Positions 1 through 64,000 of a stretch of 64,000 nt of DNA are shown in pieces (the first letter of the stretch is position 1; every line of letters starts with the position of its first letter). The DNA lies in assembly GCA_964394405.1 (NCBI GenBank), contig CAYMVY010000002.1, positions 64,092 through 128,091 on the forward strand, written 5' to 3'. Source of the stretch: an uncultured Gammaproteobacteria bacterium (lineage in GTDB: Bacteria > Patescibacteriota > Patescibacteriia > Magasanikbacterales > UBA922). The notes below the pieces were generated by a model, which saw nothing but the letters and a program-made list of their open reading frames with translations, did no database searches and had not been told where the DNA came from. The position numbers were made by a program, and so were the translations under genes.

Positions 1-120
1 ATCAAGTCGCCCACGGTCAACATCAAGCGAAGGTTCAACGACGAGGAGTTCGTCGTCGAGTACATCCAGGAGTCGCTCCGACTCTCTCACCTTCCGGTGA
101 TCGACTTCGCGACGGCATGA
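1..120 (+). CDS. 3' end of an upstream GC-rich ORF (partial, C-terminal 39 aa ...VIDFATA*)
   Basis: Open frame 1 from window edge to TGA at 118-120; GC-rich unlike surrounding genome; no family recognised. Confidence 0.3.
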   Translation: MKSPTVNIKRRFNDEEFVVEYIQESLRLSHLPVIDFATA

Positions 121-136
121 CGTGTCTCGTGCCTCA

Positions 137-176
137 GATCCGAAGTGTGTCTCCTACGGGAATCACACTTCGGATC
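137..176 (+). terminator. 13-bp perfect stem hairpin (gatccgaagtgtg / cacacttcggatc) downstream of the partial ORF
   Basis: Inverted repeat read directly; weak T tail so terminator role uncertain. Confidence 0.35.
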
Positions 177-265
177 GCTTTCAAATGTAATTGGTTTGTA
201 TCTGTACAGATTTTTTTGATAGATGCAAGCCAAGCACATCAACAACTTGGCGAGGAGGGTATACT

Positions 266-601
266 ATGGCTGTTGGGGCGGTTGAGGATTTGAGTGTCAG
301 TGACGAGGTGCTCGTGGCTATGCTCGGGATCGGGGCCCGCGTCTTCGGCGCTCTTCATACGGGCGTTGAGAGCGTTGGCTCTCTCGGTGTCCGAGTTGGC
401 ACGTTTCTTCTCGATACTCTCCCGGTCGACGCCAAGCGTCTTTTGGGGGATGTGTCGGACGAACATTTTTCGACCAACCTCCGCCGCAGTTTTGCGGATC
501 TGTGGGTCGAACTGTCGGAGTGGTTGCGGGAACTCATCTCGAGTCACCTGCCCGCTCAGGAGGATCTGGACGAGAACCTCTTCCGCGGATTCCACATCTA
601 G
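266..601 (+). CDS. hypothetical small protein (111 aa) in GC-rich island
   Basis: ATG at 266 preceded by AGGAGGG Shine-Dalgarno; ORF fills GC-rich island; overlapping ORFs in other frames are a GC artefact; no homology recognised. Confidence 0.4.
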   Translation: MAVGAVEDLSVSDEVLVAMLGIGARVFGALHTGVESVGSLGVRVGTFLLDTLPVDAKRLLGDVSDEHFSTNLRRSFADLWVELSEWLRELISSHLPAQEDLDENLFRGFHI

Positions 602-672
602 GACTATGCGGAGTGGTACTGCGTTGCGGGTCGAGAGTAATTTTTCGACCCGCTTCGCTTCATACAATATCT

Positions 673-1698
673 ATGTGGATCAAAAATATTTTAAATAATG
701 GTAAAAAAATTCTTGCACTTTCACCAATGGCCGACATGACTGATTCGGCCTTTTGTCAAATTGTAAGAATGATTGGTGGGGCTGATGTGGTGTTTCGCGA
801 AATGGTTTCAGCTGAAGCTCTCGTTCGTGATAATGAGAAGACACTAGGAATGACTGATTTTGTCGAAGCAGAGCGTCCTATTGTACAGCAGATATTTGGC
901 TCTGACCCGCTCACAATGGCTCGTGCTGCTGAGATTGTAATGACACATGCAGGGCCAGAAGGTATTGATATTAATATGGGCTGTCCGGTATATAAAATTA
1001 CGAGCAATTTCAATGGCTGTGCTCTGATGAAAGACCCAAAGCTTGCGCAGAATATTATTCGAGAAATTAAGCGAGCGATTGGAAATACACCACTTTCAGT
1101 AAAAATCAGATTGGGCTGGACGAATCGAGATGATTTCAAATATTTTATTCCTGCAATCGAAGAAGCAGGGGCAGAGCTGATTACCGTGCATGGTCGTACC
1201 AAAGAACAGGGATATAGTGGGGTTTCAGATTGGAATCTTATTGCTGAAGCAAAGAAAATTGCTACTGTCCCTCTTCTTGCGAATGGTGATATTCATAAAC
1301 CTAGACAAGTGGGTGATGCTCTCCAAGTGACTGGTGCTGATGGAGTATTGATTGCACGTGGTGCCCTTGGGAATCCATGGTTTTTCAAAGAGTATTTAGA
1401 TCCGAGTTTTACTGTTTCACTTCAAGAAAGAGTCGCAACCGTACTTCAACATGCGAAATTGCATATTGAATTTCAATCACGAGTGCGCACAATGGGGAAG
1501 AAGAATAGGGAAGAGGGAGTTACTGAAGAAATGGTTGCACAACGATCGATTACTACGTTTCGTAAACACCTCGCGTGGTATTTCAAGAATGACCGAGTAG
1601 GGGAGAGAGTGGAGGGGTTGAAGGAGCTTCGTATGAAGTTGATGAAGGTGGAGAGTTTTAGCGAGTTAGAGGAAATTTTAGGAAGCTTTATTAAGTAA
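673..1698 (+). CDS. dus: tRNA-dihydrouridine synthase (Dus family, TIM barrel, FMN)
   Basis: MADMTDSAFCQIVR...GCPV...KIRLGW motifs typical of DusB/DusA; start moved to ATG 673 (ORF call began upstream in GC island). Confidence 0.85.
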   Translation: MWIKNILNNGKKILALSPMADMTDSAFCQIVRMIGGADVVFREMVSAEALVRDNEKTLGMTDFVEAERPIVQQIFGSDPLTMARAAEIVMTHAGPEGIDINMGCPVYKITSNFNGCALMKDPKLAQNIIREIKRAIGNTPLSVKIRLGWTNRDDFKYFIPAIEEAGAELITVHGRTKEQGYSGVSDWNLIAEAKKIATVPLLANGDIHKPRQVGDALQVTGADGVLIARGALGNPWFFKEYLDPSFTVSLQERVATVLQHAKLHIEFQSRVRTMGKKNREEGVTEEMVAQRSITTFRKHLAWYFKNDRVGERVEGLKELRMKLMKVESFSELEEILGSFIK

Positions 1699-1793
1699 AA
1701 GTGAAAAAGTAAAAAGAATAAATTCACGTGCGGTTCTAGCTGTACAAAAATACACGACTTTATCTCGTGTATTTTCTTTTTACTTTTACGCTT

Positions 1794-2642
1794 TTACTTT
1801 TTCCTTTTGCCCGCTTGTATCACTGTATTTTTTAAAAGTAACGCGACAGTGATTGGTCCTACTCCTCCGGGCACGGGAGTGATGTAGGATGCTTTCTTTG
1901 AAACTTTTTTAAAATCAACGTCCCCATACATTTTTTTATCCACGAATACGATGCCCGTGTCGATTACTACACACCCTTTTTTTATATGAGATTTGGTAAT
2001 CAGATCTTTTTTTCCAACTGCACTGACCAGAATATCTGCTTTCTTCGTAATTGATTTGAGATTCTTTGTCTCAGAGTTGCAGACGCTTACGGTGGCTTGT
2101 TTATTTAGCAGCATAATTGCGAGTGGCTTTCCGACAAGCGCTCCTGCGCCTACAATAACCACATGCTTTCCTTTGACTTCTATATTCAGAGACTCGAGTA
2201 TCTCGAGCACAGCTCCAGGTGTCGGTGGTACGAGTGTGTTGGTTTTCATTACCAGCTTGCCGAGCTGTGCATCAGTCATACAGTCGACATCACGGTCAGG
2301 CTCGATTGTATTCAGTACCTCGGTTGTAAAAAGTGGCTCTGGGAGTGGTAGTTGTACAATCAGTCCAGACAAATGAGGATCTGTTTGGATTTTTTTTATC
2401 TCTGCTATTATTTTTTCTTTACTGGTCTCTGCGTCATATTTGTGCAATTCAAAATCAATCCCGACTGATTGAGCAGCAGCTTCTTTTTTCTTGATATAGG
2501 TCTGTGATGGTCGATCGTTGCCCACATATACGATTGCAAGCTTGGGAATTATTCCATCCTGCGACAAATCTCGCACTTTTGATTTGAGCGATGTTAGAAT
2601 ATTTTGGGATAATTGATTTCCATCGATAATTTTTTCTACCAT
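1794..2642 (-). CDS. folD: bifunctional methylenetetrahydrofolate dehydrogenase/cyclohydrolase
   Basis: Typical FolD N-terminus and NAD(P) Rossmann segment (VVIVGAGALVGKPLAIMLL). Confidence 0.9.
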   Translation of the reverse strand: MVEKIIDGNQLSQNILTSLKSKVRDLSQDGIIPKLAIVYVGNDRPSQTYIKKKEAAAQSVGIDFELHKYDAETSKEKIIAEIKKIQTDPHLSGLIVQLPLPEPLFTTEVLNTIEPDRDVDCMTDAQLGKLVMKTNTLVPPTPGAVLEILESLNIEVKGKHVVIVGAGALVGKPLAIMLLNKQATVSVCNSETKNLKSITKKADILVSAVGKKDLITKSHIKKGCVVIDTGIVFVDKKMYGDVDFKKVSKKASYITPVPGGVGPITVALLLKNTVIQAGKRKK

Positions 2643-2716
2643 AGTTGTGGGTATAGTATCAGAAAAGTCAAAAAAAATAAAGCCTCAGCACTTCGGCAGT
2701 TTTGACTTTTCTCGTT

Positions 2717-3649
2717 TTAATGCAACGAGGCTTGGAGATACCCAAAGAGTGAGAAAATCAACATGAGTACTACACCTTCTATCCGGCTCAACCGTTTATC
2801 GCTTTTGTAGAAATAGAGGAGCAAGATTGACATGACTATAAAAAAATAGAGAATTAACTGATACGAAATATCAACGGTAAGGAAAATGGGGCGCACTACC
2901 GCCATGACTCCGAGAATGACTGCGTTCACAATGGCGCTGCCCAGCATGTGACTAAATGAAATATCCCGAACCTTCTTTTTCCACGAGGTCAGGATAATAG
3001 TTAGTTCTGGCAAGTTGGTGCCGAGAGAGAAGAAAATCAACCCCACAAAAAATTGTGGAATAGTGAACCTCTCCATGAGTTCAATTGTAATTCGGATGAT
3101 GAGATTGGAGGAAATAATTATTCCGGTCATTCCGACAGCAATGAGAAAAATTTCTTCGACTACTCGATGTTTTTTTATGATGGTCGCGTGGATGTCGTGA
3201 ATGTGATGGTTTTTCTTGTAGAGATGAAATAGAAATCCGATGTACGCGATACAAATAAGTAATCCATCGATGAGCGCGAGTCTACCGTCGAGACCAAGTA
3301 TGAGTGGCAGAATAATCACGATAAAACCTGGTAAGGGTGTCAGGATATTTCCATCTGTTTTTATTTTTCGATTCAAGACCATGCTTAGACCGAGGATTAA
3401 ACCAAACACCACCATGATTCCTCCGAATAGGTTGCCGATTGAGATATCCTGTACTCCATTGATTGATGCAGTTATTGCAATTGAGAACTCAGGAAACGAG
3501 GTGAGAATCCCTAGTACTATTCCTAATACAAACATGGGGATTCCGAGCTGGATCGCGATTTTTTTGATGTTATTCACTACTACTGTTGCGGAGAGGGCAA
3601 GTAGGAAAAAAAGTCCACCGAGTGCTGCAATTGAGGCTAAGACAGGCAT
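2717..3649 (-). CDS. Ca2+/cation antiporter (CaCA/YrbG-like) membrane protein
   Basis: Polytopic membrane protein with duplicated GTNLPEL-type alpha-repeat motif. Confidence 0.7.
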   Translation of the reverse strand: MPVLASIAALGGLFFLLALSATVVVNNIKKIAIQLGIPMFVLGIVLGILTSFPEFSIAITASINGVQDISIGNLFGGIMVVFGLILGLSMVLNRKIKTDGNILTPLPGFIVIILPLILGLDGRLALIDGLLICIAYIGFLFHLYKKNHHIHDIHATIIKKHRVVEEIFLIAVGMTGIIISSNLIIRITIELMERFTIPQFFVGLIFFSLGTNLPELTIILTSWKKKVRDISFSHMLGSAIVNAVILGVMAVVRPIFLTVDISYQLILYFFIVMSILLLYFYKSDKRLSRIEGVVLMLIFSLFGYLQASLH

Positions 3650-3658
3650 ACGTACGAT

Positions 3659-5062
3659 TTACAATCTGATGTGTAGTTTGTCGAGCAAGATGAGGATACT
3701 AAAAAAACCAAAGAAAAGAAAAATGATACCGAGTATGATTTTTCTCCAGAGCCTTGGCTGGAGAATTTTTGGCAGAGATCGGTGATTTAGCCACGACACC
3801 ATTCCCACATGGACAAACATGGCGAATGCATTGATAATCGCACCAAGAACTATCAATGTCTTTGGTTCGTAAACATTGAGGAGAAATAGAATAATACCAA
3901 ACGCAATTTGCGCCCAGACGAATATATAATAAATTTTCGACAGATTTATTTTTTTGTCTCCAGATTGTGATAATTTTTTGATTGCAACATTTTCTGCCAT
4001 GATTCTGCTGGTGGAGTCGACAATTCCCATCTGTGTCTGGAAGAGCATGATTGAGACAATCAGGAGGAATAGTGTTCCCACAATCGGCGAGAGTTTTTCT
4101 CCAATTACTTTTCCCTCGTTGATGACAAAGTGGATACCCTCGGCATTATTTTCAAGACCGAAGGTGGTTGTGAATGAAAGTAACATCAAGAGTAGCATGG
4201 AAACACCGCCGACAAACCAAAAAACAATCAAGTGTTCGTTATTGATCGCTTTCCACCACTGTCTGAATCGGGATATGTTTTTTTCTGTTAGTTCGAATTT
4301 TTCACCATCTAATTTTATTTGACGCATTTTTTTGCGCGCAGTGAATAATCCACTGATTTTGTCTGCATATTTTCCCATTCCATACCCCTTTTCTTTTACA
4401 TAGATTGATTGTGTGAGGTTGAGATTGCCACCGGCTCCTGAATAGGCGAATGCGGCGAAGAATGTTGCAAGTACTATGCCTTCGGGTAAAAATCGAAAAT
4501 CGATTCCTTTGCCCACGAGTCCCGAAGCGAGTGCTGACCAGTCTGCAGAGGTGCTCAGTATAATCGTGAGAATAAAAATAAATGGAACACCCGCGAGTAT
4601 AATCGTTTTGGTGACACGCTCCATCATGCTGTAGACGGTTTTTCCTGTACTCAAGATGATACCGATACCCACAAGCATTGCGATTGCAATCCATTTGAAT
4701 TCAGTAATTCCGAATAACGATGCAAAAACTTCGGCAGATGCCGCAATAATACCCGGGAGTCCAAATCCAATAAAGGTTGATATGATAAACCAGTAGGTTG
4801 ACCAGGAGAATATTTTTGCAAGTCCCACGAATACACTTTCACCTTTGACGAGCGCATAGCGCTCTATTTCCATGTTGATAAAAAATTGGAAGGTGATGCC
4901 GAGGAGGGCTCCCCATGCAATGCCTAGTCCGTAATTTGACGCAAGATAGGGCCAGAGTATTACTTCACCTGATCCGAGACCAAGAGCGAGGATAATAAAA
5001 CTCGGTCCAAGTAGTTTTCGCATTTTGAATGCAGTAGGAAATTCTTTATATTTTTCTGGCAT
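3659..5062 (-). CDS. NRAMP-like divalent metal transporter family membrane protein
   Basis: About 11 TM segments, N-terminal region resembling the MntH/NRAMP fold; family assignment by eye only. Confidence 0.5.
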   Translation of the reverse strand: MPEKYKEFPTAFKMRKLLGPSFIILALGLGSGEVILWPYLASNYGLGIAWGALLGITFQFFINMEIERYALVKGESVFVGLAKIFSWSTYWFIISTFIGFGLPGIIAASAEVFASLFGITEFKWIAIAMLVGIGIILSTGKTVYSMMERVTKTIILAGVPFIFILTIILSTSADWSALASGLVGKGIDFRFLPEGIVLATFFAAFAYSGAGGNLNLTQSIYVKEKGYGMGKYADKISGLFTARKKMRQIKLDGEKFELTEKNISRFRQWWKAINNEHLIVFWFVGGVSMLLLMLLSFTTTFGLENNAEGIHFVINEGKVIGEKLSPIVGTLFLLIVSIMLFQTQMGIVDSTSRIMAENVAIKKLSQSGDKKINLSKIYYIFVWAQIAFGIILFLLNVYEPKTLIVLGAIINAFAMFVHVGMVSWLNHRSLPKILQPRLWRKIILGIIFLFFGFFSILILLDKLHIRL

Positions 5063-5159
5063 AGTAGTGTATATTGTAGCATATCTCAGCAGTTTTATAA
5101 AAAATAAGCCTTTTCAGAAAGGTTTTTTTATATTCTTTTTGTCCTTGTGGATAAGTTTC

Positions 5160-5190
5160 TTGACTCTAACGTTACGTTATAGTTTAGTAT
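5160..5190 (+). promoter_or_regulatory. MerR-type promoter: TTGACT - 19-bp spacer containing dyad AACGTtACGTT - TAGTAT
   Basis: -35 5160-5165, -10 5185-5190, 19-bp spacer with perfect dyad, directly upstream of the MerR-family gene at 5212. Confidence 0.5.
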
Positions 5191-5211
5191 AGGTATTATA
5201 GGATCCTATCT

Positions 5212-5970
5212 ATGTCGTATACCGTTCATAGCCTCGCACAATTGGCAGGAATTAGTGTTCGCACCCTCCATTACTATGATGAAATTGGTCTCTTGAAGCC
5301 CTCGGTCATCAAAAAGAATGGATATCGTTATTACGAGGATGCCGAACTTATTCGTTTGCAACAGATACTCTTTTTCCGCGAATTAGAGTTTCCACTGGAA
5401 GACATCAAGCGCATGCTTAATCGTCCTCAGTTTAGCGTAGTCGAAGCGCTGAAAGATCAGAAAAAATTAATACGATTGAAGCAGGCAAGACTTGAAAAAT
5501 TAATTAATTCAATTAATAAAACTATTAAAACTATGAGTAATAATCAGAAAATTAAGGATGAAGAGTTGTATGATGTGTTCAAAGACACTGAGGTAAAACA
5601 GTATCAGGATGAAGTAAAGGAGCGGTGGGGGAATAGCGACGCCTATCGTCAGAGCATGGCGAAAGTGGGTAAGATGACAAAAAAAGAAATGGAAAAACTA
5701 AAAGAAGACGGAAAAAAACATACGCAGGCAATTGCTGATGCAATGGATAAGGGAATTGGTCACCCTGATGTACAGAAGCTTATTAAGCAAAGTCATGAAG
5801 GGGTGAATTTCTTTTATGACTGCAGCTATGACATGTTTCGCAATCTGGGGAAGATGTATGTGGAGGATTCGCGATTCACTGCGTACTATGAAAAGTTCCG
5901 TCCGGGTCTTGCAGTATTCATGCGCGACGCTATTGCGTATTATTGCGACCAGCATGAGAATAAATCATAA
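5212..5970 (+). CDS. MerR-family transcriptional regulator with TipAS-like C-terminal domain (TipAL/Mta-like)
   Basis: N-terminal MerR HTH (LAGISVRTLHYYDEIGLL) plus about 140-aa TipAS-like effector domain. Confidence 0.8.
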   Translation: MSYTVHSLAQLAGISVRTLHYYDEIGLLKPSVIKKNGYRYYEDAELIRLQQILFFRELEFPLEDIKRMLNRPQFSVVEALKDQKKLIRLKQARLEKLINSINKTIKTMSNNQKIKDEELYDVFKDTEVKQYQDEVKERWGNSDAYRQSMAKVGKMTKKEMEKLKEDGKKHTQAIADAMDKGIGHPDVQKLIKQSHEGVNFFYDCSYDMFRNLGKMYVEDSRFTAYYEKFRPGLAVFMRDAIAYYCDQHENKS

Positions 5971-5984
5971 TATTTTTTCCTGAA

Positions 5985-6025
5985 TAAAAAAACATCCCCC
6001 GACGTCACGTCGGGGGATGTTTTTG
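5985..6025. terminator. bidirectional rho-independent terminator (catcccccgacg-tcac-gtcgggggatg with A-run/T-run)
   Basis: 12-bp GC stem flanked by A and T runs between convergent genes. Confidence 0.6.
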
Positions 6026-6033
6026 ATAAACTA

Positions 6034-6573
6034 CTATTTTTTCTTTTTCGTTTTAGCTTTTTTTGCTTTTGGCTTTTCAGTAACAACTTCCTCTTTCTTT
6101 TCTTCAGATTTTTTTGGTGTTTTTGTTACCACCTTTTTTTCTTCAGAAAATTCAGGGTTCAATGCTTTCAAGATTCTCTCGAGCTTGTTGTTCATGATTT
6201 CCATCTGCTGTTTGAGTTCGCTGATTGCTTTGTTATCCTGTGCAGGAGCTTGTCGGAAGTCAGGTCGTTTGTTTTCAAAGCGTGGTCGGTCGAAACTTCT
6301 CTCTCTTGATCCACCACCAAAATTTTTGCCTTCCTGGCTTTTCTGCTTGCCAAAACAAGTGCTGCAGAAAATAGGTCTAGCTCCAGTAGGTCTGAATGGA
6401 ACTTCGCAAGGATTTCCACATTCACTGCAGGTAGCAGCATGCATTTCTGATCGTCCACCATCTCTACGGTCTCCGCCTCGGAATCCACCTCGATCGCCAC
6501 CGCCAAAACTTCTTTTTCCAAATGAACGATGACCTCGATCGCCACCTGATCTATCTCTATTAAAATTACCCAT
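6034..6573 (-). CDS. hypothetical protein with RGG/RGD-rich N-terminus, CxxC...CxxC zinc-ribbon and Lys-rich tail
   Basis: CSECGNPC...CSTCF pattern and low-complexity flanks; no named family recognised. Confidence 0.5.
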   Translation of the reverse strand: MGNFNRDRSGGDRGHRSFGKRSFGGGDRGGFRGGDRRDGGRSEMHAATCSECGNPCEVPFRPTGARPIFCSTCFGKQKSQEGKNFGGGSRERSFDRPRFENKRPDFRQAPAQDNKAISELKQQMEIMNNKLERILKALNPEFSEEKKVVTKTPKKSEEKKEEVVTEKPKAKKAKTKKKK

Positions 6574-6709
6574 AGTAGCTTGTTGTATTAGTAACTATAT
6601 TGAATAAGAGGGGAGTCTATCAAATTTTGCTAAAAATAGCAATAGTCTGGCTATGGGCGGCTGTGTATCGGTTTGTTTATTCGTAGTTTGTCGATTGTCA
6701 CCAAAATAG

Positions 6710-7417
6710 TTATTTTTCACTTATTTCGACACTGGTGACAATCGTTGGGTTTACGGGCTGCGAGAGTTCTCCTGTGGAACTCATCTCTACTTTATCTGTT
6801 GCAATCGCATCTACTACTTCGAGTCCTTTGGTCACTCGGCCAAAGATTGTATAGCTTTTTGGCAGAGGATAATCTGCGTGCATGATGAAAAACTGACTGC
6901 CATTCGTATTTGGGCCCGCGTTTGCCATGGCAACTGCACCACGTGTATATTCTCCAGAAAAAGGTTCATCATTGAATCTGTATCCAGGTCCACCCGTGCC
7001 ATCACCATTGGGGTCGCCACCCTGGATCATGAATCCGCTGATTGCGCGGTGGAAAATAGTATTGGTGTAGAAATTTTTTCTGGCAAGATCTACAAAATTT
7101 TTCACCGTATTGGGAGTCTCACCAAAGTTGAGTGCTATTTCTATATCTCCTTTGCTCGTGTGGAGAATGGCAGTATATTGTTTTGAAGCGTTGAATTCCA
7201 TAGGGTCGCGTGTAGTTGGTGAATTAGTGGTCGTGTCTCCAGTGGGGGAAGGGGATTCTCCTGATCCTGAGTAATTATCCGTTGCTTGTGGTTGGGTGAA
7301 TACTTGTTCTGCAGTGAGTCCAGTATCTAGATTTTGGTCTACTGGTGTTTTGGTACACCCCGCGCCTACAGTGAGCAGTGTCGCGAGAGTTATATAGAGG
7401 AGTGTTCTTGATGGCAT
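6710..7417 (-). CDS. cyclophilin-type peptidyl-prolyl cis-trans isomerase, lipoprotein-type signal (LTVGAGC)
   Basis: FHRAISGFMIQGGDP cyclophilin signature; lipobox-like N-terminus. Confidence 0.85.
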   Translation of the reverse strand: MPSRTLLYITLATLLTVGAGCTKTPVDQNLDTGLTAEQVFTQPQATDNYSGSGESPSPTGDTTTNSPTTRDPMEFNASKQYTAILHTSKGDIEIALNFGETPNTVKNFVDLARKNFYTNTIFHRAISGFMIQGGDPNGDGTGGPGYRFNDEPFSGEYTRGAVAMANAGPNTNGSQFFIMHADYPLPKSYTIFGRVTKGLEVVDAIATDKVEMSSTGELSQPVNPTIVTSVEISEK

Positions 7418-7436
7418 AGTTTTTTATGAATAATAT

Positions 7437-8105
7437 TTATTGTGAGGGGGTTATTGTATTTTTTGCCTTATGTTTTTTTATGAGATGCCGTACTCCCCAT
7501 ATGAGCAATATACCGATTACCACGTATAGAATATAATCTTCACTCTTTTCTACTGTATGCGCAAATGCGCTGTATACTTCTCCTACTTTCCATCCAATAA
7601 GACCAAGAATGAATGCGCGGATAAATGCCCCGATAATAGTGATCGTGATAAATGGGACAAAGGGGTATCGTATAATGCCGAATAAACCAGAGATTGCGAC
7701 ACCTGGGATGATTGGGATAATACGAAGAAAAAATAATACCCATTCATCTTTTTTTCCTCTACGAAGTCTGTTTTCCACTTTTTGTACATCTTCCCATCCG
7801 AAACCCAGCCATTTTTTGGTACGATCAAGTACTGGTTTACCCCCGAAAAATCCAATTGCATATACACCGGAAGATCCGATTGCAATACCTGCAGTCACTG
7901 GAAGAGCAATCACGGTACATACTTTTATCAGTACATGTATGAACGATGTTGTCTCTGGTGTAATGAGGAAGAATCCTGCTGCCAGTGGAACAATAGGTGA
8001 GGGGATTGGAGCAATGATTTCTTCAATCATGGTTGCGAGAAATACTCCCCATGCACCATATGTTGCGATGAGCGATTGGATATAGACAACGAATTGTTCA
8101 ATCAT
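7437..8105 (-). CDS. DedA/SNARE-associated family membrane protein
   Basis: Size, TM pattern and N-terminal amphipathic region typical of DedA. Confidence 0.65.
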   Translation of the reverse strand: MIEQFVVYIQSLIATYGAWGVFLATMIEEIIAPIPSPIVPLAAGFFLITPETTSFIHVLIKVCTVIALPVTAGIAIGSSGVYAIGFFGGKPVLDRTKKWLGFGWEDVQKVENRLRRGKKDEWVLFFLRIIPIIPGVAISGLFGIIRYPFVPFITITIIGAFIRAFILGLIGWKVGEVYSAFAHTVEKSEDYILYVVIGILLIWGVRHLIKKHKAKNTITPSQ

Positions 8106-8163
8106 ACCACCACTATTTAATCTGCATTATAGGCAGTACTGTATCATATTATTTTTTTCTCAT

Positions 8164-8484
8164 CTAGTTTGGCTCGATGGGATATCCATTCTCTCTCCAC
8201 ATACGCATGCCACCTACCACATTACAGACATTCGTAAGTCCTGCAATTTCAAGCTGTGTCGTGGCAAGCAAACTTCTTCCGCCAGATTGACAAATAAGGT
8301 ATATCTGATTATAGGGAATAAGTCGGTCTTTTTCTCGTACTATCTGGTCTAGGGGAATATTGATTGCACCTTTGATTTTACCACTCTGAATTTCAAATGG
8401 CATTCGGACATCGACAATAATACGATGTGGATCGTCATGCTCGAGTAATGAATGGAGGTCCTGTACGGTGATTTCTTGGGGCAT
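8164..8484 (-). CDS. rhodanese-domain sulfurtransferase (single domain, active-site Cys in CQSGGRS)
   Basis: CQSGGRS loop and 106-aa size. Confidence 0.8.
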   Translation of the reverse strand: MPQEITVQDLHSLLEHDDPHRIIVDVRMPFEIQSGKIKGAINIPLDQIVREKDRLIPYNQIYLICQSGGRSLLATTQLEIAGLTNVCNVVGGMRMWRENGYPIEPN

Positions 8485-8528
8485 ATATCAATTCACCCAG
8501 AGGTGAATTTATTGTATAAGATAATCTT

Positions 8529-8556
8529 GACTTTTACTATATTTTTGATACAATTT
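8529..8556 (+). promoter_or_regulatory. sigma70-like promoter for tRNA-Gln (TTGACT-N16/17-TACAAT)
   Basis: Read directly about 30 nt upstream of tRNA. Confidence 0.45.
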
Positions 8557-8583
8557 TCTAGTCTAATATAGCATACCATATAT

Positions 8584-8657
8584 TCGGGGATCGTCTAATG
8601 GTAGGACTACAGGTTCTGGACCTGTGTATCGGGGTTCGAATCCCTGTCCCCGAGCCA
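8584..8657 (+). tRNA. tRNA-Gln (anticodon CUG), CCA encoded
   Basis: Acceptor stem UCGGGGA/UCCCCGA with U1-A72, anticodon loop uuCUGga, T-arm GGTTCGAATCC, 3' GCCA. Confidence 0.85.
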
Positions 8658-8691
8658 ACGAAAAACGAAGTGTTAGACAACTTCGTTTTTT
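8658..8691. terminator. bidirectional terminator hairpin (aacgaagt-gttagaca-acttcgtt + T-run)
   Basis: Stem-loop flanked by A/T runs between tRNA and dnaX 3' end. Confidence 0.6.
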
Positions 8692-8743
8692 AAATATTTC
8701 TTTGATTTCCGTTTTGATGGCAATGGACAAAGGTAGTGTGGTA

Positions 8744-10372
8744 TTAAATCACACTCCCGCCAAGCGCAGCTGCAAGGTCAGAGAGATCGGCGGCTGCGTT
8801 TTTTTGTTGCATATTTTCATTCACCTTTACTTCGAGCGCAAGTCGAAAACCGAGGATGGTTGCTAAGCCATCTTCAATTTTTTTCTTATTTGATATCTGT
8901 ATAATTTTGTCATGGTGAAAACTATACCCAACAGACAGTGAAAGTATCCCATTTTTTGCTGACGTTAGCTCAGCATTTTTGAGAATAAAAATCAGTGAAG
9001 GTGTTGTTTTTTCAATTTCAGCAATGAGTGAGTTCCATGCTTTTTTTACTTGCGCCATGTCTATGTTTTCTGGGGCATCTGTAGTTGGGGTAGGGTCTAG
9101 TTGTATTTCCGGTGTTGGAGCGGGAATCACTGGCTTGTGATTTGAGATTGAAGATTGAATATTGGGTTTTTGATCTGTTGCTTCTGGAGGTGTAGGTGAA
9201 CTTTGGGTTTTGGGCTTTGAGCTCGAAATATCTGAAGAAGTAACCTGTTTTTGATTTGAAAGAGGACTTTGCGAAGAAGCTTCGTCTCTAGATGACCATT
9301 CTACGACTAAGAGTTCGAGTGGTAGGTAGGGAAGTGGAGAAGATTTTATTTCTCCCATACGAGCAATTGCACAGTCGGTAAGTTCAACAATTTCTCGTCG
9401 CGTGATTTTTTTTGTAAGGTCGATGAGATTGTTGAAATCTGCATCAGGGAGGTAGGCTTCGTGGCGCGCAAGTTTGGGATCAATTGAAGTGATCAGTAGG
9501 ATACGGATAAGTTGTACAATTTCTTCCATGAAAATATGAGGGTATGTTCCTTGCTCGCTTAGTCTATGTATGTCATCTAGTCCGGCTGTAGCATTTTTTT
9601 CTACCAGATGAGTGAGGAACGTTAGTTGTGTTTCGTTTGAAGTGGCGGGCATTACAAATGACGCGCTTTCAAGCGTAATCTTTTTTTGCCCCAGGGCGAT
9701 TATCTGATCCAGGAGACTCACTGCGTCTCTAGCTCCACCCCGAGCTTTTCGTACGATTGCAGCGAGCACGTCGTCGTGCACCTCGATTCCTTCTTCTGTC
9801 GCAATTTTTGAGAGATGCGTCTTCATGGTGTCGTCAGGCACTCGAGAAAAGGCGAATCTCTGACAGCGAGAGATGACTGTTGCGGGCAATTTTTGCGCAT
9901 CAGTTGTCGCGAGTATAAAGACCACGTGCTCGGGCGGTTCTTCTAGTGTTTTCAAGAGGGCGTTGAAGGCGGCTGTGGACAACATGTGTACCTCGTCCAC
10001 GATGAAAATTTTGTATTTTCCCCTCGTTGGTTTGAACTGTGCATTATCAATAATATTTTCTCGCACATTGTCAACGCCGGTCTGACTCGCAGCGTCAATT
10101 TCTATGACATCAATTGATCGAGAAGCTGATATATCTTTGCACGAATCGCATGTGTCACAGGGATTTGGTTCATCTGACTTTCGATTCGTACAATTCAAAG
10201 ATTTCGCTAAAATACGGGCAGTTGTGGTCTTTCCAACCCCATGTGGGCCAGAGAATAGATATGCGTGCGCTACTTTGTTACCTGTAATTTCGTTCTTGAG
10301 CGTGGTGATAATGTGCTCCTGGTGAATGACTGTTTCAAACGTCTGTGGACGGTGTTTGTGATAGAGAGCCAT
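8744..10372 (-). CDS. dnaX: DNA polymerase III subunit gamma/tau
   Basis: Walker A GPHGVGKTT, zinc module CxxC-CDxC, clamp-loader boxes, Pro/Ser-rich linker. Confidence 0.9.
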   Translation of the reverse strand: MALYHKHRPQTFETVIHQEHIITTLKNEITGNKVAHAYLFSGPHGVGKTTTARILAKSLNCTNRKSDEPNPCDTCDSCKDISASRSIDVIEIDAASQTGVDNVRENIIDNAQFKPTRGKYKIFIVDEVHMLSTAAFNALLKTLEEPPEHVVFILATTDAQKLPATVISRCQRFAFSRVPDDTMKTHLSKIATEEGIEVHDDVLAAIVRKARGGARDAVSLLDQIIALGQKKITLESASFVMPATSNETQLTFLTHLVEKNATAGLDDIHRLSEQGTYPHIFMEEIVQLIRILLITSIDPKLARHEAYLPDADFNNLIDLTKKITRREIVELTDCAIARMGEIKSSPLPYLPLELLVVEWSSRDEASSQSPLSNQKQVTSSDISSSKPKTQSSPTPPEATDQKPNIQSSISNHKPVIPAPTPEIQLDPTPTTDAPENIDMAQVKKAWNSLIAEIEKTTPSLIFILKNAELTSAKNGILSLSVGYSFHHDKIIQISNKKKIEDGLATILGFRLALEVKVNENMQQKNAAADLSDLAAALGGSVI

Positions 10373-10470
10373 AGGTATTTTTTTCGTGTGTTGGTAATAT
10401 TTTTTTATCTGAAATTCAGAGCTAGTATATCTTACATTTTTTTTTGTTTCAACCCGATGATTAGGCCCCC

Positions 10471-10499
10471 TACTTGCGAGGGTAAGGGTAAGATGCTAT
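10471..10499 (+). promoter_or_regulatory. candidate promoter TTGCGA-N17-TATACT upstream of SWIB gene
   Basis: Read directly. Confidence 0.35.
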
Positions 10500-10544
10500 A
10501 CTCTCCCTGCATAGCACATTTTAATTATATTTAATCATATCTCT

Positions 10545-10808
10545 ATGCCACGCAAAGCAAATCCAGCGCTCATGAGACCATATAAGGTTTCAGCTGAGCT
10601 CGCAGCAGTAGTAGGAGCAGGTCCTATGCCTCGCTCACAGGTAGTAAAGAAAATGTGGGAATATATCAAGAAGAATGATCTTCAGAATCCAAAGAACAAA
10701 CGAAACATTCTCGCAGATGACAAACTCAAAGCAATTTTTGGTGGCAAGAGTGAAGTGACCATGTTTGAAATGGCTAAACTCGTAAACAATCATTTAACTG
10801 CTGCCTAA
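10545..10808 (+). CDS. SWIB/MDM2-domain protein
   Basis: 87-aa protein with characteristic SWIB motif (...QVVKKMWEYIKKNDLQNPKNKRNI...). Confidence 0.8.
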   Translation: MPRKANPALMRPYKVSAELAAVVGAGPMPRSQVVKKMWEYIKKNDLQNPKNKRNILADDKLKAIFGGKSEVTMFEMAKLVNNHLTAA

Positions 10809-10833
10809 GGCTCGATTCAATTCAAGTATTTTA

Positions 10834-10867
10834 CCCTGCACCAGAACGGTGCAGGGTTTGTTTTTGT
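10834..10867. terminator. terminator hairpin ccctgcacc-agaac-ggtgcaggg + T-run (identical hairpin recurs at 27926)
   Basis: Seen directly; exact 23-nt repeat at 27926-27948. Confidence 0.65.
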
Positions 10868-10942
10868 CCTTTGATTGACAATGTATAATAGAAGTGTTTA
10901 ACTTTTTCAAGTGTCTTTCCTCTTTTTGGTCGGAGTAAGCCA

Positions 10943-11167
10943 ATGACTAGTAGAAATTACGGTGCACGTCCGCCCCAGGGGGCTGAGTGGCAGATCGGGA
11001 AGACTGCTGCCTCAATCAAGTTCGTCAACGATGCTGTCCGGTACATCGAGACGTGTCAGAACGAGCAGGATCGAGGGAAGCTTCTCGGTGCGGTCGAGAA
11101 GCTCAAGCGTGGAGAAATGGTGCTCGAGGCCTCGCTCGACCCCGAAGACTTTCTCTCCCAAGAGTGA
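10943..11167 (+). CDS. hypothetical 74-aa protein in GC-rich island (extended -10 TGTATAAT at 10883-10890, GGAG Shine-Dalgarno)
   Basis: Promoter, Shine-Dalgarno, ORF and terminator arranged as a compact cassette; no homology recognised. Confidence 0.4.
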   Translation: MTSRNYGARPPQGAEWQIGKTAASIKFVNDAVRYIETCQNEQDRGKLLGAVEKLKRGEMVLEASLDPEDFLSQE

Positions 11168-11241
11168 CAACAGCACACTCCAGTCCTGTCCGAAGAAGTT
11201 CTACCCTGAACCATTCGGGGCAGGACTTCTTCATAAAATTA

Positions 11242-11269
11242 AACCCCGGCTAGTGCCGGGGTTTTGTTT
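11242..11269 (+). terminator. terminator hairpin aaccccggc-tagt-gccggggtt + T-run
   Basis: Seen directly. Confidence 0.55.
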
Positions 11270-11356
11270 GATTCTTAAAATATATAATACATTTGCCACC
11301 CCCGTACCCCTTGAGTTTGGCTTAACCTAAGTTTGAAGAACAATAAGAATTAGTAT

Positions 11357-12082
11357 TTAACTTGCGATGATGTTCTCCACCGCTCCCCACGAGCTTGGAG
11401 CATCTTTTGGTACCAGAATCACGACATGATCTCCGGGTTTGCCGTGGTAGAACGTGGCTGAAGCGGTGAGGATTTTGTATGTCTTTCCTTCGTGTACGAC
11501 GCTCCAGAGCTGAGTTGCTTCATCGAATTGCAAAACTCCGATAATGCGTTTGCGTTCGATTGGGCCGATTTGTTTGTAGATAAATTTGCCGTACGTCGTA
11601 ATCGTCAACTTCATATGATCGCCTTCGACCAGCTTTGATTTGCTTGCATAGTTTGGAGGCACTGCATATTCATGTCCGTCTGGACCCACCATTTTTTCAC
11701 CATTGAATACTCCTTCTAGTATTTGTTCGCCTCCAGTTGTTTGACTGTTGAATGGAGTTTGTTGTGATTCAACTGTATTTGTATTATTACTGGGCGAGGG
11801 GGATGGAAAGGCAGGGAAAAGGGGTAATTTGCCATCAGTTATCTCAAGTAGGCGAATGATACTCCCCACCTCATCTTTCAAAGCGTAGAGGCGTTTTTTG
11901 AGCTCGGTGACGTTGATTTCTGATAATGTTGGCTCGGGTTTACTACCTTGGTTATCGCTTATGCTTGATACAGGGGTAGAATCAAGTGGAAGATCAGAAA
12001 AAGTGGGGAGTTCTTTGTCCTTATCGTGTGGTGGATCAATTCCTGCAAGTGAAAAATTAAGATAGTTTGAGATGTGGTCCAT
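11357..12082 (-). CDS. hypothetical protein (Pro/Ser-rich N-half, about 110-aa C-terminal globular domain), last gene of the ATPase operon
   Basis: ORF only; no family recognised. Confidence 0.55.
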   Translation of the reverse strand: MDHISNYLNFSLAGIDPPHDKDKELPTFSDLPLDSTPVSSISDNQGSKPEPTLSEINVTELKKRLYALKDEVGSIIRLLEITDGKLPLFPAFPSPSPSNNTNTVESQQTPFNSQTTGGEQILEGVFNGEKMVGPDGHEYAVPPNYASKSKLVEGDHMKLTITTYGKFIYKQIGPIERKRIIGVLQFDEATQLWSVVHEGKTYKILTASATFYHGKPGDHVVILVPKDAPSSWGAVENIIAS

Positions 12083-12213
12083 ATTGATGTTTATTAGTTG
12101 ATTGGTTTATTTGTTGATTGAATTCAAAACTCAAATCTTTCGACAAGCTCAAGGCAAGGTTTTAAGATTTAAGTTGTAAGTTTTGATATTTGAGTTTTTC
12201 GTTTTGAGTTTAT

Positions 12214-14790
12214 TTATAGGCTTGCTTCTATCATGTCTGTTTTACCACTTTCGCTACTTTCTCCGAGTTTGGTACGCTCCATAATCTCTGCCTCTACAAT
12301 ACGTCGGTCGCGTCCATATTTCAAGCGGGATAATTCACGTATTGCTTCACCAAGTTCTCGATTGCCTGCAGTTGGGGGGTACGTCGACATGTTGAATGGT
12401 TTGGTGGGTTCATTGTCAACCAGTAGCTTCACGTTTGCGGTGAATTTTTCGACATTCATAAGGTCGTAGGGACCAAATACTGGAGCGAATTCTTTGGCGA
12501 GCAATTCTGCGTCTTCGGGTCCGATTCTGAATGCTGCCATAGTTCCCGCATTTCCTAATACTGCATCTCTGATGTCGCTTTTGCCTTTTTCATCAGTCAA
12601 TTGCCCGAGATATTGATGGGCGATGATGAGATCCAGACGATATTTACGGGCTTCGGAAAGAATCGTTGCGATTGAATCAGTGATAAAGTTTTGGAACTCG
12701 TCGATGTAGAGATAGAAATCTTTTCTCTGATCCTCTGGTAGATCAGCTCGTCCGAGCGCAGCCATCTGGAGTTTGGCTACAATAATCAAGCCGATTAATT
12801 TTGCATTTACTTCACCTGTTTTTCCTTTTGCTAGATTTACAATCAGGATTTTCTGTTTGTCCATGACGTCTCTGAAATCAAATCCTGATTTTTGTTGACC
12901 CATGATATTTCGCATCATTTCGTTTTCCACAAACCGTCCGACTTTTGAGATAAGATATCCCAACATTTCTGATTTGTGAAAGTCACTTGTCTTTGCCATT
13001 TCTTTTTCCCAGAATGCACGCACTACTGGATCTTTCAATTTGACTAAATACTTTTTTACGTACGCATCATCGGTGAACATGCGAGGAATATCGATAATGG
13101 TTCCTGGATCATCCAAATCTGCCATGAGGGTGAGCATTACATTGCGCATGTTGTGCTCAAACATAGGGCCGATCATTTCAGGAGGGAAGAGCTTGTAGAA
13201 AATGGCGATCATTTCCTGTACTGCAAAATCTTTTTCATCCTCACTGTGCGCTTCAAGCATGTTTAGCCCGACAGGTCTCTCAATATCAGAAGGATTGAAA
13301 ATGATGACATCATCAGCACGTTCTTTTGGAATATGTTGAAGCACGTAGTCTGCAAAATCTCCGTGTGGATCGATGACCGCTACTCCTTTTCCATTGACAA
13401 TATCCTGAACTGCGAGGTTTTCGATAAATACGGATTTTCCACCTCCAGATTTTCCGACGATGTAGAGGTGTCGTCTTCGGTCTTCTTCCTTCATGCGTAC
13501 CGGATATTCCTGCCCTCGATAGAGCACGCGGCCGAGAACTATTCCTTCTTTGGGGAGATTTGGTGGTGGCGGCGCTTTGCGAGCCATCAACCATTTGATA
13601 TTCGGAGCCTCGGTCGAATGAAGGGGGAGGTGCCAGAAACTCGCCATTTCTTCGGTATTGAGCGTACTGTAGCGTTTTTCATGGAATGAACGATAAATAA
13701 AAGAACGTATAATACTTTGTGGATTTTTTGGAATTGCAGCTCCGAGTGAATTGCCATACCGGTACAAATTGTATTGTGCAAATGAATTCACGATATTATC
13801 GAGATTGAGGCTTGCGAGTTCAGGACTATCTGATGCGGAGACGACTCGGATTGTTACTTCAAGCCCACCTTTGATCAGTTTTTCTTCTATTCCCTTCATC
13901 ATCTCATCTTCTAGTGCAGAGAGTTGGTAGTGTTCTTTTCCCTGTGTTTGATCTTTGGTATTAATTGTTGCCTGACGTTTCACCTCGCTTCCTACTGCAT
14001 TGATAAAATTTCCGAGTTTATTGCCACCAATCACTTCTTCAAATTTTTTCCCTTTGCGAACTTCGCGGACAATGTGTACACCTTTTTTTCTCCATTTTTT
14101 GGGAGCTGCTCGAACTACGAATTGTATTGCGGCAGAGCTATTCTGTTCATGAATCCGCGCCATGGCATTCAATACTCCAGACATAGGATCAGAATCCATT
14201 TTTTTGTATGTTTTGAAGGGGAGTGCTGCTACCTGCTTGCCTGTGAGGTATGCTCCGACAATTGCGCTGTGTTCTCCAAAAATATTGTAATCAGTAATTT
14301 CTTCAATATGTGCGTAGGGATACTGTGCATTGATCTGTTGTTCAATAAAAGGTTTGAGTTTTTGCGGAACTCCTACATAGAAATTAATCAGATTGTTGTG
14401 GACCACTACTTCAAATGAGATATGGTCATTGCGACCTCGCATCCATGCCTTGATTCCATGTTCTGGTTTGAGTCCTGCAAGAGTTGAAAAGAAGGTTTCA
14501 GTAATTCCAATTTCTTCTTTGATATGTTCCAGGCGGTCATCCTGCGAATTATTACTTGTTCCCTCGGATTTTCTTTCTTTTGGGACCAGGACATGTATCA
14601 CCACCCGATCAAATGCTTTTTGAATTTTTTGTATTGAATGGAGTACGTTTCGGACAATAAAAATAATAATCGTAGTGACAACAAGAGCGAGCGCTATGGT
14701 GACCAGTGCTGAGCCCGACAGGTCTACACTAGGAAGCATGAGTGTCTCTGTTTCTGGGAAGCCAGTGGTGAGTTGAAGAATAGGCAGCAT
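12214..14790 (-). CDS. membrane-anchored P-loop ATPase, TraD/TraG/VirD4 (type IV coupling protein)-like
   Basis: N-terminal TM helices, Walker A YIVGKSGGGKS, Walker B LYIDEFQNF, C-terminal AHQYLGQL region as in TraG-D_C; assignment by eye. Confidence 0.55.
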   Translation of the reverse strand: MLPILQLTTGFPETETLMLPSVDLSGSALVTIALALVVTTIIIFIVRNVLHSIQKIQKAFDRVVIHVLVPKERKSEGTSNNSQDDRLEHIKEEIGITETFFSTLAGLKPEHGIKAWMRGRNDHISFEVVVHNNLINFYVGVPQKLKPFIEQQINAQYPYAHIEEITDYNIFGEHSAIVGAYLTGKQVAALPFKTYKKMDSDPMSGVLNAMARIHEQNSSAAIQFVVRAAPKKWRKKGVHIVREVRKGKKFEEVIGGNKLGNFINAVGSEVKRQATINTKDQTQGKEHYQLSALEDEMMKGIEEKLIKGGLEVTIRVVSASDSPELASLNLDNIVNSFAQYNLYRYGNSLGAAIPKNPQSIIRSFIYRSFHEKRYSTLNTEEMASFWHLPLHSTEAPNIKWLMARKAPPPPNLPKEGIVLGRVLYRGQEYPVRMKEEDRRRHLYIVGKSGGGKSVFIENLAVQDIVNGKGVAVIDPHGDFADYVLQHIPKERADDVIIFNPSDIERPVGLNMLEAHSEDEKDFAVQEMIAIFYKLFPPEMIGPMFEHNMRNVMLTLMADLDDPGTIIDIPRMFTDDAYVKKYLVKLKDPVVRAFWEKEMAKTSDFHKSEMLGYLISKVGRFVENEMMRNIMGQQKSGFDFRDVMDKQKILIVNLAKGKTGEVNAKLIGLIIVAKLQMAALGRADLPEDQRKDFYLYIDEFQNFITDSIATILSEARKYRLDLIIAHQYLGQLTDEKGKSDIRDAVLGNAGTMAAFRIGPEDAELLAKEFAPVFGPYDLMNVEKFTANVKLLVDNEPTKPFNMSTYPPTAGNRELGEAIRELSRLKYGRDRRIVEAEIMERTKLGESSESGKTDMIEASL

Positions 14791-14793
14791 ACG

Positions 14794-15363
14794 TTATTCT
14801 AGAGACTGATGTTTTTTGAGGGACAAGATTTTATCTGCCTTGATTTTTGCTTCTTGTTCAATAAAAAATTTGTTAATACCGGGGAGCAATCGAAGCCATT
14901 CGACAAGGAGGCGAAATATTTCCTTTACTTTGAGATGAGTTTTTTTGAACAATTCTCTGATTTTCCATGCAGTCTCCTCACCTTTGATTTTGAATTCCTG
15001 TTGTTGTACGGGGGTTAATTCTCGATAGGCGTCTGCCAGACCTTCTTCCATTACTTGTTCAACTTTTCTGGTGAGTTCATCTTTTACACTAGGAATCACT
15101 GTTTTTTTCTTTTTATTTCCCTTCAGTTTTCTTTTTAGAGCATCAATAGCCGACTCAATATTTTCTATTTTTTCTTGTGGCATTCCTCCTTCTTTATTTT
15201 CTACTGGCTTTTCTATCTTCGGTGTTTCAGGGGTAGGTGAATCAGAAGAAACCTCTTTTGCAGGCAAGGATTCTTTTTGAATGTGAAACGCATTTCCTTC
15301 TTGTGGTTGTGGAGAAAATGCGTGTGGAAGTTTTTTTACATCGTGTTGATCACGTTCGGGCAT
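14794..15363 (-). CDS. hypothetical Lys/Glu-rich protein, first gene of the ATPase operon
   Basis: ORF 4 bp upstream of ATPase gene; no family recognised. Confidence 0.55.
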   Translation of the reverse strand: MPERDQHDVKKLPHAFSPQPQEGNAFHIQKESLPAKEVSSDSPTPETPKIEKPVENKEGGMPQEKIENIESAIDALKRKLKGNKKKKTVIPSVKDELTRKVEQVMEEGLADAYRELTPVQQQEFKIKGEETAWKIRELFKKTHLKVKEIFRLLVEWLRLLPGINKFFIEQEAKIKADKILSLKKHQSLE

Positions 15364-15460
15364 AGATGGAAGTCATGTGGTATGCAAGAAAAAGCGCATA
15401 CAAAATGATGCGCTTATAGTATATCAAAAAATAAATTGTTTAGCTACACAATGTGGAATA

Positions 15461-16828
15461 TTAGTGCGGAAGAACTTCTTGCCCTTGGTCAGTATCTGTG
15501 ACTTCAAAGCCAAGTTTCGCGATTTCATCTCGCAATTGATCGCTTTCGCTCCAGTTTTTTTCTTTGCGCGCTATTTCACGGTCGTCAAGTAATTTCTGGA
15601 CTGCCTCGGGGATTTCTACTTCATTTTTTTGCATATTGCTGAGACCTAGTCCGAGAACTTTGTCGAATGTATATGTTGTAGCGAGTTTTACTTCTTGTGA
15701 CAAATCAGACTTCAGCATTTCGTGAAGTACTGCCATTGCTTGGGGTGTGTTCAAATCTCCAGCTAGGTGTTCAGTGAATTTTGATACATATTTTTCATCA
15801 GATTCTCCAACCGCGTTTCCGAGTGATTGAATCGTGCGATAGAGATTTTCCAAACCTTTTTCCGCAGCATCGAGTGCTTCCCAGGTAAAGTTGAGTTGTT
15901 TTCGATAATGTGCCTGAAGTAGGAAGTAGCGATAGGCGAGCGGGGAATAGCCTTTTTTTACCAGTTCTTGTATGGTGATAAAGTTTCCATCTGATTTGGA
16001 CATTTTTTTCCCATCGACTAATAGCCACTCATTGTGAATCCAGTAGTTTACAAAAGGTTCACCAGTAGCACATTCTGATTGTGCAATTTCATTCTCATGG
16101 TGCGGAAAAATAAGATCAATTCCGCCTGTGTGGATATCAAAGTGGTTACCTAAGTGTTTCATGGACATAGCAGAGCATTCGATATGCCAGCCTGGACGCC
16201 CTTTACCAAGAGGTGTTTCCCAAAACACCTCACCATCCGCCTCATCCCACGCTTTCCATAACGCAAAGTCGTGCGCATTTTCTTTGTCGTAGTTATCTTT
16301 TTTTATTCGTCCGGCTGCATTTTCTTTGAGCGTTTTGAGATCTAGGCCAGAGAGGTGTCCATAGTCTTTCCATGATTGAACATTGAAGTAGACACTTCCA
16401 CTCTCATCGGTATATGCAAAATCTTTTTCAATCAGTTTTTGAATAATTGTGACCATTTCCTCGATATAGTCAGTTGCTTTGGTATAGGTCATGGCTGGCT
16501 GTATATTGAGAATAGACAAATCTTCGTAGAATTTTTTAGTATAATATTCGGTAAATTCTTTCAAACTTTTTCCTTCTTTTTGGGAATCGCGAATAGTCTT
16601 GTCGTCAACGTCGGTAAGATTCATGACATGATTTACGTCATAGCCGTAGGCTATCAGTGTCCGCTTGAGAATGTCTGCGGTAATATATGCTCGATAATTT
16701 CCAATATGAGGATAGTTGTAGACCGTAGGTCCGCAGGTGTAGAGACCAACTTTTTTGTCTGTTTCATTGATCGCTTTGAATGGTTCAATTGTTCGAGTGA
16801 GGGTGTTGTAGAGTTTGAGTTCGGACAT
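15461..16828 (-). CDS. cysS: cysteinyl-tRNA synthetase
   Basis: HIGN and KMSKS class I motifs, zinc-binding Cys, 455 aa. Confidence 0.9.
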   Translation of the reverse strand: MSELKLYNTLTRTIEPFKAINETDKKVGLYTCGPTVYNYPHIGNYRAYITADILKRTLIAYGYDVNHVMNLTDVDDKTIRDSQKEGKSLKEFTEYYTKKFYEDLSILNIQPAMTYTKATDYIEEMVTIIQKLIEKDFAYTDESGSVYFNVQSWKDYGHLSGLDLKTLKENAAGRIKKDNYDKENAHDFALWKAWDEADGEVFWETPLGKGRPGWHIECSAMSMKHLGNHFDIHTGGIDLIFPHHENEIAQSECATGEPFVNYWIHNEWLLVDGKKMSKSDGNFITIQELVKKGYSPLAYRYFLLQAHYRKQLNFTWEALDAAEKGLENLYRTIQSLGNAVGESDEKYVSKFTEHLAGDLNTPQAMAVLHEMLKSDLSQEVKLATTYTFDKVLGLGLSNMQKNEVEIPEAVQKLLDDREIARKEKNWSESDQLRDEIAKLGFEVTDTDQGQEVLPH

Positions 16829-17014
16829 AACAGAGTTTACTAGGTTGGCTAAGTGGTGGCGTATTGTTTATTTGAACTTTGAACTTTGAAATTTGGATTT
16901 TGAACTTTATCTAGTGTACCTGAGAGTATTTTTTCTGTAAATATCGACTTTTCCCATTGCTTGTTTGAATCTGTATGCTATACTTCTTGTATTAGTTATT
17001 AATCAGTTTGAATT

Positions 17015-17359
17015 ATGCTTTTTCTCCTTCGAATTGTGCTCAATGCTGGCGTACTTCTACTTATTTCAAATGTGGTTGAAGGTATTAAGCTCGGGGGATG
17101 GTGGTCCGCAATTGTGACGGTAGTAGTGCTTGGAATCGTGAACGCTTTGATTCGACCGTTAATTCTTATTTTGACTTTGCCTGTAAACATTTTAACACTT
17201 GGATTATTTACTTTTGTTATTAATGCACTCATGTTCTGGTTTGCCTCATCGATTGTCAAAGGATTTGAAGTTGCTGGGTTCTGGCCAGCATTCTGGGGTG
17301 CTCTGTTATTCAGTGTCGCAAGTTGGCTAATTTCAACTCTAGTCTCCAAAAGAAACTAG
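17015..17359 (+). CDS. small 4-TM membrane protein, Phage_holin_4_2/DUF360 (YvlD-like) family
   Basis: GGWWSA motif and 4 TM pattern; family by eye. Confidence 0.55.
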   Translation: MLFLLRIVLNAGVLLLISNVVEGIKLGGWWSAIVTVVVLGIVNALIRPLILILTLPVNILTLGLFTFVINALMFWFASSIVKGFEVAGFWPAFWGALLFSVASWLISTLVSKRN

Positions 17360-17467
17360 TTTTTATATGAAGAAGTATAGCTCGAATCGCGCGGGTAAAG
17401 GAAAGACAGCCTATCGCACTTCGAGCGGGTTTAAGGTACGCGCTAGTCAATTTAATCATTCACGTAT

Positions 17468-18175
17468 ATGGCGAAACGACAAACCAAAATTCTCTCCATT
17501 GGAGGATCGATTATCATCCCCGCGACCGGATTTGATATCGCATTTCTCAAAAAATTCAAAGCCCTTATCCTCGGAGAAGTAACAAAGGGAACGCGATTTA
17601 TTCTCGTTGTTGGCGGGGGAGCGACTGCTCGCACCTATCAAGCTGGACTCAAAGCCTTGATTGGTAGTAATAATCATACACTCGATTTAATTGGGATTGA
17701 AACTACGCGACTAAATGCGAATTTTGTTCGATTATTTTTTGGTCCTCATGCATATGGTGAGGTTATTTTTGATCCAACTAAGCCGGTAAAAACACAAAAA
17801 TCTATTATTGTCGCATGTGGATGGAAGCCGGGGTGTAGTACTGATGCTGATGCAGTATTACTTGCGCGTGCGTATGGCGCAAAAGAATTGATTAATGTTT
17901 CAAATATCGAATATGTATACACCAAAGATCCGAATAAGTTTGCTGATGCGGAAAAAGTAGAAGTGATTGATTGGGAGACATATCGAAGAGAGATTGTAGG
18001 AGATACCTGGACACCGGGAAAAAATTCTCCATTTGATCCAATTGCAAGTAGAGATGCAGAGAAATATGGAATGAGTGTATCAATTGTTCGTGGATCTGAT
18101 CTTCTCGAAGTAAAGAAAGCGATTCAAGGAAAGAAATTCAAGGGTACTATTATTCGTCCATTCATCAGATTGTAA
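17468..18175 (+). CDS. pyrH: uridylate (UMP) kinase, archaeal-type
   Basis: VVGGGATAR, GIETTRLNA and ...DGVY..DP... motifs aligning with archaeal PyrH. Confidence 0.8.
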   Translation: MAKRQTKILSIGGSIIIPATGFDIAFLKKFKALILGEVTKGTRFILVVGGGATARTYQAGLKALIGSNNHTLDLIGIETTRLNANFVRLFFGPHAYGEVIFDPTKPVKTQKSIIVACGWKPGCSTDADAVLLARAYGAKELINVSNIEYVYTKDPNKFADAEKVEVIDWETYRREIVGDTWTPGKNSPFDPIASRDAEKYGMSVSIVRGSDLLEVKKAIQGKKFKGTIIRPFIRL

Positions 18176-18397
18176 GTAGATACACACGAATTACGCATTG
18201 CTGGTTAATGTTTTGAGTTTATTGGTGATTCGTATGTAATCGGTTTATACAAAAAGACCAGTTGTAGATTCTCCTTTTGCCACATCCGATATGTATCGGG
18301 TACAGCAATGGGGGTGCAACTGGTCTTGTTGTTCCCCCCGACTCGCGTGAGCGAGCTATTTCGGCAGTGATGCCGCTACGGTATCAGGGGCGGAGGC

Positions 18398-18628
18398 TTA
18401 GAAGCCTCCGATGTCGAGATCGCTCAGGGTTCGTGCGGGAACTTTCTGACTCTTGTTCTCCATGGTTGTGTTGGGCGGGGGAACGTGGCCACTGACCATC
18501 GTCGAGGGAGGGGGCACCTCCGTAGTCATCTCCTGCTCGGGCGGGTTCCAGGATGATTCCTGGGACATCACCACGATCAGGATGAGGACGATAATCAGTA
18601 CGATTACACCAATAATCGTGCCAATCAT
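18398..18628 (-). CDS. hypothetical small membrane protein (76 aa; N-terminal TM, Pro-rich tail) in GC-rich island
   Basis: Own promoter TTGACA-N16-TATACT (plus coords 18681-18708), GGAGA Shine-Dalgarno; alternative plus-strand ORFs are Arg-rich GC artefacts. Confidence 0.4.
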   Translation of the reverse strand: MIGTIIGVIVLIIVLILIVVMSQESSWNPPEQEMTTEVPPPSTMVSGHVPPPNTTMENKSQKVPARTLSDLDIGGF

Positions 18629-18764
18629 TGTGATCTCCGCATGACTTGACGGTTTGAGACGACAGATATCACAAGCACAGAGTATAGACCCACTGCGTCC
18701 AGTGTCAATAGTTTTTATTCAAATCTTGATTATTTATCCACCGTGAGGTACTCTCGATCTGAGT

Positions 18765-20567
18765 ATGAATGATGATATATCACGTATAAAAGAGAAGATC
18801 GATGTAGTAGATTTGATTTCCGAATATGTGCAGTTGAAGCCTGCTGGAATCAATCACAAGGGCTTATGTCCGCTACATCATGAAAAATCACCCTCATTTA
18901 TGGTGAATCGCGAGCGACAAAGCTGGCATTGTTTTGGGTGTGCAAAAGGGGGAGATATTTTTACTTTTATTCAGGAAATAGAAGGAATGGAATTTCGGGA
19001 TGCGCTTCGGTTTTTGGCAGACAAAGCAGGGGTGCAGTTGTCAAAAACGGTAAGCACTTCTGAAACAACACAGAAAAATCGCGTAAAAGATATCAATCGA
19101 GAGGCTGCAAAATTTTTTCATTATATTTTACTTAGATTGGATCAATCAAAGCCAGCGCTTGATTATTTGCTTACCCGCGGACTCACCAGAGAAACTATTG
19201 AGGCGTGGCAGGTAGGATTTATTCCAGATCAATGGGATTTGTTGACCAAATATTTGCTCAAAAAAGGACACTCGATTGATGATATATTGGCGTCCGGACT
19301 CGCAATTAAAAAAGATGGTGCAGATGCACGGAGTGGAAGAGGGTATTATGACCGGTTTCGTGGACGTATCATGTTTCCGATTTGGGATCCACATGATACG
19401 GTGGTCGGATTTACCGGTCGAGTACTTGTCGAAACCGAACACAGTGGGGGAAAGTATGTGAATACTCCGCAGACAGTATTATATGATAAATCACGAGTAC
19501 TATTTGGATTGAATAAGGCAAAGCGTGAAATCAAAGCGAAAGATCTGATTGTGATGGTCGAGGGTCAGATGGATGTGATTGCCTGTCATCAGGCTGGTAT
19601 GACTAATGTAGTTGCAACGAGCGGAACTGCATTGACTGAGCATCAGGTCCAGTTGCTCAAACGTTATTCGAATACAATTGCGATGGCATTTGATTCTGAC
19701 GCAGCGGGAATCGCTGCAGCAAAACGCGGTATCGATCTCTTGATTGAAGGTGGTATGAATGTAAAGGTGATCGTGATTCCTGAGGGAGCTGGTAAAGATC
19801 CTGATGAATGTATCAAAAAAAATACAGAGGTCTGGTTTGCATCTGTTGCTCAGGCGCAAGATATTATGAATTGGTATTTTGATCGGTCGTTTGCAGGTAG
19901 GTCAGTCAGTGATCCAAAACAAAAACAGAAAATTGCAGATGAATTGTTGCAGGAAATCTCTCGTATTCCTTACGCGGTCGAACGTGATCATTGGCTTTCG
20001 CAACTGTCACATCGGCTGGGTGTGGACGTATCTGTATTGCGTGAAGATTTGGTGAGGATAGCAAAATCTTCAGATAACAAAAGGGGAGAAAAAATTCAGC
20101 ATAAAACCGAGGTACACCCACTGGTCTCGGCGCCCAAAAAAGAACGGATAGACGTGTTACGTGAGCGTTTTTTTGGGTTGATTGTGGCATATCCGGATTT
20201 GGTTCCACAGATACCGCATAATTTCTTTATTTTGGACTCTTTTTCCACAGCCTGGGAAGGGGATCTTTACGAAACCATCAAATTGGGCTATACTCAGAAT
20301 ATTCCATGTGACTTTACACATGTCAGAGAACGCTATTCACAAGAACAGACTGAAAATCCATTTGACGTCCTTCTTTTAATTGGAGAGAAGGATTTTTCTG
20401 ATTTAAGTCCAAAGGAACGAGAAAATGAATTGAGGGATCTGGCAACACAGATCCGTTCGGAATGGATTAAGTATAAACGGGGCCAGATACAGGCAGAGCT
20501 TGCGCAGGCAGAAGCAAGAGGGGGGAATACTGACGAGCTGATTCGGTCCTTACAACAGTATCAATAA
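18765..20567 (+). CDS. dnaG: DNA primase
   Basis: CHC2 zinc finger (CPLHHEKSPSF...HCFGC), TOPRIM region. Confidence 0.9.
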   Translation: MNDDISRIKEKIDVVDLISEYVQLKPAGINHKGLCPLHHEKSPSFMVNRERQSWHCFGCAKGGDIFTFIQEIEGMEFRDALRFLADKAGVQLSKTVSTSETTQKNRVKDINREAAKFFHYILLRLDQSKPALDYLLTRGLTRETIEAWQVGFIPDQWDLLTKYLLKKGHSIDDILASGLAIKKDGADARSGRGYYDRFRGRIMFPIWDPHDTVVGFTGRVLVETEHSGGKYVNTPQTVLYDKSRVLFGLNKAKREIKAKDLIVMVEGQMDVIACHQAGMTNVVATSGTALTEHQVQLLKRYSNTIAMAFDSDAAGIAAAKRGIDLLIEGGMNVKVIVIPEGAGKDPDECIKKNTEVWFASVAQAQDIMNWYFDRSFAGRSVSDPKQKQKIADELLQEISRIPYAVERDHWLSQLSHRLGVDVSVLREDLVRIAKSSDNKRGEKIQHKTEVHPLVSAPKKERIDVLRERFFGLIVAYPDLVPQIPHNFFILDSFSTAWEGDLYETIKLGYTQNIPCDFTHVRERYSQEQTENPFDVLLLIGEKDFSDLSPKERENELRDLATQIRSEWIKYKRGQIQAELAQAEARGGNTDELIRSLQQYQ

Positions 20568-20587
20568 TTTATTAATTTTTTTGGTGC

Positions 20588-21940
20588 ATGGCACGGAAAC
20601 CATCGACAACCAAAGCAAAGAAACGACCTATAACCGCTTCAAAAAAAGCGGTACTATCGGCTCCTAGAGCCAAACACCCGACCCGACGCACTGTTGGGAC
20701 AAAATTGGGCGCGCAGTCGAAGAAAATATCCCGATTTAATCGGGCGAAATTTGTGGGGAAAAAATTTAGAAATAGGCATCATCAGCGTGGTGTACCGAAA
20801 CGCAAGACACCGATCGATGATCCAATTGTTTCTCCGACGTTTACTGAAATACAGGAATTTGTGAGTAAGGGTAGAAATCGAGGATTTCTTACTGAAAAAG
20901 AAGTCTTGCTTAAGTTTCCTCGAGCCGAGCACTATCTGGAATCATATGAACATTTTCTCAATCTTCTTGATAAAAATAGTATTTCTCTGGTTGAGGGTCA
21001 GGAGGGATTGCTTGGAGGTAATCATTCGGTAGAACGCAAGAGGGAAGTGTTGCAAGAATTTCAGGGTGCTCAGCCTGATAGCAACAGCGGATCTTATTTT
21101 GACCTCGGCAGTATTTCACAGGATTCAATCCAGATGTATTTGCGTGAGATCGGTAAAGTTCCTCTCCTCAGTGCTGAAGACGAGATGTCATTGGCAAAAC
21201 GAAAAGAGAGAGGGGACAAAGAAGCAGAGCGACGAATGATCGAGGCAAATCTTCGTCTAGTAGTTTCTATTGCAAAGAAATTTGTCGGAAAACAACTGTC
21301 TCTTCTTGATTTGATCCAGGAAGGAAACATCGGATTGTTTCGAGCGGTTAAAAAATTTGACTATCGCAAAGGATTTAAATTTTCCACGTACGCAACGTGG
21401 TGGATTCGTCAGGCAATTACCCGCGCACTTGCTGATCATTCCCGCACGATTCGTATTCCGGTTCATATGGTTGAAACGATCAATCGATTGCAACAGGTAT
21501 CACGACGGTTGCTCCAGGATTTGGGTCGAGACGGAACTCCTGAAGAAATTGCAGCTGAAATGGGAGAAGACGTTGAGAAAGTTAAACATATTATCAAGAT
21601 TTCTCAGGACACTGTATCACTCGAAACATCGGTCGGCGATGATGATGACGACGACACATCACTTTCAGATTTTATTGAGGATGTGAAGAACATCAGTCCC
21701 TCAGCTGCTGCTGGATCTGAACTACTCAAAGATTATATTCGCGAGGCAATACAAGATCTGTCTCCACGTGAAAAGAAAATTCTAGAAATGCGATTCGGAC
21801 TTGATGATGGTGTGACGCATACCCTGGAAGAAGTAGGTAAAGAGTTTGGTGTTACCCGTGAACGTATTCGTCAGATTGAAGCTAAAGCAATTGAAAAAAT
21901 AAAGAGTTTTGAAGTTATTGAGAAACTTAGTGATTATTAG
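20588..21940 (+). CDS. rpoD: RNA polymerase sigma-70 factor (primary sigma)
   Basis: Regions 2.4 ([13 protein letters not shown]), 3 and 4.2 present; acidic linker. Confidence 0.9.
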
Positions 21941-21963
21941 TCTTGTCTCAATAGTTAGTGAAT

Positions 21964-21992
21964 AAAAAAATCGGCAGTGTGCCGATTTTTTT
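21964..21992. terminator. bidirectional terminator aaaaaaatcggca-gtgt-gccgattttttt
   Basis: Seen directly. Confidence 0.6.
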
Positions 21993-22024
21993 ATCTACAC
22001 TTGTTTCCTTGGGGTTTCAATAGA

Positions 22025-22440
22025 AAACAAAAGTAGGCGGGGGTGGGGATTGGATGTCTCCCCACCTGTTTTTTGGGTGGGAGCAGGTCCTGGTGGGCTA
22101 CATTGGGGGTTTTTGAAAAACCCCGGAAGGAGAAAAAGAACTGTCCTCTATTCTTTTTTTTGAAAAGTGCAGAGGACAGTGAGACACTTATTCCGATAGG
22201 CCGTCACCTCTACCAGAACAGGTGTCCCAAAAAACTCAATCTTGCGTGCCCAAACAAGATTTTTTTGCCGAAGTGGGGGGTAGTCGGCGGCTCGCGCCAC
22301 AGGCAGCGTCACTGCCAACATTTGCGTTCCGGCAAGAGTTTTGCTGGGGGGAGGTGCCTCACGTCTCGTCCCCAGACTGTCCTCTGGGGGAGACGCAATC
22401 TCACCCACAGACTATAAGCGTGAGAACAAGCCTATGGTGT
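22025..22440. ncRNA. GC-rich, hairpin-dense noncoding island between two terminators; candidate structured RNA of unassigned identity
   Basis: GC spike in AT-rich background; perfect palindromes (ggggtttttgaaaaacccc; ctgtcctct...agaggacag); ORFs in all frames with heterogeneous composition; no promoter/Shine-Dalgarno-supported CDS. Confidence 0.35.
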
Positions 22441-22465
22441 ATGGGTGAATATATGCCAAACATAG

Positions 22466-22486
22466 ACAAAAAATGGTTTTTTGTCA
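22466..22486. terminator. bidirectional terminator gacaaaaaa-tgg-ttttttgtc (3' of sodA)
   Basis: Seen directly. Confidence 0.5.
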
Positions 22487-22512
22487 AATTTTTTTTGACC
22501 CCAATTTTGTTT

Positions 22513-23094
22513 TTATATATTGACGACTACTTCCCACCACGCTTTGATATACTCTGGGCGTTTGTTTTGATATTTGAGGTAGTACGCATGCTCCCAGACG
22601 TCTAATCCAATGATAGGGGTGTGTCCCTTGAGATAGGGTGAATCTTGATTGGGAAGAGAATATATATTTAGTTTTCCTTCTGTATCACGCGCGAGCCACG
22701 CCCACCCGCTTCCAAAATGTTTGGCTGCAAGTGTACTAAACTGTTCCTTGAAAGAATCAACTGAACCAAATTGAGCGGTAATTTCTTTTTTTAATTCACT
22801 ATCTTCGCGTTTACTTGGCCCCATGATCGACCAGTAGAGATTGTGGTTGACCAATCCGCCTCCATGATTGCGAAGTATGAGTCGGTCACCTTCCTCTACC
22901 TGCAAAGTATCGAGTGAACTCAATATTTCTTCTGCAGTTTTATCACTGAGTTCTTCGTATTTTTCAACAACCTTTGAAAAATTGTCTAGGTAGGTTTGGT
23001 GGTGCTTGGTATAGTGGATTTCCATAGTCTGTGCATCAATGTGCGGTTCGAGTGCATTGAAGTCGTAGGGAAGTTGGTAGAGTTGGTGTTTCAT
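22513..23094 (-). CDS. sodA: Fe/Mn superoxide dismutase
   Basis: HYTKHHQTY and C-terminal DVWEHAYY motifs. Confidence 0.9.
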   Translation of the reverse strand: MKHQLYQLPYDFNALEPHIDAQTMEIHYTKHHQTYLDNFSKVVEKYEELSDKTAEEILSSLDTLQVEEGDRLILRNHGGGLVNHNLYWSIMGPSKREDSELKKEITAQFGSVDSFKEQFSTLAAKHFGSGWAWLARDTEGKLNIYSLPNQDSPYLKGHTPIIGLDVWEHAYYLKYQNKRPEYIKAWWEVVVNI

Positions 23095-23331
23095 ATAGGG
23101 AAAAGTTTAAGATTAAAGAATGAAGACTACATATACCTGTTATTATCGTAGTTTTTTAAGTACGTTAATCCTCAATCTTCAATCTTTAGTTTTAATTTTT
23201 ATACTATACAAGTATGCTTTCGTTACGTCAAATGGCTAAATTGAAACAAATTATTATCCACAATTGTATCAATATATGGGTCATGATATACTGTGTTTTG
23301 AGTTAATTAATTAACACCTAATTTGTGATCT

Positions 23332-24120
23332 ATGTCTGATGAGAAAAGCTTTTTTGAGTCACTTTCTCCAAAACAAATGTTCGTTACCGGACTTGTAGGC
23401 GGTGTCATGGTGCTCTGTACTATTGGTTTTTTTATTTTGCTTGGAATTATGCTGAGTAATGGCGGTACCGGAAAGACTGCCAAGAAAACAGGTACTGCTG
23501 TCGTGACTACTGATGCAAACGGGAATGTAGAAGGACCTGAGGAATTTAGTCAGTGTCTTGATTCTGGAAAACACGCTAATACAGTAAAACAAGATTTGCA
23601 GCTTGGAGCCTCGATTGGCGTCAACGGTACTCCAGCAACCTTTGTTAATGGAGTTTTAGTCGGCGGAGCATATCCCTATGATGCTCTGAAGCAAGTGATC
23701 GATGCGACACTTGCGGGAAAAGGTGTTGATGATCTCGAATTTTTGAAAGATCAAGCAACAGGTAAAGTCACACGAGTCACGATGCCTGAACTTCCAAATG
23801 CAATATGGCTTGGAGATGAAGATGCAAAAGTAAGTGTGGTTGAGTTTTCAGATTTTGAATGCCCATACTGTCTCCAGTTTGAACCTGCGATTGAACAGAT
23901 GCTTAGTGAATATGGTGATAAGATTAGATTTACGTATCGACATTTCCCCTTATCATTCCACCCAAATGCTCAGAAAGCTGCAGAGGCATATGAATGTGCC
24001 AAGGAGCAGGGCGCTGAAAAAGCATGGGAAATGCATGGTAAATTGTTTGAACTCCAGTCATCAGGTCAGCTAGGTATCAATGGTTACAAACGTGTTGCGA
24101 CAGAGATTGGACTTGATTAA
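23332..24120 (+). CDS. DsbA-like thiol:disulfide oxidoreductase, N-terminal TM anchor
   Basis: CPYC active site in thioredoxin fold (FSDFECPYCLQFEP). Confidence 0.8.
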   Translation: MSDEKSFFESLSPKQMFVTGLVGGVMVLCTIGFFILLGIMLSNGGTGKTAKKTGTAVVTTDANGNVEGPEEFSQCLDSGKHANTVKQDLQLGASIGVNGTPATFVNGVLVGGAYPYDALKQVIDATLAGKGVDDLEFLKDQATGKVTRVTMPELPNAIWLGDEDAKVSVVEFSDFECPYCLQFEPAIEQMLSEYGDKIRFTYRHFPLSFHPNAQKAAEAYECAKEQGAEKAWEMHGKLFELQSSGQLGINGYKRVATEIGLD

Positions 24121-24236
24121 TTTTGGGATCCCAGGTGTACCTGCGTATATAACAGTACGCAGACTGAAAAAAGTTCACCGCTGAAACTGCCGGGCCAAAC
24201 ACGGCGGTTTTTGTTTAAGCACGAATAAATCACGAA

Positions 24237-24566
24237 TTGATACGAATTTGGTTAGCTTGTATTTTGTCTAGAATTAGCTATACTAAGCTATATAGATTTT
24301 CTATGAAGAAATATATTATTTTTGATTTATTGCGATCTTTACTCATTGGGGCGGGATTTATTTTTTTAATTAGTCCTTTTTTGTTATATTGGTGGATACA
24401 TGGAGACTACGAGAGATATCGATGGATTATCCAAGGTCCTTTGCCCTATAGTCAATTTGGTAGCGGACCGTATCAATTGTATATGTATGTGACATTATTA
24501 GTGATTGGTCTTGTCTTATTAGCACTTAGTTTATTTTTTCGAAAATCTTCTATTCAGAAATATTAG
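24237..24566 (+). CDS. hypothetical small membrane protein (2 TM)
   Basis: ORF with two hydrophobic segments. Confidence 0.45.
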   Translation: MIRIWLACILSRISYTKLYRFSMKKYIIFDLLRSLLIGAGFIFLISPFLLYWWIHGDYERYRWIIQGPLPYSQFGSGPYQLYMYVTLLVIGLVLLALSLFFRKSSIQKY

Positions 24567-24569
24567 TAT

Positions 24570-25142
24570 ATGCTCAACACTAGCTTACTTTCAAAAATTA
24601 GAAAAGATTTACTCTCATACGCCGAAGTACGTCAAAAGGTTATCAAAGATTCTAATGATGCACTATTTCAGGCAAAGCGAGTTATTTTTTCATTGCATCG
24701 TGACCAGGTGAAGGAGGCAAAGGAAAAACTCGAAGCGTCGAAATCGTTGTTGGTCAAAATTTCAAAAGAATATGGTCGAGACGAACGCGTGCTTGAGGAA
24801 GGCGCATATAAAGCAGCGCTTGAGGAATTTGTGGAAGCAGAATTATTTTATCAATTTGTTACTACGCATAAAATCGGGGATATCAAGGGAATCAAGGTGT
24901 CTCCTGAATCATATGTCGCAGGACTCACTGATGTGCCAGGAGAGCTCTATCGATATGCCATCAAAGCTGCTACAGCAAGAGATGAAAATACCGTAAAGAC
25001 GTGTGCGGAAATGGCTGAAGAAATTATTGGTGAACTGATCGAGTGCAATCTCACGAGCTATCTTCGCAATAAATTTGACCAGGCAAAAACCGCGGTGCAT
25101 AAAATAGAGCATGTAGTATATGAACTCTCTTTGAGAGATTAG
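24570..25142 (+). CDS. translin/TRAX-family protein (all-alpha nucleic-acid-binding/RNase family)
   Basis: C-terminal block SYVAGLTDVPGELYRYAI...LRNKFDQAKTAVHKIEHVVYELSLRD closely resembles the TRAX/translin signature (DYLLGvADLTGELMR...VYDLSIRG). Confidence 0.55.
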   Translation: MLNTSLLSKIRKDLLSYAEVRQKVIKDSNDALFQAKRVIFSLHRDQVKEAKEKLEASKSLLVKISKEYGRDERVLEEGAYKAALEEFVEAELFYQFVTTHKIGDIKGIKVSPESYVAGLTDVPGELYRYAIKAATARDENTVKTCAEMAEEIIGELIECNLTSYLRNKFDQAKTAVHKIEHVVYELSLRD

Positions 25143-25160
25143 TCTTCCTGCGTATCTGAT

Positions 25161-26576
25161 ATGCTTCAAAAAGTGAAACAATTGATCAAAAAATATATTC
25201 CGAAACATATTCTGAATCTCAGACATTTGGTGTATGCATGGTATGGTGCGACACGATATCATCATCCCTCAAATGAGCTTCTAGTGATCGGTGTTACGGG
25301 AACGAGTGGAAAATCGACTACTGTTTTTTTGCTTCGCAATATGCTGGAGAGTCTAGGATATCGTGTGGGTTCTCTTTCTACAATTGATTTTCATATTGCG
25401 GGAGAAAACAAACTCAATAATCAGAAGATGACCATGCTTGGGAAAATGCAGATACAAAAATATTTGCGCGAGATGGTTGATAAGGGTTGTGAGATTGTAA
25501 TTGTGGAAACGACTTCTGAGGGAGCACTGCAATATCGGCATCGGTTCATCAATTATGATTTGATGATTTTGACTAATCTGTATCCTGAACATATCGAATC
25601 CCATGGAAGCTTTGAAAATTACAAGGAAGCAAAATTATCATTGTTTCGCCACACTGCGAGATATGGGAGAAACAAAAAACGGTCAGATGATCTAGGTTTC
25701 CCTCTGCTTACGAGACCTAATAGTGAATATATATCAAAAATAGCTCTGGTGAATGGTGACTCGGTTCATGCTCCAGAGTTTTTGTCGCAAGGCCCGTTTG
25801 ATTCTACTTATGCATTTGGAACAGGGGAGCGGATAATTGATACAGTCGATCATTATTTTCGCTTGTCTGATGTTCATAGTGAAGAAAAAGGTATTGCATT
25901 TTTGCTTGACAATCACGAAATACACGCACCTTTGTATGGGGAATATAATGCAAAAAATTGCTCGATTGCATTTGGAGTGCTTGCAATTCTCGGGGTGAGT
26001 TGGGATCGTATACGTGTTGCTGCTCGAGTGTGTACCAATGCGCCTGGTCGTGTAGAATTTATCAACCAGGCTGAAAAATATAATTTTAAAGTTATTGTGG
26101 ATTACGCATTTGAACCAAAAGCTGTTGAAGCGCTCTATTCGATTGTAAGTACTTTGTCTCCACAGCGAATTATACATGTGTTTGGTTCTACGGGTGGTGG
26201 ACGAGACAAGTCGCGTAGATTTACGGTCGGAGAATACGTGGGGAGACATGCGGATATTTGTATCGTGACCGACGAAGATCCTTATGATGATGATCCTCTT
26301 GAAATTATGAGAGATGTGGCGAGCGCGGCGGAAAAAAAAGGTAAAATTCCAGGGAAGGATTTGTTTTTGATTGAAGATAGGAGAGAAGCTATTGAGCGGG
26401 CGATTATGATGGCTGATCCGGGTGACGTTGTTTTGGTAACAGGGAAAGGAAGCGAACAGGCGATATGCGTAGCTGGGGGAAAGATGATTCCGTGGGATGA
26501 TCGAAAGGTTGTTCGAGAAGCACTGACACTCCGTGGTGGAGAGAAGAAAGAAATAAAATCATTATGGAGTATATAA
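25161..26576 (+). CDS. Mur ligase family protein (MurE-like; short N-terminal domain)
   Basis: GVTGTSGKST P-loop near residue 45, central Mur ligase domain, C-terminal GKGSEQ block. Confidence 0.65.
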   Translation: MLQKVKQLIKKYIPKHILNLRHLVYAWYGATRYHHPSNELLVIGVTGTSGKSTTVFLLRNMLESLGYRVGSLSTIDFHIAGENKLNNQKMTMLGKMQIQKYLREMVDKGCEIVIVETTSEGALQYRHRFINYDLMILTNLYPEHIESHGSFENYKEAKLSLFRHTARYGRNKKRSDDLGFPLLTRPNSEYISKIALVNGDSVHAPEFLSQGPFDSTYAFGTGERIIDTVDHYFRLSDVHSEEKGIAFLLDNHEIHAPLYGEYNAKNCSIAFGVLAILGVSWDRIRVAARVCTNAPGRVEFINQAEKYNFKVIVDYAFEPKAVEALYSIVSTLSPQRIIHVFGSTGGGRDKSRRFTVGEYVGRHADICIVTDEDPYDDDPLEIMRDVASAAEKKGKIPGKDLFLIEDRREAIERAIMMADPGDVVLVTGKGSEQAICVAGGKMIPWDDRKVVREALTLRGGEKKEIKSLWSI

Positions 26577-27295
26577 GTGTAGTTGTTCCGGTATATAATC
26601 GAGCACAGGTTTTTTTTCGGGCATTGGAGTCGATTGCAAAGCAGACATATCGACCACTTCAGATTATTGTGGTTGATGATGGAAGCACCGAAGACATAGA
26701 GACAGTTTTTGGAATCATTTCAAAGAGACATTCATCCAATGAATGTTCTTTTGCATATATCAGACAGGAAAATAGAGGTGCTCCTGCAGCGCGGAATAGG
26801 GGATTTACTGAAGTCAAAGGAGAATATGTGATTTTTTGGGATGCAGACATTATTGGTAAAGCGAATATGCTCGAAGTAATGCATGATATATTAGTCAAAA
26901 ATTCTGATGCATCGTTTGCATATTCCAATTTTTTATTAGGACGAAAATTATTTCGAGGAATACCTTTTTCACATGACGCACTTAAGAAAAATAATTATAT
27001 TACTTCTACATCACTTATTCGCACTGCGGATGCAGTGAAATGGGATGAGTCTTTGAAACGCTTTCAGGATTGGGATTTGTGGCTTACTATGGCGGGTCAG
27101 GGGAAGAAGGGTGTGTGGATTGATGAAATATTGTTTCAGGTGGAAGGTGGTGGAACCATCAGCTCATGGCTTCCATCATTTGCGTACAGAGTGCCATTTC
27201 GTTGGTTGCCGAGTATATACACGAAGGTCAAAAATTATGAAGCTGCTCGAGAGGTGTTGTGGTACAAGCATTCTATTTCTTCTAAGCACACTTGA
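26564..27295 (+). CDS. family 2 glycosyltransferase
   Basis: VVVPVYN...VVDDGS DxD-type GT2 N-terminus. Confidence 0.8.
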   Translation: MEYISVVVPVYNRAQVFFRALESIAKQTYRPLQIIVVDDGSTEDIETVFGIISKRHSSNECSFAYIRQENRGAPAARNRGFTEVKGEYVIFWDADIIGKANMLEVMHDILVKNSDASFAYSNFLLGRKLFRGIPFSHDALKKNNYITSTSLIRTADAVKWDESLKRFQDWDLWLTMAGQGKKGVWIDEILFQVEGGGTISSWLPSFAYRVPFRWLPSIYTKVKNYEAAREVLWYKHSISSKHT

Positions 27296-27332
27296 AATTT
27301 TTTTGATTGTATGATATAACCTGGGTGAATTT

Positions 27333-27545
27333 GTTGCACTCCTTGATTCCACGGTTGGATAGCGTGTCCGTTGCTCCGCCTGTCACTCTACCGGTAGAGT
27401 ACAGCGTGTGGGATTATCCTGGAATATCGGTATGCGGTAGGACGGTATCCGCTTTGTCTGATTTGTGCACTCACTGAGAAAAGACGAATTCACTCGGGAA
27501 CGCGAGAGATCACTCTCTCCCGCGTTCCCTTGTCCATAATATATT
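27333..27545 (+). ncRNA. candidate structured RNA (unit 1) with closing helix GGGUGAAUU/AAUUCACUC, bounded by terminator
   Basis: GC-rich, extended -10 TGaTATAAC at about 27316-27325, 5'/3' complementary ends, terminator at 27546-27576. Confidence 0.3.
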
Positions 27546-27576
27546 AAAAAAACCGACATACCGTCGGTTTTTTTAT
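27546..27576. terminator. bidirectional terminator aaaaaaaccgac-atac-cgtcggttttttt
   Basis: Seen directly. Confidence 0.6.
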
Positions 27577-27652
27577 TTTAATTTAGCAAAATTTATTAGT
27601 TATCCACCGTATTTCTTGTGGTCTGATTCGGCACATGGTATAAAGAGTATAA

Positions 27653-27925
27653 GGTTGAGGTAAGTAGGGGAGATCGGAAGTTGAGGATCATATCCTCGTT
27701 TCACGCAGGTTACCTGCAAACTGACTGGCACGCCTCGCGCGCCACAAAGTTCGCAACTCTTGCGAGAAACTGCTTCTTCGGAAGCGCCCTTTTTCCCCAT
27801 GGAACTCTCGGGTTCCACTACTTGCCTTCACTCAGGAGGCGGACTACTGGTGTTCTCGAACACCGTGTCCGCCTCCGCAACCTACACTCTTATCTTCTCC
27901 TCATGAGGAAATAAGAGCAATAAAA
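27653..27925 (+). ncRNA. candidate structured RNA (unit 2), GC-rich, nested hairpins (ggaggcggac...gtccgcctcc), promoter TTGTGG-N17-TATAAA at 27620-27646
   Basis: No convincing ORF; bounded by promoter and the ccctgcacc/ggtgcaggg terminator. Confidence 0.3.
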
Positions 27926-27955
27926 CCCTGCACCAGAACGGTGCAGGGTTTTATT
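27922..27955. terminator. bidirectional terminator ccctgcaccagaacggtgcaggg + T-run (second copy of this hairpin)
   Basis: Seen directly; identical to 10834-10856. Confidence 0.65.
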
Positions 27956-28875
27956 TATAGAAATTTTTGTTTATCAAGTGTGATCCAATATCCTGCAAGA
28001 CAAGCGTTTACATCGAGCGATTGCTTTCCTTCAAATTGAATTTTTTCAATTTTGATTGAACCATCTCTCGTTCCTACGAGTATCGTATTTTCTTCACATC
28101 GTATATATCCTGGGTCTAATTTTTCGTGTGCAGGTTTAATTTCAAGCAGCTTTACTCGTTCTCCGTTAAGAGTTGTCCAGATTCCTGGCCAGGGTGTGGT
28201 ACCGCGATACAGATTATATATTTCTTCAGTAGTTTTATTCCAATCAATTTTTCCGTCATCACGTGAAAGTTTTTTGCACAGTGTTACTTTTGATTCATCT
28301 TGTTTTTGTGGAATAATTTTTCCTTCAATATATTCGAGTACGGTTTTCAACAGAAGCGTTGATCCTATTTTCGCAAGTCGTGTATCAAGCTCGGGGTATG
28401 TTTCATCTGAGCTGATTGTAATTTTTTCTTGTGACAAAATATCTCCAGTATCCATTCCAGCGTCCATGATCATAATTGTAACGCCAGTTTCTGTTTCACC
28501 ATTAATAAGAGCTGTTTGAATGGGTGATGCACCACGATACTTTGGCAGGAGCGAGGTATGTACATTTATAAATCCATGCTTTGTTTCAGTAAACAAATGA
28601 GATGGAATAAGTAGACCATATTGCGCGGTGACTGCAACGTCAAACGTATCCTTTTCAAGATGAAAGTCTTTGAGTGTTTCTGGCTGTTCTATTTTTATAC
28701 CCAATTTTTCAGCTGCGAGTTTTACTGGAGAGGAGGTAAGGATTTGTTTTCTTCCCACTGGTTTATCAGGCTGGGTTATGACTAGATCAACTGAAAAACG
28801 ATCATCTGTAGTAAGTGATTCGAGGATGGTCACTCCAAATTCATGAGTTCCGAAGAATGCAATTTTGATTTTCAT
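27955..28875 (-). CDS. fmt: methionyl-tRNA formyltransferase
   Basis: N-terminal formyltransferase domain with HTSLLPKYRGASP, C-terminal Fmt domain. Confidence 0.9.
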   Translation of the reverse strand: MKIKIAFFGTHEFGVTILESLTTDDRFSVDLVITQPDKPVGRKQILTSSPVKLAAEKLGIKIEQPETLKDFHLEKDTFDVAVTAQYGLLIPSHLFTETKHGFINVHTSLLPKYRGASPIQTALINGETETGVTIMIMDAGMDTGDILSQEKITISSDETYPELDTRLAKIGSTLLLKTVLEYIEGKIIPQKQDESKVTLCKKLSRDDGKIDWNKTTEEIYNLYRGTTPWPGIWTTLNGERVKLLEIKPAHEKLDPGYIRCEENTILVGTRDGSIKIEKIQFEGKQSLDVNACLAGYWITLDKQKFL

Positions 28876-28958
28876 AATGAGTGAATATTATCTTATTTTA
28901 GCTTTTTTTTCAAGCTAGGGATGACAGTGTTGTTTATTTTTGCTATAGTACTGTAACT

Positions 28959-30170
28959 ATGCGATGGAAGATACTTCTTATTTTTTTTGTCTTGATTGTC
29001 GGGGTTTTTTTTGTTTTTCGCCCTCGTTTTTCTATTTTGGGTCAAAAGATTGAAGCTCCTGCGGAAGAGTCAACAGCTACAGAAGTGGTAGAGACTCATG
29101 TCCCACAATTTATATTTGAGACGCATGTGGTTGAAGAGGGGGAGACTTTTAGCATTGCGACAGATAAATTGGGTATTTCGTATACTGAGATGCTTGATAT
29201 TCTTGAACACTCTTCCTCGACATATGATTTTACTCGAATCAAAGTCGGACAACCTCTTATTCTTGCAAAAAATGCAGACGGAACACGTAATTATCTGGAC
29301 TACGAACGAAATCGCGAATCAATCGTTCGTTTTTATTTTGCAGAAAACAGAGCAGAAATTATTCCGATTGAATATGAAGTTGAAGAAGTGGTGGTGCAGG
29401 GAGTCGTCTCTTCATCGATGTATCTTGACGCGCTCGCACTTGGAATTCCTGACGCAGTCATTATGCAATTTGCAGATACGTTCGCCTGGACGATTGATTT
29501 TTCTACACAAGTTCAGTATGGAGATACTTTTTCAATTATTTATGAGAAACGAAAACGCAATGGGGCAGATGCTGGTACTGGATTGGTGCGTGCAGGAAAG
29601 TTTGTAAATAGTGGAAATGAATTATACGGATTCTTGTACGAACAGGAAGAAGGGAAACCTTCATATTTCAATGAAAAGGGTGAGTCTATGGTTAAGGCAT
29701 TTTTGCGCGCCCCTCTGGAGTATAAACGTATAACTTCTGGCTACACCACGGCTCGATTCCATCCCATATTGGGCAGAAACACAACACATCTTGCAATTGA
29801 CTATGCAGCGGCAATTGGTACGCCGATTATGGCAGTGGGTGATGGTACGGTAACATTTGCTGGATGGAATAGTGGGGGATTTGGTAATTTTGTAACTATC
29901 AAACATAACGATACATTTATTACTGAATATGCTCATTTATCCGGATTTGCAAAAGGGATTAAATCAGGGGTTCGTGTAGTGCAGGGACAGGTAATTGGGT
30001 ACGTTGGTTCGACGGGGTTATCAACTGGCCCTCATTTGCATTATCAAATTAGGCAGAATGGAACATTGGTCAATCCACTTAAGGTTGAGTTTCCTCCGGG
30101 GGATCCGATTAGCGATGAGCATCGAGGTGGATTTGAAGGTGAGGTTTTGAAGTATAAAGATAGACTTTAA
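28959..30170 (+). CDS. M23 family metallopeptidase with N-terminal TM and LysM/OapA-like domain
   Basis: HxxxD...GPHLHYQ M23 motifs. Confidence 0.85.
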   Translation: MRWKILLIFFVLIVGVFFVFRPRFSILGQKIEAPAEESTATEVVETHVPQFIFETHVVEEGETFSIATDKLGISYTEMLDILEHSSSTYDFTRIKVGQPLILAKNADGTRNYLDYERNRESIVRFYFAENRAEIIPIEYEVEEVVVQGVVSSSMYLDALALGIPDAVIMQFADTFAWTIDFSTQVQYGDTFSIIYEKRKRNGADAGTGLVRAGKFVNSGNELYGFLYEQEEGKPSYFNEKGESMVKAFLRAPLEYKRITSGYTTARFHPILGRNTTHLAIDYAAAIGTPIMAVGDGTVTFAGWNSGGFGNFVTIKHNDTFITEYAHLSGFAKGIKSGVRVVQGQVIGYVGSTGLSTGPHLHYQIRQNGTLVNPLKVEFPPGDPISDEHRGGFEGEVLKYKDRL

Positions 30171-30313
30171 TTATCTATAATTCAAATCTTGAATTTTTCA
30201 AAAATTCCAAGACAAAGATTTTAGTTTTTAGTTCCAGTTTTAAGCTTTGAGATTTACGTTTTGAGTTTGGTGTGCTACACTATTCTCCACTTAACTAAAT
30301 CAATTGTAAAACT

Positions 30314-30667
30314 ATGGAACAGGACATGCAGTCAATTTTCAATCGCATTCAGGAAACCAGGAAAAAGATGAAAGATATCAAGGCAATGTTTAGGGACGCC
30401 CTTGATGGGAACGGTGAATATCAAGAATTGATGGATAAGATGAAAACACTCCGTGAAAATAAAAAGCGTGTTGAGACTGCAATCAAAGAGGGGTTTTCCA
30501 GCGAAATGCAAAAACTGGATGATTTGAAAATCGACATTGAATCGGATATGGAGATGTTGAATGATATGGCGCTGACGAAGATGATGAAAGGTGAAACATT
30601 TGAATTATCTGATGAGTACAAGAATAATTACGAGCCAATTTTTTCAGTCAAATTTAAAAAACAGTAA
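30314..30667 (+). CDS. hypothetical coiled-coil protein
   Basis: ORF only. Confidence 0.45.
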   Translation: MEQDMQSIFNRIQETRKKMKDIKAMFRDALDGNGEYQELMDKMKTLRENKKRVETAIKEGFSSEMQKLDDLKIDIESDMEMLNDMALTKMMKGETFELSDEYKNNYEPIFSVKFKKQ

Positions 30668-30672
30668 ACTGT

Positions 30673-31254
30673 ATGTCTCGAGAAGTTATATTTGATATTG
30701 AGACAGTTGGTGATATCAAGGATTACAATACGATGAAAGTGACGGTGGTGTCGGTATATGAGTATGAGAGCGATTCGTATCGATCATTTGACGAGCATGA
30801 GCTTGGTAGCCTCTGGCCTATTTTAGAAAAAGCAGAACGGCTGATCGGATTTAATAGTGAATCATTCGATATTCCAATTTTGGCAAAATATTACAGTGGA
30901 GATTTAAAACGGATCGAACACCTCGACTTACTCAAAGTGGTAAAAGAATCTACGGGTAGACGATACAAATTGAATGATCTTGCGAAAGCCACACTCCAGA
31001 TTGAGAAGAGTGCGGATGGACTCCAGGCAATGGAGTGGTATAAGGAAGGAAAAATTGATTTGATCAAGAAATATTGCGAACAGGATGTGAAAGTGACCAA
31101 AGAGATTTATGATTTTGGTCGGAAGAATAAAATGTTGTATTTTCCAACGCTAACCGGGGAGATACAACCGTTTCCCGTAAACTTCGAACCAAAACCTAAG
31201 GCGACGGTGCAACAGGGTGTACAAGGTGGGGTAAATTTGACGTTACCGTTTTAA
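30673..31254 (+). CDS. RNase H-like/DnaQ-like 3'-5' exonuclease domain protein (YprB/PF13482-like)
   Basis: VIFDIETVG and GFNSESFDIPIL motifs. Confidence 0.6.
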   Translation: MSREVIFDIETVGDIKDYNTMKVTVVSVYEYESDSYRSFDEHELGSLWPILEKAERLIGFNSESFDIPILAKYYSGDLKRIEHLDLLKVVKESTGRRYKLNDLAKATLQIEKSADGLQAMEWYKEGKIDLIKKYCEQDVKVTKEIYDFGRKNKMLYFPTLTGEIQPFPVNFEPKPKATVQQGVQGGVNLTLPF

Positions 31255-31304
31255 AAAATCACTCGGCCTACAAAACTTTCTTAGCGGTTTTTTCAGGTAA
31301 ACTT

Positions 31305-31337
31305 AAAACCCATTACATTAAGTATTTTGGGTTTTTT
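31305..31337 (+). terminator. terminator aaaaccca-loop-tgggtttttt
   Basis: Seen directly. Confidence 0.5.
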
Positions 31338-31364
31338 AGGTTACTTGACAGTATGTTGCATTTT
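31335..31364 (+). promoter_or_regulatory. consensus-like promoter TTGACA-N17/18-TATCAT driving GC-rich small ORF
   Basis: Read directly. Confidence 0.45.
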
Positions 31365-31414
31365 TTTTATCATAAATTGAAACCTGTGCGTGTTTCCGAG
31401 GTGAGGGAGTCTAT

Positions 31415-31750
31415 ATGCCTGCGTACTTGATTACTACGGATGGGGTGAGGCTGTGTCCTCGGGATGGACTCAAGGGTATTCTCGATGAGAAGAGTACCTG
31501 TCCTACATTTGCGGTCTATTGGACCGCTCGTGAGTACGTGAGCCAGCTTCTGGTGGTCGGACAGTTTCCGACCTATGAAGCACTGTGCCACAAGGCTCGT
31601 TGGTCATTCGTCGCTCCTGCGCTTCCTCCTCACTTCGAACGATTCGACGGAGTGTGGAAGCTCACCGATGAGGGGCGGTGGGAGTGGGTTGCAGGAATGG
31701 TTGGGGTGATGCCTGATGCTGTTGCAGACGCGCTCTGTCTCAACAGGTAA
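31415..31750 (+). CDS. hypothetical 111-aa protein in GC-rich island (GAGGGAG Shine-Dalgarno)
   Basis: Promoter, Shine-Dalgarno, ORF and hairpin (ccggtcgc-ctaacac-gcgaccgg) cassette; no homology recognised. Confidence 0.4.
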   Translation: MPAYLITTDGVRLCPRDGLKGILDEKSTCPTFAVYWTAREYVSQLLVVGQFPTYEALCHKARWSFVAPALPPHFERFDGVWKLTDEGRWEWVAGMVGVMPDAVADALCLNR

Positions 31751-31820
31751 CACTACCTCCAACTCAACCTCTGGACCAATGTCCGGTCGCCTAACACGCG
31801 ACCGGATTGTTCTCAATAAT

Positions 31821-32504
31821 TTAAAAAATTTCAAAGTGTATTTTTTGCATTTCAGTTCCTCCTGTGATAAGCATTGCACGAACATCTTTTACCATTTCAG
31901 CACTTCCGCAGATGAATGCTCTCAGATTTGAAGTATCTTTTGGTATATGTTCGGTCACTCGACCGCGCAGTCTTGTCCACAAATCCTCAGGTCTAGAGAC
32001 TGTAAGTAAATAAGAAAAATTTGGGTATTCTTTTTGTAACTCATCAAGTCGATCTGTCCAGAAAATACTTTTTTCGTAGCGTACACCGAAGATAAGTTGA
32101 ATTTTTTGTTGATTCTTTTTGTTTTTTAGTTCATCTGTCAGTATCGACATGATAGGTCCTAGTCCTGCGCCAGTCGCAATAAAATATATATTTTCCGCAT
32201 TTGTATCGAGTACAAATCTTCCTGCGGGTTTTTTGAAAATAATTTGATCTCCGACTTGTTTACTTCGAAAATAATTTGATCCGACTCCATCTGGAAGAAG
32301 CTTCACGCATAGTTCAATATAGTTGTCAGCTGGAGTAGAGGAGATCGAGTATGATCTGAATACTTCTTTATCATCTTTGGGTATCACAATCTGGACAAAT
32401 TGCCCTGCAATGAAATTTAGATTATTTGGCTTAGTAAAGCGAATTTCAAGCATCTCATCTGCAATCTCCCTCTTTTCAATCACGACACCGGTAAATATGT
32501 CCAT
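31821..32504 (-). CDS. ferredoxin-NADP reductase-like FAD/NAD(P)-binding oxidoreductase
   Basis: RSYSISS FAD motif, GxGxxP NAD motif; start set at MDIFTGVV (ORF call extended to 32576, overlapping divergent Rrf2 gene). Confidence 0.75.
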   Translation of the reverse strand: MDIFTGVVIEKREIADEMLEIRFTKPNNLNFIAGQFVQIVIPKDDKEVFRSYSISSTPADNYIELCVKLLPDGVGSNYFRSKQVGDQIIFKKPAGRFVLDTNAENIYFIATGAGLGPIMSILTDELKNKKNQQKIQLIFGVRYEKSIFWTDRLDELQKEYPNFSYLLTVSRPEDLWTRLRGRVTEHIPKDTSNLRAFICGSAEMVKDVRAMLITGGTEMQKIHFEIF

Positions 32505-32559
32505 ACGGTTGACTATTAATAAGAATTCCTTTATCATACCATAAAAGTATGATTTCACT

Positions 32560-32946
32560 ATGCTCTCAATAAGCAAACAAACTGATTACGCGGTAGAGCT
32601 TATTCTTGCGCTCTCAAAACTTAAGGAAGATCATGTCCTTAGTCTTAAGGTATTCGCTAGACAGAGTAACATATCATTTTTGTTTTTGCAACGGATTGCC
32701 AGGCAATTAAGAAAGGCGAATCTTATTGAAGCTGTGCGTGGAATCAATGGGGGATATCGATTACTCAAACCAGCATCGACTATTTCATTTCGACAAGTGA
32801 TTGAGGCCGTGCAAGGGCCGTTTGCAGTACTTGCGTGTACCAAGAAAGAAGAATGTGGGCTTGAAGCTATGTGTACTGCAAAACATGGACTTCGTTCAGT
32901 CGAAGCTGAGATTGCTCAATTGCTCGATTCTCGCTTTGTGGTTTAG
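32560..32946 (+). CDS. Rrf2-family transcriptional regulator (IscR-like, Cys ligands C-x-C-x5-C present)
   Basis: HTH and Cys cluster typical of IscR/Rrf2. Confidence 0.85.
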   Translation: MLSISKQTDYAVELILALSKLKEDHVLSLKVFARQSNISFLFLQRIARQLRKANLIEAVRGINGGYRLLKPASTISFRQVIEAVQGPFAVLACTKKEECGLEAMCTAKHGLRSVEAEIAQLLDSRFVV

Positions 32947-32951
32947 TCTGT

Positions 32952-33011
32952 AATAGAATGGAACACGGATGACGCGGATTGAACGGATTTTCACGGATTA
33001 AATACGGATAC
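32952..33011. repeat. array of five CGGAT units at 9-11 bp spacing (half-copy of the ACGGAT palindromic element family)
   Basis: Seen directly between Rrf2 gene and nifS-like gene. Confidence 0.6.
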
Positions 33012-33066
33012 ATTTGATATTTTATTTGAAATTTGAACTTGGAACTTTGAACTTTTATCTAATAAT

Positions 33067-34248
33067 ATGTTTGGAAATAAAAATACAATTTATCTTGACT
33101 ATGCTGCAGCAACTCCTGTGGATGCGCAGATTGTTGATGCAATGAAACCTTATTTTTCTGAATTATATACGAATCCGTCGTCACTGTATGAATCTTCACG
33201 GAAACTCGCGGAGAAATATAGTGTGTGTAGAAAAAGTGTTGCTGATTTTTTTCATACCACACCTGACACTATTACATATGTGAGTGGAGGGAGTGAATCC
33301 ATTACCAGTGCGATTATGGGGATCGCTCGGACACATGTACTCAAGGGGAGGCATATCATTACCACACAGATTGAGCATAGCGCAGTACTCGAACCACTTC
33401 ATGCGCTTGAACGATATGGATTTGAAGTCACCTATGTGCCGGTTGACGAGTTTGGGTTTGTTTCAGTACAAGATGTGGTGAAAGCAATTCGCAAAGATAC
33501 GATTCTGATTTCCATCATGCACGCGAATAATGAGATTGGATCGATTCAGCCAATTGAAGAAATTGGTCGGGAAATTTTGAAATATAGAAAAAAAGAAAAT
33601 ACTATCTTTCCACTCTTTCATGTTGATGCGTGCCAAAGTGTTCTGTATCTCGAATCTTCAGTTGAAAAATTGCACGTGGATGCATTGTCGTGCAATGGCG
33701 GGAAAATATATGGACCGAAATCTTCGGGAATTCTCTATGTGCGACGAGGAGTTGAGTTTGACCCGACGATTCTTGGTGGAGGGCAACAGAACGGTAGGCG
33801 CAGTGGAACGATTGATATGGCTATGGTTGTGGGTATTACTGAAGCGATCAAATCAATTCCCGAGAATTCTGAGTATGAAAGAATTAAGATGCTTCGTGAT
33901 CGATTGTGGAATGGGATTAGGGAAAGTATCGATGACGTAGTTTTAAATGGTCCTGAAATTAGCGATGAAAAAAGATTGCCGAATAATCTCAATGTTTCGT
34001 TTATTGGAGCTCCTGGTGAAGCATTAGTTTTGTATCTGGATGCACAGGGGATTTGTGTGAGTACTGGCTCTGCATGCGCTGAGGATTCTCGATCTGGATC
34101 GCATGTTTTGGAAGCATGTGGATATGATAATGGGAGAAAAAATAGCGCGGTTCGCTTTACGCTTGGAAAAAATACTACTGAGAAAGAGATTGAACAGGTG
34201 ATTGATGTGTTGCCTGGTATCGTTGGAAAGGTTCGTTCTATGCAGTAA
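33067..34248 (+). CDS. cysteine desulfurase, class I (IscS/NifS-like)
   Basis: PLP Lys region and SSGSAC-type C-terminal loop (VSTGSACAE). Confidence 0.85.
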   Translation: MFGNKNTIYLDYAAATPVDAQIVDAMKPYFSELYTNPSSLYESSRKLAEKYSVCRKSVADFFHTTPDTITYVSGGSESITSAIMGIARTHVLKGRHIITTQIEHSAVLEPLHALERYGFEVTYVPVDEFGFVSVQDVVKAIRKDTILISIMHANNEIGSIQPIEEIGREILKYRKKENTIFPLFHVDACQSVLYLESSVEKLHVDALSCNGGKIYGPKSSGILYVRRGVEFDPTILGGGQQNGRRSGTIDMAMVVGITEAIKSIPENSEYERIKMLRDRLWNGIRESIDDVVLNGPEISDEKRLPNNLNVSFIGAPGEALVLYLDAQGICVSTGSACAEDSRSGSHVLEACGYDNGRKNSAVRFTLGKNTTEKEIEQVIDVLPGIVGKVRSMQ

Positions 34249-34252
34249 TAAA

Positions 34253-34337
34253 ATAGAACGCGGATGACACGGATAAACACGGGTCAACGCGGATTCAACC
34301 CGTGACAATCCGTTAAACCCGTGTTGTCAGCGTTCTA
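34253..34337. repeat. palindromic ACGGAT-repeat element (atagaacgcgg...cagcgttctat)
   Basis: 85-bp imperfect palindrome, intercistronic nifS-sufB. Confidence 0.7.
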
Positions 34338-34345
34338 TAAAATTT

Positions 34346-35755
34346 ATGTCAAATAAACCACAACCACATTTTACGATTGATCGTACACTCTACGACTCGG
34401 CAAATATTGACCGGTCTGTTTTTAAGACTGCGCCAGGACTCAGTGAAAATATTATTCGTGAAATTTCAGAGCAGAAAAAAGAACCGAGTTGGATGCTTGA
34501 GAAACGGCTCAAGGCATTTGAGTTTTTCAAACAGACAACAGTCCCTACCTGGGGACCTGATTTATCCAAGCTCAATCTTGATGAGATTATTTATTTTGTC
34601 CGTCCTGACACTGGCGAATCTACGAGCTGGGATACTGTACCAGATGATATCAAGAAAACATTTGAAAAATTGGGGATTCCAGAGGCTGAACGAACCGCAC
34701 TTGGTGGAGCAGGGGCACAGTATGATAGTAATGTGGTGTATCACAAGATCAAGGATGATTTGAAAGCCAAGGGTGTGATTTTTGAAAATATGGATGTGGC
34801 AGTACAACAGTATCCTGATCTAGTGAAGGAATATTTCATGACACAATGTATTCCGATCAATGACCACAAATTTATCATGCTTCATGCGGCTGTGTGGAGC
34901 GGAGGAACTTTTATTTATGTGCCAAAAAATGTCAAAGTTGATTTACCATTGCAAGCATACTTCCGCATGAACGCAGAAAAAGGTGGGCAATTCGAGCACA
35001 CGCTCATCATTGTTGACGAGGGAGCTGAGCTTCACTATATCGAAGGATGCTCGGCTCCTCGATATAATGCTAATTCACTTCATGCAGGTGGAGTAGAGAT
35101 ATTCGTAAAAAAAGGTGGGCGATGCAGATATTCATCAATCGAAAATTGGTCAAAGAATACGTATAACTTAAATACGAAGCGAGCTCTTGTGGATGAAGAG
35201 GCTGTGATCGAATGGGTGAATGGAAATATGGGATCAGGAACGACGATGCTCTATCCATCTTCGGTTCTTCGTGGGCGTGGAGCACGATCAGACAGTCTTG
35301 GAGTTGCATTTGCTGGTCCAGGACAGAATCAGGACACGGGTGCCAAAGCGATCCATGTGGCGCCAGATACCAAGTCAACAATCAAAGCAAAATCAATTTC
35401 AGTAAACGGTGGTGTTACGACGTATCGAGGGCAGGTAAAAGTTACCAAGGGTGCTGAACGATCAAAAGTATCTGTAGAATGTGATGCGCTTCTGATTGGG
35501 GACGATGCAATTTCAAACACTTATCCATACATGAAGATTAATAATAGTACGACTGATATTGCGCATGAAGCGCGAGTTGGAAAAATAGGGGATGATGAGA
35601 TATTTTATCTCCAGTCGCGTGGACTCTCAGCAGAATCTGCAATGAACCTCGTAGTAGCAGGATTTATTGAACCAATTGTAAAATCACTTCCGCTTGAATA
35701 TGCGCTTGAGCTTAATAAACTTATTGAGCTTGAGATGGAAGGAAGTGTCGGGTAA
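34346..35755 (+). CDS. sufB: Fe-S cluster assembly protein SufB
   Basis: Characteristic SufB C-terminal beta-helix region and size. Confidence 0.9.
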   Translation: MSNKPQPHFTIDRTLYDSANIDRSVFKTAPGLSENIIREISEQKKEPSWMLEKRLKAFEFFKQTTVPTWGPDLSKLNLDEIIYFVRPDTGESTSWDTVPDDIKKTFEKLGIPEAERTALGGAGAQYDSNVVYHKIKDDLKAKGVIFENMDVAVQQYPDLVKEYFMTQCIPINDHKFIMLHAAVWSGGTFIYVPKNVKVDLPLQAYFRMNAEKGGQFEHTLIIVDEGAELHYIEGCSAPRYNANSLHAGGVEIFVKKGGRCRYSSIENWSKNTYNLNTKRALVDEEAVIEWVNGNMGSGTTMLYPSSVLRGRGARSDSLGVAFAGPGQNQDTGAKAIHVAPDTKSTIKAKSISVNGGVTTYRGQVKVTKGAERSKVSVECDALLIGDDAISNTYPYMKINNSTTDIAHEARVGKIGDDEIFYLQSRGLSAESAMNLVVAGFIEPIVKSLPLEYALELNKLIELEMEGSVG

Positions 35756-35758
35756 GCA

Positions 35759-36260
35759 TATGAATAAAGACTTATCACACTATAAACGAATTTTGATTGT
35801 CGGAGATGCTGGACGAGGTAAAAGTACTCTGGCAAAGAAATTATCTGAACGTCTGAATATTCCGTGGTATGCGACTGATGATTTTCATTGGAAAGAAAAA
35901 TTTACGACTCTTGCTGATCGTGACGAAAGTATTGAAAAAATACAAAAGATTTATGAGCTCGATGAGTGGATCTTAGAGGGACCTACTGTGCGACTAGTCA
36001 AAGAAGGATTTGAGCGGGCTGAGATAATTTATTATCTGCGTTTTACCAACATTTTTAGTCAGTGGTTTATGCTTTTGAAAAGACACGGTGGTCGTAAAAA
36101 TGAAAGCATACCCCAATTACTCCACCTTCTTAGACATGTGTTTTATAAGCGATTTAGAGTAGGCTACAAGAAACATGACGAGACATTGGACGAAGCAATA
36201 CAGCCGTTTCACTCAAAAGTTTTAGTGTTAACGAGTTTTAAAGAAATTGATGCATTATGA
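35759..36260 (+). CDS. P-loop NMP-kinase-like protein (topology modulation/AAA-kinase family) inserted between sufB and sufD
   Basis: ILIVGDAGRGKSTLAKKL Walker A; start at ATG 35759. Confidence 0.6.
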
Positions 36261-37309
36261 AATCTACTCCCTATACAATCCATTATGGTATAGGAATGCT
36301 CATGAATTTTGAGCCACTGGCTTATGATACGCTCAAATTCGAAGCATCATTGAGCGTGGTTTCACTTTCTGATTCTGAAGTTTGTGATAAGAATACGCTT
36401 CAATCGATTTTAGAAAAAAATGAAAAGTTAAATTCTGTTGTGGGTAAACATTTGGGTGGCTTTCATTTGTTTAACATTGTACATACTCAACCCACTGACG
36501 AATTTTATTTTAGAATAAAAAAACAGGATATAGTAACTACTCACGCGTTGAATATTTCTGTATCAAATCCTACTCGAGTGAAAGTAATTGTAGAAGTAGA
36601 AGCTGGTGCACAAGTAATTATTGTAGAAAATTTTCAAGGCGAAGCGTATGTGGGGTATGAGCTTACTATTATTGCAGGCGAAGGATCAAAAGTTGATTTT
36701 ATTTCAGCTATCAAAGAACCTGGAATGCGAACGATACTCCGAAATGCATTTATGGGAAAAGATTCTAGTATTGTCTGGCATGAGGCCGTGATTGAAGGAA
36801 AATTAATTCAATCTCATACGAGAACATATCTATATGAATCTGGAGCGAGAGCTGAGGTGAAAGATATTTTTGTATTGTCATCTGATACAGTTCTTGATAT
36901 GTATCACTCAATGTATCATCTGGCGTCACACACAACTTCTGACATGCTTACTAAAGGAGTGTTAAGCGATAAATCGCGTGCATTGTATCAGGGGCTTATT
37001 CATATTGATGAGAAAGCTGTTGGTTGTACCGGGTACCAGAAAGAAGATAGTTTGATTCTCTCAAACAGTGCAGAGGTCAATGCGGTTCCTAATCTTGAGA
37101 TTGAGAATAGTGATGTGAAATGTTCGCATGGAGTGACTACTGCGCATATTGATAAGGAAAAACTATTTTATGCAGAGAGTAGGGGAATTGATACGCCAAC
37201 CGCGATAGACTTGTTTGTTGATGGACACCTCGCGCCGTGTCTCGGTACACTACCAGACAATATAAAATTAACAATCCAAGATAGAATAAGAAATAATTTA
37301 AGAAAATAG
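36257..37309 (+). CDS. sufD: Fe-S cluster assembly protein SufD
   Basis: SufB/D family C-terminal domain. Confidence 0.85.
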   Translation: MKSTPYTIHYGIGMLMNFEPLAYDTLKFEASLSVVSLSDSEVCDKNTLQSILEKNEKLNSVVGKHLGGFHLFNIVHTQPTDEFYFRIKKQDIVTTHALNISVSNPTRVKVIVEVEAGAQVIIVENFQGEAYVGYELTIIAGEGSKVDFISAIKEPGMRTILRNAFMGKDSSIVWHEAVIEGKLIQSHTRTYLYESGARAEVKDIFVLSSDTVLDMYHSMYHLASHTTSDMLTKGVLSDKSRALYQGLIHIDEKAVGCTGYQKEDSLILSNSAEVNAVPNLEIENSDVKCSHGVTTAHIDKEKLFYAESRGIDTPTAIDLFVDGHLAPCLGTLPDNIKLTIQDRIRNNLRK

Positions 37310-37398
37310 AACGCGGGTTTAACGGATAACACGGGTTGTCACGGGTAAATTCAAAAAAATCCGTGTGAACCCGTAAATCCGTGTTATCCGCGTTCCAT
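37306..37398. repeat. palindromic ACGGAT-repeat element
   Basis: Intercistronic sufD-sufS; generates spurious MLSAFH... N-terminal extension in ORF call. Confidence 0.7.
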
Positions 37399-37410
37399 TC
37401 TTCCATCAAT

Positions 37411-38610
37411 ATGAACCAAAAAATACGAGAACAATTTATACTTCTCAAAAACCGTCCGGAGTACGCGTATCTTGATAGTGGCGCCACTTCACTTACTCCT
37501 GATTCAGTTACTAAAGTTGTTGACGAATATTACAATTCTTATCGCGCGAATATTCATCGAGGTATGTACCCAGATAGTGAGCGCGCAAGCAAAGCGTATG
37601 AAGACGTGCGTGGAATCGCTGCGAATTTCTTTGGCTGTAACACAAATGAAATATTTTTTACCTTCGGTGCAACGCATGGGCTCAATATGATTGCGTATGG
37701 ACTTGAGCATATATTAAAAAAAGATGATGTTATTCTGCTTTCAGAATTGGAACATCACGCAAATCTCGTTCCATGGCAACAGGTTGCCAAGCGTACGGGT
37801 GCGATACTTCGTTTTATTCCGATTAATAAAGAAACTTTTGAATTAGATCATGATCTAAAAAAATATTTTGACAACAAAGTAAAAATTGTAAGTATCGCAC
37901 ATGTTTCAAATACATTAGGGACTATTCAACCAATTATCCAATTATCTCAATGGGCACATTCGGTTGGTGCGCTCATGATTGTGGATTCGTCACAGTCAGT
38001 CGCGCATGTACCGAGTAACGTTTCAGAATTAGGATGCGATTTTCTGGTATGCTCAGGACACAAGATGTATGCGCCCACCGGAACTGGAATTGTGTATGGA
38101 AATAGCAAGGCTCTAGAATTGCTTAGTCCTAGTATGTTTGGTGGGGATATGATTGATATGGTTGAATTGACTGAGAGTACCTGGGCAGACATTCCACATC
38201 GGTTTGAAGCAGGAACACCAAATATTGGAGGAATTATCGGACTTGGCGAAGCAATTAAATTTATTGAGTCAATTGGGTGGAATAATATTCAAGCACATGA
38301 ACAGAAAATGACTGAGAAGTTGATAGCTGTTATTTCTAAGTATGCGCGTATTATTGGTCCCAGTACTGTTACCAATCGGACTGGAGTGGTTTCGTTTGTT
38401 ATGGATAAGGTACACCCGCATGATATTGCAGGGTTCCTCGGTGAGCGGGTAGTCGCTATACGGGCAGGGCATCATTGTGCAATGCCACTTATGCGTGCAC
38501 TCAATCTGATGCAGGGGACTGCACGGGCAACAGTCGGTGTCTACACTACAGAGGAAGATATCGCACAGCTTGATTCTACATTGAAAGAATTACACACTAC
38601 TTTTGGTTAA
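37411..38610 (+). CDS. sufS: cysteine desulfurase SufS (class II)
   Basis: Aminotransferase class V, RAGHHCA C-terminal motif; start set at MNQKIREQF. Confidence 0.85.
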   Translation: MNQKIREQFILLKNRPEYAYLDSGATSLTPDSVTKVVDEYYNSYRANIHRGMYPDSERASKAYEDVRGIAANFFGCNTNEIFFTFGATHGLNMIAYGLEHILKKDDVILLSELEHHANLVPWQQVAKRTGAILRFIPINKETFELDHDLKKYFDNKVKIVSIAHVSNTLGTIQPIIQLSQWAHSVGALMIVDSSQSVAHVPSNVSELGCDFLVCSGHKMYAPTGTGIVYGNSKALELLSPSMFGGDMIDMVELTESTWADIPHRFEAGTPNIGGIIGLGEAIKFIESIGWNNIQAHEQKMTEKLIAVISKYARIIGPSTVTNRTGVVSFVMDKVHPHDIAGFLGERVVAIRAGHHCAMPLMRALNLMQGTARATVGVYTTEEDIAQLDSTLKELHTTFG

Positions 38611-38611
38611 T

Positions 38612-38998
38612 ATGTATACACACGATCACGAACTCAACTCAATTTACAAAGAATATATTCTTGATTTGTATCGCAATCCCAAGAATAAGAAGAAGATTGA
38701 GCATCCAACACATGTATCGACCAAGAGAAACGCGAGTTGCGGGGATGAATTAACAGTGTATCTGGTGATTACTGATGGAATAGTGACTGATGTGGGGTTT
38801 GATGGCATTGGGTGTGCAATATCACAAGCGTCTGCGTCACTTCTGACTGAACATATCAAGGGCAAATCGCTTGAAGAGGTTCGTAAACTTACGGAAGAAG
38901 ATGTTTTGAAATTATTGGGTATTGAAATTGGAATTACTCGGACCAAATGTGCGTTACTTGCGTACACGTCATGTATAAATGCAATAGAACACGGATAA
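38612..38998 (+). CDS. sufU: SufU/IscU-like sulfur acceptor
   Basis: Three conserved Cys (SCGD..., GCAIS, KCALL); possible TTG start at 38603 instead. Confidence 0.8.
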   Translation: MYTHDHELNSIYKEYILDLYRNPKNKKKIEHPTHVSTKRNASCGDELTVYLVITDGIVTDVGFDGIGCAISQASASLLTEHIKGKSLEEVRKLTEEDVLKLLGIEIGITRTKCALLAYTSCINAIEHG

Positions 38999-39077
38999 AA
39001 CGGATAAACACGGGTTACCGCGGATAAATTCAGAAAAATCCGTGTAAACCCGTAAAACCCGTGCTACCCGCGTTCTG
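38984..39077. repeat. palindromic ACGGAT-repeat element (overlaps sufU stop)
   Basis: Intercistronic sufU-sufC. Confidence 0.7.
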
Positions 39078-39091
39078 TTAAACTAAACTTT

Positions 39092-39820
39092 ATGTCACTA
39101 CAAATACAAAATTTACATGTGTCAGTTGAGGAAAAGCAAATTGTAAAAGGCTTGAATCTTGAAATAAAGCCAGGCGAGGTTCATGCGATCATGGGACCCA
39201 ATGGTTCTGGAAAATCAACATTGGCAAATACATTGCTAAGTCATCCGAAATATACCGTCACTGATGGGAAGATAATTGTTGATAATGTAGACGTTACTGA
39301 CATGGCGACCAATGAGAAAGCAAAACATGGGCTTTTTCTTTCCATGCAGTATCCTCCAGAGATTGAGGGAGTGACCATATCGAATTTTTTACGTCTCGCG
39401 TACAATTCTTTGAAAGGTGCTTCAGTTAATCCGCTTGAGTTTCATCGAAAATTAGTTGAAAAAATAAAAGAGTTTGGCATGGATCCCTCGTTTGCGACAA
39501 GGTATGTGAATGCGGGTTTTTCTGGAGGAGAGAAGAAACGTGCTGAGATTCTCCAGCTTTCAGTATTGGAACCAAAGTATGCTGTGCTTGATGAGACTGA
39601 TTCTGGACTTGATGTCGATGCTCTGAAAATTGTTGCAGAGGGTATTACCAAATTTAAGAGCGATAAAACTGGCGTACTTCTTATTACGCACTATAATCGC
39701 ATTCTTGATTTTGTGGTTCCTGATTTTGTACATATTATGATTGATGGGAAAATTGTGAAGAGTGGAGGGAAGGAACTGGCATATGAAGTGGAGAAGGGTG
39801 GGTATACTAATTTCAAATAG
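39092..39820 (+). CDS. sufC: Fe-S assembly ATPase SufC
   Basis: ABC ATPase Walker A/B and LSGGE signature. Confidence 0.9.
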   Translation: MSLQIQNLHVSVEEKQIVKGLNLEIKPGEVHAIMGPNGSGKSTLANTLLSHPKYTVTDGKIIVDNVDVTDMATNEKAKHGLFLSMQYPPEIEGVTISNFLRLAYNSLKGASVNPLEFHRKLVEKIKEFGMDPSFATRYVNAGFSGGEKKRAEILQLSVLEPKYAVLDETDSGLDVDALKIVAEGITKFKSDKTGVLLITHYNRILDFVVPDFVHIMIDGKIVKSGGKELAYEVEKGGYTNFK

Positions 39821-39902
39821 AACGCGGGTGACACGGGTAAACACGGATTTACGCTGATTTAATCCGTGACAACCCGTTAAACCCGTGTTATCCGTGTTCC
39901 AT
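39817..39902. repeat. palindromic ACGGAT-repeat element (overlaps sufC stop)
   Basis: Intercistronic sufC-sufT; generates spurious MLSVFH N-terminal extension. Confidence 0.7.
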
Positions 39903-39908
39903 AAATAT

Positions 39909-40205
39909 ATGATTACTAAGGAAGAAATTTTAGAAAAATTAAAAGGAGTTAAAGATCCTGAGGTCAATGTTGACATTGTGACTATGGGACTGATTTATGA
40001 TATCCATATTGATGAGAAAGGGGAGTCAGTTGCAATCACTATGACCTATACTACACCATTTTGTCCCTTTGGTCCGCAGCTCACTTCTGAAATAAAGGAT
40101 GCTATTGTTGAGCTTGGATTTTCGCCAGAAAAAGTATCAATTGACGTGACATTTGATCCACCATGGGAAGCACCGCCTGATTTGCGGGCTGCTATGGGAG
40201 TGTGA
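39909..40205 (+). CDS. MIP18/DUF59 Fe-S assembly protein (SufT-like)
   Basis: Conserved Cys in TTPFCPF context; start set at MITKEE. Confidence 0.7.
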   Translation: MITKEEILEKLKGVKDPEVNVDIVTMGLIYDIHIDEKGESVAITMTYTTPFCPFGPQLTSEIKDAIVELGFSPEKVSIDVTFDPPWEAPPDLRAAMGV

Positions 40206-40241
40206 CAAAGTCAAAAGGAAAAAGGTAAAAGTAAAAAGATT

Positions 40242-40544
40242 ATGGAGAAGAAAATACAAAAAATCGAAGTATGTTGCGGAGGGGACTGTATGGTCGAGGG
40301 CGCCCATGCTATTGTGGGTGTGCTGGAAGAGAAATATACAGGAACAGAAACTGCTGTTGGTATCTGTGGGTGTGTTGATCTGTGTGAGAAAGCAGTAAAT
40401 GTGATCGTTGACGATAATCGAATTTTCTCGTATAGTACTCCTGAAAATATAGTAGAAAAGATGGGGCGGGGGAGTGGTGAACCATACCACAAGTTTACCC
40501 CTGGGCAACTTGATCTGAATGATGATTTTTTGGGTGATTTGTAA
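40242..40544 (+). CDS. thioredoxin-like [2Fe-2S] ferredoxin-type protein
   Basis: CCGGDC...CGCVDLC cysteine pattern. Confidence 0.5.
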   Translation: MEKKIQKIEVCCGGDCMVEGAHAIVGVLEEKYTGTETAVGICGCVDLCEKAVNVIVDDNRIFSYSTPENIVEKMGRGSGEPYHKFTPGQLDLNDDFLGDL

Positions 40545-40590
40545 AATTACGATAGATGTTGGGTGGGGAAACGTATTTACGGAGGTTCTC

Positions 40591-40812
40591 ATGAGCGAGA
40601 GAAGGTGTCCTGAGCATCGAGGTACTGGCATTACGCCGAAGGATATCACATGCCACAATCATGTAGGCGTGTTGCAACAACGGTTTCACAACATGCACTG
40701 TCGTGCGCTCAAGTGCCCATTCGCACTCAAGGGTGCTGAACGTCATGTCGATGCTTCTACACATTTTGCTCGGAGCACTGTGGAATTCATCCTTTGGCTC
40801 GTCAGTGGTTAG
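40591..40812 (+). CDS. hypothetical 73-aa Cys/His-rich protein (GGAGG Shine-Dalgarno)
   Basis: ATG 40591 with Shine-Dalgarno; C6,H9,C21,H22,H24,H33,C36,C41 pattern; moderately GC-rich; minus-strand ORF overlaps. Confidence 0.35.
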   Translation: MSERRCPEHRGTGITPKDITCHNHVGVLQQRFHNMHCRALKCPFALKGAERHVDASTHFARSTVEFILWLVSG

Positions 40813-40872
40813 GAGGTGACTGGATTCTCGATACTGAACCCACTCACCCAAGATCTATTGTATATCATTATT

Positions 40873-41160
40873 ATGAGTACTGAACCAAAACTTCCTGATA
40901 ATTTACCAGAAGATATCTCAATGAAAATACGAAAAGGTGGCAAGATCCGCCGTATTGTGGTAGACAGACAGGCTTGTATTGGTGCGCAATCATGTGTGGT
41001 GGTTGCTCCCGGAGTATTCCAGATGGATGATGGGAATCTTGCGTATGTCGCAGATCCAGATGCAAATGACGAAGATACGATTATGATGGCAGCGCAAGTA
41101 TGTCCAGTACTCGCCATTCATCTGTATGATGAAGAGGGAAATAAGATATTTCCGAATTAG
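40873..41160 (+). CDS. ferredoxin (single-cluster 3Fe-4S/4Fe-4S type)
   Basis: CIGAQSC...AAQVCP motifs; start at MSTEPKL. Confidence 0.7.
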   Translation: MSTEPKLPDNLPEDISMKIRKGGKIRRIVVDRQACIGAQSCVVVAPGVFQMDDGNLAYVADPDANDEDTIMMAAQVCPVLAIHLYDEEGNKIFPN

Positions 41161-41232
41161 TATTAATAATAAAGAGTATGTAGAAAATTTTCGGTATATT
41201 AAGCTTATTTATAATTTATGTAATTTTGAAAT

Positions 41233-41799
41233 ATGAACACTAGAGAAAGTGGTATGAGCAACAATCCTGAGTTAAATAAGTCCTTGAATGATGAGATTTT
41301 TAATGATTTTTTGCTTCTTTATGCTGAGTTTAAAGCGGAAAAGTACACAACACCTGGCATAGGAGACCTTCTTGGGCAGCTTAATGATGGGCGTGGTCTG
41401 CAGGATGATGCTAAAATTACCCGACAACAATTAGAAAGTATGATTCAGTCAAAGGCAGGTTATATGAATGAACATGACTTTCTTGAAGAAGCTTCTGCGT
41501 CCCTTTACGAAAAAAGGCGTTTGAGTAATCTTACGCCAGAGCAAAGAAGAGATGAGGAACGAAGAAAGGGTGAGGATATACGAGAACGAGAAATATCCAG
41601 ACAGAAGTATTTATCTAAGTCTAAAAAACAATCCCACGATGACGCACCAATACCTCAGATATATTTAACTGACAAAGGTTATGTGACGGGTGTTGCACTT
41701 GGACCGAGTGCAAGCTTGGAAGGCGGCACTACTATACAGACTAGTAAAGGAAAGCTGGATGTTAATATTTTAGGTCCTGATAGACCAGGAACAAAATAA
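41233..41799 (+). CDS. hypothetical protein
   Basis: ORF with terminator downstream; no family recognised. Confidence 0.5.
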   Translation: MNTRESGMSNNPELNKSLNDEIFNDFLLLYAEFKAEKYTTPGIGDLLGQLNDGRGLQDDAKITRQQLESMIQSKAGYMNEHDFLEEASASLYEKRRLSNLTPEQRRDEERRKGEDIREREISRQKYLSKSKKQSHDDAPIPQIYLTDKGYVTGVALGPSASLEGGTTIQTSKGKLDVNILGPDRPGTK

Positions 41800-41840
41800 A
41801 TCCATGTGTTTCAGTGCGTGGTGGTTTATCTACTTAACAT

Positions 41841-41866
41841 AAATCCGCCCCAAAGGGCGGTTTTAT
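41841..41866. terminator. bidirectional terminator ccgccc-caaa-gggcgg + T-run
   Basis: Seen directly. Confidence 0.6.
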
Positions 41867-41867
41867 G

Positions 41868-44507
41868 TTAGTTAATTTTCAATCCTTCTTTTGTTACATC
41901 TATTGTCACGGTATCTCCCTCTCCTACACTCTTCTCAATAATCTTCATTGCAAGTTTATCAAGTAATTCAGTCTGGATCACGCGTTTGAGCGGACGAGCG
42001 CCGAGATTTTCATCGTATCCTTTCTTCGCAAGCCAATCTTTTGCCTTATCGGTTACTTCGAGCTTTATTTTTTGTTTATCAAGACGCTTCATGACAATCT
42101 CAAGCTGGAGATCGACGATTGATCTGATCTGGTCTTCTTTGAGTGGATGGAAGACAATGATTTCGTCTACTCGGTTCAAAAATTCTGGTTTGAATTGTTC
42201 ACGGAGCGCACCAAAGATTCGTTTATTTATTGCTTCTTCTGACTGTTTGTTTACATTGGCACCTTTTTGTTTTTCGCTAAACCCAAATTCTCCGCGTTTG
42301 CCCATCTGGACAATCAAGTCACTTGCAATGTTACTCGTCATGATAATGACGGTGTTTTTGAAGTTCACTTTGCGACCCTTGGCATCTGTGAGGTGTCCAT
42401 CTTCGAGAATCTGGAGCATGATATTGAAGATATCTGGGTGAGCTTTTTCAATTTCATCAAATAGAATAACTGAGTATGGTTTTCTTCGGACAATTTCTGT
42501 CAGTTGTCCGCCCTCATCAAAGCCAATATAGCCTGGGGGAGAGCCAATCATTTTACTGATTGCATGCTTTTCCATATATTCGGTCATATCAACGCGTACC
42601 AGTGCATCTCGGTCATTGAATAGGAATTCAGCAAGTGTTTTTGCAAGTTCAGTTTTTCCAACACCAGTTGGCCCCATGAAGATAAATGAACCAATTGGGC
42701 GTTTTTCTTCTGAGATTCCTGCTCGGTTTCTTCGAATTGCATTTGCGACTGCGGTAATAGCCTCTTCTTGCCCTATCACCTGTTTGCCAAGCTCAGACTC
42801 CATCTTTGCCAGCTTGTACACTTCATCTTCAAGCATTTTGTTCACTGGAATTCCGGTCCATTTTGAAACTACTCGAGCAATATCTTCATCAGTTACTTCC
42901 TCTTTCAAGATTGAGCTCTTTTTTTGCAAGTCAGCGAGTTTCACTTCGTATTTTTTGATTGCTTCTTCAATCACCGGAATTTTTCCATAGCGAATCTCGG
43001 CAACTTTTTGTAAGTCGCCTTTGCGTTCCATGATTTCTGCTTCCTGTTTCAGCTTATCGATCTCTTTCTTGTGTTCGCGCATCTTGGTAATGATTTCTTT
43101 TTCATTACTCCACTGCATTTCTATTTCTTTGCTTTTTTCTTTGAGATTTGCCAATTCTTCTTTCAAAAGTTTTTCACGTTCTTTTGAGTCAGTATCAGTC
43201 TCTTTTTTGAGCGCGCGAAGTTCGATGTCGATTTTCATCATCTTGCGTTTCATTTTGTCGAGGTCATCAGGCATGGAATCAATCTGCATTTTGAGAGCAC
43301 TCGCTGCCTCATCAATCAGGTCAATTGCTTTGTCTGGGAGAAAACGGTCGGTAATATATCGATCAGAAAAATTGACTGCGGCAACAATTGCAGGGTCAGT
43401 GATACGCACCCCATGGTGGATTTCGTATTTTTCTTTAATCCCACGGAGAATCGCAGTTGCATCATCGAGCGATGGCTCATGCACCATGACTGTCTGGAAC
43501 CGGCGTTCAAATGCGGCATCTTTTTCAATATGTTTTTGATGTTCTTTAATAGTCGTTGCGCCAATAATATGGAGCTCTCCCCGGGCGAGTCCTGGCTTCA
43601 ACATGTTTGAGGCATCAACCGCCCCTTCTGAACTTCCGGCACCGACAATCGTATGAAGCTCGTCAATAAAGAGGATAATTTGTCCATTACTATTCGTAAC
43701 TTCTTTGATCACTGCCTTGAAGCGTTCTTCGAATTCTCCTCTGAATTTGGTTCCTGCAAGAAGAGATCCGATATCGAGAGAGATTACTTCCTTGTCTTTG
43801 AGGTTTTCTGGGACATCACCGTTCACAATACGCTGTGCCAATCCCTCGACTACTGCAGTCTTTCCAACGCCAGGTTCTCCAATCAATACTGGGTTATTTT
43901 TGGTACGACGAGTAAGCACCTGCATCACACGACGAATTTCATCATCTCGTCCGATGACTGGGTCTAGTTTTTCTTTTCGTGCTCGTTCAGTCAGATTAAG
44001 TCCGTATTTTTCAAGCGCCTGGTATTTGCTCTCCGGTTCCTGAGAATCCACACGCTGGTTACCGCGGATTGACTGGAGGACTTTGAGCACTTCATGATAA
44101 TTGACTCCCTGCGTATTCACAAAATCGCTAATCGGGTTCTTGCCTGTAAGATAGGCGAGTAGGAGATGCTCAACCGAAATAAATTCGTCTTTCATTTTTT
44201 GAGCTTCGTTATTCGCATTCTGAAGAATATAGAGTGTTGCCTGTGAGAGCATGACTTGTCCAACACCTTGGGGAAGGGGATTCTGTTGTTTTGGTAGGCG
44301 ATCAATCAGGGATTGTGTAGCTACAATAATTTCTTCTACCTGCGCGTTTAATTTTTTGAATATTGATATTACCACCCCTTCTTCTTGCTGGAGTAGGGAC
44401 AAAAAAAGATGCGGCGGTTCAATCTGTTGCTGGCCGTTTTCTGTCGCGATTATCTGCGCGTTTTGGATCGCTTCTTGGGATTTATTGGTAAAATTTTGGG
44501 GCATCAT
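41868..44507 (-). CDS. clpB: ATP-dependent chaperone ClpB
   Basis: Two AAA+ modules (GEPGVGKTA; GPTGVGKTE), coiled-coil M domain, 879 aa. Confidence 0.95.
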
Positions 44508-44610
44508 AGAGGCATGAATTGCGAAATAAATTCAATTGTTCTAATTATACTAATTGACCTAAAATAAACAGGTATAGAATTTTTAGAATAATTTTCAATT
44601 TAGGCTTAAA

Positions 44611-44637
44611 TTATCACTCTATATATAAGAGTGATAA
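44611..44637. promoter_or_regulatory. CIRCE-like inverted repeat TTATCACTC-N9-GAGTGATAA upstream of clpB
   Basis: Matches HrcA operator consensus TTAGCACTC-N9-GAGTGCTAA with one symmetric substitution. Confidence 0.5.
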
Positions 44638-44708
44638 TCACTATACCATATTCGTAAAATGTGTCAATATATGCTAGTATAGCATGAGTATATACCCAAT
44701 AAAACTGT

Positions 44709-45461
44709 ATGGAAGTACTGAATGTGCGTATCGATGAGATCACTCTTGATGACGCTCGGAGGAAGATTCTCGACTTTATTCGAGGGAATAAATTACATCG
44801 GGTTTTTACTCCCAATCCTGAGATGCTGGTTGCAGCTACTAGGAATTCTCGTTTTGCTCAGATATTGAATACGGCTGATCTATCCCTCTGTGACGGGAAG
44901 GGTCTTGAAATAGTGTCAAAAGGAAAGCTGAAGCGAATTCCAGGTGTTGATTTTATGCTAGAAATCCTTACCATCGCTGAGCGTGAGGGGAAGTCAATTT
45001 TTTTATTAGGTGGCGGTAAAACCAAGACATTGAAAAAACTGTTTGCGTATATCCAGAAGCATTATCCTACGTTGCAAATAGCAGGCATGCATCCTGGTCC
45101 TCAGTTTTTTATCAATAAGGGTGCTATACGATTCAAAAATAATGAAGAAGAGATAGTCAATAAAAAGGTGCTTGCGGATATACGTATGAATAAACCGGAT
45201 ATTCTGTTCGTAGCATTTGGTCATGAAAAACAGGAAACCTGGATTGATCAGTATACTGATAAACTGGGTGGTGTGCGAGTCGCGATGGGGGTGGGTGGGG
45301 CATTTGACTACATATCTGGTTCAATACGACGAGCTCCGCCGTGGCTAAGGAGTGCGGGTTTTGAATGGCTGTACAGATTTTTTACTCAACCAAAACGCCT
45401 TAATCGAATCATTATTGCAACTATTTTATTCCCTTACTATGCTCTCATCAAAGATCGTTAA
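44709..45461 (+). CDS. WecG/TagA/CpsF-family glycosyltransferase
   Basis: Glyco_tran_WecG-like sequence over full length. Confidence 0.8.
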   Translation: MEVLNVRIDEITLDDARRKILDFIRGNKLHRVFTPNPEMLVAATRNSRFAQILNTADLSLCDGKGLEIVSKGKLKRIPGVDFMLEILTIAEREGKSIFLLGGGKTKTLKKLFAYIQKHYPTLQIAGMHPGPQFFINKGAIRFKNNEEEIVNKKVLADIRMNKPDILFVAFGHEKQETWIDQYTDKLGGVRVAMGVGGAFDYISGSIRRAPPWLRSAGFEWLYRFFTQPKRLNRIIIATILFPYYALIKDR

Positions 45462-46197
45462 ACACATAACCCAGCTCCAGGAAAAGAAATATCGACGCGA
45501 GTTTCATGAGTTTGTGGTAGAAGGCTTCAAGGGGGTGGGGGAGGCGCTCCAGTATGCCCAGGTGATTCTCGTCATTGTGGAAGGTAGTCGCAGAGAAGAG
45601 GAAGAGATTACTGCGTGCATACAACAGGCAGAGAAGTTGAAAATTCCCGTTGAATTTTGTGGTAGAAAAGATATTGGTAGTATCAAGACTACCGACACTT
45701 TTCCCGGCATTCTTGCCGTTGTTGATTCAGAGGAATATTCACTTGAAGACGTCGCAGAAGGACCGATTATTGCACTTGAAGATATAAAAGATCCGGGAAA
45801 TCTCGGAACCATTATCCGGACTGCAGATTGGTTTGGGATTACGAATATTTTGCTTTCAGAAAATAGTGTTGATGAATATAATCCTAAAGTGGTGAGAAGT
45901 ACTATGGGTTCGATTTTTCGCTCAAGGATATATCGTTCACATAATGTACTCAAAGATATTGAGAGACTCAAAAATGATTTTGGATATACGACGGTTGGAC
46001 TTGATATCGCGGGTAAGCCACTTCCTTCGACTATTTCAAAACCAGAACACATGATTTTTATCTTTGGATCAGAGTCTCATGGCATTTCTTCTGAGCTTGA
46101 AAACCTTGTCGATACCCGCTATACTATCCTTGGTAAAGGAAAGGCAGAATCTCTTAATCTCGCTATTTCTGCTGCAATCCTCATGTCACGTTTATGA
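45439..46197 (+). CDS. TrmH/SpoU-family RNA 2'-O-methyltransferase (RlmB-like)
   Basis: SPOUT motifs (LEDIKDPGNLGTIIRTA; FGSESHGIS); start set to ATG 45439. Confidence 0.8.
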   Translation: MLSSKIVKHITQLQEKKYRREFHEFVVEGFKGVGEALQYAQVILVIVEGSRREEEEITACIQQAEKLKIPVEFCGRKDIGSIKTTDTFPGILAVVDSEEYSLEDVAEGPIIALEDIKDPGNLGTIIRTADWFGITNILLSENSVDEYNPKVVRSTMGSIFRSRIYRSHNVLKDIERLKNDFGYTTVGLDIAGKPLPSTISKPEHMIFIFGSESHGISSELENLVDTRYTILGKGKAESLNLAISAAILMSRL

Positions 46198-46206
46198 AAA
46201 AGTCTA

Positions 46207-46292
46207 ATAGAACGCGGATTACACGGATAAACACGGGTCAACACGGACTTAATCCGTGACAACCTGTTAAACCCGTGTCATCAGTGTTCTAT
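46207..46292. repeat. palindromic ACGGAT-repeat element
   Basis: About 85% identical to copy at 34253-34337; intercistronic trmH-gltX. Confidence 0.7.
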
Positions 46293-46303
46293 TTATTAAT
46301 TTT

Positions 46304-47797
46304 ATGAAAATAAAGACTCGATACGCACCAAGTCCCACAGGAAAATTGCATGTAGGTGGTCTAAGGACCGCTCTTTTTTCATATTTGTATGCCCGCAAAC
46401 ATGGTGGAACTTTTATGATCCGCATTGAAGATACTGATCAGGAACGTTTTGTTCCTGGGGCTATGGAAGGAATTGCATCGTCCTTTCGATGGGCAGGTAT
46501 CACAGTTGATGAGGGTGTCACTCTCGATCCTCAGGGGAATATTATTGAACAGGGAAATGTTGGTCCCTACATCCAATCAAAACGGCTGTCTATCTATCAG
46601 GAATATATCAAGGAGCTTCTTGAAAAGGGGAGTGCCTATCATTGTTTCTGTACCAAAGAGCGTCTTAGTGAACTGCGAGAAAACCAGGAAAAGAATAAAT
46701 TGCCTGGAGGATATGACGGAAAATGTCGTAATTTGTCACGTGCTGAGGCAGAAGAACGAATTGCCAAGGGTGAAGTATTTGTTATTAGAATGAAAATGCC
46801 AAAAGAGGGGACTACGGTTATAGAAGACTTGGTTCGTGGAACTGTTGAATTCAAAAACGCTCTTGTTGATGATCAGGTGCTTATCAAAGCTGATGGTTTT
46901 CCTACCTATCATTTTGCTGTCGTAGTCGATGATCATCTGATGGAGGTCACCCATGTGATTCGTGGTGAAGAATGGCTCCCTTCGACTCCCAAACATGTGC
47001 AATTGCATCGTATGTTTGGCTGGGAAATTCCGCAGTTTGCGCATCTATCACTGCTCGTGAATGAACAAAAACAAAAACTCAGTAAAAGACATGGTGACGT
47101 GAGTGTTGAGGATTATAAAGAAAAAGGATATCTGCCTGAAGCATTGATTAATTTTGTTGCATTTTTGGGCTGGAATCCAGGGGACGAACGGGAAATATTT
47201 TCTTTGCACGAACTTGAAGCTGAATTTGAATTTGCCAAAGTCAGTAAGGCTGCGGCAGTATTTAATATCGAAAAATTGAATTGGTACAACAAGCAGTATA
47301 TGATGGCAATGGAAACCGTCGAGCTTGCTCGGAGGGTGGCGCCATTCATGCTCAATCATGGACTGCTCACAAAATTGCCAGAGTCTGATCAGGAATTAGA
47401 GCATTTGGCACAAATTATTGAGCTCGAGAAGGGGAGGGCTGCTACACTTGCTGAATTCCCCGAAGCGCTTGGATTTATTTTTGCAACCAATCTCGACTAT
47501 GAGCCCGAACTTCTAGTCTGGAAGAAAAGCACTAGAGAAGATGCTCGAGAAAAACTTGAAATACTACGCGAATATCTGTCTTCCAAAAATGATGCTGAGT
47601 GGGGGAGAGTGCAACTAGAGGCAGATACCCTCGCCTGGATCACCAATCAGGGCTTTGGAGTAGGAGATGTGCTCTGGCCAATGCGCACTGCCCTCTCGGG
47701 CCAAAAGAATTCTCCTGGACCTTTTGAAATAGCTTCGGTACTTGGGAAAAATCGTACGATTGAACGTATACAATTGGGGATAACTCGTCTTTCCTAG
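46304..47797 (+). CDS. gltX: glutamyl-tRNA synthetase
   Basis: HVGG (HIGH) and KLSKRHG (KMSKS) motifs. Confidence 0.9.
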   Translation: MKIKTRYAPSPTGKLHVGGLRTALFSYLYARKHGGTFMIRIEDTDQERFVPGAMEGIASSFRWAGITVDEGVTLDPQGNIIEQGNVGPYIQSKRLSIYQEYIKELLEKGSAYHCFCTKERLSELRENQEKNKLPGGYDGKCRNLSRAEAEERIAKGEVFVIRMKMPKEGTTVIEDLVRGTVEFKNALVDDQVLIKADGFPTYHFAVVVDDHLMEVTHVIRGEEWLPSTPKHVQLHRMFGWEIPQFAHLSLLVNEQKQKLSKRHGDVSVEDYKEKGYLPEALINFVAFLGWNPGDEREIFSLHELEAEFEFAKVSKAAAVFNIEKLNWYNKQYMMAMETVELARRVAPFMLNHGLLTKLPESDQELEHLAQIIELEKGRAATLAEFPEALGFIFATNLDYEPELLVWKKSTREDAREKLEILREYLSSKNDAEWGRVQLEADTLAWITNQGFGVGDVLWPMRTALSGQKNSPGPFEIASVLGKNRTIERIQLGITRLS

Positions 47798-47868
47798 CCT
47801 TTATATAATGGCAATTATACGAGACTTTTGTTTGGTCTCGAATCTTGCCTTGTGTTATACTGAGGAGC

Positions 47869-49119
47869 ATGACTAAACGCTTGTCTTTTATTATTGTTAT
47901 CTCTGCTATCTTGGTAACTGGATTATTCAACATCCGGGCTTTTTTTGTTGCTGTACCGGTAATTGCTGCGACTGAGGACGAAATTGCTGAGTTAAACAAA
48001 AAAATTGCTGAGGGAAAAAGCAAAATTGAACAATTGCAAAAAAGCATTGATGATTACAATAAAAAGATTTCTGAAAAGCGTACCGAAGCGCAATCACTCA
48101 CCAATCAGATTGCAATTATTGATAATCAATTGAAACAGATCCAGCTTGATATTGATCTGACCCAGGCAAAATTGGACACACTCGCCTTGGAAATTCAGGA
48201 ACTCGGTATTGGTATTTCTGGTAAGCAGGAAACTATTGATAAGCAACAAAAAATGCTTGCTGAGCTTATCCGTACCCTGAATTATGAAAATAATAAGAAA
48301 TATATTGAAGTTTTGGCAGCATATGATAATTTTTCTGACTTCTATAGCCGTGTACAGTATCTCAAAAGTATTGAACAAGACCTGGGACAGAGCGCAAAAG
48401 CGATTCGTATTGCAAAAGAAGAATTAGAGCAAAAAAAATCTGAGACTGAGGAAAGAAAGAAAACTTATGAAGGTCTAAAAGAACGATTGGAAAACAAGAA
48501 GCGTGATCTCGATGAACAATCAAAATACAAAGTAACACTGCTTGCAGAGACGCATTCTTCTGAAATGACCTATAAAACACTTGTTTCCAATCTCAAGGCA
48601 CAGTACAAACAAGTAGAAAATGAAATCGTGTCAGTCGAACAGCAAGTGCGGAAAAAATTGGCAGCAAATCAGAAGTTTAATAATTTAGTCGATGATCAGA
48701 CACTCCTCTCGTGGCCAACCGGAAGCAGATATATCACCGCCTATTTTCATGATCGGAGCTACCCATATCGATATATTTATGAGCATCCGGCAATTGATAT
48801 TCGTGGCGCCCATGGAACTGCTGTTGCGGCTGCAAAATCAGGCTATGTCGCCCGTGCGCGCACCTGTACGACTGCTAGTTGCTACGCCTATGTAATGATT
48901 GCGCATGAAGGCGGTGTGAGTACTGTCTACGGGCATTTGAGCAAGATTAGTGTAAAAGAAGACCAATTTGTGACCAGAGGAGACATTATTGGCTATTCTG
49001 GCGCTACACCGGGCACTGTAGGTGCAGGACCATTCACCACTGGCCCTCATCTACATTTTGAAGTTCGAAAAAATGGTATTCCGCAAGATCCACTTAATTA
49101 TTTGGTGAAAGATTGGTAA
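47869..49119 (+). CDS. M23 peptidase with N-terminal signal/TM and long coiled-coil (EnvC-like)
   Basis: Coiled-coil then M23 domain with GPHLHFEV. Confidence 0.8.
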   Translation: MTKRLSFIIVISAILVTGLFNIRAFFVAVPVIAATEDEIAELNKKIAEGKSKIEQLQKSIDDYNKKISEKRTEAQSLTNQIAIIDNQLKQIQLDIDLTQAKLDTLALEIQELGIGISGKQETIDKQQKMLAELIRTLNYENNKKYIEVLAAYDNFSDFYSRVQYLKSIEQDLGQSAKAIRIAKEELEQKKSETEERKKTYEGLKERLENKKRDLDEQSKYKVTLLAETHSSEMTYKTLVSNLKAQYKQVENEIVSVEQQVRKKLAANQKFNNLVDDQTLLSWPTGSRYITAYFHDRSYPYRYIYEHPAIDIRGAHGTAVAAAKSGYVARARTCTTASCYAYVMIAHEGGVSTVYGHLSKISVKEDQFVTRGDIIGYSGATPGTVGAGPFTTGPHLHFEVRKNGIPQDPLNYLVKDW

Positions 49120-49181
49120 TACTAACCCCACCCGGGCTTCGCCCACCCTCCCCTAAAAGGGGAGGGAAATACATATACGCT

Positions 49182-49712
49182 ATGAAAAATACTCGACAAA
49201 TTATATTCTTCGATACTGAGTTCACGTTTCTTGATGCGCGGAAAGGTGAATTATTGTCTTTGGGATTAGTAAAAGATTCTGGTGAAGAATTATATCTTGA
49301 ATTTGAGCAACCACCGCATGAACAAATGGATCCCTGGGTTATTGAACATGTGCTTCCATCACTGTCTGGAAATGTGGTGTCAAAAGATGAAGCTCGTGCA
49401 CAAATTCGTGAATTTGTCGGGACTGACAAGCCATACCTCATGGCATATGTGAATCAATTTGATTCAGTCTACTGGTACGATCTTTTTTCTGATCCACAGA
49501 AACATCCTGCATTCTGGATTCCGATTGATTTTGCGTCAATACTTTTTGCGCATGGATTTGATCCTGAAAGTATGGGGCAACAAGAATTCTTTGATCGGAT
49601 TGGTGTGAATCGATCCAATTACAGCACACGTGGTCATAATGCACTTGAAGACGCCCAACTTCTAAAAGAAGTATATACTCGCTTCATGTCGTATATCGGA
49701 CGCGCAAAATAG
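49182..49712 (+). CDS. DEDDh-family 3'-5' exonuclease (oligoribonuclease/RNase T-like)
   Basis: FFDTEFT, ...D..., HNALEDA motifs; start set to ATG 49182 with GGAGGG upstream. Confidence 0.65.
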   Translation: MKNTRQIIFFDTEFTFLDARKGELLSLGLVKDSGEELYLEFEQPPHEQMDPWVIEHVLPSLSGNVVSKDEARAQIREFVGTDKPYLMAYVNQFDSVYWYDLFSDPQKHPAFWIPIDFASILFAHGFDPESMGQQEFFDRIGVNRSNYSTRGHNALEDAQLLKEVYTRFMSYIGRAK

Positions 49713-50494
49713 TCTTGCTTCACAAACCTGCAGAAAAAGTTGATACTCTATACCTCTAGTTTTTGAACGCCAATTCTGTGGTGTCGCACAATGTAGGGGA
49801 TAGCATAGTCGAAAGTCTATAAAGTCATAAAGTCGAAAGTAAGAAATACAATACGCGTGTTAGTTGAACTGGTGCTAGGGGAGGGAAGGAAAAATTATAT
49901 GTGTAAAATGTTGACTCAAATACAGGAATCAAAGTTAGTTGGATTCAAAAGAACCTTTTTGTTCTATAGTATATAGTGTCGTATAAGATATATTGTGCGA
50001 CACGTAGTACTAAAGCGCGACACCTCACTTTCTGCTCTACCCTGCCTAGAAATGAGCTAAAAATAATTGTCTACGCATCTAATGTCGCAGGACGATTTCA
50101 CTACCTGACCTCAAACATTCTTTTACGAGTAAAAAACTAGGCATTTAAAAACCGATCAATTCAATGGTCGGCTTTTTTAATGTTTGGTTTATGGTTGGGA
50201 GGTTTTTTGACTGAATTTGGGGTGTTATCTACTCCCCGACCCTTAAGCCTGTAAAAGGTCAGGAGAGGTCAAGAAGTTATGAGAGTGTTCCCTACTACTT
50301 TTGCGGTCAGGTAGTTTGCGGTATAATTGTACTTAAATATATTCCCTTTCAACGGGGAGCATGAGCAAAATTGTCCCCTGAAGATTGAGTTTAATTATTG
50401 ACTACTGGATAGTCGCCCCCACAGTTAATCAACTTGGTTAGCTGTTGTGGGCGTTACTATCAGTGACGTTCAATTTTATTCTTAATCTCCTTCT

Positions 50495-50605
50495 ATGGCC
50501 AAGACCAAGAAAGGCAAGAAGATCGTGGAGGTTCGCCGCCACTATCGTCATGTCGGAGACAAGCGAATTCTCGTGAGAGAATATCGCAAGTCTACACCTA
50601 ATTAA
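50495..50605 (+). CDS. possible 36-aa highly basic peptide (MAKTKKGKKIVEVRRHYRHVGDKRILVREYRKSTPN)
   Basis: Small ORF followed by terminator 50645-50675, flanked by about 25-bp inverted repeats; no Shine-Dalgarno; could be noncoding. Confidence 0.25.
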   Translation: MAKTKKGKKIVEVRRHYRHVGDKRILVREYRKSTPN

Positions 50606-50644
50606 TTTTAGGTGAGGGGCTCCATGCTCCCCTTTCAAGGGGAA

Positions 50645-50675
50645 TAAAAAACGAGTCTTAGGTGACTCGTTTTGG
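50645..50675. terminator. terminator aacgagtc-ttaggt-gactcgtt + T-run
   Basis: Seen directly. Confidence 0.55.
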
Positions 50676-50690
50676 TTATTATATAAATTT

Positions 50691-51395
50691 TTATTCTAAA
50701 TCGAAGTTTTTCTTTAGCTTATTCAGTTCTTCAGAATCAGTAAGTCTCTTTACTTCCCTGCTCTTTTCAAGTTTTTTTATCTCGTCTAGAAGTGATTGAA
50801 AATCTTTTTCCCACTTACCTTGCTTATATGCGTGAACTGAGGTAGGGTTCAAGTACGTCGCCCATTCATCATCTGTTCGAGAGCAACCAACTTCGAATTT
50901 TTTATCTCCATTCTCAAGAACCTCGATATCTACATATTTGTCATCACTCGAATAACCTTGCCACTCTCTTGTCTGGATTGTATACAAAGAATCGTTAATA
51001 GTTAAAGTATAACCTTCTTTATCAGAGTCTTTTACTTTATCTATTTTCTCACTTAAAGAAACAACCATAGGCACAGATTCACGTCCCCGTTTAATCCAAC
51101 TTGGAAAATATTTTGTTTCGTCGTAAACTTTAACCACCAAGTCGTCTAGTCCTTTGTTCTTTGCTTCTTTTGATTTTTTCTCAGCTAAATCTCTAATTCT
51201 TTTGGCTTCTTTTACTGCTGTATCTTCTATTTCATTTTTATGGTTTGGTTGTATTTTTTCTGAAGTTTTTTTCTCAGCTTTTTCTTTTCTATTTAGATAT
51301 ATATAACAAGTGACAGTTAAAAAAACACAGCCTACCCAAAAGCTTTTAAAGATAAGAGCTACTATTATTGAAATAAAAACGAGAAGCCAAATCAT
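50691..51395 (-). CDS. hypothetical membrane protein: 2 N-terminal TM helices, Lys/Glu-rich linker, about 150-aa C-terminal domain of unknown family
   Basis: 8 bp downstream of the TIR-like gene on the same strand. Confidence 0.6.
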   Translation of the reverse strand: MIWLLVFISIIVALIFKSFWVGCVFLTVTCYIYLNRKEKAEKKTSEKIQPNHKNEIEDTAVKEAKRIRDLAEKKSKEAKNKGLDDLVVKVYDETKYFPSWIKRGRESVPMVVSLSEKIDKVKDSDKEGYTLTINDSLYTIQTREWQGYSSDDKYVDIEVLENGDKKFEVGCSRTDDEWATYLNPTSVHAYKQGKWEKDFQSLLDEIKKLEKSREVKRLTDSEELNKLKKNFDLE

Positions 51396-51403
51396 AATAA
51401 TAT

Positions 51404-52087
51404 TTAGAGATCCTTTACTTCAATATCGTATCCTTTGTCTGTCATTTCTTGTGCCAATTGTAGACGGGACTCTTTTACGTCTTCTTTGAATGGAATGTAT
51501 ATAAGTCCTTGGATGTCAGATGGACGCTCCATGTCAGCCTGATGCTTTAGCAAAATAGCAACCTTGTCTCTTCCTAATTTTGCCAGCATCATTCCAAGTT
51601 CGAGAACCACATTTTGTCTTGCTCTAAATGTTTTTGCTTCCTCATTATCTTTTTTATATCCTATGTCATCAGGTGTTGCAAGTACAATACAAAAATCAAC
51701 TTTGGAAGTATATTTTTCCAATTTTTCAATTATGGTTTTTCCACCAGAGGGTAGTTGGTCTAGGATCAAAGGGTTTAGACCCCATTTTCTGAGCATGGCT
51801 TCTAGTTGAGTTTTTGCGTCGTCGTCGTGTCCATATACAACAAAAACATCTTTCTTTGGTTCCTTCATAGGAGTAACTTGTAATACTCCCCCTGTTTTAT
51901 CGGGGAGCCCAAGTAATTGCTTTAAAGGTTCTGGGTTTTTGCCCTGAACACTTATTCGACCTGTTTTATATACGTTTACGATTGTGCCGTCCGCAATGGT
52001 TAGTTTTATTCCGTGGGGTATCTCTTTTTCAGCAGTTACGGTAAATCCCTTGTTTTGAAGCAATTCCTTGAGTTGATTTATATCCAT
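51404..52087 (-). CDS. TIR-like domain protein (DUF2263/COG4271, Pfam CAP12-PCTIR_TIR-type) with about 75-aa N-terminal domain of unknown function
   Basis: VFVVYGHDDDA...CIVLATPDDIGY...RARQNVVLELGMMLAKLGRDKVAILL...PSDIQGLIYIP matches the family signature from memory; promoter TTGAAA-N17-TATGAT at 52111-52139 (minus). Confidence 0.65.
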   Translation of the reverse strand: MDINQLKELLQNKGFTVTAEKEIPHGIKLTIADGTIVNVYKTGRISVQGKNPEPLKQLLGLPDKTGGVLQVTPMKEPKKDVFVVYGHDDDAKTQLEAMLRKWGLNPLILDQLPSGGKTIIEKLEKYTSKVDFCIVLATPDDIGYKKDNEEAKTFRARQNVVLELGMMLAKLGRDKVAILLKHQADMERPSDIQGLIYIPFKEDVKESRLQLAQEMTDKGYDIEVKDL

Positions 52088-52199
52088 ATTTTTGAGGTTT
52101 ATTTATCTCAATCATAGGTTATTTCGGTATTTTTTTCAACTCCCCCATTCATGGCACCTTCTGGGCATCTACAGTCTGGGTGGTTTTCTACCAAAACCC

Positions 52200-52228
52200 T
52201 TGACAATCCCCCTTTTTTGCGATAGTAT
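52200..52228 (+). promoter_or_regulatory. consensus promoter TTGACA-N17-TAGTAT followed by about 110-nt GC-rich structured leader
   Basis: Read directly. Confidence 0.45.
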
Positions 52229-52345
52229 GCCCAGCCGCTCTTTGAGAAATCCCTGCCTGTATGGGTAGGTCGGTCTCGGTAACGGGACTAAGAGGGTAAT
52301 TGCTCCTACCCTGCCCAAAGGAGTATCTAGGAAAGGATAAGGTCA

Positions 52346-52672
52346 ATGTCGCTGCAGCACATGAAGATCCTCCAGGGTCCCTGCAAGTTCCGCCTCATGG
52401 AGTCCCTGTTCCACGTCGCGGATGATCCGATCGATTACCCCCGGGAAGCGGTGACGTTCCTCGTGGAGTACAGAGGGGAGAAGTGCCGTATCTCGATCCC
52501 CTCGGTCGAGAGCATCGGACGTGTCTTCGGTGAGTACGAGACTTACCGAGTCAAGGGATATGGCAAGATGGTCCCGAACGCTGACCGTGCCAACTCCCTG
52601 TTCGAGCACCTGCCGGTCGAGCTCGTCTACTCGGTCCGGGACCGAAACGGGGTCGCTCAGGCCTCTTTCTGA
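52346..52672 (+). CDS. hypothetical 108-aa protein in GC-rich island
   Basis: ORF fills GC island; terminator hairpin ggccccga...tcggggcc at 52689-52723; no homology recognised. Confidence 0.4.
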   Translation: MSLQHMKILQGPCKFRLMESLFHVADDPIDYPREAVTFLVEYRGEKCRISIPSVESIGRVFGEYETYRVKGYGKMVPNADRANSLFEHLPVELVYSVRDRNGVAQASF

Positions 52673-52921
52673 CCCCTAGTGTGCCGTGGCCCCGATTCTT
52701 GTATGAGAGTCGGGGCCGTTCTAATGTAAACTATATTTTCAAATAAAAAAGCCGTAGTTGTATAGACTATGACTTTTTTATTTTTTTGATGTTATTTACT
52801 CTTTTTTAATTCCAGCATCCGTCTGAATCCTCGCAGAAAAAATGATGATCGACTCTTCCCTATCTTTGCCTGATAAAAGTCGCTCCTGCAATTTTGTAAT
52901 GTTTTATACATATAGTTTTGT

Positions 52922-53194
52922 TTAAGATTGAGTGAGCCAATTGACTGTTTTTTCTGCTAGATTTGATGATGTCCAATTTCTGGTTACTTCAGTCACGTAG
53001 ATTTTATCGTTTTTATTGGTGACGCTTTTCAGCTGTCTAATAATATCGAGTGAAGTGAGGTCTGTTTTTATAAGCCAGAATGATCCCATTGGTCTGGTCC
53101 AGAAATTGGCAGTTTTGATCATCTGGATTAATTTGGCATATTCAGGACTAGACTCTGGTTCTGCCAAGTCGTATGAAATGAGGTAGGTCTTCAT
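52922..53194 (-). CDS. hypothetical 90-aa protein translationally coupled to lexA (start overlaps lexA stop)
   Basis: MKTYLISYDL... ferredoxin-like-fold look; family not assigned. Confidence 0.5.
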   Translation of the reverse strand: MKTYLISYDLAEPESSPEYAKLIQMIKTANFWTRPMGSFWLIKTDLTSLDIIRQLKSVTNKNDKIYVTEVTRNWTSSNLAEKTVNWLTQS

Positions 53195-53197
53195 AGT

Positions 53198-53785
53198 CTA
53201 GATGTATTGTCGTACTACTCCAGTCACCACTCCCCCGACCTTCAGTTCGTATTTTGGAAATATGTCTGGATATTTTTTGTTTGCTGCCCGGAGAAACATT
53301 TTTTTGCCCCGCTGCATCAAGTATTTGAGTGTCCATTCGTGATCGACTTCTGCAACCACGACTGCTCCTGGTTTTGCAGGTTTCTTTCTATTCACGATTA
53401 CCATGTCCCCTGACATGATACCTGCGCCTTGCATCGAATCACCAGAAACTTTGAGTAGAAATGTGTGTGTGGGTTCGTGAATCAGTAGATCATTCAGTGA
53501 AATACAGTCGAGCAGGCTTTCTTCTGCGTCATGCGGGATGCCTGCGCGGACTTCTCCCAGCACCCGGACTCCGTAGAGTTTTGGGGTTGCAATGAGAAAT
53601 CCTTCATCGCTTTTACGCACTACATCATCTTCGATAAATTTTTCAATATAGTCATGTACGGTTGATTTTGATTTTACTCCGAAGACTTTGGTAAGTTCTT
53701 CGTATGTCGGGAGGCGCTTGTTCCGGTTGTAGTATGCTACGAGCGCTTCCATTCTTTTTTTGTAGAGATCTATAGGCATATACAA
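53198..53785 (-). CDS. lexA: LexA repressor (S24 peptidase, HTH N-terminal domain)
   Basis: Ser-Lys dyad (GDSM...K), cleavage-site region and winged HTH. Confidence 0.85.
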   Translation of the reverse strand: MYMPIDLYKKRMEALVAYYNRNKRLPTYEELTKVFGVKSKSTVHDYIEKFIEDDVVRKSDEGFLIATPKLYGVRVLGEVRAGIPHDAEESLLDCISLNDLLIHEPTHTFLLKVSGDSMQGAGIMSGDMVIVNRKKPAKPGAVVVAEVDHEWTLKYLMQRGKKMFLRAANKKYPDIFPKYELKVGGVVTGVVRQYI

Positions 53786-53854
53786 TGGGTTAGGTATTTA
53801 AATTTGCGTTACGCTTTTTGTCCCCGGCCGGACGGACAATAGCGGAACGTAAAT

Positions 53855-53902
53855 CGAACGATTGTTCTCCTCCTAAAAATAGTATATACGAACGTTCGTT
53901 CG
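53855..53902. promoter_or_regulatory. two Cheo-type SOS boxes (CGAACgattGTTC at 53855-53868; CGAACGTTCGTTCG at 53889-53902) embedded in lexA promoter TTGACG-N17-TATACT (minus)
   Basis: GAAC-N4-GTTC palindromes read directly; box 2 lies in the promoter spacer. Confidence 0.5.
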
Positions 53903-54149
53903 GCGTCAAAGCTTTTTGTAGGCACATATGTGGATAACTTAATGTCATTCCCGCGAAAGCAGGAATCCAGAATAAAAATACAATATTGAGTACACTCTCT
54001 GTACTTTTTGTAACCAAAAAGTACCACAAAAAGTTTCGGGGGTGACAAAACTCGCCTCACTAAGTTTGGTTAGTGATTTTACGCTCTTAGCTCAAACAGT
54101 TGTCACCCCCGAACCCCCTTTGTTCGCTTTATATATATTGGGCGTTTAA

Positions 54150-54176
54150 TAACAAAACCGCCCTTATCGGGCGGTA
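54150..54176 (-). terminator. terminator accgccc-ttatc-gggcggt with T-run on minus strand
   Basis: Seen directly. Confidence 0.5.
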
Positions 54177-54316
54177 GTCTATTCTATCATTCACTATACA
54201 CGAATTTCATGCGCAGTGAATGGTTCGCGATCGAGTGTGTTTTGCCTTACACAGTCGATCGCGAGTGGTGATTCCTCCTCAAAGAGGGTGAATCACTTTC
54301 CCGAAGAGGGGTGGGG

Positions 54317-54519
54317 TCAGATGTTCTCGTGATCCTCGGGCGGCGCGTCGGTCACGACGTTCTCCGGATCGTGAGGCGGAGACTTGGGCTGCGGCACTGG
54401 CTGCCAGAAGGCCTCCGGCTCCAGATCGTCCGGTCCGCAGGCCTTCTGCATCGGCGGCTTGTACTTGCCACCGGTGGGGTCGTAGCCACGCACCGTAGTG
54501 CTATCTTTCGAATTCGACA
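54317..54519 (-). CDS. hypothetical 67-aa Pro/Asp-rich protein in GC-rich island (GGAGAAG Shine-Dalgarno)
   Basis: ATG (minus) at 54517-54519; 15-bp inverted repeat hairpin at 54225-54264 and terminator at 54150-54176 downstream. Confidence 0.35.
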
Positions 54520-54680
54520 TCTTCTCTTCTCCAGTGCCCCCTGCTTGAGGTATAACGCGTGAGCGTCGAGTGTGAGGGCGAATCATATTCCAATTATTAC
54601 TTAGAATATTATTTACCCGCACACTCAAAAAAGAACTAGTCAACATTAGTGTATATCATGTTTTGTATGTTTTGTCAATC

Positions 54681-55751
54681 CTATTTCCAATAAATTCGAT
54701 TCTCATATCGAAGATCGATATATGAGAGATTTTTGGTATTGTCTATCTTCCCGAGCGCGAGTTTCAGCTCCCTCAACTGGTCTAGGGTGTCTGTTCGTAT
54801 AAATCTTCCTTTGATTATCCATCCCTCACGTGTTTCTATTGAAAAATCAATATCATTTTCAATGACAAACGCGCGTATGCCAAATTCATTATTCTTGATT
54901 CCATTGTACCACTCGATCATGAGACGCACTTCTTCTGGAGTGAGTACTGAGAGTCCTTTTTCTACTACATGACCCCGCTTGTCGTAGATAAGTGGATAGT
55001 CGCCCACCTCGCCTATTATTTTTTTGTAGTCAGGAACATGTTTTTTTCCAATGACAGCAGTGAGTGTGGTTGTCGCTCCATCTGCGGTTGTCGTAACGGT
55101 CTCTCCGAATACTTCTTCCCACTCATGATTTTCAACTTCTCGTACCAATTCGATGATCGATCCGTCGAGTCCGACCAGTGCATAGGTCGAGCTATTATCG
55201 TAGATAATCGTAGAAATTTTTTCAGTGATTTCAACCTTGAGATCATGCGGAAATTCTTTTGTTATACTGATGGTATCAATCGGAAATCTGCGCTTGAGTA
55301 CCTCACTAATATCCTCGATATTGGCCAAAAAATAACTTGAGTTTGGGATAACACGTAGTGTTTTGTAATCCAGGGTATTTTTGATTACTGTCTCTATTTC
55401 CGCAGTGGTAATTTTTTTGTTTCCTGAGATAGTGATATGTGTGATATTGAATAATCCGCTGAATACGATGAGATATACAAGCGATATCACTGAAACCGCA
55501 AGAATTGAAAGCTCTAGAACAAGCTTTTTTCTGTCTGAAGTGTCTTCCCGTTTATACGGGCTATATTGTGTGCCTTTCCAGGTGAAGTCTTTCTTTTTTC
55601 GGAGGTCTCTATTTTTGAATAGTTTATCAAAAAAACGTTCTGTCTTGTCTGCAGTTCGGTCAAATGATTTTATTAGTTTGTGATGATTGACGATACGTCT
55701 TCTCATGATTGTTGTGTTAAAAACCTCGTTTGATACGTCGGAGGGTTTCAA
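54681..55751 (-). CDS. ftsQ: cell division protein FtsQ/DivIB-like (TM + POTRA)
   Basis: Single TM followed by POTRA-like region; N-terminal extent uncertain. Confidence 0.65.
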   Translation of the reverse strand: MKPSDVSNEVFNTTIMRRRIVNHHKLIKSFDRTADKTERFFDKLFKNRDLRKKKDFTWKGTQYSPYKREDTSDRKKLVLELSILAVSVISLVYLIVFSGLFNITHITISGNKKITTAEIETVIKNTLDYKTLRVIPNSSYFLANIEDISEVLKRRFPIDTISITKEFPHDLKVEITEKISTIIYDNSSTYALVGLDGSIIELVREVENHEWEEVFGETVTTTADGATTTLTAVIGKKHVPDYKKIIGEVGDYPLIYDKRGHVVEKGLSVLTPEEVRLMIEWYNGIKNNEFGIRAFVIENDIDFSIETREGWIIKGRFIRTDTLDQLRELKLALGKIDNTKNLSYIDLRYENRIYWK

Positions 55752-56748
55752 ATATCCGCATTGGCCAGTAAGTAATCGGATTGATAATCAGATCATGACA
55801 TTCGACCAGATTTTTCACTTCACCACCAAAACCTTTTTTGAAATGTGTTATACCTTTGAATGGGTGATTTTTTTTGGCATCTTCGGGTGCTACTCCCCAG
55901 AAATTATACCATCGCATGCCCCTCTTCTTTGCCTCGAGTATCGCACTCCACTGCAGTAGATAGGGTGTCGGAATTTTGTTATTGTTCCCGAGCGATGCGC
56001 CATGTCGATATGCTGCCGTCGATCCGTAGTAATACACCACGGCACTTGAGTCGAGTGTTCCATTAGGGAGATAGCAGTAGAACACTACGGCTTCTGCATT
56101 TTTTTCAAACGAAGTAAATTCTTTTTCCACGTATTCATTTGAAAAGCGCACGAATCGGTGCCGTTTTGCGGTACGATCATGTAGTTCGTGGAATTCTTTC
56201 AGTTTTTCTGAGTGTGTAAATGATTGTACGGTGACACCCTCTTTCTCACATCTTCGGATGAGATTTCGATGATTTTTATTCATGTGCGCCATGAGCTCAT
56301 CTTCTCCTTGGGTTACATCGAGGATACAGGTGGTTTCTGCTAGTGCGTGTATCGGAGATTTTTTGAATCCAATTCGCTCGATTGTGTCTACTATGGTATC
56401 ACTTGATTCAACAAATGGACTTATTCGTATGCACGACACACGATGCTCGCGCGCTTTATTTTTGAGATACGCGACGCATGATTCCAATAATTCTGCATAG
56501 ATGTTCTGATCAGTTGCTATCGGACCATAGGGGAGATAGAAGTACGATCCCCTCTTTGCATGTATCACGATGACGAGTGCACCTCCGACTAATGTTTCTT
56601 TTTCATACGCGCCAATAATAAAGGAGGTGTCCCCCATAGACGCATAAAAATCTCCATATGCAGGTGCCTGGGTCATCGGTGAGTATATGACTCCGCGCAC
56701 GAGTGTGTCCCAGATATTTTTTTCTTGTATCTCTCTAACGGTGATCAT
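55717..56748 (-). CDS. FemAB-family peptidyltransferase (peptidoglycan interpeptide bridge formation)
   Basis: Size and GNAT-like duplicated fold features typical of FemAB. Confidence 0.7.
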   Translation of the reverse strand: MITVREIQEKNIWDTLVRGVIYSPMTQAPAYGDFYASMGDTSFIIGAYEKETLVGGALVIVIHAKRGSYFYLPYGPIATDQNIYAELLESCVAYLKNKAREHRVSCIRISPFVESSDTIVDTIERIGFKKSPIHALAETTCILDVTQGEDELMAHMNKNHRNLIRRCEKEGVTVQSFTHSEKLKEFHELHDRTAKRHRFVRFSNEYVEKEFTSFEKNAEAVVFYCYLPNGTLDSSAVVYYYGSTAAYRHGASLGNNNKIPTPYLLQWSAILEAKKRGMRWYNFWGVAPEDAKKNHPFKGITHFKKGFGGEVKNLVECHDLIINPITYWPMRIFETLRRIKRGF

Positions 56749-57973
56749 AAAATGAATTTATCAGACGAGAAATTCGATCCGCGGTCTTGGTGGGGATGTT
56801 CCTGCTGGTCGGCAGATTGATAGATTCTTTTGCCAGTTTTTCTGCTGTAGGACAACTCCCTGCTGTGTATCCTGTCACTGCCATATCACTATCATCAGGA
56901 GCGATGACCGTGTCATACCAGTCACCGAGTAGAATTCCCTTGCTCTTGAAGTGGGTATGGAGTTCTCCTGGATTTGGAACAAGGAGAGGGTACCGCACCA
57001 GGTAGCTACTCTGTACCTCCTTGGGTTTTCGCACTTGCTTTGCTTCAATTTCTTCTCGATACCAATGCGCAATCTGATGGCGATGCTCATTGGTCTCCTC
57101 CAGCTGATTCAATTGATTGTAGAGTATATGTGCAAGTGAATTGGCCAGGCGAGAAACTTTGAAATGGCTGCGTTTCCCCTTTTTTTCTTTTTCATAAATT
57201 ACGCGCCCACTTATTGAGAGTTTTTTTAGTATTGCAAGCATGAATTTGCCGATTTTGATTCGGTAGAGAGATTTTCCGATTACAAATAGGGGGAAATTCC
57301 ACAGATATGGAAGTATCCAGTGCAAGCGTGGATATTTGATTTTTTCATATTCAGCTTGAATTTTTTCGCCCATTGCGTCGTCGGTCGCGATCAATGCACC
57401 ACCTCTGCCACATGAAATTACTTTGTCTGATCCAAAACTAAACATACCAATATCACCGATGGTGCCTAGTTTTTTGCCTCTGTATTCTCCCCCCATTACG
57501 TGCGCGCAATCTTCGATTACTGCGATTCCTTTTTCTTTTGCAAGAGCCATGATTTTTTCCATGTCAGCGGGAATACCGAATGTGTGCTGCACGATAATCG
57601 CTTTTGTTTGTGGAGTGATTTTTTTCTCCAGATCCAGAGGATCCATGGTAAAGTCGTTTTTGACATCCACATATACGGGCGTCGCTCCTACCCATCTGAT
57701 GGGATTGATGACCACAATACAGGTGTATGCCTGAACAATCACCTCATCCCCTTCCCCTACTTCGAGAGACCGGAGCGCGATTTCCAAAGCACTTCTCCCA
57801 CTATCGAATAGATATGCCTCTGAAACTGAGAAATTTTTTCTTATGATTCTTGAAACTTTGTTTTCGTATTCACCCCGTATCAGATTACGCCATCTCCATG
57901 GCGCTATGAGGTAGGCCATTGCAGTGAGAATATCTTCACGTGTTGCGTTGGGTTGGAATCCAGTAAATATCAT
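56735..57973 (-). CDS. DegT/DnrJ/EryC1/StrS-family PLP-dependent sugar aminotransferase
   Basis: FGSDKVISCGRGGAL Lys-PLP region. Confidence 0.85.
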   Translation of the reverse strand: MIFTGFQPNATREDILTAMAYLIAPWRWRNLIRGEYENKVSRIIRKNFSVSEAYLFDSGRSALEIALRSLEVGEGDEVIVQAYTCIVVINPIRWVGATPVYVDVKNDFTMDPLDLEKKITPQTKAIIVQHTFGIPADMEKIMALAKEKGIAVIEDCAHVMGGEYRGKKLGTIGDIGMFSFGSDKVISCGRGGALIATDDAMGEKIQAEYEKIKYPRLHWILPYLWNFPLFVIGKSLYRIKIGKFMLAILKKLSISGRVIYEKEKKGKRSHFKVSRLANSLAHILYNQLNQLEETNEHRHQIAHWYREEIEAKQVRKPKEVQSSYLVRYPLLVPNPGELHTHFKSKGILLGDWYDTVIAPDDSDMAVTGYTAGSCPTAEKLAKESINLPTSRNIPTKTADRISRLINSFYDHR

Positions 57974-58003
57974 GGGAAAAAATTATTCTAATAATATGAG
58001 TCC

Positions 58004-59608
58004 TTAGGTACTCTGATTATTCGAACTATACAATTCTCGAACAGTGTCCGGCACTTTGTTTTCTATCAATACCACCACATTTTCATCTTTTAAATTTTTT
58101 ACAAAATTCATGAGTTCTTCAGTTTCGAATATTTCTTTGACTACGGTATGATATTTTTCCAGGATACCCCTCTTCATGTCAGACGCAAAATCAGGGGTAA
58201 TGATAACTAGCTCATCAGCAAAGAATGATATCTCGTTCCCAATTCGTTCGTGAAGCTCACTACTCTCGCTCCCTAGCTCGTGCATACCCCGTGTGAGTAC
58301 CACTCGTCTTCTAGATGAAGGAAATGAGCCAATGAGTTCAAGCGCAGCTTTGAACCCATCAGGATTTGAATTATAGCTATCGTCAATTATCGTCGCTTTT
58401 CCAAATGAAAAAATTTTGAGTAATTGATCGGGTTGTGTGAGCGATTCTATTGCGGTAGCTATTTTTTCATTCGACATACCTACTGTTTTTGCTGCGAGAA
58501 TACATGCGGCAATATTCGTAGCCTGGTGTTCGCCAATAACTTTGGTCTGCACTTGCATTTTTTCTTCGCTTTTTTCCATGTGCAGTGAATATCTGATTTC
58601 AAGTGTGTCACCTTTTTGATTGGCTGACTCTATAAGGCAATTCGGATGATTTTCTGACTCGATTCCAAAGGTAAGAACCTTACTTTCGAGCTCTGCTACC
58701 CATTCCATGCAGAGACGATTGTCTGCATTGGTTATAGACACGCCACTTTTTGGAATTGAACGCAGGAGCTCGTATTTTGTACTTTGTATGTTTTGTATTG
58801 ACCCAAACAGGCTCAGGTGTTGCTGATTGATCGCAGTCAAAATTCCAATAGTCGGATGTACAATGTCACATACGAGTTTGATATCTCCCTTGTTGTACGC
58901 TCCCATCTCGATGATACAGATATCAATGTTTGAAAAATCAGTTGCCAGAATGAATTTTGAAATTCCGATATCACTATTGGTATTTTTGGGAGTATAGGCA
59001 ACGTGGTATGAATGTGAGAGAATCTGCGCCAGCAGTTCTTTTACTGAAGTTTTTCCATAGCTTCCCGTGATCCCGATTCGGATAAGTTTTGGATATTTTT
59101 TTAGTTTATTTTCAGCTTTTCTAAAGTAAATCCGTTTGATTTGGTCGGTCAGCCAATTAATAGCGATGACTATGAGACTCAGTATGTAGAGTCTGAGTGC
59201 ACTCATCAATAATATGAAAATCCAGTCTTTTGTGATCGCGTATACGATATATTCCAATATTACTGCGCTCATGATAATGATAAGCGCCTTGATACTCATA
59301 CTCGGGCGACGATAGACACCTCTGTATTTTCGCCAAATGACATGCAGAATGTCAAAAATAAAAATAGTACCAATACTATATAGGAGTATGGTGTGATTAA
59401 AAGGAACGGTGATAAATAGAAAAATTGCTAGTATTGTCCGTGCGATGACATAGCGATTGTTGAGTAGATATTTACCTTGTTTGGTACTCAGATAGTCTCT
59501 AAATCGGTCTATACGATACCATTTGAGTTGCCAGAAATAGCAGTACTCGGCATAAACCAGTGCTGCGCTTAGAAACCAAACGATAAGAATTAGAGTGTGT
59601 CTGTTCAT
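58004..59608 (-). CDS. Mur ligase family protein (MurF-like) fused to an N-terminal polytopic membrane domain (about 170 aa, about 5 TM)
   Basis: GITGSYGKTS P-loop at about residue 180 after hydrophobic N-terminus; Mur central and C-terminal domains. Confidence 0.7.
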   Translation of the reverse strand: MNRHTLILIVWFLSAALVYAEYCYFWQLKWYRIDRFRDYLSTKQGKYLLNNRYVIARTILAIFLFITVPFNHTILLYSIGTIFIFDILHVIWRKYRGVYRRPSMSIKALIIIMSAVILEYIVYAITKDWIFILLMSALRLYILSLIVIAINWLTDQIKRIYFRKAENKLKKYPKLIRIGITGSYGKTSVKELLAQILSHSYHVAYTPKNTNSDIGISKFILATDFSNIDICIIEMGAYNKGDIKLVCDIVHPTIGILTAINQQHLSLFGSIQNIQSTKYELLRSIPKSGVSITNADNRLCMEWVAELESKVLTFGIESENHPNCLIESANQKGDTLEIRYSLHMEKSEEKMQVQTKVIGEHQATNIAACILAAKTVGMSNEKIATAIESLTQPDQLLKIFSFGKATIIDDSYNSNPDGFKAALELIGSFPSSRRRVVLTRGMHELGSESSELHERIGNEISFFADELVIITPDFASDMKRGILEKYHTVVKEIFETEELMNFVKNLKDENVVVLIENKVPDTVRELYSSNNQST

Positions 59609-59612
59609 AACA

Positions 59613-60353
59613 TTATCTTCCAGTATATCGCTCTTTTAACTTCATGAGAATATCTGCAGTGTGCGTGTGATGCAGACCATGCTTTCCAGTGGGAAATATG
59701 ACCAATTCTGATTGTGGGAGCATTTTTTGGATCCGTCGTCCGTGCCTCAGTGGTGTGTAGGTATCTTGTGCACCCCAAAACAGGAGAACATTAGAAGTAA
59801 TACTTGGTAATACGTCTCGCATATCTTCCCGTATGACTTTTTTAAAAATTTCTCGTTCAATCCCATGGGTGTTGGTGTAATCTGGAGAGAAAAATGCGTT
59901 GTACATTTTTCTTTTTATTTCAGAGATTTTTGTATTGTTTTGTCGTGTGCCTAAGATGCTTTTTCCCATCTGTGCCATCACCTTGAATATTGCCCGTTTT
60001 ATTTTTCGTTTTGGTCGTATTACTGCCGGAGCGATGAGGACCAATTCATCGAATAGACGCGGTTGCCTACCTGCAAGACATGTAGCCACTTGTCCTCCAA
60101 ATGAGTGACCCAGAAGAATGAGTTTGCTATTTGGGTTTTCTTTTTTTATCTCAGCGATCTGTAGGTTCACATAGTCGGCAAATTGTTCGACCCCCCATAC
60201 GGTGCTCGGACATGAGACTCCCCCGAAACAGGGTAGTTCAATACAGCGGACATCAAAAAAATCTTTTGCATGTGCAATGAATTCTTTCCAGGTTTCTTTT
60301 GTCCCTCCCCAACCAGGGACAATACATAATATTCCCCGCGAGTGCTCCACCAT
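59613..60353 (-). CDS. alpha/beta hydrolase fold protein
   Basis: GHSFGG nucleophile elbow. Confidence 0.75.
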   Translation of the reverse strand: MVEHSRGILCIVPGWGGTKETWKEFIAHAKDFFDVRCIELPCFGGVSCPSTVWGVEQFADYVNLQIAEIKKENPNSKLILLGHSFGGQVATCLAGRQPRLFDELVLIAPAVIRPKRKIKRAIFKVMAQMGKSILGTRQNNTKISEIKRKMYNAFFSPDYTNTHGIEREIFKKVIREDMRDVLPSITSNVLLFWGAQDTYTPLRHGRRIQKMLPQSELVIFPTGKHGLHHTHTADILMKLKERYTGR

Positions 60354-60357
60354 ACGC

Positions 60358-61602
60358 TTACAATGTTTTTTTATTTCCTAAGTATGGACGCAATGCTTTG
60401 GGTACAGTGATAGTACCATCTTCATTCTGATGATTTTCTACTATGGCTATGGGAAATCTACTGGTGACTACTGCAGTACCATTGAGCGTATGAACCAATT
60501 CTTTTTTCCCCTCTTCTGTCTTGTACTTGATATTAGCTCGTCTCGCCTGATAATCCGTACAGTTGCTCGTGCTGGTGATCTCACCATATCCTTCATTCAT
60601 AACCATCCATGCCTCAATATCAAATTTGCGATATGCGGGACCGCCGAGGTCACCACTTGCAATATCAATCACTCGATACGGAATCTCGAGTCCATCGCAA
60701 ATTTCTTTTTCTACTGATAATAATTCGGCATGCATTTTCTCACTATCTTCTGGTTTGCAGAATATAAACATCTCGAGTTTGGTAAATTGGTGTACGCGAT
60801 ATAATCCTTTGCTTGTGCGTCCATATGCCCCTGCTTCGGTTCGGAAACAGTGTGAGAGTGCTACATATTTTTTGGGACCTTCTGAAAGATCGAGTACTTC
60901 GTCTGCGTGATATCCGAGAACCGAAATTTCTGCAGTTCCAATCAAGCTTAAGTCTTCGCCTTGTATAGAGTAGATTTGCGTTTCTTCACCTCGAGGATTG
61001 AACCCTGCACTCTCCAGTACATCCTTTTTTGCAAGATCGGGTGTTTCAATCAGTTCAAAGCCATGTTTCTCTGCAGTATCGATTCCAAATGCAATGAGCG
61101 CCTGATTCAGACGGACCAAATCACCTTTTGCAAAATAAAATTTTGATCCTGCCACTTTTGCTCCACGTTCAAAATCAATCATCCCCCGTTTGAGGAGCAA
61201 TTCTTCGTGGTCTTTGGGTGTGAAAGAAAATTTTTGCGCTTCACCATGTTGTTCGAGTATCTTGAAGTCATCTTCACCGCCGACGGGTGTTTGTGGGTGA
61301 GTAAAATTGGGTATTGCGCGCAATAGTGCAGTATATGTTTCTTCAGTTGCTGCTCGTTCATTATCCATTTTTTCGATTGTTGCGCCAATTTCCTTCATTT
61401 TTTTGATTGTTTCTGGGGAAGGTTTTCCTACAGTCTTTGAACCTTGATTTCTTTCACTGCGAAGATCATCAATTTTTTGCTGCAATGATCTTCGTTTTTC
61501 ATCCAACTGCAATAATTGGTCTATATCAATACGCACATTTCGAATTTCGCAATTCTTTTTTACTTCGTCTGTGTGTTCTCTGATAAATTTTGTATCGATC
61601 AT
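60358..61602 (-). CDS. serS: seryl-tRNA synthetase
   Basis: N-terminal coiled-coil, class II motifs. Confidence 0.9.
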   Translation of the reverse strand: MIDTKFIREHTDEVKKNCEIRNVRIDIDQLLQLDEKRRSLQQKIDDLRSERNQGSKTVGKPSPETIKKMKEIGATIEKMDNERAATEETYTALLRAIPNFTHPQTPVGGEDDFKILEQHGEAQKFSFTPKDHEELLLKRGMIDFERGAKVAGSKFYFAKGDLVRLNQALIAFGIDTAEKHGFELIETPDLAKKDVLESAGFNPRGEETQIYSIQGEDLSLIGTAEISVLGYHADEVLDLSEGPKKYVALSHCFRTEAGAYGRTSKGLYRVHQFTKLEMFIFCKPEDSEKMHAELLSVEKEICDGLEIPYRVIDIASGDLGGPAYRKFDIEAWMVMNEGYGEITSTSNCTDYQARRANIKYKTEEGKKELVHTLNGTAVVTSRFPIAIVENHQNEDGTITVPKALRPYLGNKKTL

Positions 61603-61612
61603 AGGCGTGTGA

Positions 61613-62659
61613 TTATAGATTGTTAGTTTTGATTATCTCTGCGAGCTCTTCATATATTTTCTCGTACATTTTTTTATTCTCCCCTATCAGTGCATAGTTG
61701 GTCACTTCTTCTGGTAGTACCCATGTGGTTTCCTGGACTTCCTCGTCATTTACTTTTCCGTCCCCTCCAATAATTTTGCATACGAATGGTAGAAGATAAA
61801 TTTGTATACCCTGATGCGAGCTTCGTGGATTTTTGATCTGCACTGTCCAGGCACATCGTAGTTGGCTCACTATCGCGACTGTATATCCGCATTCTTCTCC
61901 TACCTCGCGAATTACACTTTCCTCAACGGTCTCTCCAATCTCGACACCTCCCCCGGGAAATTCCCATAAGCCGTGGACATCGGGTTGTTCGGGGTCGTTT
62001 CGTTTGTTGAGTAGAATCTTTCCATTTTTTACAACAACGCCTATTGGGACTACCAGATGTTTTCCCCCAAATGTGTTTAGTATATGGCGTTTTATTCCTC
62101 CGATAGCCTTTGCTCTATGACTTATACTATTTTTTTCTTCCTCACTCATCTCTGCATATGTTTTTTCTATCTCTGGTACATAGAAAATTGGATCATATCC
62201 AAAACCATTTTCACCTTTTTTTTCTTTGAGTATTATTCCTCTGGTTTCACCGGTCGTTACCACCAGGTCTTTGCTTTTTGGGTCATACAGCGCGAGAACC
62301 CCTGCAAATGTAGCTGTGCGTTCTTTTTCGTCCGTGTTTTTTTCAAGTTTTTTTAGTGTTTCATCTACACGAGCATCAGAGCTATCAGCTATTCGAGCGC
62401 TATGCACGCCTGGCCAGCCACCTAGCTGATCGATGAACATTCCCGCATCATCTGCTAGTGTGCTGTGCCCGCTCTCATGAGCATAGTATTTTGCTTTGAG
62501 TATGGCATTTCCTTCGATAGTACTCTCAGTTTCATCTGGCGCCGGAATTTTTGTATCAAGATCATTCAGTGAGATGCAGGTGATCGGTAATCCGCGCAAC
62601 ATATGTGATAATTCTCGGTATTTTCCTTCATTCGTTGTGGCAATTAGGATAGTCTTCAT
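61613..62659 (-). CDS. fusion: Ham1/RdgB non-canonical NTP pyrophosphatase (N) + Nudix hydrolase (C)
   Basis: TTNEGKYRE and ...FGYDPIF Ham1 motifs; Nudix box GGGVEIGETVEESVIREVGEECG. Confidence 0.8.
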   Translation of the reverse strand: MKTILIATTNEGKYRELSHMLRGLPITCISLNDLDTKIPAPDETESTIEGNAILKAKYYAHESGHSTLADDAGMFIDQLGGWPGVHSARIADSSDARVDETLKKLEKNTDEKERTATFAGVLALYDPKSKDLVVTTGETRGIILKEKKGENGFGYDPIFYVPEIEKTYAEMSEEEKNSISHRAKAIGGIKRHILNTFGGKHLVVPIGVVVKNGKILLNKRNDPEQPDVHGLWEFPGGGVEIGETVEESVIREVGEECGYTVAIVSQLRCAWTVQIKNPRSSHQGIQIYLLPFVCKIIGGDGKVNDEEVQETTWVLPEEVTNYALIGENKKMYEKIYEELAEIIKTNNL

Positions 62660-63087
62660 ACGTACTTGAGCAGATTTTGTTTTAGAATGGTCGTTTTGTA
62701 TTTTTTGGATTTGTAGGGTTTTGCGCGTTTTACTATTGTTTTCAATCCGAATTCTTGTATTTTTTGCTCCAATTTTTCAGTAAACGCCTGCTGATCATAG
62801 CCGAGAACAATAACATCTGGCTTTATTTCTCTGATCCTTCGGTACATGTCTGTCGGATGTCCCAGAACTATCCTATCAATTAGTGAAAATTCTTTGAGAA
62901 ATATAGCCCGCTCTCTTTCTGAAAAAAGTGGAGTTGTGCCTTTCACCTCTCTCGCTCGGTTGTCTCGAGCAACGACGACCACTAGATTTGTTCCATATCT
63001 TTTTGCTTCTTTGAAAAACGCAATATGTCCGAGATGTACGATATCAAATGTACCGAATACCATGACTGTTTTTTGTTTTGTTTCCAT
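62656..63087 (-). CDS. cytidylyltransferase-like nucleotidyltransferase (GTFDxxHxGH; NMNAT/RibL/TagD-like)
   Basis: VFGTFDIVHLGH motif, 143 aa. Confidence 0.7.
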   Translation of the reverse strand: METKQKTVMVFGTFDIVHLGHIAFFKEAKRYGTNLVVVVARDNRAREVKGTTPLFSERERAIFLKEFSLIDRIVLGHPTDMYRRIREIKPDVIVLGYDQQAFTEKLEQKIQEFGLKTIVKRAKPYKSKKYKTTILKQNLLKYV

Positions 63088-63097
63088 ACTCAGTACA

Positions 63098-63150
63098 ATA
63101 GAACACGGATTTCACAGAATTAGACGGAATTGGAACGAATTTAATTCTGA
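63098..63150. repeat. degenerate copy of the ACGGAT-repeat element (atagaacacggat...)
   Basis: Begins with the family's atagaac terminus; units at about 10-bp spacing; intercistronic lysS and downstream gene. Confidence 0.5.
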
Positions 63151-64000
63151 CTCTTTTGACTTTTGACTTTTGACTTTTGATTTTCTATCGGTTTCACGGT
63201 CGGGAAAACGATCACATCTTTCAGTGTATGTGATCCGGTAATCAATGCAGCGAGTCGGTCGATACCAATACCAGTCCCTGTTGCCGGAGGCATACCATGT
63301 TCGAGCGCTTCAACGAAATCAGCGTCGAATTCCATGGCTTCATCGTCTCCTGCCTGCTTATTTTTCATCTGCTCTTCAAATCGTTCTCGCTGGTCGAGAG
63401 GATCGTTTAATTCAGTATATGAATTGCTTACCTCGAATCCATTCACTACCAATTGGAAAACTTCGGTGTAGCGAGCATCTTCGGACTTTTTTGCAAGTGG
63501 CTTGAGTTCTGCAGGATAATTGAGAATAAAGGTTGGTTGAATTATTTTGGGTCGCGCTGACGCTTTCCAGAGATCATCGGCAAGTCTTCCAAATCCTGCT
63601 TTTGGATCGACTTCATATTTTTTTGCTTTCATGGCGCGCGCTAATTTTTCTTTGGTATCTTCGATATTCAGATCAATTCCAGAGTGCTCTAATACCACCT
63701 CTCTAAAGGTGCGACGCATATAGGGCGGTTTGAAATCTATAGTATTTTCTTCAAGCTTGATTTGCGAGCTACCTACTGCATCGGTGATAATTTTTGGCAA
63801 CATTTCTTCATGTAATTTCATGTTGTCCTCGTAATCGGCATATGCCCAGTAGTACTCAATCTGAGTGAATTCTGGATTATGCTGATGATCGACCCCTTCA
63901 TTGCGAAAACAGCGACCAATTTCAAATATTTTTTCAAATCCGCCCACTAGCAGACGTTTTTGTGGAATTTCAATTGCAATGCGGAGATGTACTGGCATGT
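63141..64000 (-). CDS. lysS: lysyl-tRNA synthetase class II (C-terminal catalytic part; N-terminus beyond window)
   Basis: Class II motifs 2 and 3 (FRNEG...; GIGIDRL). Confidence 0.85.
   Translation of the reverse strand, partial: MPVHLRIAIEIPQKRLLVGGFEKIFEIGRCFRNEGVDHQHNPEFTQIEYYWAYADYEDNMKLHEEMLPKIITDAVGSSQIKLEENTIDFKPPYMRRTFREVVLEHSGIDLNIEDTKEKLARAMKAKKYEVDPKAGFGRLADDLWKASARPKIIQPTFILNYPAELKPLAKKSEDARYTEVFQLVVNGFEVSNSYTELNDPLDQRERFEEQMKNKQAGDDEAMEFDADFVEALEHGMPPATGTGIGIDRLAALITGSHTLKDVIVFPTVKPIENQKSKVKSQKSQN

Follow-up and report, generated by a model that had tools for sequence, protein, structure and literature searches.

The closest known analogue of the repeats described here is, by resemblance of layout, the ORF-carrying intervening sequence (IVS) of 23S rRNA. 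IVSs, known from Coxiella, Leptospira, Brucella and Xanthomonas, are like the full-length form of our element in being about 430–760 nt long, in their sporadic and apparently horizontal occurrence, in the long stem formed by their inverted repeats, and in their one small ORF (∼120 aa), which is sense to the host transcript; the copies analyzed here correspond to the stem only. [quoted passage not shown] A CAGAT-type unit also occurs in many arms of our family, which is the one link in arm sequence, read from the printed heptamers. IVSs are located in rRNA helices 25/45 and carry a four-helix-bundle protein (PF05635), whereas the elements here lie between protein genes and their cargo is a nuclease; the repeated units differ as well, with IVS-type TTAGCY 7-mers and GGCAGT 6-mers as against RCNGAT 9–10-mers. 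Three 23S_rRNA_IVP genes found outside rRNA (L107, L009, L209) likewise lie between short tandem units arrayed in inverted orientation.

MITEs such as Correia, ERIC, RUP and Nezha share other traits with the repeats: they are short and inverted at their termini, reach many copies per genome, fall into genome-specific subfamilies, leave both filled and empty sites, and have ends in common with a longer coding element. That partner encodes a DDE or HUH transposase, whereas here it encodes a PD-(D/E)XK nuclease of about 125 residues; further, and unlike MITEs, our family has no visible target duplication, has arms of phased units and shows conservation that extends over bacterial phyla and into archaea. 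REP/BIME elements, too, are extragenic palindromes that closely follow genes; their families are species-specific, and their repeats can lie on both sides of the RAYT partner gene (REPtrons). Integron attC sites come close to the repeats in length and in the environmental taxa that have them, and they too are imperfect palindromes, with ...AAC and GTT... ends, that separate co-directional genes. We rejected them as candidates, since the ATAGAAC/GTTCTAT ends break the Y and R positions of RYYYAAC/GTTRRRY, there is neither an integrase nor a cassette array, and the insertions lie inside the conserved suf biosynthetic operon; we also know of no primary sequence common to attC sites across phyla.

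The stretch we analyzed, a 64-kb window from a Magasanikbacteria-like CPR lineage, contains seven such features. We consider it probable, at roughly 0.7, that they are part of a widespread family of selfish DNA elements of very small size, as non-autonomous members without the GxxExxY gene that the full form carries. That they belong to the palindromic family associated with GxxExxY genes can be said with high confidence.

The repeats in the window

All seven sites were confirmed, five as complete palindromes of 86–95 bp, one as a solo arm and one as a truncated copy (Table 1). The terminus pattern ATAGAACRCGGRT, with up to one mismatch, had 11 matches in the window, every one at the ends of these sites; the expectation from shuffled windows was 0.20 and none of 100 shuffles reached 11, in support of the earlier proposal of a genuine repeat family. 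About 41 of the 182 CGGRT/AYCCG pentamers fall within the approximately 560 bp of the elements, which make up 0.9% of the window. An arm profile, trained on other genomes and GxxExxY flanks and iterated on unrelated loci, recovered both arms of all five full copies (E-values 3e-8 to 5e-6), the solo arm at 32961–32998 (2.8e-11) and the truncated copy at 63098–63128 (1e-3), and matched nothing else in the window. Arms consist of an AT(A/G)GAAC terminus followed by three to five RCNGAT units every 9–10 bp (9, 9 and 10 bp in the consensus), and full copies are an inverted pair of them.

Table 1. Positions and surroundings of the repeat features in the window
Feature	Position	Strand	Location and characteristics	Junction empty in relatives
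Solo left arm	32952..33011	+	ATGGAAC terminus and five CGGAT units, without right arm	L200, L201, L202, L206 (only TAATATG)
Heptamer array TTTGAAC, ∼4.4 copies	33012..33060	+	directly 3' of the solo arm; TRF 33025–33055	
Complete gene-less palindrome, subfamily A	34253..34338	.	cysteine desulfurase gene / sufB; both arms matched by profile	L200
Complete gene-less palindrome, subfamily B	37306..37398	.	sufD / sufS; both arms matched by profile	L200, L202, L206
Complete gene-less palindrome, subfamily B	38984..39078	.	sufU / sufC; both arms matched by profile	L200, L201, L202, L204, L206
Complete gene-less palindrome, subfamily A	39817..39902	.	sufC / FeS_assembly_P gene; both arms matched by profile	L200, L201, L202, L204
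Complete gene-less palindrome, subfamily A	46207..46292	.	SpoU/TrmH-type methyltransferase gene / gltX, outside suf operon	L200, L201, L204
5'-part copy (left arm and loop start), third subfamily, CGGAA/CGAAT units	63098..63150	+	between two minus-strand genes	

The copies in the window, which has no rRNA, all lie between protein-coding genes, and most copies closely follow the end of a gene (median 24 nt). The similarity of copies 34253 and 46207, previously estimated at about 85%, is 88%. Some copies were thought to supply the stop or last codons of the upstream gene, and this is so for sufU, which obtains its last four codons and TAA stop from copy 38984 (ORF end 38998), for sufC, whose stop is the TAG at 39818–39820, and also for sufD, whose stop is the TAG at 37307–37309; it does not hold for the iscR-like Rrf2 gene, which ends at 32946, before the element. 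Copy 63098 had been taken as degenerate, but rather corresponds to the 50 nt at the 5' end of a third subfamily, identical in 44–45 of 50 nt (88–90%) to three copies in the related genome L225; the minus-strand ORF 63141–63998 has its stop codon inside this copy, which is followed by a heptamer array at 63153–63184.

The solo arm is part of an insertion of about 120 bp that separates the Rrf2 gene from the cysteine desulfurase gene, which starts at 33067; its complementarity to the right arm of copy 39817 is 87%. Whether the adjoining heptamer array belongs to the element is uncertain: it is a repeat of 16867–16906, and TTGAAC is a variant element terminus, seen in L145, L156, L193 and L197.

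At the gathering score, no Rfam family matched the elements; a permissive Rfam scan of eight loci gave only sub-threshold matches to generic hairpins (miRNA), and we found no description of the family in Rfam or the searchable literature.

Empty and filled junctions in related genomes

Five related CPR genomes, with SufC proteins 83–88% identical, have the same suf synteny with tight stop/start junctions and no arm match, and each of the six junctions compared is empty in at least one relative within this range of SufC identity. The same synteny with empty junctions identifies the copies in the window as insertions. As judged from these sequence comparisons, the elements evidently entered stop/start spacers of 1–10 nt in the suf operon and between trmH and gltX. 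Insertion polymorphism, one of the marks of MITEs, is thus present through the empty sites in related genomes, as are short non-coding length, terminal inverted repeats and multiple copies; most full copies in other genomes measure about 85–100 bp.

In the closest relative (89%), the same junctions are also occupied, though by elements from a different subfamily. In L225, the site of copy 37306 contains an orthologous copy from a different subfamily, and that of copy 38984 an orthologous copy with homologous flanks; at orthologous junctions, the L225 copies are 62–69% identical to those in the window, while paralogues are 81–89% identical. The occurrence of different subfamilies at the same junctions points to homogenisation within each genome: copies within one genome stay more alike than same-position copies in a sister genome.

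The GxxExxY gene and the spread of the arms

Copies are found well beyond the window, in both bacterial and archaeal phyla, so that the restriction to the window which the preliminary description named as a refutation is clearly not the case. A 24-nt arm pattern, for which about 2 matches were expected from the information in the pattern, had more than 118, spread over 17 or more bacterial phyla and two lineages of archaea; isolates are among them, as are archaeal contigs in which an arm adjoins an SRP19 gene. Identical arms adjoin unrelated genes in Bacteroidota, Chloroflexota, Methylococcaceae and archaea, and copies from a CPR bacterium and Methanoperedens are 77–80% identical.

One locus, L003, has an arm-ORF-arm layout, in which the ORF matches TIGR04256 (E-value 1e-39) and PDDEXK_3 (2e-41), and an isolate plasmid has the same arrangement around a GxxExxY gene. 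We fetched 80 GxxExxY loci by protein patterns only, some of them near-duplicates, which yielded 69 non-redundant genes. At least three units were present on one or both sides of 52 of these genes (∼75%; both sides, 31), compared to 15 of 219 control windows. With the profile, an arm was found within 170 bp in 55 of 75 GxxExxY genes, 24 of which had the order arm(+)-gene-arm(−), in units of 457–575 bp; detectable arms were absent at about a quarter of the genes. Arm density was 2.5/kb near GxxExxY genes and 0.24/kb elsewhere. In approximately 200 loci we found no other cargo between arms and no ORF the size of a transposase. There is no GxxExxY gene within the window itself. Since the same arms flank GxxExxY genes, the copies in the window can be understood as MITE-like, gene-less derivatives, and the MITE reading offered in the preliminary description is borne out by the empty sites and by a longer form that carries a gene between the same arms.

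The protein is predicted to be a nuclease of about 125 residues with a PD-(D/E)XK fold resembling Cas4 and λ exonuclease, with its catalytic residues intact: E30, D69, E79 and K81 are invariant, and the structure model (pLDDT 92) has Cas4 SSO0001 as its best PDB match. Between co-directional genes, the gene is sense in 36 cases and antisense in 2 (the sense/antisense test has only 26 cases), a bias that fits read-through expression. The gene could, however, merely prefer the loops of palindromes that are moved by other means.

Such would be the case if the repeats were no more than ordinary MITEs, derived from a DDE transposon of classical type such as an IS630/mariner-like one with a TA target, and the GxxExxY gene a frequent passenger or squatter in their loops. 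The termini, A-TA-GAAC...GTTC-TA-T, could conceal a TA duplication, the empty junctions are of the type TAATATG, which contains ATAT, and solo and truncated arms are common, as they are in decaying MITEs. Yet among 148 termini not selected by pattern, 61% have A and 26% have G as their third base, so the TA is no clean or faithful duplication; beyond the termini, we saw no direct repeat, and the divergence of the relatives allows the junctions to be placed only approximately. The loci without a transposase-sized ORF and with GxxExxY as the sole cargo speak against this origin, as does the sharing of terminal repeats across domains of life, for which we know of no normal precedent among DDE elements. 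We regard it as unlikely.

Putative binding arrays, hairpins and a proposed route of movement

In RNA, the folding energies of the five full copies range from −36 to −47 kcal/mol (z −5.9 to −8.3; copy 34253 −40.3 kcal/mol, z −5.9; copy 37306 −46.6 kcal/mol, z −8.3), and the solo arm shows no folding (z +0.2). Together with the location of every copy inside a transcription unit, with no terminator at any of them, and with the related IVS stems being RNase III substrates (PMC4990558), these folds would suit intercistronic hairpins selected by the host to stabilize, punctuate or process the suf mRNA. However, both strands fold equally well (sense versus antisense 11 versus 14, p 0.29), and the left arm of a copy is barely more identical to its own reverse-complemented right arm (0.674) than to those of unrelated copies (0.641 ± 0.004), with no compensation seen between arms. 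Conservation is concentrated in the GAAC and C-GAT positions (0.88–0.98), with spacers at chance level. That the units are conserved, and not the complementarity of the stem, and that folding has no strand bias favours phased arrays of putative protein-binding sites over a selected RNA hairpin; the pattern fits the protein-binding alternative raised in the preliminary description better than a stem. Furthermore, close relatives have the suf operon without the elements, and the same sequence lies beside unrelated genes in many phyla. Hairpins under host selection are therefore quite improbable, and the part in stabilizing or punctuating mRNA that was proposed earlier, if taken as a selected one, is unsupported, as we see no strand bias, no arm compensation and no terminator-like tail; effects of this kind are possible as a side effect of the elements. 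In the polycistronic mRNA, the copies would form long imperfect hairpins that are probably tolerated. By analogy to the ORF-carrying IVSs, RNase III may cut them, though we give this rather less than an even chance.

The earlier suggestion of REP/BIME elements, spread by a RAYT (IS200-like Y1) transposase, has in its favour that the copies are palindromic, intergenic, just past gene ends and many per genome, and that 11 of 75 partner genes have whole palindromes on both sides, as in REPtrons. But instead of REP hairpins, GC-rich, about 20–40 bp long (typically ∼35) and with a GTAG/GGAG head, we find phased arrays of short motifs over 86–95 bp; no RAYT or IS200-like gene occurs between or beside the arms in the approximately 200 loci, where the flanked gene encodes a PD-(D/E)XK nuclease and not an HUH Y1 enzyme; and the similarity between CPR and Methanoperedens copies is at odds with species-specific families, which makes this origin very improbable. 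Hardly credible is an operator array for the adjacent Rrf2 (IscR-like) or another host Fe-S assembly regulator, as had been suggested by the position of the one-sided array, with its five CGGAT units, between Rrf2 and the first gene of the suf operon, because copies of the same family are also found at trmH–gltX and at 63098, identical arms occur near unrelated genes in the lineages named above, relatives with the same Rrf2–suf arrangement have no spacer there, and a promoter-like site lies upstream of the Rrf2 gene (32509–32537).

We thus return to the selfish element with its GxxExxY gene. The complete element, about 460–575 bp long, comprises a left arm, the gene and an inverted left arm, and the copies in the window consist of the two arms with a short loop. 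In the mechanism we propose, the element's own nuclease would bind to the phased sites that are arrayed in inverted orientation in the two arms, and would cut at or between the arms; host recombination repair would then copy the element from a paralogous copy, in a homing-like gene conversion in which palindromes without the gene would act in trans or serve as landing pads. To our knowledge, binding or cutting by a GxxExxY protein has never been demonstrated. We also know of no strand-transfer activity in a lone PD-(D/E)XK nuclease, so true transposition would need further factors. That the nuclease drives the movement of the element, by whatever route, we put at just short of even odds.

Homing endonuclease genes resemble the full element in that a small nuclease gene sits mid-way in an otherwise continuous symmetrical site, and I-Ssp6803I is a homing enzyme of the PD-(D/E)XK type. 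Here there is no intron or intein, and, unlike in classical homing, the site itself occurs as a dispersed repeat and arrives at new loci. If break repair both spread and homogenised the elements, the closer similarity of paralogues than of orthologues in these genomes would be explained, and homing-like gene conversion, if true, would account for the spread of the family and its homogenisation alike.

Palindromes of the suf region and the genes beside them

The preliminary description had listed seven repeat sites in the window, and the sequences at these sites agree with it. A search for ATAGAACRCGGRT with at most one mismatch gave 11 matches in the window, every one at an end of the seven sites, against an expectation of 0.20 from shuffled sequences (0 of 100 shuffles reached 11), and a repeat finder places the window copies together in a single family. 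Identity is 85-88% within subfamily A and 82% within subfamily B. The truncated copy at 63098 corresponds to the first 50 nt of a third subfamily, found in the closest relative (L225), with 44-45 of the 50 nucleotides identical.

The neighbouring genes are, in order, Rrf2, a class-V aminotransferase (cysteine desulfurase), SufB, an AAA_18-like ORF, SufD, SufS, SufU, SufC and FeS_assembly_P; a SpoU-type methyltransferase and GltX lie beyond the suf genes. The closest named relatives of SufC are from Candidatus Magasanikbacteria (65-69% identity), which places the window in a CPR bacterium. The proposal that the elements supply the ends of upstream genes stands for sufC, whose stop codon is the TAG of the element, and for SufU, whose last four codons and stop derive from it; the Rrf2 gene, for which the same had been proposed, stops before the element. 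The stop codon of sufD is also an element TAG. The 166-residue AAA_18-like (P-loop kinase-type) ORF between sufB and sufD is missing in three relatives with the same suf synteny (L200, L202, L206), where the two genes abut, and a fourth (L201) has a different insertion in the same place.

Tandem heptamer arrays, one of them an inverted pair, also occur in intergenic spacers. One array lies directly 3' of the solo arm and another directly 3' of the truncated copy; relatives L202 and L204 have kept the array at 40213. The element terminus has TTGAAC among its variants. Separately, the window has two copies, 94% identical, of a 32-nt GC-rich hairpin with a T-tail (ACCCTGCACCAGAACGGTGCAGGGTTT), a terminator-like repeat with no relation to the CGGAT family.

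Elements and associated features (window coordinates unless L225 is named)
Feature	Coordinates	Remarks
Complete palindrome	34253-34338	subfamily A
Complete palindrome	37306-37398	subfamily B
Complete palindrome	38984-39078	subfamily B
Complete palindrome	39817-39902	subfamily A
Complete palindrome	46207-46292	subfamily A
Solo arm	32952-33011	
Truncated copy	63098-63150	L225-type third subfamily
Element in L225	238-327	third subfamily, CGGAA/CGAAT units
Element in L225	1903-1991	third subfamily, CGGAA/CGAAT units
Element in L225	2731-2819	third subfamily, CGGAA/CGAAT units
AAGTAAA/TTTACTT inverted pair	1693-1716 / 1772-1808	intergenic spacer
Tandem heptamer arrays	12159-12211; 16871-16908; 33025-33055; 40213-40238; 63153-63184	intergenic spacers; units GTTTTAA, TTTGAAC (twice), AAAAGGA, CTTTTGA
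AAA_18-like ORF	35760-36260	between sufB and sufD
suf operon terminator	41845-41860	bidirectional
Hairpin with T-tail	10833-10864; 27925-27956	terminator-like

Distribution and turnover of the elements

The elements are not restricted to this window. A 24-nt arm pattern (ATAGAACRCGGRTNNNACGGRTAA) matches more than 118 stretches elsewhere, at the least, in contigs representing one genome per species, where chance would give about 2 matches in 596 Gb on both strands (computed from the information content of the pattern). Hosts among the matches listed include Bacteroidota, Ignavibacteria, Calditrichia, KSB1, Cloacimonadota, Chloroflexota, Acidobacteriota, Methylococcaceae, Desulfuromonadaceae, Planctomycetota, Cyanobacteria, Nitrospinota, Leptospirales, Armatimonadota, two other CPR groups and the cultured isolates Lunatibacter and Foetidibacter, as well as, among archaea, about a dozen Methanoperedens contigs and one of Thermoplasmata. 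The archaeal context is genuine, since on one archaeal contig the SRP19 gene lies 198 bp from the arm. Several single genomes contribute many contigs, and copies are alike within these genomes. Most full copies elsewhere also measure ~85-100 bp, and about 40% of the arms are solo. Outside the window, the best matches to its copies come from Marinifilum and Methanoperedens, with 77-80% identity along their full length. Viral carriage was rejected, as the arm pattern had no match in 2.9 million viral contigs, among which a single GxxExxY locus was found; a blastn search of copy 46207 against PLSDB plasmids and E. coli genomes also yielded no matches.

Across genomes, the outer termini are close to gene ends, at a median of 24 nt and with 37 of 90 no more than 15 nt away, and farther from gene starts (median 89 nt). 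Contexts were co-directional in 26 cases, convergent in 7 and divergent in 3. No constant neighbour was found beside the solo arms, which are surrounded by diverse housekeeping genes. Some copies have been modified: six from Methanoperedens (L037 6862-6990, L070, L078, L079 5388-5561, L110, L111 4865-5028) contain a nested insert of ~75 nt, made of small hairpins, inside the left arm, and contigs L019 and L099 have other palindromic elements nested within the loop. Two contigs carry tandem arrays, one repeating the element together with ~47 nt of the 3' end of a host gene (L146 1459-2001) and the other with a constant 14-nt spacer (L132 1376-1990), which suggests that unequal recombination or break repair duplicated the element.

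The gene order from Rrf2 to GltX is kept in five relatives (L200, L201, L202/L203, L204/L205, L206; SufC 83-88% identical), in which the arm profile has no match. At six positions occupied in the window, the stop/start junction measures 1-10 nt in at least one relative and usually in several, typically as TAATATG. It follows that the copies in the window were inserted into these spacers in a lineage-specific manner. Other, unrelated small palindromes occur in the same suf spacers of relatives (L201 2936-3011; L206 3855-3938 and 8730-8819; L202 3243-3306); one type has the form GGCTACAAAAG...CTTTTGTAGCC and another GTCATCCCCGTGAAAACGGGAATGAC. It seems that small elements in general can land at the suf stop/start junctions.

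In L225, at 89% the closest relative, the sufD|sufS, sufU|sufC and sufC|FeS_assembly_P junctions are occupied by elements whose flanks are homologous to those of the window (e.g. AAATGCA|ATAGAAC and GTTCT(G/A)T|TAAACTAA). Elements at the same positions in the two genomes are 62-69% identical, against 81-89% for paralogues inside either genome. This points to homogenisation of the copies within a genome (concerted evolution), or to replacement.

A nuclease-family gene between the arms

An Ignavibacteria contig (L003) has a left and a right arm separated by 536 bp; the single ORF between them, of 133 residues, matches TIGR04256 'GxxExxY protein' (E 1e-39) and Pfam PDDEXK_3 (2e-41). We fetched 80 metagenome GxxExxY loci by protein patterns of the family only. 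The flanks, inspected in 67 of the 80, have the same architecture almost everywhere: AT(A/G)GAAC and then three or four RCNGAT units on the 5' side, and ATCNGYG units closing in GTTCTAT on the 3' side. The unit varies by lineage (CGGAT, CAGAT, CTGAT; more rarely TATGAT, CGAAT, CCGAT). At least three units were present on one or both sides of 52 of 69 non-redundant genes and on both sides of 31, compared to 15 of 219 control windows. With an iterated profile, an arm was found within 170 bp of 55 of 75 genes; 24 of these 55 have exactly the arrangement arm(+)-gene-arm(-), in units of 457-575 bp, and in 11 the gene lies between two whole palindromes. Arms number 2.5 per kb close to the gene, compared to 0.24 per kb in the remainder of these loci. 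Between arms, GxxExxY was the only cargo observed.

The same arrangement, with unannotated arms, surrounds an annotated 'GxxExxY protein' gene on a plasmid of a cultured Fusobacteria isolate, and GxxExxY genes occur on eight plasmids. No GxxExxY gene is present within the 64-kb window. As their arms are shared with the arm-GxxExxY-arm units, the window palindromes are two arms without the gene. Between co-directional neighbours, the gene lies in sense in 36 loci and in antisense in 2 (some loci being near-duplicates), a bias suggesting that it depends on read-through transcription.

The family is large, with at least 8000 matches in a word-indexed search and 23,214 representatives at 50% identity (E <= 1e-3). 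The residues of the PD-(D/E)XK signature (E30, D69, E79, K81) are invariant in 38 diverse members. A sequence search of solved structures gave no match to GxxExxY; the AlphaFold model (pLDDT 92) has Cas4 SSO0001 as its nearest structure (E 1e-4, TM 0.6), and also resembles lambda/alkaline exonucleases. A 2012 survey of the superfamily (PMC3424549) gives the function of PDDEXK_3 as unknown and records multiple transfers of it between the bacterial and archaeal domains. Some members (P0361-P0365 and others) have 250-270 residues and two full domain copies; these either hint at a functional unit that is at least a dimer or reflect fused calls across tandem elements.

Nature of the elements

The preliminary description had offered both a role in mRNA stability or punctuation and an array of protein-binding sites as possibilities. 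Single-strand folding gives the five complete copies energies between -36 and -47 kcal/mol, with z-scores between -5.9 and -8.3, and no fold for the one-sided copy (z +0.2). No window copy is followed by a T-run, and an Rfam scan of the elements gave no matches at gathering thresholds and, when permissive, sub-threshold miRNA-like hairpins only. The logo of 148 termini, which were not selected by pattern, is A(.75) T(.94) A/G(.61/.26) G A A C R C N G A T. Beyond the termini no direct repeat occurs, and hence no target duplication is seen. In 143 copies, the left arm and the reverse complement of its own right arm are 0.674 identical, compared to 0.641 +/- 0.004 for pairings between unrelated copies. 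GAAC and C-GAT positions are conserved between arms (0.88-0.98), the inter-unit spacers and the N of CNGAT match at chance level, and arm-to-arm covariation is almost nil. The palindromic form is therefore explained by a phased-unit consensus common to both arms, and not by maintenance of the stem itself. Folding also shows no strand asymmetry in the 26 co-directional contexts (11 vs 14, p 0.29). The almost absent covariation and the lack of strand bias argue against a selected RNA hairpin; with units conserved, spacers at chance and both strands folding equally, the sequences favour phased arrays of protein-binding sites.

The comparison to MITEs holds insofar as the copies are a short gene-less form with empty sites in relatives; a DDE-type MITE fails on at least one defining feature. 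The same is true of membership in the REP/BIME-RAYT group and of the proposed tie to Rrf2, in which the arm would serve as operator; neither of these two readings stands. Likenesses of the arms to CsrA sites, DnaA boxes and attC sites were dropped because the arms are DNA-symmetrical, present in archaea and at odds with the consensus cores; the attC reading also fails on at least one defining feature.

The closest known analogue is the ORF-carrying intervening sequence (IVS) of 23S rRNA. That of Coxiella has 428 nt and a 28-bp terminal stem, is excised by RNase III, and contains a small ORF in sense orientation with tandem GACAGAT heptamers ahead of it; this IVS has long been suspected to be the remnant of a mobile element (PMC4990558). 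The IVS ORF family (PF05635, a four-helix bundle) is also found outside rRNA. Three genes for four helix bundle/23S_rRNA_IVP proteins (L107 3338-3685 (-), L009 3736-4077, L209 401-778) lie between inverted arrays of short tandem units. These loci share the architecture of the GxxExxY elements but differ in cargo and in unit (TTAGCY heptamers, GGCAGT hexamers). The likeness, which for Coxiella is to the published description, hints at a wider class joining IVS-ORF loci and GxxExxY elements. No account of the arms or of their link to GxxExxY came up in the searchable literature, beyond whose reach lie many subscription papers and database comments that may mention them; searches with the repeat words returned unrelated primers only.

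In the simplest mechanism that fits these findings, the element's own nuclease would recognise the unit arrays of the arms. Its cut, followed by recombinational repair off another copy, could bring the gene into gene-less palindromes and homogenise the copies. The gene-less form would multiply as well; the loops shared within subfamilies A and B speak for copying of the short form itself over five independent deletions. In mRNA, the copies would be imperfect hairpins tolerated by the cell. A lone PD-(D/E)XK nuclease cannot by itself explain the arrival at new loci.

We rate the elements as a small selfish kind, palindromic or IVS-like, with an unusual nuclease partner and spread across domains. 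Our joint reading goes further and is tentative, with a probability of roughly one in three: that the palindromes and their GxxExxY parents form a previously unrecognised class of minimal mobile elements, at ~0.5 kb below any known autonomous insertion sequence, which crosses bacterial phyla and enters archaea with only a ~125-residue PD-(D/E)XK nuclease recognising inverted phased-unit arrays and host repair doing the copying, and that one superclass, defined by a small ORF between inverted tandem-unit arrays, takes in ORF-carrying 23S rRNA IVSs and 'four helix bundle protein' genes as sister families.

These palindromes of 85-95 bp are unannotated and present in many MAGs. In this reduced CPR genome they disrupt the tight stop/start coupling of operons, alter gene ends (the stop codons of sufD and sufC, the C-terminus of SufU) and flag sites of recent rearrangement. 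For GxxExxY/PDDEXK_3, a very large family without assigned function (~23,000 clusters at 50% identity), the arms provide a concrete, testable context. If the nuclease does recognise the arrays on either side of its gene, very small DNA parasites would have a new means of persisting and spreading, and 23S rRNA intervening sequences, the origin of which has been a question since 1990, would have a candidate source in these elements.

Follow-up and report, generated by a model that had tools for sequence, protein, structure and literature searches.

One member of a tightly spaced gene pair, in a 64,000-nucleotide stretch of DNA that we refer to as the window, has been assigned to a catalogued family of phage defence candidates and separated from its neighbour. 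With a probability of roughly 60%, we favour a reading in which the upstream gene encodes a self-contained, mobile anti-phage candidate of the PADLOC family PDC-S35 (protein 1), while the downstream gene (protein 2) is an independent accessory gene that shares the same hotspot of horizontal gene transfer (HGT). A first-pass annotation of the window had presented the two as a candidate defence pair of minus-strand genes 8 bp apart. Both open reading frames (ORFs) were confirmed, at 51404-52087 for protein 1 (227 aa) and 50691-51395 for protein 2 (234 aa), with 8 nt separating the stop codon of the protein 1 gene (51404-51406) from the ATG of the protein 2 gene (51395).

Protein 1 matches the PDC-S35 model PDLC05006 from end to end (E 1.3e-98; residues 1-226 of 227 against profile positions 1-230 of 231), and four more PDC-S35 models match it at 5e-70 to 1e-52. 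Because this match is full length, the initial description of the locus as fitting no described system was wrong with respect to protein 1. PDC-S35 is a single-gene 'guilt-by-embedding' phage defence candidate, in other words a prediction, and PDCs are defined by their embedding in the defence systems BREX, DISARM and type I restriction-modification (R-M) (Payne et al., bioRxiv 10.1101/2024.01.29.577857). The 4,889 homologs of protein 1, nearly all full length at about 225-232 aa, span Bacteroidota, Proteobacteria, Firmicutes, Planctomycetota and other groups; plasmids and E. coli phages, for example ON470582, also carry full-length homologs, and phrog_16442 matches protein 1 at 2e-54. The order of its domains had been called unusual, mistakenly, since the same architecture of about 227 aa is found in thousands of proteins across phyla. 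Across those phyla the homologs occur sporadically, and members of unrelated lineages are 55-66% identical. As suggested earlier, protein 1 was probably acquired horizontally. The searchable literature yielded no experimental work on PDC-S35, on an architecture of TBP-like domain, TIR and NADase, or on COG4271, and the N-domain of PDC-S35 is unnamed in any searchable text.

The C-terminal part of protein 1 (aa 80-227 plus the stop codon; 51404-51850, minus strand) is a TIR domain of the CAP12/Pycsar clade and a predicted NADase, with an invariant glutamate, E163, in the motif RQNVVLELG. Pfam PF10137 (CAP12-PCTIR_TIR) aligns with residues 81-201 over profile positions 2-118 of 119 and scores far beyond chance (E 9.2e-37; 126.1 bits against a cut-off of 24.7). 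The first-pass annotation had recognised this TIR type from the motifs VFVVYGHDDDA, CIVLATPDDIGY, RARQNVVLELGMMLAKLGRDKV and PSDIQGLIYIP, all of which are found in protein 1, and the two profile searches that it proposed, against PF10137 and PADLOC, both return matches for protein 1. Across 109 family sequences E163 is invariant together with H87, PDD139-141, R155, R157, N159 and SD190-191, and protein 1 keeps every residue that is invariant in its family. In the AF2 model a beta-hairpin at residues 141-155 precedes E163, and both hairpin and glutamate appear to agree with the features described for CAP12/Pycsar-clade TIR domains (10.64898/2026.04.30.722052). A Foldseek search placed SfSTING TIR first (7un8, E 1.4e-6), followed by SPARTA TIR-APAZ (8i87, 8qlo) and SARM1, and protein 1 also matched DNPH1 at 1e-4. 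By homology the domain is a putative NADase; by analogy with TIR-STING and SPARTA, it most likely serves as an NAD+-consuming effector that would become active on oligomerisation.

Ahead of the TIR domain, a linker of variable length (aa 63-79; 51851-51901, minus strand), marked by gapped, variable alignment columns and by pLDDT values below 50 at residues 64-74, leads to an N-terminal domain (aa 1-62; 51902-52087, minus strand) that had been labelled uncharacterised. It is assignable as a TBP-like domain with a predicted alpha-beta4-alpha layout, of the type that RNase HIII and RnlA carry at their N-termini. The AF2 model gives it the secondary structure H-E-E-E-E-H (pLDDT 80-89), TIGR00716 (rnhC) matches it at E 2e-4, and the family profile of the domain matches the RNase HIII structures 3vn5 (E 0.0028), 4py5 (E 0.0058) and 2d0a, as well as LsoA. 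For protein 1 itself PF11858 (DUF3378) gives E 0.017 and 15.7 bits, below the Pfam gathering score of 27, and among 29 family members the N-domain is matched by DUF3378 in 17 (best 2.8e-5), by RnlA_toxin in 6 and by TBP in 5. Position 40 is aromatic in all 109 family sequences and G49 is invariant; these two align with residues through which Ta-RNase H3 touches the RNA/DNA hybrid, Tyr43 and Gly52 (PMC4132731). The hybrid-contacting positions are kept only in part, position 25 being H or Y in 52 of the 109 sequences and the counterparts of Ta-RNase H3 Glu27, Ser45 and Ser47 being variable. RnlA, an anti-phage toxin, offers a precedent for joining a domain of this type to a defence effector (PMC3710099), and the N-domain of the amoeba proteins TirB and TirD has been called 'partial KH-like' (10.64898/2026.04.30.722052). 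From this homology, the N-domain of protein 1 is a candidate nucleic-acid sensor that may bind RNA/DNA hybrids.

A survey of 80 genome loci encoding members of the protein 1 family shows a single-gene unit without an obligate conserved partner, in that the commonest neighbour families are R-M subunits and neighbours are shared by at most 12 of the 80 loci. At 12 loci the homolog lies between hsdS and hsdR of a type I R-M system (hsdM-hsdS-[TIR]-hsdR), an embedding that independently reproduces the logic by which the PDCs were defined, and at 4-5 loci ThsA_Macro/ThsB_TIR genes adjoin the homolog. Such associations, along with the sporadic cross-phylum spread, speak against protein 1 being a housekeeping or regulatory nucleotide-processing enzyme, akin to DNPH1 or a nucleoside deoxyribosyltransferase, that its N-domain targets to hybrids during replication or repair. 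That role would suit the DNPH1 match, the database label 'nucleotide-binding protein', the DEDDh exonuclease and LexA-like genes that neighbour the pair in the window and the location of an E. coli phage homolog within a replication module. We nevertheless regard it as very unlikely, for in sequence and structure alike protein 1 matches immune TIR NADases best, and the gene is missing from the syntenic block of a relative genome (L090). Also most improbable is the idea that the partner of protein 1 is non-adjacent here, for example a DUF2321 zinc-ribbon protein, and that the window copy is incomplete or decaying. A DUF2321 (PF10083) gene does lie immediately upstream of the homolog, apparently coupled to the TIR gene, in 9 of the 80 loci (proteobacterial homologs), but the roughly 70 remaining loci lack it, the overlap of DUF2321 and TIR genes may stem from longest-ORF start calls, and protein 1 retains the full set of family-invariant residues.

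Protein 2 combines a hydrophobic N-terminus (aa 1-34; 51294-51395, minus strand), a charged linker and a conserved domain of about 170 aa (aa 62-234; 50694-51212, minus strand). The two N-terminal transmembrane (TM) helices first proposed for it stand in part: residues 2-34 are hydrophobic and would anchor the protein in the membrane through one or two segments, and AF2 draws one long helix (2-42), possibly equivalent to two short TM segments. The charged linker, and a domain without assignment behind it, are as previously described. The domain has no match in Pfam, NCBIfam, PADLOC or PHROG, and its confidently predicted fold, in which helices are followed by a six-stranded antiparallel sheet and C-terminal helices, returned no fold match and displays no enzymatic motifs. 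A word-index search found protein 2 alone, and its status as an orphan was then set aside when exhaustive phmmer gave 124 representatives of a small, divergent family with a patchy distribution; a profile-based word-index search retrieved 3 proteins, and a search with a 7-sequence alignment brought up 2 loci from metagenomes and none from viruses. The family was not found in phage, plasmid or viral-contig collections. Anchoring varies among 43 relatives, with one N-terminal TM segment in 15, two in 7, a C-terminal TM segment in 8 and none in 13.

The genomic contexts of protein 2 raise the possibility, which we hold only tentatively, that the members of its family are themselves defence or exclusion factors, each acting as a single gene and not yet recognised as such, and that the locus is a mini defence island of two independent systems. 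Recognised defence or toxin genes are direct neighbours in 5 of 10 distinct contexts (4 of 9 without the window), a sample examined with no statistical background. One homolog lies 12 nt from an SF1 helicase-REase matching PDC-S37/Hhe/MkoC (L093), another lies 78 nt from a type II R-M EcoRII-C gene and AbiE (L101), a third abuts Shedu SduA and an Ltp-like lipoprotein (L091) and a fourth abuts MazE-Fic (L081), and L082 and L095 supply two further contexts of mobile or phage-like character. Patchy spread, high divergence and atypically low GC favour the same interpretation. Set against it are the small number of contexts, the lack of enzymatic motifs and of a fold match, the absence from the collections named above, and the homolog in L090, which occupies a ClpB-WecG-[homolog]-GluRS-M23 housekeeping block, the same block as in the window. 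An unlikely reading would make the protein 2 family a novel module of prokaryotic immunity, an accessory or effector with an unseen fold of about 170 aa and interchangeable anchoring, that cooperates with the TIR protein here. On such a reading, the family would have been recruited beside different defence effectors, in the window a TIR NADase and at other loci a helicase-nuclease, a type II R-M system or Shedu.

Another form of partnership, decidedly unlikely in our estimation, is a two-component system in which infection is sensed by the TIR protein, which would then either deplete NAD+ or produce a signal, with membrane protein 2 as the effector; such an arrangement would recall the Thoeris types that have TM effectors. 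The layout is compatible with it: 8 nt separate the genes, which lie on one strand between a single upstream promoter-like site and a single downstream hairpin; both fall below the GC of the window; and TIR operons of two genes, the effector having TM segments or an unknown domain, have been validated as a pattern (10.64898/2025.12.03.692087). The pairing, however, is unique to the window locus. A tblastn search found relatives of protein 2 in 0 of the 80 TIR loci; the family HMM, with controls scoring 1e-53 to 1e-75, gave 0 matches at E<=1 among the 3,575 ORFs of these loci; and a TIR gene occurs in 0 of the 9 other protein 2 contexts. Because neither set of loci holds both genes, the pair is not a conserved unit, and the co-occurrence check proposed in the first-pass annotation goes against the defence pair. 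In addition, few of the TIR loci have a TM protein of whatever sort downstream, the TIR domain belongs to the CAP12/Pycsar effector clade and not to the ThsB signalling clade, the membrane anchor is absent in the 13 relatives counted above, and L090 keeps its protein 2 homolog without the TIR gene. The annotation had named two outcomes as contrary evidence, the lack of a TIR match and a conserved housekeeping duo. Neither was observed; the defence idea therefore survives for protein 1, and the pair idea fails on non-conservation.

The two genes are nonetheless probably co-transcribed in this genome, as suggested by their close spacing, the shared strand, the lack of a usable internal promoter and the single downstream hairpin. 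This hairpin (50648-50673; 10-pair stem with a T-run, read on the minus strand) directly follows the protein 2 stop codon and is likely the terminator of a two-gene transcript. A -10-like hexamer ahead of protein 2 overlaps its start codon and was therefore rejected as an internal promoter. The promoter originally claimed for the locus, a sigma-70-like TTGAAA-N17-TATGAT upstream of the TIR gene (52111-52139, minus strand; 10 of 12 matches), is present, but carries little evidential weight because the number of such sites across the region (9) is near that expected by chance (6.0 +/- 3.1). Given joint expression, a functional link between the two genes may have evolved locally.

The neighbours of the pair are housekeeping genes, and no other defence genes were found within about 10 kb. 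An accessory island had been proposed, of which the composition holds up and the gene content does not: the spot between the exonuclease gene (49113-49712) and the LexA-like operon is best read as a small HGT hotspot by composition. Both genes are lower in GC than the window, and protein 2 is its lowest-GC 700-nt stretch (0.329 versus 0.414). An ORF adjacent to the pair (52346-52672) has a GC3 of 0.82 and coding periodicity; searches of plasmids and the PDB matched neither this GC-rich patch nor its ORF. Rfam offered nothing credible in the flanks or the GC-rich patch, and a Thr_leader match (E 0.012; 30 bits against a cut-off of 55) was rejected.

Taking protein 1 as a self-contained defence candidate, we propose that its N-domain would bind a nucleic acid associated with infection, for which an RNA/DNA hybrid is the most plausible candidate, that binding would bring TIR domains together, and that the assembled domains would hydrolyse NAD+ and so abort the infection. 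Of the 'sensor-NADase plus membrane effector' suggested previously, sensor and NADase are sensible for protein 1, whereas the partnership with protein 2 is unsupported. Should our main reading be true, the locus adds little alone, being a further copy of a candidate already catalogued. PDC-S35 proteins may then represent minimal sensor-effector immune proteins of about 227 aa, in which a TBP-like domain triggers a TIR NADase, and would offer a protein-only analogue of SPARTA-type sensing as well as a simple model for the TIR oligomerisation switch. The protein 2 family, with its confident model, lack of a fold match and recurrence beside defence genes, is a candidate for the unassigned genes of defence islands. 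As the locus illustrates, that two genes lie close together in a single genome does not suffice to call them a system.

As first annotated, the locus is not canonical CBASS, Pycsar or Thoeris: no cyclase lies nearby, the TIR domain is not of ThsB type, and the genes annotated within about 10 kb include no cyclase, SIR2, SLOG or Macro gene. In respect of CBASS, the annotated neighbours contain no CD-NTase, protein 1 has no cyclic-oligonucleotide sensor domain and the NCBIfam Cap12 equivalogs align with its TIR part only (43.4 and 40 bits against a cut-off of 450). In respect of Pycsar, there is no nearby PycC cyclase and the PycTIR model covers residues 108-213 only (E 8e-14). Thoeris systems of two genes with TM effectors (types II, VI and VII; Yirmiya et al. 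2025) bear a superficial likeness, in that a TIR gene is followed by a gene for a small membrane protein. The window TIR is, however, of the PF10137 and not the PF08937 type, the adjacent gene is conserved with it in none of the 80 loci, and protein 2 is unlike the Macro-TM, DUF6650 and SLATT effectors (no PADLOC or Pfam match). With TIR-STING (SfSTING), Cap12 and PycTIR, protein 1 shares the PF10137 clade, the best structural match (to SfSTING) and an expected oligomerisation-triggered hydrolysis of NAD+, and its predicted beta-hairpin and invariant glutamate would correspond to their C-C loop hairpin and conserved glutamate; it differs in lacking a cyclase gene and any STING, SAVED or cyclic-nucleotide-binding domain, its candidate sensor being instead a TBP-like domain of about 60 aa.

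The closest relation is with PDC-S35 itself, through the full-length match, the single-gene unit and the embedding of family homologs in type I R-M operons, although the window copy lies outside any defence system. The N-domain of RNase HIII (DUF3378/PF11858) and that of RnlA/LsoA have in common with protein 1 the alpha-beta4-alpha layout, as predicted for protein 1, and the motif Y-K-T/S-G-x-h-x-h-Q/G-G-K; the similarity to RNase HIII falls under the Pfam gathering score for single sequences, and in protein 1 a TIR domain takes the place of the RNase H or HEPN nuclease as fusion partner. The likeness to SPARTA is conceptual. Protein 1 lacks an Argonaute, an APAZ domain and a guide, and its recognition would be non-sequence-specific and performed by one small domain, yet TIR-APAZ is among its structural matches and the proposed course of events would be the same, from recognition of an RNA/DNA duplex through oligomerisation of a TIR NADase to abortive infection.

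Protein 1, a TIR protein of 227 aa, is encoded on the minus strand at 51404-52087, and its neighbour with a predicted membrane anchor, protein 2 (234 aa), lies downstream at 50691-51395 on the same strand. Reading of the sequence placed the two ORFs 8 nt apart, exactly as the first-pass annotation had described them, and recovered the motifs it had quoted for protein 1. That annotation took the two genes for a candidate defence pair fitting no described system. Protein 1, however, matches the PADLOC model PDLC05006 (PDC-S35) over residues 1-226 (E 1.3e-98), with four further PDC-S35 models matching at 5e-70 to 1e-52, and is a new member of a family already catalogued, by prediction, as a single-gene defence candidate. 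PDCs were proposed on the strength of genes lying within BREX, DISARM or type I restriction-modification (R-M) systems and were put into PADLOC for future testing (bioRxiv 10.1101/2024.01.29.577857); our literature search found no paper naming PDC-S35 or testing the N-domain and TIR architecture of protein 1.

A word-index search returned 4,889 homologs of protein 1. Nearly all of the best 120 are of 220-234 aa with query coverage of 95-100%, and they derive from Bacteroidota, Gamma-, Beta- and Alphaproteobacteria, Firmicutes, Planctomycetota and others. Proteins built this way are common, and the gene occurs on its own. When neighbours were surveyed at 80 genome loci, the TIR gene was found between hsdS, itself preceded by hsdM, and hsdR of a type I R-M system at 12 and near ThsA-Macro and ThsB-TIR genes at four to five. 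Of 132 immediate neighbours, PADLOC models identified 12 as specificity subunits and 12 as type I methyltransferases. At nine of the 80 loci, proteobacterial ones (L042, L059, L061, L062, L064, L067, L070, L075 and L078; for example L062:5504-5989), a gene for a 161-aa DUF2321 protein (PF10083, zinc-ribbon) stands immediately upstream, apparently overlapping, and may form with the TIR gene a two-gene variant of PDC-S35. Full-length homologs also occur on plasmids and in three E. coli myophages, flanked in the latter by DNA polymerase and nuclease/helicase genes. Patchy spread, high cross-phylum identity and occurrence within defence operons and on mobile elements support, but do not prove, a defence role for the family, and the earlier suspicion of such a role for protein 1 was reasonable. 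The full-length homolog of Escherichia phage vB_EcoM-689R2 (L100, ON470582.1; 4950-5711, 39% identity) sits inside the replication module, an unusual site for a defence-type gene.

The proposed partnership with protein 2 fared differently. Against the 80 TIR-family loci, tblastn of protein 2 gave noise only, and an HMM of its family, which in a control scored every known homolog at 1e-53 to 1e-75, found no match even at E<=1 among the 3,575 ORFs that are 60 aa or longer. Conversely, the sole tblastn match of protein 1 in the protein 2 loci L081-L094 was L088, the window's own duplicate assembly, and the precomputed Pfam lists of protein 2 loci beyond L094 contain no TIR. Beside protein 1 homologs, a TM protein of any kind is seldom encoded downstream on the same strand. 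In L090, a protein 2 locus that has the window's ClpB (61% identity), WecG, GluRS (49%) and M23 peptidase, a protein 2 homolog (46% identity) lies between WecG and GluRS without a TIR gene. With no protein 2 relative in the 80 TIR loci and no TIR in the other protein 2 loci checked, the two proteins are chance neighbours at this locus rather than a system. Their genes are likely to be co-transcribed here, because the sole -10-like hexamer in the gap separating them overlaps the ATG of protein 2, on which ground an internal promoter was rejected, and because a hairpin and T-run (50648-50673) directly follow the protein 2 stop codon. The promoter claimed for the pair does exist as a site (52139-52111, minus strand, 10/12 matches), but the region holds nine promoter-like sites where 6.0 +/- 3.1 are expected by chance. 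Just downstream of protein 2, a 24-nt inverted repeat (50340-50363 and 50623-50646, 88% complementary), each arm of which carries its own CCCC...GGGG palindrome, brackets a plus-strand ORF (50495-50605) for a highly basic product of 36 aa (MAKTKKGKKIVEVRRHYRHVGDKRILVREYRKSTPN).

Protein 2 begins with a hydrophobic segment, followed by a linker rich in lysine and glutamate and then by a C-terminal region that matches nothing in Pfam, NCBIfam, PADLOC or PHROGs. A word-index search found only itself; exhaustive phmmer gave 124 representatives at E<=1e-3, 30 of them at <=1e-10, all sharing residues ~62-234, with GLDxL...YPSWIK, an invariant Trp (W195) and a C-terminal F-G/D-I conserved. The membrane anchor is optional, as hydrophobic segments in 43 members number one at the N-terminus in 15, two at the N-terminus in seven, are C-terminal in eight and absent from 13. 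Modelled by AF2 with the family alignment, protein 2 is predicted very confidently (pLDDT 92.7) as a hydrophobic helix at the N-terminus, then three helices, an antiparallel sheet of six strands and a C-terminal pair of helices; the fold has no BFVD match at E<=1e-3, the protein no sequence relative in the PDB and the family members no recurring Pfam family. Among ten distinct contexts, window included, a recognised defence or toxin gene directly adjoins the protein 2 relative in five: the TIR gene here (8 nt), a 1,101-aa protein (SF1 helicase and REase_MTES_1575) that matches PDC-S37, MkoC and Hhe (L093, 12 nt), an R-M system of C5-methylase and EcoRII-C, with AbiE genes in the vicinity (L101, 78 nt), Shedu SduA accompanied by an Ltp-like lipoprotein (L091), and MazE-Fic (L081). 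Two are mobile or phage-like regions (L082, with HNH, integrase and AAA_21; L095, with Bro-N, PP2C and ADP-ribosylglycohydrolase), one is a housekeeping block (L090) and two lie among hypothetical genes (L096, L098). The sole recurrent partner is an unannotated protein of 360-390 aa (mutual phmmer 1e-63), encoded just upstream of the homologs on two unrelated metagenome contigs (L082:6917-7996, L096:2828-4000) and giving no Pfam, PADLOC, PHROG or PDB match. This small sample of ten contexts suggests that the family inhabits variable, defence-rich DNA; unassigned, confidently folded in prediction and adjoining defence genes, it is worth carrying forward.

An accessory-island context had also been claimed, and here composition and gene content diverge. 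Both flanks are housekeeping genes (ClpB, WecG, a TrmH-like gene, GluRS, M23 peptidase and DEDDh exonuclease on one side; LexA-like S24 protein, FtsQ, FemAB and DegT on the other), and PADLOC found no further defence protein within ~10 kb. In base composition, however, the 3 kb that separate the exonuclease from the LexA-like operon are odd. The protein 2 gene is the lowest-GC 700-nt stretch of the window (0.329 vs a mean of 0.414), and the protein 1 gene falls at the 14th percentile. A GC-rich patch at 52150-52750 (0.54-0.57 vs 0.41), present also in L088, a second assembly of the same sequence, holds a plus-strand ORF of 108 aa (52346-52672), divergent from the TIR gene and preceded by a promoter-like site (52200-52228, plus strand). 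The coding periodicity of this ORF is clear and strong, as is usual for a high-GC donor (GC1/2/3 0.61/0.38/0.82), and the ORF matched nothing in Pfam, PADLOC, PHROGs, PDB, plasmids or Rfam. Because of the low GC of protein 2, the GC of the TIR gene and this high-GC-type ORF, the interval has the look of a small HGT hotspot rather than of a classical defence island. The LexA-like S24 gene (53198-53785, minus strand) and, 4 nt downstream, a 90-aa gene (52922-53194, minus strand) whose product has a match to the phage family phrog_1090 (E 1.9e-20) and a marginal one to a Cas2 model (E 9e-4), may together constitute a separate module. A domain related to the 90-aa protein occurs within a 314-aa protein of L090 (8879-9823). 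Between this operon and FtsQ lies a second GC-rich patch (54100-54650, GC up to 0.61) with no clear coding periodicity or family matches; several short perfect hairpins occur in or near it (e.g. 54225-54264, 54035-54113).

As to the activity of protein 1, its identification as TIR-like was borne out by PF10137 (CAP12/Pycsar effector TIR; residues 81-201, E 9.2e-37, 126 bits vs a Pfam cut-off of 24.7). In the AF2 model (pLDDT 78) the C-terminal domain is flavodoxin-like, and the best PDB structure match is the SfSTING TIR 7un8 (E 1.4e-6), others being further TIR-STING, SPARTA TIR-APAZ and SARM1, and also DNPH1. A beta-hairpin (141-155) precedes the RQNVVLELG motif, whose glutamate, E163, is invariant in 109/109 family sequences, as are H87, P139-D140-D141, R155, R157, N159 and S190-D191. 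Hairpin and glutamate fit the published description of CAP12/Pycsar-clade TIRs, NADases switched on by oligomerisation in which the C-C loop carries a characteristic hairpin and the catalytic glutamate is conserved (10.64898/2026.04.30.722052); a Sorek-group survey regards CBASS/Pycsar-context and standalone TIRs as effectors that probably deplete NAD+, not as producers of a signal (10.64898/2025.12.03.692087). We infer that protein 1 is an NADase.

The N-domain, previously called uncharacterised, resembles that of RNase HIII. It is predicted as helix-four strands-helix (residues 3-59, pLDDT 80-89, AF2), and full-length protein 1 matches the RNase HIII equivalog TIGR00716 at residues 3-88 (E 2e-4). 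A profile of residues 1-64 from 29 sequences matched the N-domains of the RNase HIII structures 3vn5 (E 0.0028), 4py5 (0.0058) and 2d0a (1.8), and LsoA at 0.48; scanned member by member against Pfam, 17/29 matched DUF3378, which represents the N-domain of RNase HIII (best 2.8e-5), 6/29 RnlA_toxin and 5/29 TBP. A motif common to both reads YKTGRISVQGKN in protein 1 and YKTGSLLIQGKN in 3vn5. We put the probability of a TBP-like/RNase HIII-type fold at about 0.8. The RNase H3 of Thermovibrio uses the exposed sheet of this domain to bind an RNA/DNA hybrid across its minor groove, the isolated domain binding hybrids only; its Tyr43 and His28 make stacking contacts with deoxyriboses, and the amide of Gly52 contacts a 2'-OH (PMC4132731). 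The Tyr43 counterpart, position 40 of protein 1, is aromatic in 109/109 sequences, the Gly52 counterpart, G49, is invariant, the His28 counterpart, position 25, is H or Y in 52/109, and the remaining hybrid-contact positions are not conserved. Anantharaman et al. described fusions of this TBP-like domain to RNase LS/RnlA toxins, for which they inferred DNA-RNA duplex targeting (PMC3710099). Given hybrid binding by RNase H3, the partly conserved contacts and the RnlA precedent, the N-domain might sense nucleic acid, most plausibly RNA/DNA hybrids from phage replication or transcription, and several copies on one ligand would lead to TIR oligomerisation; hybrid sensing as such we regard as a tentative and rather doubtful proposal. 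A TBP-like/RNase HIII-type sensor for PDC-S35 is a hypothesis worth carrying forward.

The same layout is found in Dictyostelium TirB and TirD, which join a small N-terminal 'partial KH-like' domain to a CAP12/Pycsar-clade TIR, an arrangement put down to domain shuffling within amoebae (10.64898/2026.04.30.722052). Its likeness to the bacterial protein 1 family raises the possibility that the whole N-domain and TIR architecture may have been transferred.
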